A stretch of 64,000 bases of DNA from Cenococcum geophilum. Its lineage: Eukaryota. A program made the translations under genes and the position numbers. The number at the start of each line of letters is the position of its first letter. Positions within the stretch are counted from its first letter, which is position 1. The notes under the pieces are model-generated. The model searched no databases and was not told the DNA's origin. It saw only the letters and a program-made list of their open reading frames with translations. Shown here piece by piece: positions 1 to 64,000 of the stretch. The stretch is taken from the NCBI GenBank assembly GCA_050273025.1, contig CP158635.1, forward strand, positions 6,200,001 through 6,264,000, given 5' to 3'.

Positions 1-1264
1 ATTTCTTAACTCTATCTCTTAAATTACTATATATCTGTAATTAACGCTTTATTATATTATTCTAGCTAATATCTTCTGCCTCTAATAGATATTTCCCTTT
101 CTTAGGCTTTAAACGGTTTTTTTAACTTAGTATTATTAGCCGAATGTCTATTAAAGAAGCCGTTAATTAAGAGTACTTATAGTAGCTTTAAATTCTTACT
201 AGATATCCTAGGAGGTACTAGCGTTTACTATTTATATATAAATTAGGTAATTTCTAGGTCTATATCCGCACTAGTCTTTAATATATCTAAAAGAAACCTC
301 TACCTTTGGTTAGTATTTATAGATTACTTTTAGTTGGTTATTAATACGCCCTAAGAGTTTCGTATCTTTAAGAGTATATACTATAAGTATGCCACTTTAG
401 AGGCGCAATTATAGAAGTTAGAGATATATATCCTCGTTGGGCTTAAAGAAATTAAGTAGTATTATAATATTTACAAGACTATACATTATAGCAAAATAGC
501 AAGGCTTATTCCCTTTCTTATTAAGTATAGTAGTTAGACTAAAAATAAGGCTGTTAAGCGCTGTATTAAGATTAGGGCTAATATAAATAAGAGTAACTAG
601 AGTAAGCGTAAAGATAAGACGAGAATGCCTATTAAGAAGACATTCTAGATTTATTTCGACTTAAGATACTATAAAAGCAATTAGGCGAAGCAGAGAGTTA
701 TTAGTAGAATTTCCTATCGCTTAAATAATTAGCATTGCTGCTTAACTTAGGGCTAAGCGCTAGAGAGGAGGCGATAAATAGACCTTGAAAATTGAGTACC
801 TAATTTTAGGCGTTAAATAAAAGACCTTTTTTGGATTAGTTGGATGCTCCCTTAGTTATTGCTTTTTTTAAGAAGCGAGGTGCATTTTTTATCATCCCGG
901 CCCTATACGCGGCGTAGCGTAGTATAGGCACCTAGCTTGGCATTGCCTTAGGTATATAAAGCCTCACTTTACCATATCTCTAATCTTTTATTCTTTTACT
1001 ACTATCTATACTATTTATAGGTTTTCTATAGTACTAGAAAATAAAGATAAAGATAGGTAATTAAGATTAGTTCTTTTAGGATTAAGAGCCTAGGTTATAC
1101 AACTTCTTTAACTCCTTTAATAGTGGCGGCAGGTTCTTACTTTTAGAAAGATAGAAATGTACGGAATTATTACTAGTATTAGTGGCATTAAAATTGTAGT
1201 AGAGTCTGGCTAGTACAAAATCTAGCTATTAGAGCTTTTAGAGATATTTTATAGCCTTCCTAAT

Positions 1265-1482
1265 TATTGATTATATAAGGTAATATTATATAGCTACGGT
1301 TCGTAGATAGTATAATAATTGTTATTCTATATATCTTAATAAGGGAGGGCGAGGAGCTTAAGGCTCCTCGCTACGCTAATGCCGCGGCGATACGTAACGG
1401 CAATTTGCTGTATATAACGGCAACTTGCTATACGTAACGGCAATATACCTTATATAGTAAGCGCTTGCCTTTATTCCTAATA
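1265..1482 (-). repeat. 3' LTR of copia copy 1
   Basis: Near-identical to 41670-41887 and to the reverse complement of 55686-55904; TG..CA termini RIP-converted to TA..TA. Confidence 0.92.
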
Positions 1483-1774
1483 CTAGTAACTCTTTTTTTG
1501 TAGTTGCTATCTATATATATATACTGCTTAATTAGCAGAATAAATATTAATCCTTTTTACTTACTATTGCCATTATAATATAAGTCTCGCTGTCCCAAAA
1601 TTTGCCTTTTACTACGTGGTGCTTTCTTGCTTATAAGTTATAGGTAGGTATTTTATTAGTAGGGCCGCTAAGGCGCTAGCGGTAAGTAAGCTAATAGCGA
1701 TTTTTTATCCTAGGGATAGAAAATCGTAATTAGCTAGTTTAAGTTAGGGTTTATAGAATATTATACTCCTACTC

Positions 1775-4700
1775 CCTTTTAACCTAACCTTTAACTTATA
1801 CTCGTAGAGTATTTATATTAATAAACGTCTCTAGTGCCTTATTTGGGTTCGCCTTTATTATTACATTTACTAGGTTATTTTAGCTATTAATTTATTAAAT
1901 CTTAAAGAGTTTTTAACGCTTATAGGATTACTAAAGTGCCATAATATTAATTATAAGGCGCTTTTCCTTTGTGGTACTAAGCTTAATTAAATACTTATAG
2001 AGGGAATATAAGTTAGTATATATAATTATAGGGATAATAGGGAGTTTAAGTTAATCTATAATTATCTTTAGGGTAGTTCTAATTGCAATTGCTATATTAA
2101 CTCCGCTAATTATTCTATATATCTCTAACGCTAGAACGCTTTAAGTAATATACTTACTCTTAGTTAAGCTTTAATAGATAAGATTGCCGTAGATTATAAA
2201 GTTATTCTCTCTAGTAGATTTGTTTATAATAATAATCTTATATCCTAACTAGAAGCTAAAATCTTTATTATTTATAAATAATTTATTAATAAATATAAAG
2301 AGCTTAGTAGTGGGAAGATTAATAGGCACGTAGAGTAGTCCCTAATTAAAATGGTTTATTTACTAGGAAAAACGCTTATTTAGGGTAAGAATATTATCCT
2401 TAGTTAGTTTTTAGTATTAAGTAGTAATAAAGAGATTAAATAAAGCCTTAGGTTAATAGATAAAAGTAATATAAGCTCTACAAGCGCGTTACTCTATATA
2501 TCCTTACTTTAGAGAATTAACGTTAATAATATTAATCTTCTTACCTTAACCCTTTTAGTGTAAAGTAATAGAATCCTTATTTAGGGAAAGGATACATCTA
2601 TTAAAGAGTAATAGTGTTATTAAATTAAGCTTTTCCTTTAGCTTTACTATAAGATTTAGCTTTACTAGCTTGTCTTCTTTAAGAGCTAAGAATTAGTTAT
2701 CTTCTAAAATAATTATATTATTAGTTTATATACCAACAATTCTAAATAGAGTTTCTGTAGTTATAATAAGGAAGTATAAGTTAAATATAGAAGTAGTTAT
2801 TAAAAGCTTCTCTTTATAGTGCTTACTGTAGGTAGCCTACTAATAAGTTCTTATCTCTGCGATTTTATATAATGGCTTAAGCACAACCATAATTATATCT
2901 TTAGGATATTAGTAGCGAATTTACTCTAGAAGGTATGCCAATATTAAGCGCTAAAGGTGCGTCTTTAATTAGGTATAGGCCTAAGTAATATCTTATAAAT
3001 AGACCGCTATTCTATTCTTTATTAAGGAGGGAGCTAATATAATAATAACTTATTAACTAGCTCGTTAAATTATAGGAGATTATATAAGAATTATTTCCTT
3101 ACTATTATTATTATAACCTTAGATAATAAGCCTTAATTTCTTAAATAGGGCGTTAGTAGCCTTGCCCTTAATCTTATTAACTATCCTTAACTTAAAGATG
3201 CGAACTTTATTAAACTTAGTAGGGTTATACTTCTTAAATTTAAAGACTCCTCTTATAATAAGACCGTTGATCTTCTACTTATTAGATGCTTAGAAAGAAG
3301 TTCCTAGGGTTATAATATAACTTTCCTTTTAGAGCTATTTTGTAAGCTTAAAGTTAGCCTTCTCCTTAACTATTATAAAGGCTATTAATAACTTAACTTT
3401 ATTCTTAATAGCGGTAATAAATTATTCTTTAAAATTAATAAGATGTTAGTGATTTTATAATTCCTTTAGGCGACCTTTACCGCGTTCTAGTTATGGCGTA
3501 TCTATTATAATTATATTAGGATTATAGTCGCCTTCTAGAGCACGTTAATTATAGTTTTTCTTTAGGATATCTTCTAGGGCATCCTATAAAGGCTTAGAAT
3601 TGTTATCTTTATAGTAAGGCTTAATAATAGTTAAATAAAATTAAGTGGGTCTGTAAGGTATCTAAATAGTATAAGTTTAACTATTAATTATAATAAGTTA
3701 GTATAGGCCTAACTATCCTCCCTTTTTACGCTATATGTATACTTTAGACTAAAGTGGTAGATTAAGCGTAGTTAAGGTGTTTAGGCCATTTCTTATTTCT
3801 AGTATATTATTAACCTAGTATATAGCATAGAGATGTTATACCTCCTTTATTGCCTTATAAATAGCCTTAGCTTATTATATAATAAAGGGAGATAGTAGAG
3901 AATTATTAGTTATTTAAGGGTAGGCGCTAAAGACTAGTAATGTAGATATAAGTCTATCTAGGCCAGCGGAATTATTAATAGCTTTAACAGCTATTTATAA
4001 GGTAAGTTTTTTACTAGTATCCTTTAGTTTTAAAGAGATAATCTTATATATATAGCGTAATAGCGCGTAATATTACTCTACTTTTTTAATACTATTATAT
4101 GCCTTAATAGGGACTTCCTTAACCTTAATTGCTATTGCCTTTATCTATTATTAGAACTCTATAGATAAGAAGTTCTTTCCTATATTATAGATAGTTTAAT
4201 TAAGGGGTCCTAAATAGATATTAATTAAGTATAACTAAAGGGTATCCTATATATTTTTAGCTAATATATCTTTTAAGAAACGCGCGGCTTAAAAGGAGGT
4301 TAAGAAGTTAATAACTTAGAGCACTGGCTTGCCACTAAGATATATAACGTTAATAATAATATAGAAGTTAAAGTTATAGTTATCTTTAAGGGTGAACTTA
4401 AATTGGCTAGGGGGACTTCTAGTTTATTTAGTAGTAATAGTAGTACTTTATAAGATACTTAATTGCCTTAACCTTAACTTTATAGCCTACTTACTAAAGA
4501 ACCCTAAGTAATTAATAAACGGATAGGTGGCTAAAATAATGGTATAGTTGGCGTAATTCTAACTTAGTTAAGTAGCTCTAAGTAATACTCTTTTCTAGTT
4601 AATAAAGGAGTAACTAGGGGTAACCCTACTTGCGTATAACGGGCACCTAATTATTTCCCTAAATAAGTATATTCTTAAGGTTATTAAGCCTAACGCCTAA

Positions 4701-5467
4701 CTTATTTATATTTTTAATATAAAATAGAAATGGAGTATTTATAGAAATAATATAGAAAGTAATATATCCTAAGGGGGTTTAGACCCTAATTATGCTAAGA
4801 GAGATTATAGTACCTTTACTAAAGCAAATTATATATTAGCCTACCGTTAATTAATTAATCTAAATAGAGCTATTAAGCTACTAAAGAGCTTAAAATTAAG
4901 GTTCTCCTACTATAAATACTCCTGCGGCTCTTATATCCGGTATAATACTATAGAAGACATACGCTAAGTATTTATTATTAAAGGAAAACGCAGAACTCTC
5001 CTTTAGCTTATTAAAGATATCTAATTTCGTAATAAAATAGAGTGTAGATTAATTATTAAGAACAGCAACGGTTTATATACTATTTACCTTACTATACTTA
5101 GTAAAGTATTAGTTAGGTAAGTAGTCCTTAATTTCTATATCTATAAGGAGCTATTTAGTCTTATTAACCGTAAGACCCCTTACGCCTTTATATTAAACTA
5201 GGAAGCTTTAAAAGTAGGCTATAATAACCTTATAATTTTTAATATTTTTTATACTCTAATAAAACTTATTATATACCTCCTTTTGCTTATTAAGGGAGTG
5301 TCTAATTAACTAGTAATTTGGCTTCTTATAAATATAGCACTTTTTTTAGTAATTACTTCGGAATAAACCTCTATAAGGACCTCTATAATTACCTTATAGT
5401 TAATATTAATTATACCCTCTTCTGTATTCCCTATTACGGCCACTATATATTTAATTAGTCTAGTTAT
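1775..5467 (-). pseudogene. copia pol relic (protease-integrase-RT-RNase H) of copy 1
   Basis: Reverse complement aligns by eye with ~57737-61440; recognisable RNase H (..KRITxSVLALEIY..) and integrase zinc-binding segments; many RIP stops. Confidence 0.88.
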
Positions 5468-7436
5468 TTTGTTACGCGGGAAACTGCATCAGGAAATAGA
5501 GGCTTCCTTTACGGGCAAGGCGCCCTCGCTTGTTGACCCCGGCCAAGCCAAGACTGCCCCTTGACCTTAACCATAAAAGGCCATTTCTCTCGCTACTTTT
5601 CCTCTTATCCTCCATCTTTCCTTTCTTCTAACACTGCGCCTCCTCCTCTTCTTGCTGCTAGTCCCTGGTATAGTTACATTAAGGTATTTCTGCCGTCCCT
5701 TTAGCGCTAATATATATGCAAGTCTAGCCCACTTATTACTTTATTCCCCCGTATCTTAGACTAACAATTAATATAGTTAACTACGGCCTTTCCAATAGGT
5801 GAGTTTCTATTCTACGGTAATGTATAGACGGTCTTAACCTCCTCTCTTAATTCCCGCCTCTAGAGCCGATGGCTTTAATTTTTATTAAGCTCTTTTAGCG
5901 CCACCTCTGTCCGCTAAGCGCGTCTATATCCTTACAATTCTATTCTCTTTCTTATATACACCCTCTCTTCTTTTGCCTTCTAGATAGCGTTAGTCCGCAA
6001 CCGTCCTATAAGAAGGGGGTTAGGGGAATTCCGCAGTTACCAGCCGCGTCAGCACTATTGTCTTATTTAACTCTGCTGCATATCTCCTTCTAAGGTAGGG
6101 AGGGACAGGCGTGCCGTATCCGCCCCCTTAAGGGCTTAAGCGAGCTTATGTCGCACTCGTTTTAGCTAACCTACGCGCTATTTTCTTACCTAGGATATGC
6201 TGTTAGTTAGACGGCCCACTTTAGCATTTACCGATGGCTAAAGCCACCTATATTATAGCTAGTATGCCTATTAGGCTACCCAGCGGAAAATCAGCTAGAT
6301 GTCGCCGATTTAAGCAACCACCCTATATAGGGCTGTGTTAGGTATTATTTAAACGGACATTATATAGAGTATTGCCTGGGTGGCTATGCATACCTACCTA
6401 GTGGTATAGTTGTATTACCACAGATGTTTTAGAGACACCGTTTAATCTACTAGTTTAGGGCTAAGGGGCTGTTAGCTCTGCCTAACTACTTAGCGGCAGA
6501 GTGGTAAAGGATTGATAATCCGGCCTTCTAAGCTATGGGGCTATAGTAGGAACTACCTAGATTAAAATTAGAAGGTTGTAGCTTTTAGGCGTATAATAGA
6601 TCTATAGCACTGCGGCACGACTATAAAGGAATCTAATACCAGCCAGCCATGTTAGGAGGGCGAGCATTATATAGCACCTTATGTAGTACCCTATGCAGTC
6701 CTTTACCTAGTTTATTTATGTATCTGTATACAATCACCATATAAGCGGCAGGCGTATCCGTCACTAGGTGGTTAGTATTAGAGAACCCCGCCTACCACTA
6801 ATAATAATACTACCTCCTTCCGTTATAGATAGCTTATAACGCGCATATATAAGTGGGGCTTTATATCCTATTAATACGAGCGGCGCAGAAGATTAGCTGG
6901 ATTGGCATTATTAGGAAGTGAATAGATACGTTAGCACTGCCCTTTACTAAGGAATAAGGGTAGAGAATTTAAGCCACTAACCTCCTAATAAGGGGCTAGA
7001 TGTAATAACTGTGTTAAAGCTAAATATACTAGCTTAGATGGATAGATATGGTTTAATCGCAATTTGCTAAGGGTGTTAATTAGGTGCTAGGAATTTAAGC
7101 CCTTGCAAACCTTTATACTTTATAAACGGTAATTAACCCCAGTCTATGCCAGAGGCGCATATATTAAATGCTTTAATTTAATAAGAAACTTAGGTAAGGG
7201 GTAAAGGGTAAGGGGCGATAGGTAAGTGCTAGCGGCGAAGGGAGAACTAACGTGCACTTAAAAAGACCTTTAATTCCCCCTTAAAGCTTTTAAAAGCTAT
7301 AAAATAATAGTAACTCTAATAATAATAACGTTAGCACTACCTTAGTCTTTATTTTGTATTCCTTTTAAAATTTCACTTAATAAGAATAATTTCTATACTA
7401 GTCCCCCTAAAAAATTAATAGCTTTATCTTAGCACT

Positions 7437-9303
7437 ATGCAATTACAGCCCTTAAGAAAAACGCGAGTAGTAAGCCTGAAAGGAGGAGCAGGGGAGTACC
7501 TCTTTTCCCCCTAAAAAGTTAAGAAGCATTATAAGCTTGGGCACTTAATAGTATATTATTCCACCTAGGGCCTTAATTTAGATATTCCGTCTAATAAAGC
7601 GCCTATAGACCCTATATATAATTATAAGAAAGCTAATAATAAGTATTACGAGGATAATAAGGATAACGAGGACAATAAGGAAGATTTCTATAGGGATAGA
7701 AATGACAGTTAAGTCTCTGGAGGAAGTAATTAAGGTAATTATCCTAGTAATTACCCTACTACTCTCCCTCTTTCCCTAGAAGTTTTAAATATGTAGTTTT
7801 AATAACTAATAGCAAATCTAATAGTTATTAAAGATGATACAGCCAATCTGGACTTAGAAACTAAGGGTAATAAAGCTAGTAATATTAATAACAAAGTTAA
7901 TAAAGCCGATAATCGACTAATACCTTATAGATTAGGTATACGCTTTCCCTTTTAATTTACAATGGCCTTATTTAATAATTAGTAGATAATAGGAATAATA
8001 GTAGTGGTAAGGGCAATAAAGATAATAAAGAGCTACCTTTGTTAGAAGCGCTGGAAGAGGAGATACGCGTACCTACGCATAATCGTACTATACCCTCAAC
8101 GCTAAACAGCAATTAAACGGATAATTTAGCTAAGGGGCGTCGCATTAGAACTACTTCGCAGTTTAGGTAAAAGCTTAGGATATTAGTGGCTGCTAGTTAA
8201 GAGTCTTTAGGAGCCGAGAAGTTAAAAAAGCGGAGGTCTAATTAGCTTAATTAACTAGGTAGCATTAATTATATCTCTAATACTTCTGTTAGTAAGAGTA
8301 GCGAGAGCGTACGACCTAGGAAGTAATAAAGGTTACCTGCTTCCCGGAGGATTACGCCTTCTAGCTCTCCTACCCTTAGCCTTAATAATGGTGACGGTAT
8401 TAAGGAGCGAGCAGCCTTTACTGCGTGGCCCACTAGCTCCTTCTCTTGGTACTATATATCTCCTTATAATACTAGACTATTAAAGAATGGGGCTAATAAA
8501 AGTCGTAATTGTATTCTAGATAATCTTGTTAACGGCTTAGCTAAAGAAAGCGATAATAAAGATGGCGAGAACGTTATAGACGAAGATAAGGCCGAGAACT
8601 ATAGCAACGGAAGTAATAATAGTGACGATATGGGTAATGACGACTTTAGGGATAATGACAGTAGTAATAGCGATAAGGGTAATGAGGCCCGCGGGTGTAT
8701 AGGGTAATGAGGATTACTAACCCCTATTACTAGTTAATTAAAGGTAAAGCGTGTTACGAAGTATTATCTCCAGCGGTCTTACTATTCCTCTTTAATTTTA
8801 TCTATGCATGCGTCTAACTAAAGCATTGCGCTTACTAGCAATTATTATAAGTGGGTTGTATCCCCTATATATAATTGCCTCTATACCTAAAAACCGCTAC
8901 TAAGCCCCGCCTCTGGCTTTAACTCCAATAAAGCAATACCAGGAGCCACCTTAAATGCTAATTCGGAAGAAATTTTACTCTAAGCAGCTTTTAGGCGCTA
9001 GAAAGATGGGTTATATGCACTAGATATCCTTCCTTAATAATTCCCTTTACCTTTTAACCTAGTTGAGCAGCCCTAGGAGCTAAAGCCCTAAGGGCTAAAG
9101 TCTAGAATAAAATTCACTGAAGAGGAAGACGCGCTGCTTATTAAATTAAAGAAAGGACGTAATCTTCTATAGGAATAGATTAAAGACCGCTTTCTAGAAA
9201 GAAGTCTTAGATTACTATAGGCGTATTACTATTTGAAATTAAAGGCCTGGCCTACCGCGTAGAAGAAAGGGGGCCGGCCTGCCGGGCGGAAGAGACGGTA
9301 GTA
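7437..9303 (+). pseudogene. Myb/SANT-domain gene with long acidic low-complexity N-terminal region (Starship 3'-end gene type)
   Basis: ~9100-9250 translates to KSRIKFTEEEDALLIKLKKGRNLL*E*IKDRFLERSLRLL*AYYYLKLK (SANT pattern F-T-x-E-E-D-x-L-L ... W-x-x-I ... R-S); upstream D/N/E-rich tract with ELPLLEALEEE; start codon tentative. Confidence 0.78.
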
Positions 9304-9475
9304 ATTGTAGTGCCCTTCTTTTTGGTTTAGAGATCTTTTTCTAGCTTTAGGTTCTACTTTTGGCTTATTCTATTTATAGCGCATTTCTTATAACGTCCTA
9401 TAATTTCTAATTTAAAAAAGTTAAGCCCTTATAAACTATACTGCCGGCTATACTATATATAATCGCCTAACTATA

Positions 9476-10023
9476 ATGTCGTCTAAAGCTGTAAGCTTAA
9501 GGGCCGCATAAAAAGGTCTATAAGAGTATTACTTTTTTAAGGGCGGTAAGCAAGAGCTACTTATTACCACTTATAACGCTACAGACGATAGAAAATGTAA
9601 GGCTAAAACTACGTTTATAACTTGGCTAGCTAATTAAAATTATGTAATATAGTTGAAACTGAGCGGTAGTCCGAATAATATAAAGTTAGGCGTTAATAAT
9701 TGATTAACTTATATATACGATGTAAAGGCGTATAAACTAGCTATAGTTAATTTGCCTTATAAATAAGAACAAGCTATAAGAATCTAATCCTTAGAGATAT
9801 TTTAGTTAGTGGAGGGGCTATATATATCTAGTAACTCTAATCCCCTAGACTTCGGCTAATGTATAGTTGAAATGCGCATTATAGTGGACGCCTTACCCGT
9901 TGTTTAGCTGGTGGCCTAATTATATACATAATATTCTGCGCTAGAAAGCTTTGATAGTAGGGCAGGGCAAATCCGGCCGCAGCTTAGTCCGAGAGGTAGC
10001 CGCTTAGCAATTCTTTTATATAA
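9476..10023 (+). pseudogene. small hypothetical gene relic with one intron
   Basis: ATG at 9476, coherent frame broken by RIP-type TAA/TAG stops, GTAAG...CTAAT...TAG intron-like segment; no recognisable domain. Confidence 0.4.
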
Positions 10024-10839
10024 GCCTTTCTATTAGGCATTAATAACTAAGTAGCTATAAACCTATTAACTGCAGTAATACCTCTATTTTCCCTTATAAA
10101 TTTCCTTTAACCCTACTTCGCTAATTATTCGTAGCGCAGTTCCGTAAAGCTGCTCTCCGTTTAAGCCTATAATCTACCTCCTTTTATGCTTTTTACGTTC
10201 TGCCTCTTATAGTTATCTAGCAATTCTATTCTTGCTATTAAGGTAAATATTAGCTTGGCTATTCCGCGCAGTATATGCCTAATTACTTATATCTTCTATA
10301 ATAGTTGTGCTTTAATGCGCATGTGCTTTACGGCCTTTTATTCTAAAATAAATTCCTAAATCAGCCGCTATTCCTCCTTAGATGGCTATCTATAATTAAA
10401 AACGCTTTATAAAAGATAATATTTGCTTAATATTACACGTCTATAGAATACCTCTCTTTTATAGCCACTAGTCCCGCTGACTTGCGTAGTCGCATTTCTA
10501 GCTATATAGATTATATCCGCTAAGGCCGGGGATAAGGCGATTAGTGGGGAATAGGAGGAGATTGGAGGTTATATATTTAAGATAACGGAGGATATAACTA
10601 TGATATTTAAAGGCAGATTATGCAATATTAAAGACGGCGAAGGAAAGCTAGTTAAATATTTAGGTATAGAAGATGGATAAGTAACAAGAGAGGTTCTTAC
10701 TGGGTATAAATGCTATATAATAAGGGCACGGGTTAAGTTAGAGAAGAGGTAATAAGAAGAGGTAGTAATAAGTGGTAACCTAAAGCGATATATGCCATTT
10801 ATTGTGGATAAGAGTTAATCTTTAGCTTCTTTTATAGTA

Positions 10840-12020
10840 TTTTCCTAAAACTTTAAAGTATCTAGGTCCCCCAAACCAAATAATTTAAAGATATTCTATC
10901 TATTTTTGTAGCCGATCTTAACTAATAAAAGAGCGTCCTTATTGTCTATTTCTGGCATATATATAGATAGGCAATTTATAACCGCTAGTCCTCCGCTCTC
11001 TTTTTCCTTTCTTTATAAATTGCTTATTTCTATCCTGGTGCGAAATGGCTTAGGGAGATTTTTAATTATATGGCGCCTTATAAATAAGAAAGATAAGTAC
11101 TAGCCCTTCCCTAGCAATATTGGATTTCCTGTTTAATGTTAACCACAGATATAATATCTTATTAAAGGTCATTTTATAGACCTAGAGTTTGCTATAATTT
11201 TAACTGGGGACGCTTTAATGGTGGTTTATTTATAACTTAATGATATACTAGTATAATGGCGCTTGGAGGACTCTTAGAAGAAGCGTTTATCTTAGATAAG
11301 TATTAATATATTAAATTTGGGGAACAAGGTATCTAACTATTGGTTTTAGGATTATTAGATAAGATTATACTTTCCTTTTATAATAAATCTGGCTCTAAAA
11401 TATATAAGTAACTAATTAACGAGTACTTAAGACTTATATACCAAGCGTTTAATAAGCGTCCTAAGGGATTAGAGCTTTAGAATGCCTCTCTAATAACCAA
11501 AAGTCTTAGGCTAATGTTAGGTGTTCCTCTAATAATATTTATTAATAATTTATTTAAAATATAAGGCTCTTTTATACTAGTAGAGGGATCTACCTCTAAA
11601 GATAGACGTTTTAGAGGCGAAGGAATTAACGTGCTAATTAAATTGGCCTTATAAAGTGTACTTACAGCAACTATAAGACTGCGGGGGTGGGGGTAACTCT
11701 CCTACTATTCTCGAAGCTCTCGGAGGAGGTTTTTTACCGATATTGTTGCTAGCTTTGAGATAGGCGCTATTAAAGTGTATAGGAAGAATATTTTAGGACC
11801 TAAGCTGATGAAAACGTCCGTTAATAGAGTGCGTGTATGTAGCTTTACACTTTGTCGCGAGCTTGATCGTTTCTCTAAGGATATCACGTTTTCTTATAGT
11901 ACCTTAAGGCATGATTTAAACGCGTTGTTCTGGTAGGAGGGTAATGGATATATATTAGCGTCGAACGTCTTTCTTTTTTCCTTAAGTAGCTCGTAAAACT
12001 AGTCATTTGGTACTATTAGA
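10840..12020 (-). pseudogene. fungal hypothetical protein relic
   Basis: Includes ORF 11705-11887; downstream reads ...GGLAVINCLSIYMPEIDNKDALLLVKIGY..IFKLFGLG; function unknown. Confidence 0.45.
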
Positions 12021-12084
12021 AGTTTAACTAAGAATAAAGAGAAGGATAAAGAGAGCTAAGATAAGAAAGAGCGGGATAAAAAGA

Positions 12085-12170
12085 GACGGGAAGGAAAGGA
12101 GGAAGGGAAGGGAAGGGAAGAGACGAGATGAGACGAGACAAGACGAGACGGGATGGGACGGGACGGGACG
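12085..12170. repeat. compound pentanucleotide microsatellite (GGGAA)n(GAGAC)n(GGGAC)n
   Basis: Directly visible. Confidence 0.9.
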
Positions 12171-12675
12171 GTTAGCCCAATTATATGCCACTTCCCCTAG
12201 ATAAACAATGCATAGCCAGATCGCTTGCTGCAATCCGGCTAGCATTGCTAGCACTAATTCTGCACTTATATCTTTAATTCGACCTAAGACATTGCCTATC
12301 TCCTATATGTTAATTAGAGCACTTCTATACTTTAGGCAATGTCTTTTTTTAAGCTCGCTCTAGTGCTGGAGTTGAAATCCCGTATATAAGCTAGGGGACT
12401 ATTTCTACAGGTACGGTAAGCACATATACTATAGCTTTATTTACCATAACGGAGACGATATTAATATGTCTTAACTAAAGTTTGCTAGGATTAATTGGGG
12501 AAGGTAGCTTATTATTAGAAGAGGGGTATAGATATACCTATAGCACAGCTTATATTATATAAGAAAAGGGCGGATCTAGCCTAAAAAACAATACTATCTA
12601 GCTCCACTTTCCACTTAGCTCCTTCTTTAGATCAGTGTTATATTACTAAAGCTTTATAGAGTAATAATACCAGTT

Positions 12676-15152
12676 ATATCTAAGCCCGTTACGCCAGCGC
12701 CTTTACTGCCTTATAATACCCCCCCTAGTAGTCTAAGCTAAACGCATATATATTATAGGCAGTTAGCGCAGCATCTTATAGTTAAAGTGCTTATAGCCGT
12801 ATTAAAGATAGTCTAAGCGGCCTAACCTCCTCCACCTCCTCTACCTCCTCTACCTCCCCCTACGAGTTTAGGGGTTAAAGAGATACCCGAAGTAAGAGGT
12901 TCTAAGGTTAAAGTTAAGGTGTTAAATAAGATGTATATTCGCGAAATCCCTAAAATATACTTAGAAATACGCTAATATAGCGTTTACTACAGCTGGGATA
13001 AATAAAACTGCCAGTATAAGACTATAGAGACTTCGCCGGATACGTTAAGTGAGCGTGATATATATAATTAGTATATTTATATCCTTCGGAAGAAATTTAG
13101 TTTATCTTTTAGGTGCCTTTAAATATATTAACTTAGATGCTGACTTTAAGCCAGAAAAGGATAAGAAAGACTGCAGTACGTACCTAAGTATAAATTTAGG
13201 AGAAGTAAGAGACGCCTTATAGGTGGTGCTAAACGGCGTATAAGCTATCTCCCTTCGGGAAGACAAGCCTATAGTAAGTGGACCTTTTTATAGATATAGC
13301 TTATTCTAATTTAACTTCTAGATTCCTATAAACCTTATATTTAATTTCCTACCCTAGTTAAAAACATACTAGGAGAGTCTTTCTCCCAACTTAATCGGCG
13401 CTAAATACTTTTAGGGGTTACTAAAATTCCTTAAAGACCATTTCGCGCCTATAACTAATAGTCTCCTGCCGCTTCTACACTATAGCGAAATTAATTTCAA
13501 TTTTCTTTGGGCCTTATTTAAACCAAATACGCATGTTCTTACGATTTACGAAGGCTTGGATTAATTAAGATGCCTTATATATAATTTAGGCAACTTTAAA
13601 ACCTCACTTTTTGGCGAAAAGAGCTTCGAACTTAACTGTTACTATTTTAGCTATAATAGGAAGGCGTTTGGCGAGGTAAAAACCACCCTCTCTATTCCGG
13701 AATTCTGTTTAACTATAAAAATTATATCTCTTAAAGTATTTCCGCTAGAGCGTTATAAGAGACAAGCCGAGATAAAGTAGGATCTTATTAGTAATAGCTA
13801 GAAGTTCGTGTCTTTAAGAGATATTAACTACCGTAAATATAAAGGGATCGTATTTTTCTGGACTAAAGATGGCCCGTTGAGATTTTCTATAAGCGGCCGC
13901 ATTATGGTGGACGCGATAGCATTTTATTATTAGAATCCTAACTATAGCAAGCAACTAATCGCTATAGATGCGTACGGAATAAGCGTAATTAATTAAGGGA
14001 CCAATTGGCAAGGGGACGTAAAGAATTAGCGTTTAGTTCCTAAGGAGATAGGAGATAATAAGTATCTAATCTGTCTACTAACAGCCCTAGCCTTTAGTTT
14101 AGCAGATAAAAAATAGGGTTAGGCTTTCTATATACTGTTTCTAGAGCTAGCGAATTATATATACTAATACAAGCACTAATAGGTAAATTTGCCGTCGCTA
14201 ACATTAAGGATATTAAATAGAATGCCTTAGCATTTAAGTCACTCGCAATTAAGGAGGATAAGAAAATGGTACTTTAAGGACTTATAAGAGCTACTAGTCT
14301 AGGTCTAGGAAATTAAAGTTTAATAATATAATTAAAGGGAAGGGGAAAGGCCTAGTTTTCTTACTACAGTAAGTTTTCTGGTAAGGCATTAGCTGTTTTA
14401 AAGGCTGACCGTTTTAGTGGCCCACCTAGGGTAGGAAAGACATTAATAGCTAAAGCACTTGCCGAATATTAGAGGAGACCCCTTTATGTGGTTTGTTCCC
14501 CTTTATAAGTATATTTATATACCAGTCTGACTATAATAAGGCTTATATAGGAGACCTTAATACGGATCTAGCCCATTTAGAACAAAACCTGGCTCTAATA
14601 GTTAAGAACATTTACTGCTAGAGCGCTGTCCTTCTTCTAGATAAGGCCAATGTCTTTTTTATAAAAAGAACTTTAAATAATGTCTAACGTAACAGCTTAG
14701 TATCCGTCTTCCTGCGATAGATAGAGTATTTCTAAGGTATTATGTTTCTCATAACAAACAGAATTACCGTATTTAATGCAGCTATATAGAGTAGAATACA
14801 TCTTACACTTAGATATAACGAGCTAAAGAAACTAGCAAGAGAGTAGGTATGGAAAACCTTCCTAAAGTAAGCCAATACTACTGCTAATATCTCTAAAAAG
14901 GATATAGAGCGGCTTTTAAACCATTAATTAAACGGAAGACAGGCAAGGCAATATTTAAGAGAGAGTTTTGAGGCTAGTGCTAACATACTATATTAGATTA
15001 AGAACACTATACGGATTAGTTATGGCTTAGCTAAAAGTAAGGGGGAGAAACTTATATATAAGCATTTAGGCAAGGCTCTTATATTAAACTAAGATTTTAA
15101 AAGTAACTTTAAAGGCGCTGGACTAGTTAAGAATTTAAACTTATATATATAG
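12676..15152 (+). pseudogene. fungal AAA+ ATPase, copy A (multi-intron)
   Basis: Walker A GPPRVGKTLIAKA (~14419-14457), Walker B VLLLDKANVF (~14627), LVSVFLR..EYF*GIMFLITNRI, SRIHL; N-terminal FDFLWALFKP-like and LREDKP motifs. Confidence 0.9.
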
Positions 15153-15309
15153 ATTCGCTTATATATATAAAGTATTAAATACGTCTTATAGATCTTATAG
15201 CTAGTAGTATTATTACTTATTACTTTCTTAAAATTACTTTCTTACTCTTATAGCAACAAGACCTATATAGTAGGTAGTAGCGTAAGCGAATTATTTATAG
15301 ATTTGGGAA

Positions 15310-16112
15310 TAGGAGAATAGAAGCTATAGGGCATTAGTTCCTATAGGGGAGTAAAAGATATAAGTATTGGTTCCTGTAAGGAATTAAAAGCTATAAGGTA
15401 ACGGAGAAAGCGGGTATTAACCCCCATAGAGAACCGCAAGCTATAGGAGATTAGTTTCCGTAGGGGAGTGGAAAAAATCGCCATTAGTTCTTATAGGGGA
15501 GTAAAAGCCGTATGGGAGTAGGAGCTATAGGGTATAGTTCTTACAGGGCAGTAGAAGATATAGTTACTATATATAGGAACGGAATTTATAGGGGATTTAT
15601 TCCATAGGGGAGTAAAAGATATAGCTAATAGTATCTGGATCTAGGAATAGAGAATAGAAGCTATAGGGCATTAGTTCCCGTACAGGAGAGGAAAATATAG
15701 CTATTAGCCCCCGTAGGGGAGTAAAAGCCATATAGGAATATAAGCCGTAGGGGATTGGTTCCTATAGGGCGGTAAAACACGTAGGCATTAGCACCTATAG
15801 GGGATTCGTTAGCGCAGGGGATTTATTACTATAGGGGATTTATTGCCGTAGGGGAGTGGATCCCGTAGGGGAGTGGATCCTGTAGGGGATTTATTGCCAT
15901 AGGGGAGTGGATCCCGTAGGGGAGTGGATCCTATAGGGGAGTGGATCCCGTAGGGGATTTATTAGAGTAGGGGATTAGATCCTATAGGGGATTATTAAAA
16001 GTAGGGGATTGGTTTCTATAGGGCGGCGAAATATATGGGCATTAGCTCCCGCAGGGGATTTGTTCAAGTAGGGGACTTATTTAAGTAGGGGATTAGCTAA
16101 AGTAGGGGATTA
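15310..16112. repeat. degenerate tandem array, ~17-18 bp unit (CCGTAGGGGAGTGGATC / GTAGGGGATTTATT)
   Basis: Dozens of TAGGGGA cores; inverted homologue at ~51300-51900. Confidence 0.9.
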
Positions 16113-16537
16113 ATTCTCCTATAGCCTCTATTTAGACGGTATAAGGCGGCTTCTAATAGGCTAGAGAGTAGGTTAGTATCTTATGGAAATTTAAAGCCTA
16201 TATAGGATAGTAGGGTATAGGGGCCTAGCGGAAGATTGGGTTATCTGCTTTCTTAGGTTTATTTAGCCTAGGCGACTTACCCTATGCTATTTTATATACG
16301 TTTTAACTAAGGCTGCTACCTAGCCTTAGCCGCCTAAATCCCTGCAAAACTTAAACCTATATAGTAGAAGAATACAGGAAAATAAAATGTTATTCTTTCC
16401 CAGGTTTATTTAGCCTAGGTAACTCGCCCTATACTGTTTCATATGTGTTTTAACTAAGGCTGCTACCTGGCCTTAGCCGCCTAAATCTCCGCAAAACTTC
16501 ACTTATATAGTGGAAGAGCAATAAAATATTATTCTAT

Positions 16538-18963
16538 CTACTTTGCTAGCACCTTTAGATCCTTCCTTGCTTCCTAAAGCACCTCCTTTATTTAAGAAGG
16601 AAGTTTTTCATTATTTCCCTTTCGCCTCCTACTACCTAGAAATACTACCTTCCGCAATCTATTAACCTAAGGGATTAGTAGCTAATAGTACGGTAAAAAG
16701 TTATCACCTATACCCTTAAGAAAATCCCCTTTGTTATCCACTTCTCCTTTCTTTATCTTAGCTAGCTCTTCTATATCTATAGAATTCCACTTATTAAACC
16801 TATTAATAATATTACCTTTCCTATTAGGTCTATTATAGTGAATGTATATCTAGAATAGCACCTAAAAGAACGACTTAAAATTATGCTAAGCTAAGTATAT
16901 CTCGCCTAGGAGCACTCTAATCGCCATAAACGCTCTTATGCTGGTCTTGCCCCGCGCTTCTAAAGGCCCTTCTTGCTGCTCCTTAATCGCAAGATCGAAG
17001 TCGATTAAGAATGCTGGCTAAAAAGGATTATTGTTTTCCTTGTTTATTATAAGGTTGCCTATTAAAATATTATATTAGATAATGCTAGCCCGCGTATATA
17101 AAGACTTATATCCTTTAATGCCACCCTTTAGTGCAGTAAGTATTGCAGCCTAAGAGCTTGCCTCGTAAAGAGGCTTTTTATAGTCCCTAGTAATAACGCG
17201 TTAATGCACTTAATTTAGGGTTATAAGGCGCCTTCCGCCTTTAGGCGGAGAGCTTGAATACGTGCGCTTGCTAAGCGGTAATAGGGCGTTAGTGTAGCTA
17301 GACAACCTTTTTCTACTAGAACTTCGGCCTTGCCTTATACTGATTTTTACTCTAGCCGGTTTTAAAGGTATTATTAAGTCTTCTAGCTTATAGTTTGTTG
17401 CTCTTGTAATATTTAGCCCCTTGTGGACGTTATTGCAAATATTATCTTCTTTACCGCCTATATAAACTGTCTTGTGGTGATAGTACCTAGCTATATTAAC
17501 CACTTCTTTCTCTGTTACCTTACGCAGCAGTTTACCTTCTTCCTCGCGCTACGGGTACTGCTACGAGTCTTTAATAATGAGGGGTATCTTAGAGATATCC
17601 CCCTTATGGTGTACTTTTTAGCAAGTAGTCGCTTAACTGGCGATATAGCGTGCCCGCTTTATAGGTTTGTTAAGGATAAGACGCTCGGTCTAATTATTGC
17701 GTATAACCTTAATATATTGCTTACCGTCCGATGTTAAAATAGTAGGGTTAAACCTAAGCTGCTTCTCATTTATTTAGAGAAACCCTAACATTGCCGAGGT
17801 AAATTATAGTCCGTCTTTATTAATATCGAATAGTAATAATATAATGCCTCCTACTTGGTTATACTCCTATAGCCGTATAATAGATCTATAGAGGGTAAAG
17901 CCTAGGATAAAGCGACGAGTGTCCTAAGCAGCAAAAACTTCTCTTATATATTTTCCCAAATTAAACCATGCCTGCGAGGCTATATTGGTGTTTAGATTAC
18001 TCTTTAGCTCTCCTGGCATAAGTATATATAACTAATAGCATTAAGAACTTTTGCTAGTTATTAGATCATCCACAAAACCGATATTTAGCTTTCGCTTTGC
18101 TATAGACCCTTATAAGGGCTGCTTAGTATATATAATAAGCGTTTGTTATATCTTTAGGGCGGACCCATACTCCTCTACAAAGCCTAAAAATAATTTAATT
18201 AGGTTATTAAACCACTCTAGGACATTATCTTACTCTGCGCTTCTAGGCTAGTTACGCCAGCCACCCTTAGCGTATAGTAGATTGTCCCCTTCCTTATATT
18301 TCTTAAAAACGGCAGCGCTTGCCTCTTTAAGACCTTCTACCCCCCTAAAGAATACTTTATATAAGCCAGGAATCCCTACGTAAAGAGGGCCTAGCTCTTC
18401 CTTTAGAATATAATCTACGTATTTCCTATATTCGGACGAGTTAGTAAAGCTGCTTATATTGCGTAGATATGGGGTTTAAACGTAGAATAGTAGCGGTTAG
18501 GGAGGAGGCGTAGACTCTGTTATGGTGGCGTATGCCTTTTTCTAAATAACCTTGTTAGGTTTAATCCGAAGGATCGCATTTAGAAGAGGTAGGAACTGCT
18601 TAATATTAAAGTCGTTGGAACCGACCGCTGAATTAAGTCTCAATAGATTAATAAGAAGCCTTTTGTTACTGCCGTTAGATAGTAATAAATAAGAAGTGGG
18701 AAGGCCCTATAGAGCTAGTATTAGATCGAGCAAAATATTCTTTAGTTCTATAAGCGTTAGATGGAAACTTATAATAGGTATATTAGCAATTACCTTTATT
18801 ACCTATCTAGTATAATAAGTCTAAAGAGCTAGAGATGTCTAGATTCTAATAAACTAAGTTAAATAAATTGTGAAAGTTATTCAGTCCTTCTCCGATAGGT
18901 TTCGTTTTAATTATCTCTAATTAGGAGAAATTTGCTATTATAAGTAAACGTACTAAGAGCTAT
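16538..18963 (-). pseudogene. FunK1 (fungal-type) protein kinase, copy A
   Basis: ILKEELGPLYVGIP, RKLNIGFVDD, ILMPGELKSN, LIIKDS*QYP*REEEG, VVNIARYYHH, AFLIDFDLAI, GKTSIRAFMAI motifs; includes ORF 17210-17503. Confidence 0.9.
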
Positions 18964-19499
18964 GTTGGGAGGGCTGACGTGGTAGGCGGGTAGGTAGATA
19001 AGGAGGGGAGATTAAAGAGGCTAGTATATAATGGATGGTATAATGGCAGATAAGTGTAGGGAGGTTAAGTACACGTTGAGCGCGTCTTGCAATAAGGAAA
19101 TAACTAGGGAGAAAAGTATAAGGAAGAAAGTAGGGTATAAGCGAACGCGAGGATTAAAGATTAGGTGTGGAAAAGTTAAGCTAACCTAACGTGGCTTAGA
19201 CTAAGGCTTTATAGGGCTTAGTTAAATACTAAGCTATAATGACCTAAAGTGGAAAGTTGTAGGTAGCATTTATTAGTAATTATAGTTATTAGCTTTTAGT
19301 TTATTCCGTAACGCGTAAGGCTTAAATAGAGTGAGGCTTTAATATAGCGATGCTAAAAGGCGCTAGGTAAGGTACAGCTGGCGACAATAGGTTGATTATT
19401 AGGTTGGTTATATAAGCACCTATAATCGATTACGTAGCTGGTTCTAAAATAAGCTAAACCTAATATGCTAAATATAGATATAGCTAACCCTATTTTATA

Positions 19500-19815
19500 G
19501 CGCTTAATCGACCTATTTCCCGTAATTGGGATCTAGTTCTTAGAACCGGATCCTTTTTCGGGATCGCGCCCTTTTTATAGCAGTTAATTGGTCTACTTTA
19601 TAAACCCAAATTAGGATCTTGGTTTTAGAATTAGATTTCGTTCCTAGAATTGTAACTTAAGCTATAACTGAAAATAGCTCCTTTTTTCTAAGACCATTAA
19701 ACCGCTTAGCTTAACGCTATACCTTTTTAGCTACGTTTAGTACGTTTGGCTTAGAATTGGGATAGGATATAATCTTTAGAATTGGATTTAGTTCTTAGAA
19801 CAAGATCCCATTTTT
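19500..19815. repeat. degenerate short repeats/palindromes (CTAGTTCTTAGAA-CCGGATCC type) upstream of FunK1
   Basis: Recurrent GATCT/AGAATT units; inverted homologue at ~47670-47970. Confidence 0.55.
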
Positions 19816-22800
19816 AATATTAAGAGAGATATCCTATATTTATCCTTAACATTCCTACCTTATTAATATGAAATTTAGAGTTAACCCGTACCCTAGTTAC
19901 CTATAAAAACGCCAGAGACTATAATACCTTGACTTTAATTCTTTGTGGAGGCTGACTTATCGCTGCTAAGTATATAAAGGTGGAGGACTTATAAGCTTAC
20001 TATAAGCGAGTTCTTAACTTCAATTTAACGTATAGGTAAACGACAATGAGATACTCTTGATATGGAAGCAACTAGATAGAAAAACAATACCGAGCTAAGG
20101 AAATCCTAATTGGCGCCTTAATTCTTAGCGCTAGAAAATATAAACGTAATTACGAAAATCTTTTCTTATAAGAAATTTCTTATTTCTTTAGCTTCTTAGA
20201 GGCTCTATCTACGGTGCAATTTACCTTTCTTTTGCGTGTCCCTCTTATTAATAGATCTTTTAAATGATTATCTAGCGCCTCTCCTAGTTGGTCTCTTTGC
20301 TTATATAGTTTACCCCTCTAAGCTATCTCTATTATAATATCTTTAAGCGGTTTATATATCCTAGTATGATAATAAAGGTGACGTAGGTTCTTAGTATAGT
20401 ATAATATAAGTCTCTTATATGGTATACCCGCGGGTAAAACCTAAATAGGATACTAGGATACTATTGCGATAGGACTATATATAGATATAACTGATCTATA
20501 TCTAGGGTTTTGGAAACGCTTTAAGTCCTTTATTATATAGCAAGTTAGCAACCACGATAAGAGATATTTTAGTTGTCCGCCCGAAATTATAGCATTGGAA
20601 ATTGTTAATACTTTAGTTAGGGGAGGTATATCTCTAAGGAAGTTTGTAGGATTAGCTAAACTATTCTCTACTTAATTATTAGTATTGCTAAATAATATAT
20701 AGGTGTTTTATAAACATACCTAGAGGTACCGGCAAACCTTTAATATAAACCTCTTTTAGTTGAGGTAAGTCTGTCTTAGCCTCGCTATAGCTCTCCATTG
20801 GCTTAAGTAAGACTATTTTAGTTTCGCTGCGGCCTTCTAGGCTCTTAAGGTAATTGGCGTACATTTCCGTATCCTCTTATATGTTACCCTTTATATTATC
20901 GTCGATTTTATAAGAGTTAACCTTCTTAAGTGTTTAAGTAGGCGTATAAGGCATCTGTTTCTACATAGGGTCGGAAAGCTGCGATTATTTCTCCTCCCCG
21001 CTACCGGATGCCGTGTCTTTATTATTAATGCGATTCTGGGATAATTTAAGGTTTCTAGTAAGTTGATAATTAGGTATATTATCTTTGGGGCGATAGTATA
21101 TTATAATGTTTTTATAAGTACTGATTAAGGACTTATAGGTTATATTAGCAATATATCTAAGCTTAGTTAAGGTAATATATATAATGTCTAGTATTCTTAT
21201 AAGGATAGTAAGGGATATATAGTCAAGAGGTTAGATTTAAAGGTAAGTCAAATTAATAGCATATAAGAACCAGGAGTATGACGTTTATATTCTATTTCTC
21301 TCCTAAGGCGGAGTTAGGACAGAAGGTAGAAGGGAAAGGTAGAGTACACTAGCCGTCCCTTTCTACTTTATGTGGTGTCCGTGGTATAATATTTAGTAGC
21401 TATGATTACTTTTAGCTTATATATCGTCTGTGCCCGAGACTATAGGTGCCTAAAGTGATCTACAAGTAAGGCATTATTAAGGGTAGCTATTAGCTAAGCT
21501 ACTACTAAACTTAAATAGCTGACGATCCCTAACGGACGCCGTATGCCTTAGTAGGGTTTAGAAGCGTTCATATAAAGTTATAAACTAAAATTGGAAGTTA
21601 ACAATAACCCTTAATAACGCCTCTCTTAGTAGGAATAGTATTATATAATCTACTTCCGACGCCCGTCCTTCTTAGGGCAAGACATTACCTAAGCAGTAGA
21701 CTTATCCTAGCCAGTCAATCTTATATATTGACCCCCTATCTATAGCAAAGGAGCTATTAGTGCCTTTAGGGTGGTTTAATTGCTATTTTGGCTAAGCCTT
21801 TTATAAGCGCTCCGCCTTATACAGGCGGCAATTAACTTCTATTAATCTACCTTACGTTAGGGGAGATCTTTTACTTAAAGCGCTAAGTAGCCGGTACTTA
21901 GAGGTCTATAGGCTTATTCTATATCCCAATAATATTAACCACGATTTCTCCTTAAGTGGTATCCGTAACCCCAAGTACCTATAAGCGCAGCGTCCCTAAA
22001 TTATCAGCTAGTAAGTAGGCGTTTATAGATAGAGAAACCGACTTTAGAGATAACGGCAACGTAGAGGCGTTAGCTGGTTAGGAAAGTAACTTTAGTAATA
22101 AGGATTAAGAATGGGACGCAAAGACATTATATAATAAAGAAAATGGTTTTAGCACTAAAGATTAAGAAATAGGGGCAAATAATAATAAAGAGATGTTGAG
22201 CGACGAGGCTATATGGGCGACGGTTAGATACGGTGGCCTTAGCTTTATAGTCTTAAATCTGTAAGTATAGGATATAAATATAAAGAAGATTTCTAATAAA
22301 AGCTGGTAAAAGGGTTAAAACTTTAGCCACTTTTTATTTAGCCTATCGCGAAATAAAACAATATTTTACTATTCCTACCAGAGTCTCTACCCGCTTAACT
22401 TATAGCGAGCTATAAAGCATTCGCGATAATCTATGCTTTTACTTAGATAAATTTATTTACTATCTTAAAAGTAATAATAGAAGGAAAATCTATATTAACG
22501 ACCTAGGATTTTTTGAATTTCTTATAGACCTGGGACGTATGCTACCTTAGTAACTATTAGTCGTATTTAAGACTACGGTACTTATAGATTTATATCTTAA
22601 GGATATAAATATATTTTTTTATAGTGTTTTCTTTTTATTTAAATTATTTCTCTACTTATAGTATATAGCGGTTGTTTATCTATTCCGGTATAGTAGGGAG
22701 GGGTAGTTAGGTTACGCGAGAGGGCTTAGACTTATAGCTACGCTTATAGGGCTGTTTATATGGGAACTTCTCTAAGTGTATATAAGGGGTCTTTATATAG

Positions 22801-22924
22801 GAACCTCTTTAATATTTCTAGATCTGGGACTTATATATTTCTTTTTTTTATAGTTCTAGTATTTTCCTAATATTTGCTTTCTATTTATATGCTAGGCGTT
22901 AATAGAGGGCGCTAGGTTAGATTA

Positions 22925-23580
22925 CCCTGCTTATATAATTACTCTGCTTACACGATTACTCTACTTGTATAATCGCTTAGCTCGTATAATTACCTAGTTT
23001 ATATAATTACCTAGCTTATACAATTACCCAGCTTGTATAATTACCCAGCTCGCATAATTACCTAGCTTATATAATTACCTAGCTCGTAGGATTACCTAGC
23101 TCCTATAAGCACTATACTTGCATAGTTACCTAGCTCGTACAATCACCTAGCTTGTGGGATCGCCTAGCTCCTATGAGTATCTAGCTCACATAATTACCTA
23201 GTTCGCATGATCGCCTAGCTCGCACGATCACCTAGCTTGTAGGATCGCCTAGCTTCCACGAGCATCTAGCTCGCACGATTACCTAGTTCGCACGATCGCC
23301 TAGCTTATACGATTACCTAGCTTATAGGATTGCCCAGCTCCCATAAGTACCATGCTTGCACGATCACCTAGCTCGTAGGATTAGCTAGCTCCTATAAGCA
23401 TCTAGCTCGCACGATCGCCTAGCTCGTAGGATTAAAGCCGCGAAGTTATTAAACCTATTAATACCCTATTTACACGCCAGGCATTAATTAGAGGGCGCTA
23501 GATTAGACTACTATACTTATATAATCACCTACTTTATAGGATCCCCTAGCTCCTATAACCTCCTAGCTTATAGGACTAAA
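22925..23580. repeat. tandem array, ~18-bp unit GCTCGCACGATCACCTA(G)
   Basis: ~30 degenerate copies, punctuated by recurring GAGGGCGCTA motifs at ~22905, ~23491 and ~23623. Confidence 0.9.
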
Positions 23581-26500
23581 GCTATAGCCGTTAAATCCGT
23601 TAAGACCCTAGCTATACGTTTGGAGGGCGCTACGCCTAACTACCTAGCTCGCTCTTTTTATAGAATTCCTTAATTAATTAATGGTGCCTATTTGGAAAAT
23701 GTTTCCTAATCTCTCTCTATAATAGAAATTTCTTATTACGTAATTCTATAAGGAGATTCTCTTCCTTAACTATCTATACCAGCTTATTGGCGCGAAAAAT
23801 AACGTCATAATGGCGCTAACATGCACCCCGTATTCTCCCTGGCAGGGCTTTTACAACATTATCCTATAATAAAACTATAAGTAACACCTAGTGACCTAGC
23901 TCTATAAGGGTATTATCTTCATTAGGTGTCTATGCGCTAGTTTTAGGCTTTGGCTCCTATAAGGCTTTATTTACAATAACAATCTTTAAAAAATATTAGT
24001 AAAGCTATTAGAAGTTGCATCTAAGAAAAGAAACTAACCGGCGATATACGCTAAAACTCTATATCTAGGTTATAGTGTTGTAAGCGATCCTATATATTAT
24101 TTAACTTAGCAAATGTAAGTAATATATAGCCCTAGTAGGATAAGGTATAAGATATATATAGTTAGGTACATCTCTGAAATTTAAGCTAGTAAATGCGGCA
24201 CCTATTTGGCAATATTTATAAACAGAAACCGCTCCTGCCTTAAATAGTATATAATAGCTTTATCTTCCTTTGTCCATTTACCACTTACTCTAGTATTAAG
24301 AAAAAGGCTGTAATATTTCTGCTTATAACCTAACATTAGTCTATTAAGTTTAGACAAAATACTGTCCCAACCATTACTATCCTTAAAAGTCGTGTTTATT
24401 AACTTAGATTGTTTATTAATTAACTAAGACTTATATACGGATACTAAGGGCTCGTTATTTATATAAGGGCTAGTTAAGTTATACTTTATAAAGTATTAGT
24501 AGAGTCTTACTAGGGAAAGACTAATAGTGTAAACTAATAGTCTAGGTGGTTTTTAGAGAGCTAAGTTAATTAATATTAAGCGGGTAATTGGTGCTGGTAG
24601 CTCTAGATTAACTATTGCTAGTAAGACCCTCGCTAGATACTAGACTAGTTACTTTTCTTAACTTATTAGGAACATCCGCAAAGTAAGCTCCGTTATCTAA
24701 ATCGATAGGTTTTATTAACGTTAAAAATGATAGTAATAGATTGCATTGCTAGAGCGATTAATTAAAGTGCATATTGTATCAAAACTGTAATAGGTATAGT
24801 AGGAGCGTTAGCAGCAATTAGGAGGACATTTAGCAAAACGCACCTATTTAATAGAGCACTAGGCGGCTGATAAATGTAATAACGCTACTAGTACGGCTCC
24901 CCCTTAATATACAAGCGCTGCAATTTTAAGAATTCAAGGCGTATATACGTAAATTTACACTATAGTATAAGCAGATTTATGCAGAGACTAAAGGACTAAT
25001 CTTAATTATATACCGAAATCTTAACTCTAAGCTAGATAGAAATAACTACTATTAAAGGTCTATAATATTAACGAGTTAATGTAGCTAACTAAATTTAACG
25101 GAATATAGTAAGTCTTATAATAAAGCAGGGTAATTATTATAGGCTTATGACAAAGAGTAAGATGTAAAGCTAGAATAAGCCCTTTAGAACGTAAAGAGAA
25201 CCAATAAGCTAACTAGAGGCAAATATAGGGTTAGGGTACTTAGAGAGGCACTAAATAGTATTATTATGCAGAAGGCGGAAGCGGAGATTAGTGGCGTTAG
25301 CCGGTTTTATATTACTAGCGGTTAATTAGGTTAATATAGTTAATATAGTTAATAGGGTTGACGGAGTTAACGGGGTCGATAGCCCCGCCTTAGTAGGTGG
25401 CACTCGCCTAGCGATACTAAACTTCTTATTTTAATGCCACTACGTATAATAAGTCTCACCGCTAGGTCTAAAGCTAGTAATATATAGGCTGTTACCGGAT
25501 ATTCTAAAACTTAATAGAAGCGGTTTCTAGTAAGTAGGGATATAAGCACAGCCTTAACTTTTAATAATAAAGATTGGCAGACACTCATATAGGAGGAAGC
25601 TAAATGACTTCGCTTATTACATCTAATACGCTCTACTTAGTTTAAGATTTTTATAGATAAACAGAAGGAGCTTCTAGAGCGTTTAAATAACCTACTAGCG
25701 GCCGAGAATATACCTAAGGTAGCTACTAAAGTCCTTAATTAGCGCATGGCATAAGCCGTTAGAAAAGCCTATTATTAGTTCCACTATATTACGGCTAGGA
25801 TACTTATACTAATTTATATTTAGCTTTATTAAATATAGCGCCTAAGGAGGAAGTAAGCGAATTAAGTCAATTAACCAATCGACCCTAGGCATTAACTAAG
25901 CCATATAACCCTATAAGAGATACGGGATAAGTAACCCATGTGTTATAGGCCCTATAAGGTATAAGAGTGGGACTAATAGAGGGATATCGCTAGGAAAAGT
26001 TGTTTTAGTTTTCTAAGTGGTTTATATATTAACGCTAGTAGCGCCCCTACTTCCAAGTCTTCTTACTTAAGGAGGCTTATTTATACTAGACTTTGTTAAA
26101 GATATTAGGCTTCTAAAGGGTTAACGGGGAGGTAAGGAGCCAGATAGAAAACGTTTATGTCGGTATTAGTCTATGCCTAGTATTAAGACCGATACTATAG
26201 AAACTGGCAAATCTACTTGGCGATCTTAACTATTAAGTATTTTTGTTCCCTAAGCCACTTCTTAAGCCTATTAGTCTCCTAAAAATCTTATTTTCTCTAA
26301 TAAGAAGCCCCTACGCCGCACTAATAACGCCTCTCATTATATAAGGCATCCCCTTTAGTACGCATATAGGCCGTAGTCTTCGATATATTAATTACCGATC
26401 TTTCTAAACCACGCTAGGACATATAAGCGGTTATCCTTAGTAAGAACAACACGCACGCCTAGGATTGTTGGAAGCCCGTTATAGATATATCTATACCGGC

Positions 26501-26759
26501 TTCTTACCTAATTTAGAGCTTTAGATAAAGTAGCCTCCTACTACATTACTTGTAGTCGTATCCTATCCTAAATCTAAATAAATTAATATTGCTATTTGCC
26601 TAGTTTACCTTATCTTAATAGAGAAGCTAGACGCAGTGTCCACAACTATAGTTTGAAATTTAGGCGTAAAGATTATAGAGGAACCTTCTAATTAACCAAT
26701 CGTTCGTTTATGCTCCACTCCTAAGTAAAGATAATATACTAACTATTTTATAAAACAGA

Positions 26760-27160
26760 CCTAAGAATACGCGTGCGTATATCCGGGGTGTTTATATAAA
26801 AGCATATATAGGAACGATTAGTTCTGTTATAACAATTCTCTACACTTCTAGATAGATATATAGGTATGCCCGTAGAAAACGGCGACTAGCCAACAATATC
26901 TGGACCTAAGCTATAACATGTAATACTTTAAGTAGCATCTTTAAATATACAAGGGTACCGTTCCTTCTAAAGATATTAAGTTATCTTATATAGGCCGGAA
27001 TGGCCAATTCTAATATTAGTGTAGCTTTTGCGCGTAACTGCAGAAATTAAAAATAGTGCGTAATAAGGCTTAGCATAAGCGTGCTAAGTATATCCTTAAT
27101 CATTTTAATAAAGGATATACTCTTAGCAATTAGTGGTATTTAGAGTTAAAAGGATATAAG
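26760..27160 (+). pseudogene. C2H2 zinc-finger transcription-factor-like relic (gene probably extends ~26300-28700)
   Basis: YACVYPGC...; YIGRNGQF*Y*CSFC ... KA*HKRAKYILNHF, matching the fungal 'IGRNxQxxFWCGFC...AWxERFxHIxxHF' pattern after RIP reversal. Confidence 0.7.
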
Positions 27161-28889
27161 GGTGAAGTTAAATAGAATAACTCTTAGCTTTTATCTACCG
27201 TACTTCTATAGTCTTGGTTTTTAGATTATAGTGGCAAATATTATAGGGTTTATAATTTTATAGAACGTAATTCATATTAGATTTTAAGGTCTTATCACCC
27301 GAACTTTATAACTATAATTTATCCTTTAACCCGTCAGCGCCCAATAAGTAAGTGGTCCGTATACGAACTTTAAAACAACGTATGCCTATATAGATTCTAT
27401 TAATTAATTACCTACTATATTGCAAAATACGGTTCTTTAAAAAAGATAAGTGCTAGCTACCTTATATTAAGCGACTTAACTCCTAAAATTAAGCGTATAT
27501 ATTAAATTACTATAAAATCAAAAGCTTTATATTCCTTAGCACGAGCGTTAAATTTAGCTCAATTAATTGGCTAGTTCTTATTAATAACCATTAGACGCGA
27601 ATTAATGGGTTAAGGGATAAGTGCGGTTTTGATATAAAATGCTCTTAATAAATCGCTATAAATGCTACAAACGCTACGATAGATACTACCCTAGCCTAAG
27701 TACTAGCGCAAAGAAGCGGATACTTAAACGGCTTTAGATATTAGAGTTTCCATCTCCAATCCTATTACTTTCCTACAATTTGTAATTCTAAAAACCTATA
27801 CATTCCAATAAAGATATTACCGTAAACATTACAACATATACCCACTACCTTGTATTAGAGGATTTCTTTAGAGGTTAGATGATTTACTTATTAAGAGGTA
27901 ATAATCTATCTAAGACAAGATAAGGAGAATTAAACTTACTATAGCTGGAAAAAAGCTAATAGTTGCACTAAGTATAATTATCCGCGATGCTTTATCCGAC
28001 TAGATTTGTTTTACTATAACCTAAGAAGATACATTACAGTCTAGACGCGTACGCCACTCCTACTTTATAACGAGTTGGGCTACAGTAAATAGAACCTATA
28101 CCGAGACGCTTCTTAAAGCTGTTAAGACGCGTACTAAAAGTCAGCTCAATATTAAGAATAATAGCACTATACCAGAAGGCTGGAGTAGGGAAGGGAATAA
28201 AATAGTAACAATAAGTACCTGGCGTACTAGGCGGGGGCTTTAGCGGTATTACTTATAGGAGTTCTATAGACTTATAACCTAGTTCCCTATTAGTAGATTC
28301 CTTTAATATAGTGGCCTTATAAATCTAAATAACTAATGTAAGTAATAATAGAGACTCTAGCAACTAAGTTATTAGCTATAATAAGTCTTAGGGTAGGTAG
28401 ACTTTCCGGAGCTTCTTATACTGCTAAATAAGAAGCCTAATAGCAAGTTTAGGAAAAACAAAAAGGAGGAGTACCTAAAGCAAAAGATGCTCCTAAAAGT
28501 GGCTTAGTTAGTAGTACTAATAGAGTATAATACGGAATAGTATAAAGCAATAAAAGAACTATATATAGAAATACGTAGCGTAGGCAAACTAATAATTATA
28601 CATTTTTATAACTAAAATAACTAAGAGCGGTAAAGGGAGAAGGTAACTATATCCTCGCCCTGGTCAACCTACCGCCCTTATATCTATACTGGCGATACCA
28701 GAACTTATAGGGAAGTGGCCTTAGATATCCCATTGCGACTTATAAAAGAACTAATATAATATTAGAAATGCTTTTCTAGGGGGTTATATACTATCTCCTA
28801 AGGTAAACAAAGTTAGTATAAGACTATAGATGTGTTGGGGCAGGCGGGACGGGCTAACTTTAGGGGGCTAGGGGAGGCGTTTTACGCGG

Positions 28890-28998
28890 TAACCACTAAA
28901 TCCTAGACGTAGCGCACCGCGACCACTAAATTATGGACGCCTCTATACTAGACTACTAAATTATAGACGCCTTTATACCGCGATTACTAAATTATAGA
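28890..28998 (+). repeat. ~30-bp tandem array (ACCACTAAATTATGGACGCC core), 4 copies
   Basis: Directly visible; inverted homologous array at 32949-33068. Confidence 0.85.
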
Positions 28999-29849
28999 AT
29001 ATGCTGAAAATTAGAGCAGCCACTTACGGCCAACGTGGCAATCACCGCCTCTTTTAACTAAGCATATTTGAATCCAAATCTATAGCTTTAACGTAGTTAT
29101 TATCCCTTAATTAAAGATCGAATAAGCTAGTAATTATAAATAAGGATTAAAATCTGTAAGCAAATATCAAAGTAATACTAAGTTATAACTAAATCCGGCG
29201 CCTAGGATAAAACTTTATAACATCCAAGAAATACCAATTAATACTAGTTAGAGATATGGTTAGATAGCTGCTATTAAGTAAGAAAGGTTATATAAAAACG
29301 AGCCGCCACCTTGCTCCTAAGCAGTCGAATCAGTATATAACGAGTCCCGCTTAACCTCCAATCCTTCTCACAAGTCGGGCGTAAGGCTTAGAGGCTAAGT
29401 TTTATTAATAGTTGCCTTATATATATAAGAGCTGTCCACCTCTTTAGGTACACTATTAGGCTAACTTACGTTTTAAGTGCATATATACGGAGTAGACGCA
29501 ATAATAGATTTAGTGCTTTTTAGTTATTAAGCCTCCGTTATACCGACACCCTAAATTAACTAGATATACTATAGAACTAAAATAAGGTCAGTAATATATA
29601 TATAACTAGATAATTATAGAATACTAAGCTAATTATTAGAAAATGCTATTCTAAAGGGTAATAAATGACTCTACCGCGAGTGTTTTTTAGTAGTTGGATA
29701 TAATGTGCTAGGTAGTTATATACCTAGTATATAGTGATAAGAACTAAGAGTATATTGCTAAATATATAGTATATAGGGAGCGCCTTATTATCAGACAAAT
29801 AAAAGCTTTATTAGGGTATAGGTTATTTCTTAATTAAATTTTGCTCTCG

Positions 29850-31800
29850 TTTACGTGTTTAGTTTTCCGGTTCTTTTAGCATTAGTAAGGTAACTAGCCC
29901 TAAATTTAAATCGCGTCATACAAAGGTTAAGATTTTTTCTGAGTTAAAGATATAAGTTCTCTTACCCTTAAAGTCTATAGACACTAGGAGGAGTAGTCGC
30001 TAGACCTATCCGACAAGAACTATACCCGTTTTATCTTATAGCTTCTATAAGATTAAGGCATTATGGTCCTTAAAGGCGCAACCAATACCATTCCAAAGTA
30101 GCCGCAAATTAATGATAATAAGGTTATGCCAGTTTTCTTTTCTTTAAGGAAAAAAAGCTCTACTTACTGATACCTTTAAAGTTTATAAATACCCTTATTA
30201 GTTCTGCTAGGGATAGTAGTTTCTAAGTCTTATACGTTAAAGAACACAATTTCCCTTAATATACCCCACTCTTGATTGGATAATCACTAAATTAGAAGCA
30301 GCTAGCTAATAACGACGATATTATCGCCATCAGTTGCTATTACCTTAAAGGAGACATTAATTAGAGATAGATTGTATAGTACGACCTAGCCCTTTAAAAG
30401 GAAGAGACTAATAATATATCTATTATTAAAGCATATAAAGGGGATATATAAGTAATCGCGCCTACCGATTGAGCTAGCTCTTATTAAAATTAGTGTTATT
30501 TAGAATGGGTAGCTAAGACGATTAAGTCCAACTCCTACTGTTAAAGAAGAAAAAGTAATAGTGGTTTATTATATGTGGAATAGGAATAAGCCCACTTAAT
30601 AAGTAGTAAGACGTAACTTATTTGCGTTATTTAAGATATATTTTATCTAATCTCTTTACTAAAAGTCCTAAAGCTATAACTACTAACCCTAGCCCACTCT
30701 AAATATAAGATTATTAAAGGGAACGTTAGCAGCGCAAGGTTCTATCCTAAATTCAAAAATCCCCTTACTATAACCCCCTAGTTTACCTGCCGAAAACTCT
30801 ATATACGGAGCTATATATCCGAAATCCCCTTTAGCACTATTTCTACTAAACCTAACCATAGCGGCACTTAGTAACCCTAACCTGAAGTCCCTTCTAGCTT
30901 TAGGTTTAATAGAAAAATTAGTCTATAAATTTATAGTAAATCTAAAACCCTCTTTAGTAGCGCTTAGTGCTATAGAGAACTTAAATACCCTTCTACCCCC
31001 TTATGCTTTAGGTTCAATCGCACGTAGCATAGTACTTAGTACTATAGTGAATTCAAAGTCTCCTCCCGTAAAAGACGTTGGGATAGGTATCTAAGTGCTG
31101 TCTTCAGCTTTTAAAGTCAAGGGGCCTATTTCAGCGCTTAGAGAAATAGATTCTCCTTAGCTACTGCTATTAAAGCCAAATTTTAGCGAGTCTATATAAG
31201 GCGTGTAAACAGTAAAGTCTTCCATTTATTTTATTTAATTGCTAGCCTCCGCCAATTACAAGTTTATATCTTATAAGCATTTCTAAAATAATATAATCTT
31301 ATAATATACTCTTCTTAATATATATTATAAATGGTGTGAACATTTAAGTCTGCGATAAAGCTTCTATACCATAAGCTTTCCGCTTATATTAAAGAAGACT
31401 AGCGGAAGAGTCAAATTAGTGGCTGTACAGCAGGCACGTATCCTAGTCGAGATAACGCTTTAGAATCTTATGCCTAAACCCCTCTATAGTTTTAATATGC
31501 TTATAATATAAATCTAGACGCTAGTAAATTCTATTGCAATCTTTAACAGAACAATCCCACCCTCCTTTTAACTTTAAGGGTCGAAAATATCTAGCTCCTA
31601 TATAATGCTTAAGGGCGAGAATACAACCGGTGACAGCCTTGGTGAAGGCGGCTTCGTCCACTTATATCATAGGCGATAGCCTAAACATCTCCTCTAAAAC
31701 ACTAACTCACATAGTAAGATCTTTATACAATATAAATAAACGGTATTATAGGTCGGCATCTTTTCTCTTTAATAGATATCGACGTTTAGCATGTCGGGGG
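29850..31800 (-). pseudogene. C2H2 zinc-finger-containing hypothetical gene relic
   Basis: ~31350-31560 reads WDCSVKDCNRIY*RLDLYYKHIK...TCLLYSH*FDSSASLL*YKRKAYG (two C2H2-like fingers after RIP reversal); ORF-like sequence continues downstream. Confidence 0.55.
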
Positions 31801-32948
31801 TAAGGTAGAGGTGTTTTAACGGATGCATTTATTATATATATTAGTTTCTTTGTAAATATTAGTATATATGCTGTTTGTAGCGTACGAAGAGCTACTTACT
31901 ATTATCTCTATTTAAAAGCTATTGGATATGTTTAATAGGCGGGCAATTGGTAGAACATTATAAGTATACATACTGAGGTTTACCTAGCCTATATCCAAGG
32001 TCTCACCGTCCAGGGGCTAAGGCTTAGTGCGTTAAGTTAGGCGGAATTTAGCAGCGCTAACCGCTTAATTCCGGCCATAACTAAGCCACAAGCCGGACAT
32101 ATACAATAACTAGACTTATCGCTAGGTTTAAAACACATTAAATGCTTTATTAGAGATAGTTTGGTTTCTCTACCCTAAATACTTATTTACAGTGCATCTA
32201 TAAAGAAGAGAGTTGTACACGCCCTTTGCCAGCAATGCGTAGCCCCCTTTATATTCGTTAAATAATTTCCTCCTTTACCTTTTTATATATATTTAAGTAA
32301 GCCTCTCGGTTTAATATATCTTTACAGTCACCTAGAAGAAATTCTTATATAAGCTTCTTAGGCCTCTATATAGACCTATAGAGGCATACCGCAGTTTTTA
32401 TTAAGCCTATATTTACTATAATAGAAAATTAGTTATATATTAATGGCTTAGGTGTTTACTTTTATATTACGATAACGTTTACCGGATATCTTTTCTATAT
32501 CTCCTGGTATTTCATACACTAAGCTCTTATGGTGTAGTGGAGATAAGTATACTTATAGTAAACCTGGGTATAATTATATATTACTAGTAGCAAATAAAAG
32601 GGAATAGATATTAAAGGATATTAAATAATAGCAATAAAATTAAGCATTTTATTTTTAAATAAAAAGGATTACTAATTAAAAAAACGTATGTCGCTTTAAG
32701 TATTAGAAAAGCAGGGTACCTAAAATCCCCGTTGCTACTAAAGAGTGCTAGAAACTAATAAAGTATTTATATAGGAGCTTATATTACATAACACTATATA
32801 GGGCCCTCTAGATAAATACTAGATAAGTATTAAGTATATCCCCTCTACTATCTTAAGCTACTGGGATCTATTACTAATACTGTTAAATCTAATACGCATG
32901 CTATAATTGGATTAGATCTTAATATGGGGCTCCTTATACTAGTGCTTA

Positions 32949-33068
32949 CAGTATAGAGCGTCCATAATTTGGTAGTCCCAGTACAAAAGTATCTATAATT
33001 TAGTGGTTATAATGCGAAGGCGTCCATAATTTAATAGTTGCGGTGCGAAGGCGTTTAGAATTCGGTAG
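32949..33068 (-). repeat. ~30-bp tandem array, inverted relative to 28890-28998
   Basis: GCGTCCATAATTT(G/A)GT core x4; preceded by TA-CAGT. Confidence 0.85.
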
Positions 33069-35583
33069 GCACTATAAGCCACCAAACCATTTAGGGTTCT
33101 GCTATAAATTAGACGAGAGCTAATCAAAAAGCTAATATTACTTTCTTTCCTCTTAATGTCATCCTGGATATAATTTAAGCTAAATCGCGGAAGATCCTTA
33201 AGGTTAGATAACCTAAGCCTTATTCTGCGACTCCCTACATTCTATAAGCCTTAAATATAATCGTTTAATAGGCTTAGTAGGAGCTAATTAGATTCATCCC
33301 TAAAGCTTATTACCTATTTAAGAAGATAAGCCGTCTTAAAACCGAAACAATTTAAGAGTATATATACTCCAAATAATAGCAACAAGTATAGCGCGTGTTC
33401 CCTACAAGCATTATAGGTAATTGATATAGCCCTTTTTCCTCGCTCGCTCCTTTTACCTACGTAATATTTTCTAAATATAAGACTCTCTAAAACTTCTAGA
33501 GGTTTAGCTTAGCAGTCTACTTCCTAATAGTCTGTCTTTTTAACTTTTTATATTCTACTCTTCTACTATCTAAAACGCGAAATAGTAGGACACCTTACGC
33601 TTTAAATAGAAACTAGGGTTCTATATTAGGAATACTTATATTATTATATTAATCGTCAATACGCCAGATCATTCTATATATAATATTAGTGTTAGCGCTA
33701 CGTCGATATATAGAAACTTTATATCCCACCTCCTCTTAGTAGTCCATATTTTTAATTTTATATCTTTCTGCATTTTAAACCTCTTTAATATTATATATAA
33801 ACTCAGCCATTTACTTTTAACTACTAACTGCCGTAATAGAATGGAAATAGGTAAGTAAAAGGATGCTCTACCCTATAGTTATTAGAGTTAACAGTCCACT
33901 TATAGAGGGGTAGCTACCAAATTAGAAAATTTATATATATAACTATAGTAATTATATAAGAAGTTTCGTTTGAGTGGGGCACTTAAACTAATACTAAAAA
34001 TCCCGTAAGTCTCTACTCCATTTAACCGTAGTATATATTCCTAACTCTTATAGACGCTAAAGAGCTGACCTACTATTACGACAAATACTCTAGAGCTTTC
34101 TTCTAAGGTGACCTCCTTAAGTTATATAAAAGGCGTTATGAAAAAAGGACTGTTGCCGGCTATAGTTAAGACTTACGAATTCTAGTACTAAGGAGAATAA
34201 AATCGTGCTTTTAATGCTCCTTAAAGAAACTTAAGTGTAATGGTAATAGCAATAAACCTTACCTAAAATGTTTACTGGTAGGTTTATAATATATTTATAA
34301 GTGGAGGCGTAACTAGGCGACTCTCCTAGAAAAATTAAAGGAGGCTAGAAAACTGGTAAAAAAGACGGATAGGAGAATAATAGGAAATAAAGAGGATAAA
34401 TTAATGCTAGGAGTTTAGTTCTACTCCCCGTCCTTAGGTTTATTTACTATCCTATTTTCCTTAAACTCCTCAGCAGCCTTATTTAAATAACAGCATTACC
34501 CAGAACTAAATTTTCTCCTTAAAAGCATTTCCTAGTACTAGATTTGCTTATATCTAGGGTTCTCTAAAAAAACTAAAACATCGCCATATAGGTGCGGCCA
34601 CGTAAGGGATAAGCACTATAGCAATATAGAGTATGGTTAAGCTCCTTTAGGTTTTATACCTCTGCAGATATATAATACTGCATTATATACTTCTTCCGTT
34701 ACTTCTTAGCATTGTTCTTTAGTACCCTTAACTAATTTTAGTACGTATAAGCCCTCTATAATATGCGTAAAATGTTAAATAAATATCTAACGTACTAGGA
34801 GAGTTCCCTCTACTAATAATAGAGGAAGGTGAATCATTTCCTATATGACATTTTGTTAATACTAATAATAGTAAAGTTATAAAATTCTAAGGTATCTTGA
34901 ATATGCTAAAGCATTATATAATTACTCTTTATACTAAATCTTATTAATTTAGGAAATGTATTTTTATCTACTAAGCTTTATATAGTAGTATATTCGCAAG
35001 GTTAGTTTTATTAATCTGCTTGCTTAGTTAGCAAGTTATTAGTAGGGAATATACTATCTCTAAGACTTACGGAGTAATTAACTAAGAATTAAGTCAGTGC
35101 CCCTTATCTAAAAAGTATACTTCGACCAGCTAATAACAAGAAGGTCGGCTAAGAAACCGCTCTTAAAGGCGCAGGAATAGTGTAATTAGTAGGCTAGTAC
35201 GCAGGAATATAATACTATTTAACTTTACTTAATATAGCTTAGAGGAGTATAGAGCCTTAACCTAAGTTATAGGAATACGTCCTCTAATTAAGCCTCTATT
35301 ATATGACCTAACTGCTTTTAGGCGCTGCGGCCGACCCCACTACTTACCCTTCCTAGAACTTTAGAAGTCACACTAGTCCTTAGTCAAGCAACTAACATTT
35401 AAAGCTCTAACTAACCAGCCAAATCCGTCGCAGATTAGACGAAGCTAATGACAACTTCTTAATGTATATATAGAGGCTCTAGAGCCACGTTTAATAAAGC
35501 AGAGTTCTCATTCTTAATCGTCCTATTTAATACCAAATCACTCCCTTAAATATTGCTTAAGGCGTAGTCAAAACCAGAGAAAC

Positions 35584-36583
35584 ATGCCATCTAAGAGTGC
35601 TCTGTTTAGCTTAGCGTAGCTTATAGATAGCGAGAAATATAGCGACTTAAAACTTATATACTAGGGGCTAGAGTTTAAAGTCTATAAAGCGATTATATAT
35701 ACCTAATCTCCTATACTTACAGCTGCCTATAATAAAGGCTTTTAGGTAAAAGCTAATTAAACGTCTAGTGGAATTAACCCTAACTAACTAACTAACGGGT
35801 AGGAGGCAGCGACTAATATTATAAATATTAATAAGTTTAATTCCGGTACCGTTAAGAGGATAATCTAATTTATGTATAAGAGGGACTATAAGAATAGTAA
35901 GGAGGAGCAAGGATCTAATATTAATGACGCCGATGCCTTATCGCTATCTAAACTAGATAATAGCGGTGGTGATAATAAAGACATAATAATATAGCCGACG
36001 ACGGCCTATATCACACTTCGTCACGTCTATATTAATGCAATTACCGATTACTACAATATACTACAGCTAAAAGAGCTTATAAATATAAAAATCTAACACA
36101 TTTTAGGAACCAGCTAGTCCGCAAATAGGTTTCCTAATATTATTAAGGATGTCTTTAACCTAATAGGTAACTTAGTATTATATAATATAATTACCTTAAT
36201 AACGGCTAAGCATATTAAAGAGCTTATTAAACTTAAGGACTTTATAAAGCTAGACGTTATAGGCGATTTCGCTATTAGTATTATATAGATAGCGATTACC
36301 GCATCTAAGGACATAGAGGAAAATTTTATACTAAAACTTTAAGCTATCCAATCTCAGCTATAACAAACAGAATCACTACTTTAATCCGCCAAGGTAAGGT
36401 ATGCCGCGGCTAAGCATAAAAGCGAAAACATTAATAACTATCTTAATACCCTCTGCACGACTAGGACCTATTGTAATATTAATTATAAAGCTGAGTTTAT
36501 ATATTACATTAAGGACAGCAGTTATCTATCCGACCCTAATCACCCTTATATACTTTGTTACAAAAGGTGCAAGCATTATATAT
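35584..36583 (+). pseudogene. BTB/POZ-domain protein relic
   Basis: MPSKSALFSLA*LIDSEKYSDLKLIY*GLEFKVYKAIIYT*SPIL...; VKRII*FMYKRDY; HVYINAITDYYNILQLKEL; intron at ~35746-35801. Confidence 0.88.
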
Positions 36584-36749
36584 AAGTAAAGATACATAGC
36601 TTAGGAGATTAGCTTAGGTAGGAAGTTATTATATAATACTTCTCTTCCTTTCTCCGTTTAGGTTGATCTAAGAAATTTAAATATATATCTCGTTTATAGT
36701 CAGTCCGTTAGATATTATACAACTATATTATCTATCTTTTATTAGCCTC

Positions 36750-36840
36750 CCCTTACCTTACCTCTCACCCTACCCTTTATCTTATCCTTTACCTCACCCT
36801 CACCCTTACCCTTACCCTTACTTATTACCCCTTACCCCCC
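36750..36840. repeat. hexamer microsatellite (ACCCTT/ACCCTC)n
   Basis: Directly visible between the convergent BTB and captain 3' ends. Confidence 0.75.
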
Positions 36841-37077
36841 TAAACGAATTATAAAATCCTAGTTATTATATCTATTCTACTAAATACTAGAATAGAATTA
36901 GATAATAATAAACTAAAATAAAATAAAAAGTAGTAAAGAATAATAAGATAAGCGTATAATGACTAGGAAAAGGTCCTATATATAAAAAAACGTATGGTTT
37001 TAAATTTACTAGTTATATACCTTTCTATACATACTAGAGGGTTAGCATAGGATTCTCATATAGGTAAGATAACTTAC

Positions 37078-39599
37078 CTAGCGGTGCCTCTTAATCGGAT
37101 ACCATACGCTATATATAAGGGCTGCGTGATTTTTAAAATGCTTAAGTCCTTTAATCTACTCTAAGTAATAAGGATGCTTATAGTAGAACCCTTACCTAAA
37201 TACTCCTTCTGTAACGTAATTATTAAGATACTTCTATAGTATATCCTTCTTTATAAATAGGCGGGTCTGCCTTAGCGTTAAGAGTTAGTTATTACCAATA
37301 TAGATAAGATAAATAAGATTAGTAAACGTTATAGGATACGGCAGCTGTATTATCTTAACACCCTCTTCCTTAATTAGGACCGCGCTCCGCGTCTTATCTA
37401 GGTTTTCTTAAAAAGGCGAGTCTAAGCTAATCTATTCTTTCTGCCGCTTTGCCTACTAATAGGTACTAGTATCGGCGTCACTTGCACCTCTTTTTACGCC
37501 TATTATACTTTAGTCTACTTTAGACCCAAGTTAAAATCCGATAGCCTTACTTAGAATCCCATTCTACCAACTCTCTTATTAATTATAATACTTAATAAGA
37601 TTACGGATAAACTTTATACGGAGTTTTATAGCGTGTCCTTCTTTAAGCTTATTTAGCGGCTAAAACAGTAGTTTAGCAATAGTAGTATATTCGCGAAATT
37701 CATACTATACAGCTGAATAGGTGGGAATTTCCGTCCTAACGCTACCACTAAGCTGTCTTTTAATATTGTAATCGTTAATAGCGTTGTGAAAATTAAGAAT
37801 AACCTAGTCCTCTTTTTATTTACGTAGGACGTTTGTAACACTATAAAGTTTATATCTAGCTTCGTTATAACGGTTATATAGTTTTATTCCCTTCGCGGTA
37901 TTAATAGGGTGATATCCCTAGCTCCTGATCTTTTGCTTATATCGCTCTTATTTCTCGCAAAGCTATAGAATATTAGGGCGTTAATTAAGTTCTAGCTAGA
38001 ATTTAAGCTTCTACTTATTAGTTAGACCTATAGGGGCCCGCTCGTCCCTTAAGATCCCTATCTATACGGTATATTAAATAAGGTCATCCTGTAATAAAGT
38101 CCCAAAGTAAATTAACTGGAAATCGCGCTTAATTAAATTAGGTAAATAAAACCGTTAGTAGGTATTACCGTAATAACCTATTGTCTGATTTCGCTCTTCT
38201 AGAGTAAGGGCGCCTAGAAAACTTAGTCAATATATACACTTATGTCAAATTAGATACTTACTATTTAATTTCCTTTTAGACGCTCGTTGTAGCTAGTAAA
38301 GTTTAAGCAATTTTTTAAACCCGGCCACTTGGCCTAACTATATATAGTAATCGCGGCATTTCTGGTAAGGGAATGCTTTAGTGTCCGACACTCCCCTATA
38401 ACTAGCCATCATCTTAATATCTCAAAAGATGGGTCGTTTCTTTATCTCCTTCTTGAACTTCACTTTAAGACTCTCTTTTTTCACTAGGATTTTAAATTTA
38501 AAAATCTCTTCCGGCGAAGTGTAACGGCGTTAAAATGCATTATCTATGATAGTAAGGCTTATAAGATAGAATAGGATATAAAAAGCTAGGATACTTTTAA
38601 GACGGAAAATAAACCTCTTACTATAGGTCTATTAGCACCATTCGCGCCATCTTTAATTAACGTCGCTATATACCGTCTACCTATGCCTCCAGAATTCTTA
38701 ATATATATAAGACTTATAAGGGCAACAGTTATAGTTTAATTAAAGTTTTTTACATTGCGAACTCTTAGGATTGTAATATATTTATATAAAAGCGCTTTAT
38801 TGGAGCCTCTTACGCTTAAACTTTTAATAAGAGCTTAGGGTCTTATTGCCGTGGCACTAGAGAGGAGGAGGATTACTCCTATCTATACTTGAAAACGACT
38901 ATAGTAAGGCTTCGCGTCTATTATTTAATGGGCATTAATAATTATATATAAGTCCTGCATATATATAGCATCCTTTTCTTTCTCTAATATGTCCAGCTTA
39001 TATATTAGCGTTAAGTAGGTTAGGATCCACTGTAACAAATTAGCTAGGATTTTTTTTTAAAAAATTAAAGATTACCTATATCTTATATATCAAGTTCTAT
39101 GCTATTATTCATACTATAGCCTACCATATCTATAAATTTGTATAGTATTCATCTCCAGTATAACTAGATCGTGCTTTCCTTCTTAATTTAAGAATTCTTT
39201 ACGCGCCATTTAAGGTATATTTTAAACGTGTCGGCTACACACTAACGAAGGGCCTTAGTTGGGTTAGACTTAACTTTTAGGCAGAACCTAAATACAAATT
39301 ATTAGTATTATAAGGTAAATTTTGGTTTAAATACAAACGAACTTTTCTTAATTCCGAAACTTACGCTTAATAAAAGAAGTAGACTAGGGCTTCCGTTTTA
39401 ACTTCGCCCTTCCTTAATCCTTATAATACGCAATCCTCTACTATAAATATTCCCCCTTAGAATCGGCGTCTTCCCTAGCTCTAGAGTTAGAGCTTAAATC
39501 TAAGTTTAAAGCTAGCTTAGAATAAAACAGCTTACCTAGTTCGGAGTCTAAGCTAAAGGCTAAATCTATATTTCGCCATTTCTTACTTTAAGAGGGCAT
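37078..39599 (-). pseudogene. Starship captain, DUF3435 tyrosine recombinase (RIP-inactivated)
   Basis: FKIYLKWRVKNS*IKKESTI*LYWR; LLLSSATAIRP*ALI (catalytic R region, ~38840); YIKNSGGIGR; LY*LQRAS (~38280); ERNQTIGYYGNTY*RFY; ERAPIGLT; C-terminal zinc-finger ending HFKNHAALIYSV; several introns. Confidence 0.9.
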
Positions 39600-40871
39600 G
39601 GTGGTTAAACGCGTAGTGTCTTAGTGCTTTAGCAGCTACTAGTTGCTTACACATAAAAGCTAGCTTAAGAGCGACTGCTATTAATAGGAACGCTAAAAAA
39701 GGCTCTACGGGAGATCGGCGTTCTTAAGAGCGGGATAAGGCAAAAAAATCCCATGGGTAGAAACCTAGAAATTAAGTATTAAAAGTGAACGACATAATAG
39801 TAGGGGAAAATGCATACGTAGCTACTATAGGAAAAGGGTTGAAGGAGCGTAGTATAGAAGGAAGGTTTCGTCGTGTAAGGGTAGTGCTTTTGGCAAAGGA
39901 TGAGGATAAAGGTAGGTGGTAGACGTCTATAGCTTCTTAAATAACGTTAGCCGCCGAGGGACGTTTGGGGAGCTTCTAGGTTTAGTAGGTAAATAAGGAA
40001 GACCCTACCGTCCTTGGCATGCTTAGTATATTGCAAAAGCGGCGATAGATATAGGTCTAAGCGAGGAGAAACAGCCTCCTAAAACGGGGGGAAGGAGCCT
40101 CCAAATCCGGCTGCGTCTTCCCCAATAATAAGATTCTAGTAGTTATAAAAAACCTATAGTTTTGCTTTAAGTATATTATATAGTTCTCCTTTAAACTTTT
40201 TTTTCTATCTAAATATACCTTTATTAGATTTATAACTTCTTATAGTAAGGGCTTACTAGTTAGCTAGGATAGAGAGGGTAAAGGTAGTAAAGGGGGTAGT
40301 AGAAGAGCACCTCTAGGTAGAAGAGCACCTTTTAGTAAAAGAGTACCTTTAGGTAGGGGATTAGTATTTTAGGGGTTTTAATATAAATTAAAGTTGCCTT
40401 CTAAAGAATATAGGTTAGTTTTAGGTTTTTATAGTTAATATATAATCTTAGCTTCCGTCTATACTAGTTCTTCTATACTAATAATAACAGCCTAAATATT
40501 GCTAGTAATTAGGTTACTATTCTTAGCAATATATACCCTATTTCTATAAAGAAAGTCTTAGAAATTCTAAATAATATTAATATTACTAAGTGCCTAAGTG
40601 TTGGCGGTCTATCCTATAAAATCCTCCCTAAAATATTTCTATAGTTATAAATTAGTATAGTATCTACTTTAGTAGAATAGAATATAGTATAGGAGAAAGC
40701 TATTAACTTATTTTGCGGTATAAGTTATTATATTAATAGTAAATTCGTCCTAATTTTTATTAATAAATTTTATATACGTAGCTACCCCTAGTAGTAAGGA
40801 GTCTTCCTAGTTATTTAAAGTAGGTATAGCTATATTTTTGGAGGAAGGGGAGTATTATTAGTTTAGGAATT

Positions 40872-41315
40872 TGTAACGTGGCCCGCCTCCACGTCGCCAT
40901 ACGGCCAAAAAGACTGAGAGTGCTTGCGAACTTGTCGCAAGCGCGGCGGGACCTAATATATATACTCTTATAATTGCCCTCTCCTCTGCGCGCTCGTCCC
41001 CGAGCGCTTGCAGGGATTCCTCTATACACCCATTCCGGGCCACAGGGATTAAACGCCAAGAGTATTACTATATTAGTTAGTCCCCAGTAATATAAGCAAT
41101 TGGACTTAGCTAACCTACCTTATCGCATAGATGCGTGTTAGACTGTATTAGAGTGAAGTAACTGATGGGGATTGAACCTATAATACCTGGCCCTAGTAAG
41201 TTCGCAAGCACAATTATAACGTGGCCCGCCTCCACGTCACCATACGGCTAAAAAGACTGAGAGTGCTTGCGAACTTGTTGTAAGCGCGGCGGGACCTAAT
41301 ATATATACTCTTATA
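40872..41315 (-). mobile_element. TRIM (miniature non-autonomous LTR element), 444 bp
   Basis: 101-bp direct repeats 40872-40972 and 41215-41315; TSD GAATT at 40867-40871 and 41316-41320; absent from copia copy 2 at ~56530; minus-strand purine tract AGAGGAGAGGG next to the left LTR. Confidence 0.93.
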
Positions 41316-41669
41316 GAATTGTTATTTAGTACGCATTTATAATATATATTTATTATTTAGTACGCGTTTATAACGTATATTTATAATTATAGGGCTTAAG
41401 ACTAGTTCTAGCCTTAAATTGTAAAGACTTAGAAAGCGTATTATTCTATATAATAGACGCAAGAATCTATAATCTTAAAAAGGCTTAGAACTAGTTCTAG
41501 CCTTTAAATCCTTAGATTTATAGAAGAGTTCTATTTAAGGTTTAGGACCAGTTTTAACCTTAAAAGATAGCTTCCTCTAGTATAAGTAGCACTAGTATAG
41601 TGGCTTATTTCTTCTTAGTGGAATACCTAGCTATTCTATAGTATAATAGTAAAGTTAATTACTAATTAG

Positions 41670-41887
41670 TATTAGTTATATAAGGTAATATTATATAGCT
41701 ACGGTTCGTAGATAGTATAATAATTATTATTCTATATATCTTAATAAGGGAGGGCGAGGAGCTTAAGGCTCCTCGCTACGCTAGTGCCGCGGCGACATAT
41801 AACGGCAACTTGCCGCATATAACGGCAACTTGCTATATATAACGGCAATATGCCTTATATAGTGAGCGCTTGCCTTTATTCCCAATA
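41670..41887 (-). repeat. 5' LTR of copia copy 1
   Basis: Direct repeat of 1265-1482. Confidence 0.92.
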
Positions 41888-42713
41888 CTAATAGTATTAA
41901 AAAGCTTTTAGCGGGCCCTAATATAAAGAACGCATAAGCGCTGCAAATATTAAGAAATTTAGAAAAAGACTATCTTAAGAAATGTTAAGTATAGTGTATA
42001 TACGCGAATAATATAATTAGGTTAAGAACAGAACAGTAGTCGATATAGTACTAAATTTTTTTAGTATTAATAGTGCTAGTATTCCACCATAGGTAAACGG
42101 CCCTTATGGTTATATTAAGAAAATATATACTAGCAGCAGCTACTAATAGATAGCCTAGACTAGTTTAATAAACAACTATACGTTAATTTGTAGTGTAATA
42201 GAAAAATTAATTTACTAAGCTATTATTTTATTTTACCTAACTAATAAACCTTACCTTTTAGTTCTTTAAAGATGGCGGACTTAGTGTCTTTAATAAGCTC
42301 TATGTATTCCTTAAGGTATTTTTTTAGTAAATATAATATTGCCTATAGACCTATACTATATCGGGAAAATATTCGCAGGATGAGATTCAAGTAGACTTTG
42401 GTTTTCGCGTTTCGCGTAATTGACATGCAATTTGACCAACTCGACACGCAATTGACCAACTTGACACGCAATTGACCAATTTGACATATCCAAAAGTCAA
42501 ATAACACGCAGTTGACCTATTTAACAACTTTAAAAGCTAACTATATATTCCTTAACACGTAGTTAACCTACTTAATAGCTAACTATATATTTCTTGACAC
42601 GCAGTTAACCTATTTAACAACTTTAAAAGCTAACTGTATATTCCTTAACATGCAATTAAGGTAAAGTTATATGCTAATTACGCAAATGAATTTTTACACG
42701 GTTTTATTACTTA

Positions 42714-43400
42714 GAGGCTCTGCACAAGGCTCTACACAAAGCTCTACACGAAGCTCTATACAAAGCTCTACACAAAGCTCTATACGAAGCTCTACACGAA
42801 GCTCTACACGAAGCTCTACGTACAGAGGCTCTGCACGAGGCTCTGCGCGAAGCTCTGCGCGAAGCTCTGCGTACGGAGGCTCTGCACGAAGCTCTGCACA
42901 AAGCTCTACACGAAGCTCTACACGAAGCTCTGCACGAAGCTCTGCACGAAGCTCTACACGAAGCTCTGCACGAAGCTCTGCACGAAGCTCTGCACGAAGC
43001 TCTGCACGAAGCTCTGCACGAAGCTCTACACGAAGCTCTGCACGAAGCTCTACGTAGAGGCTCTACACGAGGCTCTGCGCGAGGCTCTGCGTACGGAGGC
43101 TCTGCACGAAGCTCTACACGAAGCTCTACGTACAGAGGCTCTGCACGAGGCTCTGCGCGAGGCTCTGCGTACGGAGGCTCTGCACGAAGCTCTGCACGAA
43201 GCTCTGCACGAGGCTCTGCGCGAAGCTCTGCGTACGGAGGCTCTACACGAAGCCCTGCACGAGGCTCTGCGCGAAGCTCTGCATACGGAGGCTCTACACG
43301 AAGCTCTACACGAAGCTCTATACGAAGCTCTACGTACAAAGGCTCTGCACAAGGCTCTGCGCGAAGCTCTGCGTACGGAGGCTCTACACGAAGCTCTGCA
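42714..43400. repeat. 12-bp minisatellite (GAAGCTCTGCAC)n with interspersed longer variants
   Basis: ~50 copies, directly visible. Confidence 0.97.
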
Positions 43401-43529
43401 TCGGGTCCCCGCTATATTCCCAATAGCGTCTACACGTGTCTCTACCTATGTAGCCGCCTTATTTTTTTTACCCTTCCTTCCTTCCTTACATCCTCCCTAC
43501 CTAGGGAGGCACTAGAACGGCAGCCAGCA

Positions 43530-43780
43530 GAGGACCGTTGCTAGAACTAGATGACTATCGCTAGAACTAAACGACCGTTACTAGAACCAGACGACCGTCG
43601 CCAGAGCCAGACGACCGTCGCTAGAGCTAGACGACCGTCGCCAGAACCAGACGACCGTCTCCAGAGTCAGACGACTGTCGCCAAAACCAGACGACCGTCG
43701 CCAGAACCAGACGACTGTCGCCAGAGCCAGACGACCGTCGCTAGAACTAGACGACTGTCGCCAGAGCCAGACGACAACGA
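43530..43780. repeat. 20-bp minisatellite (CAGACGACCGTCGCCAGAAC)n
   Basis: ~12 copies, directly visible. Confidence 0.95.
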
Positions 43781-43859
43781 CTAGCCAGCGAACACTATAA
43801 ACGATTTGATCGATTGATCGAATTAAGGTAGCATAGACAGGTAGGCACAAACAGGGAGA

Positions 43860-44106
43860 TGCTGACGGGTAGGTAGATGTAGATAGGTAGGTAGATATAG
43901 ATAGGTAAACAGATGTAGATAGGTAAGCAGATGCAGATAGGTAGGTAGATGCTGACGGGTAGGTAGATATAGATAGGTAGGTAGATGCAAATAGGTAGGC
44001 GATGCAGATAGGTAGGCAATGTAGACAGGTAGGCAATGCAGATAGGTAGGCGATGTAGGCAGGTAGGTAGATAGGTAGGTAGGTAAGTCAATAGGTAAAT
44101 AGGTAG
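43860..44106. repeat. low-complexity (GTAG/ATAG) repeat
   Basis: Directly visible. Confidence 0.9.
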
Positions 44107-46519
44107 AAGAGAACCATCGCTATATTATATTAAATTATCTAAAATAATATTATTAATTTTGCTAGCCTTATAAATAGCTTTAAAATAGCTTTTATTTATT
44201 TAAAATATGCTATTAGTATAAAAGAGGTAAATATAATTATGGTTGCCAAATGCGCAGATTGCTGGCAGGTTGCGCGCAGGCTGCGTGTTAAAAAAACACG
44301 ATATAGGCTAGTCGGTCGAGTTGCCAAATGACCTTAACTGCGCGCCAATTGCGTCAACCACCAGCCATTGAGGCCATTGAAAGGGTACCATATTTTGCCG
44401 ATGTAGTATTAGCTCTAGTTTATATAAGTACGCCTTTAATATATAACGCAATATCTATTATCTTTATTATAATAGTAGATATATATATTTTTAAAGTACG
44501 TATAAAGCCAAAGATATCCTGGCCTATATACTTAAATATAGCCTAGTTATAAGCACCTAATTAAGCCGCCTAACTGATCTGTTTATTAAGCTCTTTATAA
44601 TACTTACTATAACTTTATAAAGGGAGCTCTAGTGCTATAAATTTGGCATTTATTATAGTTAATATCTAGGTAAGCTTTTTTTAATGCCATGTTAAGGGTT
44701 TTAAGCGGTTCTATAAGTTTAGGTATAGGGCTTTTACTTAAAAGGCCTCTAGTTATAAGGTATAGCGATTAACTTAACTAAAGAGTAGATGTTACTAGGT
44801 CTGCTAGATTAGAAGTATTTTTTATTAAACCTATTATTTTATCGCTTATTATATATTAACATAGGGTATAACTTACTAGATTTACCGCGTTAAGCTATAT
44901 ATATAAAGCACGCTTTTATCTTTAGTTATTATATTATTTAGGCTAGATCGCTGTAAGAATAAGTTATACTAAATATAAAGATAGTAAGTATAGAAGCCGC
45001 AAGAATAGCTAGTGGGGTTAAGTAGGGTTATAGTATAGATTTATGCCTATTAAAAGTGAATAGGAATATATATATATAGTATAAACAACATTCTATAGGC
45101 TAGATAATTAAAAGATAGAGCTATCCTAAGAATGCTATAGCTATAGTATAAATAGACCTTCTATATACTACTAAGTTGCGATAATAATTAAGCAGCTTTA
45201 GGAAGTAATGCCGAAATATAAAGTAGTAGAAGAGTTTATAAAGACGTAGGTTATATAATTGTGTTTTTTAGGTATAGCTATAGCAAAAACTTATTTAGTA
45301 GATATAAAGTAAAAAATATATTATAACTACCTATATGCCATATAAATAATTAAGAGCTCCTTTTATAGCCTATCCTAAGTTAGCCTAATTAGAAAGCCTA
45401 CTAGGCTTTACTCTATTATGGCTTAAGGCTGGTATATACTAAGGGTCTTACTACTCTTTATTATAAAAGGTTTTAAAAGTTATAAATTATACCAACTTGA
45501 AACCTAAATTAGTACTCTTTACTAACGTAATACTTTAATAATAATAAGGCGTAAGCCTAAATATATAATTACTATTACCTAAGTAATCTAGTTAGCTATT
45601 CCCTTAATTTTAGTCATAAAGTGCCTTTTATTATTCTTTGAAAGATTAAAGGAAGTTAGTATTATAAGTAATACTATTCTTCTAACTTAAACAAATCGCT
45701 AGATAAACCAGCGTGGTCTAAATAGGCATGTTTAAATAAGAGGATCCTTACGTAAAACTATTATATAATAGAGCATTATATAACTAAGCGCCCCTTATAG
45801 CTAGGCGTTCCCCTTTATTAATAGTTCTTTTAATCCACTCGTAGGTTTCTTAAAACTGCATAGTATGTTAAAACTATTATCCCGCGTTATTTAAGTAGTA
45901 TATCTTAGCTTAATCGGCTGTAATCTAGATTAACGCTTTAAGACACTTTAAGAACGACGAAGAAAGGAAGGTTGTAAGCTGTAATGCTATTGTACTAAGT
46001 TTAGACTTTCTCTATAACTTTATGGCTAGCATTATAAATAGGATTGTGGTAGTTTTAATAAGGGTCGTCTAGGCTAGTAATAAAACGCCTAAGACCAACG
46101 GCCAATAGCGGAAGGAAAAACCTCAAAAGTAGGATGCTTTAAGGCATTATATAATAAATTCACTATTGCTAAAGTAAGAGACGTCTATAAGGAGATTATT
46201 TACGTAATTAGTGCATTTATAAATCTCCTAAGTTAGGGAGATACGGCCACTTTAACGTATTTTTACCTTTTTTAGGTATAAATCTAGACATTTTAATTAG
46301 CGTAATTAATACGCGCTTTTAACCAGATGCGCTAGGGTGGTATATATACATATATACGTTTTTATAGCGTGCACTTTAAAAGTCTTTTAAAAAGGATATA
46401 TTACTAATAAGTAAGGCTAGTTTAGGTGCCTGTAATATAGCACCTAACACTTAATTAAATTTGGTTTAGTAGATAATAAACCCTAGTTTAAAGCGAGTAG
46501 CTATAAAAAGCTAGCACTT

Positions 46520-46780
46520 AGTGTACCTATAATATTAATAAGTACCTATAAGTAGGAGTACTCCTAATAGTAAGGAGTACCTATAATAATAAGGAGTACC
46601 TACAATAATAAGGAGTACTTATACTAATAAGGAGCACCTATAATAATAAGTACCTACAATAAAGGGGAGTACCTATAAGTGGTAGTGCCTATAGTAATAG
46701 GGAGTACCTATAATATTAGAGTGTACCTACAATGGTAGTTACTTATAATAGTTAGGAGTAATGGGGAGTGCCTATAGCAA
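46520..46780. repeat. ~19-21 bp tandem array (GGAGTACCTATAATAATAA)
   Basis: ~12 degenerate copies. Confidence 0.85.
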
Positions 46781-48601
46781 TATGCCTTTAGCCGGTTTTT
46801 AGTGGCTATCTCTAAATAGTTAGTATTTAGCTTATAGATTTCGCGAGAAAATATACTATTTAATTAGTATTTATATCGCTTTATTTTTATAAATTTGAAA
46901 ATAGATACTTTAATTATAATGTAACTCTTGGTTAAGTTATAGTAATTACTAGAGATCTCTATAATAGTCTTTACTATAATTAATTTTGGGCCATTTTAAG
47001 AAGAAATATCTCTTAGGATGCTTTAACTAAACCTATATTATACTAGTCCAGTCTTAGCAAATAATTACCTAGCTTATATAATAGTTCTCCACCTTTATAT
47101 GCTTAGTAGCATAAGTTAGGCCAGTTTATAACTCGTTTAATCCTCTATAAAGAAAAGACTTATTACTTTTTAATCTGGATATCTTAGAATTAGCCTTTAT
47201 TAGCCTACCCTCTTTAACCTAGTTAAAATATACTAGCGTTTTCTTAACTGGTATAGGATAAAACTTTTCCTTTAAAGTATTTAGTAGTTTATATAGTAAT
47301 AATAGAAGAGGACCTACTAGATTTTGTAGGTTTAGAGGCTATAAAGGTTAATCTATAGACGTATAGGTATAAAATCGACCGTTGCGCCATATTAGGATAT
47401 AGAAATCTATATTATAGTCTTGCTTTAATCTATTAGCCTTTTATAAAAAGGTCTCCTTTTACTTTTAAAAATTCTTATTTATAGCTCGCTTTAACCTTAG
47501 TAGTGACCTTTACTTTAAATATATTACTATAGTACTAGATAATTAATGGCCTACTAGCGTTTTGTAGGGTAACTAGGGTATAAGTTAGCTCTAAATTGCA
47601 TATTAATAAGGTGGGAATGTTAAAAATAAATATAGAATTTACCCCTTAATATTGGCCTAAGCTTTAACTAAAAATAAGATCTTATTTTAAGAACTAGATC
47701 TAATTTTAAAAACTATATTCTAATTCTAAAGGCTATATCCTAATTCTAGATCCTAAACGTACTAAACGTAACTAAAAAGATATAGTATTGAGCTAATCGG
47801 ATAATTTTTAGTTCTAGCTTAATTACGATCCTAAAAACTAGATTTAATTCTAGAAACTAAATCCTAATTTCAGCTTTAGGATATAGGCTAATTAACTATT
47901 ATAAAAAGGGCGTAATTCTAAAAACTAGATCTGGTTCTAGAAATAGGATCTAGTTTTTAGGAAAAAGGTCAATTAACTACTGTAAAAAGAGGTTTCCTAT
48001 ATCTGTATTTGGTATATTAGGTTTAGCTTATTTTAGAATTAGCTACGTAATTAATTATAGGCGTGTATATAACTAACCCAACAATTAACCTATTTTTATA
48101 GCTACACCTTACCTAGCGCCTTCAGCATTACTATATTAAAGCCTCGCTTTATTTAAGCCTTATATATTATGGAATAAACTAAAGCTAATAATTATAATTA
48201 GTTATAGACTAATAAATACTGCCTATAGCTTTCTAATAATACTAAAATCCTATATACGTACTACGTTTTAGCCTATATAACTAGAGACTGCAAACAGTGT
48301 CCCTATACTTTAGGTTATTATAGCTTAGTATTTAACTAAGCCCTGTGAAGCCTCAGTCTAAGCTGTATTAGATTAGCTTAACTTTTCCACACCTAATCTT
48401 TAATCCTTATATTTTTGCTTATACCTTACTTTCTTCCTTATACTTTTCTTCTTCATTATATCCTTATTTTAAGACGCGCCTAATATATCCTTAACCTCTC
48501 TACACTTATTTACTTCTCTACTATTATACTATCTATTATATCCTAGCCTCTTTAATATCCCCTCCTTGCCTACCTACTCGCTTACTATATCGGCCCTCCT
48601 A

Positions 48602-51007
48602 ATATAGCTTTTAGCGCATTCGCCCGCGACAGCAAATCTTTTTAAATTAGAGATAATTAAAACAAAACCTATTAAGGAAGGGCTAGATAACTTCCGTAAT
48701 TTATTTAACTTAACTTATTAAGATCTAGGCATCCCTAGCTCTTTAGACTTATTATACTAGATAGGCGATAAAGGTATTATTAATTCGTCTATTATAAGTC
48801 CCCTCTAATACGCATAGGGCTTAAAAATCTTATTATTAACCTTATCCTAGCATTATAGAACCTTCCTACTGCTCGACTACTGCTATTTAGCGCTAGCTAT
48901 AGCAATCTTCTCTATAACCTTATCCGACTTAGCTTCTTAGTTAATTCTATTAACTTTAATATTAAACAGTTTACCTCTCTCCTAAAAATAGTTCTTAATC
49001 GCGAATCTAATAAGGACGTTTGGAGTAATACTATCGCCACTATAATAGAGTCTACGCCTCCTTTCCAACCGCTGCCATTCTATATTTAATAAACCCTATA
49101 TTAACGTAATATAAGCAGCTTTATTAACTTGTCTAAATATAGGAAATATATGGATAATATTCTAAAGGAGGAGCTAGGCCCTCTTTATGTGGGGATTCCT
49201 AGCTTATATAAAGTATTCTTTAGGGAAGTAGAAGGTCTTAAAGAGGTAAGCGTTGCCGTTTTTAAGAAATGTAAGGAAGGGGATAATTTACTATACGCTA
49301 AGGGCGGCTAGCGTAACTGGTCTAGATACGTAAAAGAACGTATAGTCCTAGAGTGGTTTAATAAGCTAATTATATTATTTTTAGACTTTATAAAGGAGTA
49401 TAGGTTTATTTTAAAGGTATAATAAAGATTAGTAGAGTATACTTAGCAGCCCTTATAAGGATTTACAGCTGACTAAAAGCTAGATATCGGCTTTATAGAT
49501 GATTTAATAGCCGGCGAAAGCTTCTAATGCTATTAGTTGTATATACTTATACTAGGAGCTAAAGAGTAACCTAAATACTAATATAGCCTTATAAGCATGG
49601 TTTAATTTAGGGAAATATATAAGGAAAGTATTTGCCGCTTAGGATAGTTATTACTTTATTTTAAGCTTTACCTTCTATAGATCTATTATATAGTTATAGA
49701 AGTATAACTAGGTAGGAGGCATTGTATTATTACTATTAAATATTAATAAAGACGGACTATAATTTACCTTAGTAACGTTGGGATTTCTCTAAATAAATAA
49801 GGAGTAGCTTAGGTTCGACCCTACTATTTTAATATTAGATAGTAAACGGTATATTAAAATTGTATATAACAACCAGACTGAGCATCTTATTCTTAATAAA
49901 CTTATAAAGCGGGCACGCTATATTGCTAGTTAAGTAACTACTTACTGGAAAGTATACTGTAAGGGGACACCTAAGATACTCCTTATTATTAAAGATTTGT
50001 AGTAATACCTAGAGCGTAAGGAAGAAGGTAAACTGCTATATAAGATATTAGAGAAGGGAGTGGTCAACGTAGCTAGGTACTATTACTATAAAACTATTTG
50101 CGTAAGTGGACAAGATAATAATATCTTTAATATCCGTAAGGGGCTGGATATTATAAAGGTAATAAACTATAAGCTAAAAGGCTTAATAATGCCTTTAAGA
50201 CTAGCTAGAGTGCAAGGGAGTATAAAAAAAGGTTAAAGTTTTAGCAGAAAGAGGTCTTCTAGCTATAGCGCCTTATTACCGCCTAGTAAGCGCCTATATT
50301 TAACCTCTTTAACTAAGCGCCCTATTATATAGAATCGCGTATACTAATATATTATTACTAGTAACTATAGGAAGCCTCTTTATAAGGTAAGCTTTTGGGC
50401 TATAATAATTACTACACTAAAGGGTGGTATTAAAGGATATAAGTCTTTATATACGTAAGCTGGCATTATCTAATATAACATTTTAATAGGCAACCTTATA
50501 ATAAATAAGAAAGACAATAATCCTTCTTAGCTGGCATTCTTAATTAACTTTAATTTCGCGATTAAAGAGAAGTAAGAAAGACCTTTAGGAGTATAGGGTA
50601 AGATAGGTATAAGAGCGTTTATAGCTATAGGAGTGCTTCTAGGCAAGAAATACCCCTTTAAGTATAATTTAGAGTTGTTCTTTTAGGTGCTTTTCTAGAT
50701 ATACGTATACTATAATAGGCTAGGTAAAGATATCGGTCTAACTAAGTTTAAGCGTTAGAACTATAAGAATACTACTAAATTAGCTAAGTTAAAATTGGGG
50801 CTAGTAAATAGGGAAGGGCATTTTCTTAACCGTATAGTTAAGGCATTTATACCTTACTACTAGCCGCTAGTCCTATGGGTTAATAAGCCGTAAAAGGTGG
50901 TTTTCTTAATAGATAGTAGATAGGAGAAGGAAGATAGGGGGCTTTATTCTTAGATAAAAGAGATTTTTTATTAAGCATAGAAGGATCTAAAGGTGCTAGT
51001 AGAGTAG
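48602..51007 (+). pseudogene. FunK1 protein kinase, copy B
   Basis: Inverted homologue of 16538-18963; includes ORF 49129-49311 (ILKEELGPLYVGIP); same kinase motifs. Confidence 0.9.
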
Positions 51008-51299
51008 ATAGAATAATATTTTATTTTCCTATATTCTTCTACCGCATAAGTTAAAGTTTTGCAGAGATTTAGGCGGTTAAGGCTAGGTAGTAGCTTTGGT
51101 TAAAACGTATATAAAATAGTGGAGGGTAAGTCGCCTAGGCTAAATAAACCTAAGAAAGCGGATAACCTAATCTTCCGCTAGATATTAGGTTCCCAATACC
51201 CTACTATTCTATATAGGCTTTATATTTCTATAAAATATACAATTTACTCCCTAGCCTATTAGAAGCCGCCTTATACCGCCTAAATAGAGGCTGTAAGAG

Positions 51300-51900
51300 A
51301 ATTAATCCCCTACTCTAGCCAATCCCCTACTTAAATAAGTCCCTTACTTAAATAAATCCCCTATAGGAGCTAATGCCTATATATTTTGCCACCTTATAGG
51401 AACTAGTCCCCTACTTTAATAAATCCCCTATATTAATAAATCCCCTACGCTAATAAATCCCATATTTTAATAAATCCCCTACTTTAATAAATCCCTTCCT
51501 TTAATGAATCCCCTATAGGTACTAATGCCTATATATTCCACCGCCTTATAAAAACTACTCCCCTATAGCTTATATTTATATATAGCTTTTACTCCCTTAT
51601 AAGAACTATAAGCTACCTTTTTTACTTCTATACGGAAATAAATCCCTTATAAATTACGTTCCTGTATATAATAACTATATCTTTTACTGCCCTATAAGAA
51701 CTATACCTATAGCTTCTATTTATATACGGCTTTTACTCTCCTATAGAAACTAATAGTAATATCTTCTACTTCCCTATAGAAACTAATACCCGTATCCTCC
51801 GTCCTCTTATAGCTTTTAATTCCCTATAGGAACTAATACTAATGTTTTTTACTTCCCTATGGGACCTAATTCCTTACAGCTTCTATTCTCCTATTTCTAG
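51300..51900. repeat. tandem array (TCCCCTA core), reverse complement of 15310-16112
   Basis: Directly visible. Confidence 0.9.
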
Positions 51901-54900
51901 ATCTACTAGTAATTCGCCTACGCTATAGCCTACTATATAGGCCTTATTATAATAAGAGTAAGCAAGTATATAGGCTTATACCCCGTATGGAAATGAAAGC
52001 CATTTACTAGTTATATTCGTTGGAATGCGGGCCTATAACTAGGAATTTAATTTATAACTACCCGATTATATTTATATCTAAAATCGCGTTATTAAAGTCT
52101 TTTATATATAGGATATATGTATATATATTACTAGGTAATAAACAGTATAGTTAAGTAATATACTGCCTCTAACTATTAATAAGTATAAATTAGAAAAATA
52201 TAAAGGAGGAAAAAAAAGATAGCTAAATCCCGAATATATATCTACCTATACGCCAAAAAGGCACGCGTTTTATAGACCCCTAATATCCTAGTATATTTAA
52301 GAGAGCTAAGTATAGGACTGCATATTATTAAACTTACCTCCCCCTATAAAATTATACTAAAATTCTACGTTCGCATTAATAGCGAATTCCAGATATAATA
52401 AGGATACTTATATCTCTTTATGGCTAGCTAATACTTAAGCTGTAAAAAGAGCATTTTTAATCTAGATTAGAAAATTAATCAGCTTGGCTTTACCGCAGGC
52501 GTAAAGGTTCTTACTTTTCGGCTATTAAGATCCTTCCCTACTAGAATATTAAGGTCCTTTTCTATAAAATCTACGGCTCCTTTTATCGTACTTACCTTAT
52601 TAAGGAAACTATCCTAAACTACCTCTTAAGCGTTCTAATCTAATAGACCATACTAGAGCGCGAGGTGTATTCTACTTATAATAGCTTTATTAATCGTCTT
52701 TACCTAATTAGTTGTAAAAAATAAGATTCCTTTATAGTATTTAAGCTTGTGTAAAAACATACAAATAAGGGCATTGCGATAAATATTATTAGTAGCACGC
52801 TATTTTACAAATACGTCCGCCTTATTAAGGAGTAAAGTGGCTTTCTAGTAAGTTACTATCTTAAAGATAAGAGAAAGCTTCTTCTTAAGTATATTTATAG
52901 TTATGCCTAATTCTCTAGCAGAGATCTGCTTAGTTAAAAAGAGCCATAATTATAAGGGAATAGAGATGTACGATATAAAGTAGTCTCCTAAGGTGTTTTA
53001 ACATTGCCCCTGCTATTAAGGTCTTACTAACACTAGGCGGCCCACTAATTCACTTATCTTAGTAGATAATAGTATAACTAATTTTAAAAGAGAGGGCTTA
53101 GTAATATACTATAAAAGGGTAATAAGTTTACGCCCTTTACCTAATATAAAGTTATCTAAGATAGGGTAAGAGTCCTAAGATAAGTAGGTATTACTAAGAG
53201 CTTAAATAATTTCCTTCTACTAAGTAGGAATCCTAAGGTTATTAAAGGAAGAAGGGTTTTATATAATATTACTAATATTAGTAACTACGAACTTAACTAT
53301 AACGTATTAACAAATGCCGCTTATATATAAGTAAAGATAACATACGCTAGAGCTTGTTACCTAAACTAAAACTTAGTATAGTTAGGCTACTAACTAGGAA
53401 ATCTTAATCCTTTATTTTAGTTAGATCTAAATTTGTCCTCTTAATTTAGTCTTTTCTTTTTATTAAGCCCCTTATAAAATTAAAGATAGCTAATAAGTCT
53501 AGTATTTCCAGCGACTTATTAATTTTTAGTCTAGCGTAATTAGGGTTAATTTGCCAGAAATATACCGTATTAACTATAATTCGGCTCTTAATAAAGACTT
53601 TAATCTTATTACCGTTATTATCCTTATAGAAGGTAGTCCCTTAGTACTAGTAGTAGTAGACACCTCTTAAGTTATTAAACGTTTAACTATATTTAATTAG
53701 CTATACTCTAATCTCGTTTAATTTTCGGTAGTACTCTAGAGGGAATGCCTAAAGGAAGTCTATCTATTTTGTTCCGCAAAACTTCTTAATAGTAAGCCTA
53801 AGGCCGGCTTCCCTAAATACTTTTCTATTAAAATTAAAGTAGTAACAGTCTAGATAGAAGTACTTAGCTCCACTTTATCTTTTTTCCCCCTTACTATAAT
53901 TAAACTTAACACATCTTAGTTTACTAGTACTAGGATAAGTAGTATAGACCTCTAAGTTCGGCTTAAAGAGAGCCTAAAGTAGATTATACGTAATTTTACA
54001 ATTTTTAAGAAGGGGTTTAAGGCGTTTAGTTATAAACGCGTAGGTAGTTTTAATAAAGCTAATTAAGAGGTCCAAATGTTTTAAATATACTTTATTCTTA
54101 GAGTTAATATTTATACTACTTTAATATAATTATAGTTCCGGGAGAAAATTATATAAGAGGTTCTATTTAACCTATACGCGGTATAAGCCGGTAAGATTTA
54201 ATAGCGAAGATTTTCCGCACTAAAGGCTTATCCTCTCTTAGGTAGATTCTATAGATATCTTTAAGGACCTTCCTTAGAACGTCTTGCAACCCCTTAAACT
54301 TAATATTAATATAGGACCCTAGGAAGCGAGACACCCCTCTAAGCGAGTCACTTACCCCTAGATGCATTTGTATTAATAATAAAATTAATAACACCTTTAT
54401 ATTAAATCTAAATAGCCTAAATTAAAGCGATTATGCTTCTTATTATAAAAGAAAATGGCTTAAAAGTTTCCGAGTACGTTATAGGCGTAAGTTTACCCCC
54501 GACGTTAACCAATTAGATAGCTTACTACTATACTTTTCTAAGCCTCCCTTTTAGATCAACTTACTACCAAATTCCTTTATAGGCTAAGGATTACACTAAA
54601 AGACGTATATAAAGGTTGCTTAGTCTTAGCTATATTTACTAGGGTTTAATACAGCTTTAGTATATAAAGCAACGTTAAGCTCTAGTAGAGAGGTCCCTTC
54701 CTTATACTCCTTTTAAGCTAACTTTTAGGTAGTAAGCTCCTGTTTTTATAGATCCTCTAACTTTAATTAATTAACTTCCTCCTGGGTAAGGACTCTACCC
54801 TTACTTAGGAGTTTCCTACTACTTTTCTTATCTATCTTATACTTCTAAAATCGCTTATTCTCTTCTCTCTATATTTATGCATTAGTAGTAAAGCTAATAG

Positions 54901-55685
54901 TAGCTTTAAACAGCTTTTCAATATATCGCTAAATAGGGGTTTTAAGCATACCGTCTGGTCGCTTAGTAGTTGATTTAGTGATCTAATTTTGTAAAGACTT
55001 AAGGTCCTCTATAGTCCTAGGGGTCTTTAGGGTTTAATAGTCTGTAATTATAATTAACTAGCTTATTTTAGGGCTTACAGAGGCCTTTATGCGTGGTAGA
55101 GCCTTTAAGATAGCGGTAGGATTATATAGTAGAAGACTTATAGCTTTCTAGGCGCTATAAATCGTCTTATAAGTAAACGCCTTAGCGCGCGCTATAGGGT
55201 AGAGCTTTATAAAATACTCTTTGTTGATTCTTGCATGGCTATAATAATAGAAGTTATTTACCTCTACGCTATAGTAGTACTAAAGAGGTCTAAAACAGCT
55301 TATATCTAGTGGCTAAAGCTTATACATTAAATGAGGTAGGAGCGCGACTAGAACGATCCTATGTAATAGCGCATACTTAATATACTGCTAGGTAATGTGG
55401 CTTAAGTAATTATCTATTATAAGTATGCAATAGCTTTAAATATCGCCCTTATTATCCTCCACAAGATATTACATATAAGTATTATAGTGCTTAATATAGT
55501 ATAAGCCTAGCAAGTCGTCCGTCTAGCCTTTTATTAAGGTTATATAGGCATACCTATAAAGACGTTTATTCTGCTTAGTAATTTAATACTAAATCTCCTA
55601 GTATTACTAACCTTTCTAAATTATAAACGGAGGTAGGTAAGAGCTATTAGTGCTAATTATCTTAATTATAAAGACTAGCTCTTAT

Positions 55686-58600
55686 TGTTAGGAATAAAGG
55701 CAAGTGGTCACTATATAAGGTATATTGCCGTCACGTATAGCAAGTTGCCGTTATATACGGTAAGTTGCCGTTACGCGTCGCCGCGGCACTAGCGTGGCGA
55801 GGAGCCTTAAGCTTCTCGCCCTCCCTTATAAAGATAAAAAAGAAAAACAATTATTATACTATCTACGAACCGTAGCTATATAATATTACCTTTTATAACC
55901 AACACTAATTAGTAGTTAACTTTACTATTATACCATAAAATAGCTAAGTATTCTACTAAGAAGAAATAAGCTACTATATTAGTGCTACTTATACTAGAGG
56001 AAGCTGTCTTTTAAGGTTAGAACTAGTCCTAAACCTTAAATAGAACTTTTTTATAAATCTAAGGATTTTGTTCGTACTAACTTAATAGCACGAGTGAGTC
56101 GTATCCCGGGGCACGAAATACGTATAGTATCGTATGCTCTTTGGGATGGTGGTGACTGTCTCTTGTATTGAAGCAGACTACGTGGTCTATATACTGATGC
56201 GTCCTTCCCCCCTGATTAGTCAGTGCTTGTGCACCAGACGCGTAAGCGGGTGGTTGGTGCGCCGAACGCGTAAACGCGTACCTGACGTACCGAACGCGTA
56301 GGCACGCGGTTGGTACGACAGGTGCTGTAATTATACAGATTTAAAGGCTAGAACTAGTCCTAAGCCTTTTTAAGATTATAGATTCTTACGTCTATTACGC
56401 AAAATAATACGCTTTATAAGTTTTTATAATTTAAGGCTAGAACTAATCTTAAGCCCTATAATTATAAATATACGTTATAAATGCGTACTAAATCGCAAAT
56501 ATATGTTATAAATGCGTACTAAACAATAATCTCTAAACTAATAATACCTCCCTCCCTCTAAAAATATAGCTACGCCTACTTTAAATAACTAGGAAGACTT
56601 CTTACTACTAGGGGTAGCTACGTATATAAAATTTATTAATAAAAATTAGGATAAATTTACTATTAATATAATAACTTATACCGTAAAACAAGTTAATAGC
56701 TTTCTTCTATACTATATCCTATTCTACTAAAGTAGACACTATACCGATTTATAACTATAGGAATATTTTAAGGAGAATTTTATAGAATGGACCGCTAATA
56801 CTTAGGTACTTAGTAATATTAATATTGTTTAGGATTTTTAAGACTTCCTTTATAGGAATAGGGTATATATTACTAAGAATAGTAACCCAATTACTAGCAA
56901 TATTTAGGCCGTTATTATTAGTATAAAAAAACTAATATAGATGGAAGCTAAAATTATACGTTAACTATAGAAACCTAAAACTAACCTATATTCTTTAGAA
57001 GGCAACTTTAATTTATATTAAAACCCCTAGAATGCTAATTCCCTACCTAGAGGTACTCTTTTACCTAAAGGTACTCTTTTACTACCCCCTTTATCCTAGC
57101 TAACCGGTAAGCCTCTATTATAAGAAGTTATAAATTTAATAAAGGTATATTTAGACGAAGAAATTTTTTTTAAAGGAGAACTGTATAATATACTTAGAGT
57201 AAAACTATAGGTTTTCTATAACTATTATAATAAGGTTAAAATTTAATACTACTAGTACCACTACGCTTTCTCTATTATATTAAAAGGACGGGTAGTAATA
57301 TTCTATTATAACTATATTATAGGTAAAAACTATAGCTTTAATATAATGCTTTAGCTTATTAAAGCTTACTTTAAGACTAATAAGAATTACTAACTTTATA
57401 TATCTAAATAGCGGGAAACTATATTCTAGAGAGTTATTACTTCTAACCTAATAAAGACTTATTTAAAGTGCCTTTAACTACTCTTTAATAAACTCTAAAA
57501 AATCTAATATAGCCTTACTAAAACTTACTAAAATAAGAACAGCCTAAGGGACTAGGTTATTTTAGTATACTATAACGTTCCTAAGTGCAATTTAGCGCTA
57601 TATAAACCTATAGATACGTTTAAAGAAGTATATACTAAGCTACGCTTTGCTATAGGTACTATAATATAAATATAAAAATCTTAATAGTTTTATACTAAAA
57701 ACCTTACCTAACTAAGTATTCCTAACTAATATAATTATAACTAGACTAATTAAATATATAGTGGCCGTGGTAGGAAATATAGAAGAGGGTATAATTAATA
57801 TTAACTATAAGGTAATTATAGAGGTCCTTATAGAGGTTTATTTTAAAGTAATTACTAGAAAAAGTGCTATATTTATAAGAAGCTAAATTACTAGTTAACT
57901 AGATACTCCCTTAATAAGCAAAAAGAGGTATATAATAAGTTCCATTAAAGTATAAAAAACGTTAAAAATTATAAAGTTACTGTAACCTACTTTTAAAGCT
58001 TCCTAATTTAATATAAAGGCGTAGAAGATCTTAAGGGTAAGGTTAATAAGGTTAAATAGCTCCTTATAGATATAGAAATTAAGGATTACTCCCCTAACCA
58101 ATACTTTACTAAGTATAGTAAGGTAGATAGTATATAAACCATCACTGTTCTTAATAATTAATCTACGCTCTATTCTATTACGAAATTTAATATCTTTAAT
58201 AAGCTAAAGAAAAGTTCCGCGTTTTCCTTTAATAATAGATACTTAGTAAACGTCTTTTATAGTATTATACTAGATATAGGAGCCATAGGAGTATCTATAG
58301 TAGGAGAACCCTAAGTTTAAGCTCTTTAGCAGCTTAATAGCTCTATTTAGATTAACTAATTAACGGCAGGCTAATATACGATTTGTTTTAGTAAGGGTAC
58401 TATAATTTTTCTTAGCATAATTAGGGTCTAAACCCCCTTAGGGTGCATTACTTTCCATATTATTTCTATAAATACTCTATTTCTATTTTACATTAAAGAT
58501 ATAGATAAATTAGGCGTTAAGCTTAATAACTTTAAGAATATGCTTATATAGGGAGATAGTTAGATACCAATTATACGCAAGTAGGGTTAACCTTAGTTGC

Positions 58601-61600
58601 TCCTTTATTAACTAAAAAAGAGTGTTACTTAGAGCTACCTAATTAAGTTAAAGTTACGTTAACTACACCATTATTTTAGCCACTTATCTATTTATTAATT
58701 ACTTAGGGTTTTTTAGTAAGTAGGCTATAAAGTTAAGGTTAAGGTAATTAAGCATCTTATAAAGTACTGCTATTACTACTAAATAAACCAGAAGTCCCCT
58801 AACCAATTTAAGTTTACCCTTAAAAATAACTACAACTTTAACTTCTATATTATTATTAACGTTATATATTTTAGCGGTAAGCTAGTGCTCTAAGTTATTA
58901 ACTTCTTAACCTCCTTCTAAGCCGCGCGTTTTTTTAAAAGATATATTAGCTAGAAATATATAGGATACCCTTTAATTATATTAGATTAATATCTATTTAG
59001 GGCCCCCTAATTAAATCGTCTATAATATAGAAAAGAACTTCTTATCTATAGAGTTTTAATAATAGATAAAGGTAATAGTAATTAAGGTTAAGGAAGTCCC
59101 TATTAAGGTATATAATAATATTAAAAAAATAGAACAATATTACACGCCATTATGCCACGTATATAATATTATCTCTTTAAAACTAAAAGACGCTAGCGAA
59201 GAACTTACCTTATAAATGGCTATTAAAGCTATTAATAATTCCGCTAGCCTAGATAGACTCGTACCTATATTACTAGTCTTTAGCGCCTACCCTTAAATAA
59301 CTAATAATTCTTTACTATTTCCCTCTATTATATAATAAGCTAAGGCTATTTATAAGGTAATAAAGGAGGTATAATATCTTTACGCTATACGCTAGGTTAA
59401 TAATACACTAGGAATAAGAAATAGCCTAAATACCTTAACTACGCTTAATCTGCCACTTTAGTCTAAAGTACATATATGGCGTAAAAAGGGAGAATAGTTA
59501 GGCCTATACTAACTTATTATAATTAATTGCTAAACTTATACTATTTAGATGCCTTACAGACCCACTTAATTCCATTTAACTATTATTAAGCCTTATTATA
59601 AAGATAATAATTCTAAGCCTTTATAGGATGCCTTAGAAGATACTTTAAAGGAGAACTATAATTAACGTGCTTTAAAAGGCGACTATAATCCTAATATAAT
59701 TGTAGTAGATATACTATAACTATAACGCGGTAGAGGTCGCCTAAAGAGATTACAAAATCGCTAACATCTTATTAATTTTAAAGAATAATTTATTTCCGCT
59801 ATTAAGAATAAAGTTAAGTTATTAATGGCCTTTATAATAGCTAAAGAGAAGGCTAACTTTAAGCTCGCAAAATAGCTCTAAAAAGAAGGTTATATTATAA
59901 CCCTAGGAGCTCCTTTCTAAGCATCTAATAAGTAGGAGATTAACGGTTTTATTATAAGAGGAGTCTTTAAATTTAAGAAGTATAACCCTACTAAGTTTAA
60001 TAAAGTTCGCATCTTTAAGTTAAGGATAGTTAATGAGATTAAGGGTAAAGCTACTAATACCCCATTTAAGAAATTAAGGCCTATTATCTAAGGTTACAAC
60101 GATAATAGTAAGGAGATAATTCTTATATAATCTCCTATAATTTAACAAGCTAGTTAATAGGTTATTATTATATTAGCCCTCTCCTTAATAAAGAATAAAA
60201 TAGCAGTCTATTTATAAGATATTACTTAGGCCTATACCTAATTAGAGATGCACCTTTAACGCTTAATATTAGCGCACCTTCTAGAGTAAATTCGCTACCA
60301 ATATCCGGAAGATATAATTATAGTTATACTTAAGCCATTATATAGAATTGCAGAGGTAGGAACCTATTAATAGGCTACCTATAGTAAGCACTATAAAGAG
60401 AAGCTTTTAATAACTATATCTATATTTAACCCCTACTTCCTTATTATAACTATAGGAACTCTATTTAGAATTGTTAGTATATAAACTAATAATATAATTA
60501 TTTTAGCAGACAACTAATTCTTAGCTCTTAAAGAAAATAAGCTAATAAAAGTAAATCTTATAATAAAGCTAAAAGAAAAGCTTAATTTAATAACACTATT
60601 ACTCTTTAATAAATGCATCCTCTTCCTAAATAATGATTCCATTGCTTTGCGCTAAAAGGGCTAAGGTAAAAAAATTAACGTTATTAATGTTAATTCTCTA
60701 AAGTAAAGATATATAGAGTAACGTGCTTATAGAGCTTATATTACTTTTATCTGTTAACCTAAGGCTTTATTTAATCTTTTTATTACCGCTTAATACTAAA
60801 AACTAACTAAGGATAACGTTCTTGCCCTAAATAAGCGTCTTTCCTAGTAAATAAACCATCTTAATTAGAGACTACTTTATGTGCCTATTAATCTTCCTAC
60901 CGCTAAGCTCTTTATATTTGTTAATAGATTGTTTATAAATAATAAAGATTTTAGCTCCTAATTAGGATATAAGATTATTATCGCGAACAAATCTACTGGA
61001 GAGAATAACTTTATAATCTATAGCAACCTTATTTATTAGAGCTTAACTAAAAGTAAGCGTATTACTTAAAGCGTTCTAGCGTTAGAGATATATAGAATAG
61101 TTAGCGGAGTTAATATAGTAATTACAATTGGAACTACCCTAAAGATAATTATAGATTAACTCAAACTTCCTATTATCCCTATAATTATATACACTAACTT
61201 ATATTCCCTCTACGAGTATTTAATTAAGCTTAGTACTACAAAGGAGAAGCGCCTTATAATTAATATTATAGCACTTTAGCAATTCTATAAGCGTTAAAAA
61301 CTCTTTAAGATTTAATAGATTAATGGCTAAGATAACCTAGTAGATATAATAATAAAGGCGAACCCAAACAAGGCACTAGAGACGTTTATTAATATAAATA
61401 CTCTATATATATAAGTTAAAGGTTAGGTTAAAAAGGAGTCCCTAAAAATCTCTTAGTTACGTAAAGTTTTAAAATATCTAGGAACTTTAACCGGCGGTTA
61501 AAGTTATCTAATTAGTTAGATTCTCTTACTAAGACTTTTTTAGAGGGGGGGAGAATAATATTTTATAGACCCTAACTTAACCTAGCCAATTAGGATTTTC

Positions 61601-62055
61601 CATCCCTAGGATAAAAAATCGCTATTGGCTCGCTTACTACTAGCGCCTTAGCGGCCCTCTAAATAAGATATCTACCTGTAACTCCTAAGTAAGAAAGTAC
61701 CACGTGCTAAGAGGCAAATTTTAGGATAGCAAGACTTATATTACAATAGTAATAGTAAATAAGGAGGATTAATTTTTATTCTGCTAGTTAAGCGGTATAT
61801 ATATATAGATAGCAACTATAAAAGAAGAGTTGCTAGTATTAGGAATAAAGGCAAGTAGTTACTATATAAGGTATATTGCCGTCATATATAGCAAGTTACC
61901 GTTATATGCGGTAAGTTGCTATTACGTATTACCGCGGCACTAGTGTAATAAGGAGCCTTAAGCTCCTTACCCTCCCTTATAAAAATAAAAAATAAAAATA
62001 ATTATTATACTATCTACGAACCGTAGCTACGTAATATTACCTTATATAACTAACA
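55686..62055 (+). mobile_element. Ty1/copia LTR retrotransposon copy 2, structurally complete, RIP-degraded
   Basis: 219-bp LTRs 55686-55904 (TGTTAGG...CCAACA) and 61837-62055; TSD CTTAT at 55681-55685 and 62056-62060; domain order protease (~58265), integrase (~58660-59300), RT (~59900-60800), RNase H (~60900-61400). Confidence 0.95.
56069..56337. mobile_element. solo LTR of another family, 269 bp, little RIP
   Basis: TG...CA termini; TSD GATTT at 56064-56068 and 56338-56342; empty site visible in copia copy 1 at ~41505-41520. Confidence 0.9.
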
Positions 62056-63869
62056 CTTATATTCCTAGTTATTAAATAGTCTAATTTTTTAACCTCTCTT
62101 TACTAGTCTTACCATCTATAATTACTTAAGCCAATACTATAAGGCCTAGCATTACCCCTTTTTCGTCAAAGTTGTGCATAAATTTAGAGTGCTTAATTAA
62201 GTATTTATCCTATACGCTTTAAAAGAACTTAAACTAGTCACAAATAATAACTGGATTCTTATTTTAGGCTCTTTAGCAATCTAATTAACGACTTATAATA
62301 CGATAGAGCCCATGGCGTTATATAAATCTCTCCCCCTAATATTTACCTATAACCCTACCTTCTGCTAAAAATAAGTTTATAATTATAAAAAGCATATTAA
62401 CTCTTATTAGAAAGCCCTAGGACTAATACCTACACATCTATTTAATAATTTAATCCTCCTAATAAGTATACAGTAGGGTTTTATAGGCTAGGTGTTAAGG
62501 GAGATGCCTAGTAAGATGATGGGCAACGGTAGAGGGTAGTAATGCGCGAACGTCGGAGGCTTTGCGAATTGACGGCTTAACGCCCAATTTAACGTCTTGT
62601 ATAGCTTTTTGTATGGAGGTTTCGGCTTCGCGAGAACTGAATTTAGGAAGGGACATGGCGATTTGTGCTAGAAATTTTCGATTTAGGTATAATTTGGCAG
62701 GGAAGAAGAAGGGGAGGTATGGGCGCGAATGTCTTGCTAGGGGGGGTGTCTTGCTTCCTAGGGTCCCACATTAATATAAAATATAAAGTCTTTAGTTTTC
62801 TTATCTATAATTTATTTTTAGTAATTAAAGACACTTATAAAGAGTATTCTGCCTACTAATTTAAATACAATTAATAAACACGTATTAATCTAGTTTATTA
62901 ACCTCTCTTATTAGGGCTACTAGCTTAGTAATCTTATACTAATAAGCTTTCTTATCCTAACTATAAAGAAATAGTGTTAACAGGACTATATACGCATACC
63001 TATAAAGATATATACTTTGTTTACTATCTTATACTCTAACCTAGAGGCTTATAGTATTACTTTAAGTTTAGGGTCTTTTAGGGCTAGTAGCTTAATAACT
63101 AGGCCTTTTAGGGTAGAGGTAGAGGTAGATAACGTATTTATTACTATAGCTACCTTTAACAGCTTTAGAAATTGTAAAATATACTAGATAATAAGGGGCG
63201 GCTAAGCTAGTAATAAAGTAGGGCTACCTAAAGGAGTATTTAGGGTCTTTAATATAGTCTATATATTGCCTAAAGGGTAGAGCTAATTTAAAATATAAGA
63301 TTAGAGAAGTAGCTAGAGGAGGTTAATAGTACTAGTCTTTAGAGGAAAATTAGAGTAAGGAGCTAAGCATAAATTATATTATTTCTTTAAAAGATCCGCC
63401 TTTTTTTTATATCCTTTAATAGCACCTAAGCTACTATTATACCGTAAATATTTACTAAAACCCGCTTTATGCCATATAAATACTTCCCCCTATTTATCCT
63501 AGGAGACGCTATATTAATATCACTTCTAATATAGTATAGAACTTAACTAAGTAAAGGTATATAATCCTGCTATAACTATAAAACTAAAGCTATAGCTTAT
63601 ATTTAGTATCTTAGTTCTAACACTAGAGCGATATAAAAGGAGATATAATAGATACGTAGTTGCATATATAGTAGAGGCTTATAGCTGTCTAATATTATTT
63701 AAACCAGAAACCTAAGGTAAAAAGAGATATAACTGCTCTAATTAATATATAAGTGCTAGGTGGATGTCTTAATTAAAGTAAAGAGTATATACGCTAGGCC
63801 TAAGCATTACTAGGGCTTTACTACATTTTTCCTAACCCCCGCTTACAAAACCTATATATAGCAGCTTAT

Positions 63870-63930
63870 TTCTAATCTTATTCTTAATCATATTCCCAAT
63901 CTTATTCTTATTCTTAATCTTATTCTTATT
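63870..63930. repeat. hexamer microsatellite (TTCTTA/ATCTTA)n
   Basis: Directly visible. Confidence 0.8.
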
Positions 63931-64000
63931 ATAGCTAGAAGTATTAGACATATCGTAAGGGCGGCCAAGGCGCTAGTAGCAAGCGAGCTAATAGCGATTT

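Follow-up and report, generated by a model that had tools for sequence, protein, structure and literature searches.

Starships have been described as elements with a captain gene at the 5' end, direct repeats and sometimes terminal inverted repeats (TIRs), which insert into AT-rich transposable elements (TEs) and whose RIP-mutated copies are called derelict (PMC11162782; PMC9156397). In 2025, an arrangement was described in which captain and Myb/SANT gene occupy opposite edges and differ in sense, in elements bordered by TIRs (PMC12256816). For Defiant of Macrophomina phaseolina, the target site is given as ACTA (Table 1, PMC9156397). Published work already covers RIP-degraded Starships, their insertion into AT-rich TEs and a layout with captain, Myb gene and TIRs (PMC11162782, PMC9156397, PMC12256816).

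The DNA analysed here is a stretch of 64,000 nucleotides from Cenococcum geophilum (contig CP158635.1, positions 6,200,001 to 6,264,000), referred to as the window. Positions 5468–40132 very probably represent a single defunct Starship copy, Starships being DNA transposons that carry cargo and are moved by a DUF3435 tyrosine recombinase, the captain, and the evidence supports its placement among derelict Starships of the captain/TIR/Myb type, a kind already described. A sequence-only reading had proposed that a Starship, near-complete but destroyed by RIP, lies nested within a retrotransposon, and the captain, the TIR, the Myb gene, the cargo and the broken LTR element agree with it. As that reading had also stated, the element is invisible to ORF calling: only three ORFs in the window reach 120 aa, and none of them falls within 5468–40136.

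The locus shares with the Myb-bordered Starships of PMC12256816 a DUF3435 captain at one edge, an opposed Myb gene, TIRs and cargo in between. It differs in that the Myb gene is linked there to larger elements, whereas the present element is small (34.7 kb) and RIP-dead; the sets described there come from Aspergillus and Penicillium, whereas the relatives found here are Dothideomycete and the Myb gene lies 2.7 kb from the edge. RIP inactivation, residence in AT-rich, TE-rich DNA and a class I element as target are common to this copy and to the derelict and TE-inserted Starships described by Gluck-Thaler et al. (2022, PMC9156397) and Gluck-Thaler and Vogan (2024, PMC11162782). The 'Derelict' regions of Macrophomina are described as lacking a captain, whereas a full-length captain relic and two recognisable ends are present here. 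Defiant likewise resides in a Dothideomycetes host, and its ACTA target is contained in the ATAACTA found on both sides of the present element (captain orientation); a 4-mer match makes for a weak likeness, to be taken as a lead only.

The interval 5468–40132 (34,665 bp) forms a single block, very probably one insertion, that splits one older LTR retrotransposon, a second, uninterrupted copy of which lies in the same window:

1265 to 41887: host LTR retrotransposon, copy 1, with a 5-bp TSD, CTAAT.
1265 to 5467, no strand assigned: left half of copy 1, with the left LTR at about 1265–1482 and TSD CTAAT at 1260–1264 (LTR alignment, TSD).
40133 to 41887, no strand assigned: right half of copy 1, with the right LTR at about 41670–41887 and TSD CTAAT at 41888–41892.
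55686 to 62055, minus strand: second copy of this retrotransposon (copy 2), uninterrupted, with TSD CTTAT (plus strand) at 55681–55685 and 62056–62060.

Self-alignment places the flanks 1771–5467 and 40133–40866 collinear with 61439–57737 and 57231–56533 of copy 2, with 90.6% identity over 3.7 kb on the left. Both LTRs are ~218 bp long with TG/CA-type ends, and, in the orientation of the element, the 5-bp TSD of copy 1 reads CTAAT and that of copy 2 ATAAG. The earlier proposal that the flanks are halves of one retrotransposon is therefore upheld by their collinearity with copy 2 and by CTAAT at both outer LTR ends. Its identification as copia is not: no Pfam family was found in 18 frame translations of both host copies on both strands, nor in the three minus-strand frames of 62055–64000 examined in the same context. 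The host element, which stands as an LTR retrotransposon, may be too RIPed or non-autonomous for copia pol to be detected. Cues to its strand conflict, a purine-rich tract pointing to one strand and stop density to the other.

For comparison, copy 2 takes the place of an empty site, although it is paralogous rather than allelic. Against it, the break points are sharp. The left junction stays at 5468 as first read, and the right one, previously set at 40136, moves to 40132/40133 by alignment, with an ambiguity of at most 7 nt. Between the points of copy 2 that correspond to the two junctions lie 505 bp (57232–57736) with no counterpart anywhere in copy 1. Because this host DNA is missing, the Starship insertion was not a clean cut-and-paste event relative to copy 2.

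The element ends carry the following features:

5459 to 5467, no strand assigned: host bases abutting the left end, with TCTAGT at 5459–5464 and TAGTTAT at 5461–5467.
5468 to 5510, plus strand: left TIR arm, 43 nt, the 3' end in captain orientation (ungapped comparison with the reverse complement of 40090–40132).
40090 to 40132, minus strand: right TIR arm, 43 nt, the 5' end in captain orientation (ungapped arm comparison).

At zero offset, 26 of the 43 positions of the two arms are identical and another 10 differ by transitions (C/T or G/A); the probability of at least 26 identities is ~1.5e-5 in a null of 200,000 random pairs. The motif occurs at the two termini and nowhere else in the window. 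It is seen only with an ungapped, transition-aware comparison, and a gapped local alignment of the ends missed it (score 21 against 18.9 ± 2.6 for shuffles). The TIR lies precisely at the breaks; the sequence-only reading had not reported it, and it strengthens the assignment to Starships. Just outside the right end, TCTAGT recurs at 40135–40140 and TAGTTAT at 40140–40146, which makes both of them candidate direct repeats. An Rfam scan for 5S targets returned no families.

The captain and the Myb gene occupy opposite ends of the element:

37078 to 39599, minus strand: captain, relic of a DUF3435 tyrosine recombinase (Pfam and alignment to an intact homologue).
8186 to 9298, plus strand: Myb/SANT (Myb_DNA-bind_6) relic, full-length and in a single frame (alignment to P0004).

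A Pfam search with stop codons read as X, in line with the PF11917 search proposed at the outset, matched PF11917 (DUF3435) on the minus strand with E 2.6e-28, in agreement with the inward-pointing DUF3435-type gene first read there. Alignment to an intact DUF3435 protein of 783 aa (P0001) extends over residues 35–781 on 39554→37087 (E 2.7e-135), so that 747 of the 783 residues can be mapped on the relic. The start and the terminal stop also fit: an ATG lies at 39599, reading MPS*SK where the homologue has MPSRTRK, and a stop near 37080 closes the relic. The captain is divided into four frame pieces separated by gaps of 38–53 nt (introns or frameshifts). It contains 47 stops and has lost its open frame, and the zinc-finger-like cysteines of its C-terminus are now tyrosines. 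A non-functional captain is the state of a derelict Starship and no ground for exclusion. It reads inward from a start 533 bp away from the right end (40132), as the first gene of the element, with no other gene relic seen in between; the position given earlier holds, and the distance of 537 bp is corrected accordingly.

The Myb relic aligns to residues 1–371 of a 372-aa protein with PF13921 (P0004, E 1.4e-149) and carries 20 stops in 371 codons. It begins 2.7 kb from its edge, opposite in place and sense to the captain, as the sequence-only reading had it. At the protein level, the closest relatives belong to the Dothideomycetes (Zopfia rhizophila, Glonium stellatum).

The whole copy is now immobile, non-coding and RIP-mutated throughout. 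In every segment, TpA/ApT ranges from 1.5 to 1.7 and (CpA+TpG)/(ApC+GpT) from 0.31 to 0.77. Changes of C>T/G>A alone can explain 107 of 115 mismatches between the captain and the protein P0002, 104 of 120 between the Myb relic and P0004, and 78 of 90 between the BTB relic described below and P0009; the reverse direction accounts for 5, 10 and 7, respectively. Short public contigs encode near-identical captain, Myb and BTB proteins without RIP, so the same small Myb-type Starship may live on in a close relative. Un-RIPed captain relatives are also encoded at four metagenome loci, one of which (L001) is alone among them in sharing DNA similarity with the element, ~70% in short pieces. The region upstream of another (L003) does not align significantly with the element's 5' end (28.5 against 23.2 ± 3.0 for shuffles, with a maximum of 36.5). 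In the metagenome locus comparison, TTTTTA..AACTA is common to both flanks, an anecdotal observation. Part of 5000–9500 is contained in 20 of the 24 sequencing runs listed (shares 0.14–0.53; 0.00–0.04 in the rest), a distribution from which nothing is concluded about strain or habitat.

Between the two bordering genes lie the following relics:

11480 to 12007, minus strand: conserved-protein relic lacking any Pfam family (tblastn mapping).
13175 to 14954, plus strand: DUF7025/AAA ATPase relic (extent from paralog alignment).
15235 to 19915, minus strand: repeat unit A, 4.7 kb, with a FunK1 relic and 17-bp tandem arrays (TRF).
16847 to 18046, minus strand: FunK1 fungal kinase relic within unit A (Pkinase_fungal, E 4.1e-44 and 1.3e-47).
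35584 to 36579, plus strand: BTB/POZ relic (Pfam and alignment to P0009).

Homologues of the 11480–12007 relic number 139 representatives at E<=1e-3, and none of the 12 top matches scanned has a Pfam family. The cargo set first read as BTB, FunK1 and AAA is recovered in all three parts. DUF7025 (PF22942) matches 13469–13753 with E 5.7e-18, and AAA (PF00004) scores E 0.034, below the Pfam cut-off, with a Walker A region at 14413–14496. FunK1 gives Pkinase_fungal matches down to E 1.3e-47. The BTB relic, with 15 stops in 332 codons, reaches E 0.0039 in Pfam, below cut-off, and E 3e-108 against residues 1–291 of a 292-aa protein with PF00651 (P0009). A separate C2H2 cargo gene is not borne out, the only zinc-finger-like stretch being the captain's own C-terminus, and of the 'about ten' relics counted before, six coding relics are verified, captain and Myb included, with the total of ten unconfirmed. 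Additional low-stop stretches inside the element carry no assignment.

Unit A has a second copy outside the element (47554–51968), to which it aligns at 70–85% with sharp ends at which no TSDs or TIRs were seen. The AAA+FunK1 module is likewise present outside, so some of the interior may have arrived afterwards by nested insertion or may belong to a shared repeat. The interior Pfam scans, with stops read as X, are insensitive in strongly RIPed DNA. Within that sensitivity, six-frame scans of 5401–36702 and the minus frames of 36599–40140 contained no DUF3723, ferric reductase (FRE), patatin (PLP) or NLR gene, matching the earlier observation; such genes often accompany Starships but are not required. 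The same scans gave no match to reverse transcriptase (RT), integrase or DDE inside 5468–40132 and did find a DDE_1 relic outside; given their insensitivity, the absence of other TE genes from the interior is weak evidence.

Could the block be a captain pseudogene with neighbouring DNA and unrelated insertions piled upon it, never one mobile unit? The window is indeed a nest of TEs, copy 2 itself lying within the DDE_1 transposase relic outside the Starship; the sharp-ended 4.7 kb FunK1 unit recurs elsewhere, 505 bp of host DNA are gone, and ~15 kb (19.9–35.5 kb) hold no identified gene. A chance pile, however, would have to account for an inverted repeat between the outermost 43 nt of the two ends, in register at zero offset, for a captain and a Myb gene at opposite ends as in the published arrangement, and for an interior in which RT, integrase and DDE were not found by a scan that picked up DDE_1 outside. 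Such a composite origin is accordingly judged improbable. Still further down in probability, and hardly credible, is the view that the block is ordinary host DNA into which nothing was inserted, the LTR halves coming from two retrotransposon copies joined by rearrangement. The 505 bp gap, which keeps the halves from abutting perfectly, would suit such an event, but the halves retain the orientation and order of copy 2 and one TSD, CTAAT, at their outer ends, and the block between them bears inverted repeats of its own.

A different mobile element, either a Harbinger-like, Myb-partnered TIR transposon or a Crypton-type tyrosine-recombinase element, is just as improbable. TIRs with a Myb gene are a Harbinger layout as well, a likeness drawn in PMC12256816, and Cryptons also use tyrosine recombinases (PMC13465315). 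Nevertheless, the sole recombinase found is DUF3435, the Starship captain domain; the interior scans gave no DDE family within 5468–40132, and a length of 34.7 kb with several cargo genes fits Starships. Cryptons measure a few kb and are not known to carry TIRs.

On the Starship reading, the captain would have cut and rejoined DNA both at the termini of the element and at a short, AT-rich site within the retrotransposon that served as target, and the Myb protein may have helped to bring the captain to the end repeats, as a published proposal for this layout has it. After insertion, the element and all surrounding DNA would have undergone RIP. RIP targets duplicated DNA, so at least one more copy was probably once present in the same nucleus. 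As for the missing host DNA, TAGTTAT bounds the 505 bp in copy 2 and abuts both ends of the element as well. The captain might have recombined an element end with a look-alike target 505 bp away and thereby deleted the DNA in between, which we regard as unlikely. Bacterial transposons and integrative elements are known to produce 'adjacent deletion' of this type; for Starships, no description of it was encountered.

In other respects an ordinary derelict transposon, the element provides a base-level map of a small Starship, with TIR ends, captain, Myb gene and cargo, in DNA that is empty to gene callers. It offers a dated order of events, from LTR retrotransposon insertion through Starship insertion to RIP, and contributes a captain/Myb/TIR case from the Dothideomycetes. 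Reading through stops recovers such fossils from RIP-degraded, AT-rich regions. If the un-RIPed relatives come from a sister element that is still alive, the ends of that element can be predicted from the fossil.

The insert at 5468–40132 (34,665 bp) is a Starship in its derelict state, lying inside an LTR retrotransposon. The sequence-only reading of a near-complete Starship in this position is confirmed as an observation and supported as an interpretation. Two published accounts (PMC11162782, PMC9156397) define a Starship by its cargo, by short direct repeats, in some cases with TIRs as well, and by a captain (a DUF3435 tyrosine recombinase gene) that occupies the 5' end; they report insertions into AT-rich TEs, class I and class II alike, and call RIP-inactivated or degraded copies ‘derelict’. 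A third (PMC12256816) describes a MYB/SANT gene that faces the captain from the other edge in the opposite sense, counts it with a captain in 23% of non-redundant elements, and has TIRs flanking all six of its examples. The element shares with published Starships the captain at the 5' end, cargo, TIRs, a site in an AT-rich TE and the opposed MYB/SANT gene. Its captain is dead, two short words are candidates for its direct repeat, and the sequences compared showed neither a sister copy nor an allelic empty site.

Comparisons were made within the window, or against public proteins and contigs. The window is AT-rich (GC per kb of 26–43% over 64 kb, excepting a satellite island at 42.7–44.1 kb), and every segment bears the RIP dinucleotide signature, with TpA/ApT of 1.5–1.7 and (CpA+TpG)/(ApC+GpT) of 0.31–0.77. 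All three ORFs of at least 120 aa fall within the satellite island and none within 5468–40136, which bears out the description of the element as invisible to ORF calling. The island itself (42717–44085, GC 52%) comprises three arrays with units of 12, 20 and 18 bp, and its ORFs are probably repeat artefacts. A weak PigL_N match at 44440–44680 on the minus strand (E 0.002, 18 bits, under the cut-off of 27.2) sits in RIPed DNA, with the island on one side and an outer FunK1 unit on the other.

The captain is recognized by Pfam as DUF3435 on the minus strand when stops are read as X (E 2.6e-28), as expected of the RIP-destroyed recombinase proposed earlier. Its best relative, a DUF3435 protein of Zopfia rhizophila (P0001, 783 aa, E 2.7e-135), aligns through residues 35–781 to 39554->37087 in four pieces, with frame changes over gaps of 49, 38 and 53 nt, which are short introns or frameshifts. 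The relic begins with an ATG at 39599 (MPS*SK versus MPSRTRK), ends at a stop adjoining 37080, and has one stop among its first 15 codons and another 46 among the 776 that align. The zinc-finger-like cysteines at the C-terminus of P0001 (CLLC, FCWDPSC) have become YLIY and YYKHPYY. This C-terminus is probably what had been taken for a C2H2 cargo gene; no separate gene of that kind was found.

The other gene relics of the element are as follows.

Gene relics within the element other than the captain
8186–9298, plus strand: Myb relic, matching residues 1–371 of P0004 (372 aa, Myb_DNA-bind_6; E 1.4e-149) in one frame with 20 stops
11480–12007, minus strand: conserved-protein relic without a Pfam family (139 representatives; a family in none of the 12 scanned)
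13469–13753, plus strand: DUF7025 relic (E 5.7e-18)
14413–14496, plus strand: weak AAA relic (E 0.034, under cut-off)
16847–18046, minus strand: FunK1 kinase relic (E 4.1e-44 and 1.3e-47)
35584–36579, plus strand: BTB relic (Pfam E 0.0039, under cut-off; P0009, full length, E 3e-108)

The Myb gene lies at the left end and reads inward, in the sense opposite to the captain, just as had been claimed; a Pfam scan of it gave no match, and a Glonium stellatum Myb-like protein matches it at 54%. The BTB, FunK1 and AAA cargo named from sequence is recovered, AAA weakly. Of the ‘about ten’ cargo relics counted there, those listed above are shown; with several further low-stop stretches present, a total of about ten is plausible. 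Pfam scans of 5401–11402 and 23601–30202 gave no families, and no RT, integrase, DDE, DUF3723, FRE, PLP or NLR was found in the element (all six frames of 5401–36702 and the minus frames of 36599–40140), in keeping with the earlier failure to see DUF3723, ferric reductase, patatin or NLR genes. For two relatives of the 11480–12007 relic (P0037, P0054), most mismatches (6/7 and 14/17) fit RIP acting the other way, from relic to relative, so both look as if they had been translated from other copies of this same gene that RIP had hit harder.

The FunK1 relic belongs to a 4.7-kb unit with sharp ends (15235–19915), of which a second, inverted copy lies outside the element at 51968–47554; the two are 70–85% identical in DNA, and transitions make up 520 of the 658 differences between them. 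A second DUF7025/AAA relic (54319–52503, minus strand), whose protein identity with the inner AAA gene (13175–14954) is 38–40%, adjoins the outer unit, so an AAA+FunK1 module exists in and out of the element with its relative order kept. Either a nested repeat or cargo common to another decayed element could account for the module. Its halves at 47554–54319 have diverged unequally (FunK1 unit 70–85% in DNA versus AAA gene 38–40% in protein). Arrays of 17-bp period occur in the element at 15795–16012, inside the FunK1 unit, and at 22921–23434, and a similar one in the outer unit at 51407–51515.

Self-alignment of the window matches 1771–5467 to 61439–57737 at 90.6% over 3.7 kb, and the right flank (40133–40866, 41314–41523, 41506–41894) to 57231–56533, 56535–56325 and 56068–55679. 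Both flanks are therefore collinear with one uninterrupted element in reverse orientation.

The two retrotransposon copies
1265–41887: copy 1, hosting the insert; LTRs of ~218 bp, CTAAT at 1260–1264 and 41888–41892 (four-LTR alignment and end reading)
55686–62055, reverse orientation: copy 2, uninterrupted, bordered by a 5-bp duplication of its own (plus strand CTTAT)

The shared CTAAT noted earlier is thus real; it was made by the retrotransposon's insertion, and proves that a single insertion gave rise to both halves of copy 1. Of the 341 substitutions that separate the copies, 321 are transitions. The assignment to copia found no support: 18 stop-as-X frames over both copies and both strands gave no Pfam family at E up to 0.05–0.1. 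The same method detected DDE_1 and DUF7025 relics outside, in equally AT-rich DNA; the retrotransposon therefore either has decayed further than those relics or is non-autonomous. Copy 1 has ~447 bp (40867–41313) that copy 2 lacks. Direct repeats of 102 bp (40871–40972 and 41214–41315, 95% identical) border this stretch, which is an internal duplication or small insertion. The DDE_1 transposase relic (55154–55681, minus strand; pogo/Fot1-type, E 1e-8) adjoins copy 2, ending precisely where that copy starts; by eye its N-terminal part, including an ‘NFDEKG’-like DDE-domain start, continues past the other end at 62061–63000 on the minus strand, where Pfam gave no match.

The insert breaks at 5467/5468 and 40132/40133. 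Gapped local alignment of its ends found no inverted repeat. Without gaps and at zero offset, 5468–5510 and the reverse complement of 40090–40132 are identical at 26 of 43 positions, and 10 further positions differ by C/T or G/A only, that is, by RIP-type changes. Among 200,000 random 43-mer pairs drawn from the insert (mean 11.7 identical), at least 26 identities occur with P = 1.5e-5 and at least 36 identical-plus-transition positions with P = 2.5e-5; a RIP-aware version of the motif has no further occurrence within the window. This newly seen repeat, absent from the sequence-only reading, ties both ends to one element.

The junction-homologous points of copy 2 lie 505 bp apart (57232–57736), and copy 1 has this piece neither at the junction nor within the insert. 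Two explanations are offered. Copy 1 may already have been without the 505 bp, the insertion being clean and one of the following short words being its direct repeat: TAGTTAT (and TTATAAT) repeats bound the piece in copy 2, TAGTTAT abuts the insert on both sides in copy 1, and a perfect TCTAGT lies just outside both ends. The 505 bp may instead have been lost at or after insertion. No Rfam family occurs in the window, hence there is no 5S rDNA target.

The direction of mutation was followed by counting the mismatches explainable by C-to-T and G-to-A alone, from homolog to relic and in reverse.

Mismatches explainable by RIP-type change
Captain versus P0002: 115 mismatches; 107 homolog to relic, 5 reverse
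Myb versus P0004: 120 mismatches; 104 homolog to relic, 10 reverse
BTB versus P0009: 90 mismatches; 78 homolog to relic, 7 reverse
Captain versus P0001: 341 mismatches; 201 homolog to relic, 31 reverse

With RIP-type changes discounted, the relics are ~96–98% identical to P0002, P0004 and P0009, which come from short public contigs of 1.3–1.7 kb. Three genes of the element therefore have very close counterparts elsewhere that are un-mutated. The captain relatives encoded at four metagenome loci are too distant for those loci to serve as a check on the boundary. On the contig of one of them (L003:1-200), a GC-rich captain-bearing element joins AT-rich, RIP-like DNA some 400 nt before the captain gene begins; this flank ends with TTTTTAACTA..AAT, resembling the flank here, TTTTTTATAACTA..AAT, in an alignment that is statistically non-significant.

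As a fossil the insert is well preserved, and the kind of element is known; a newly seen 43-nt inverted repeat and the 505 bp missing from its target set it apart.
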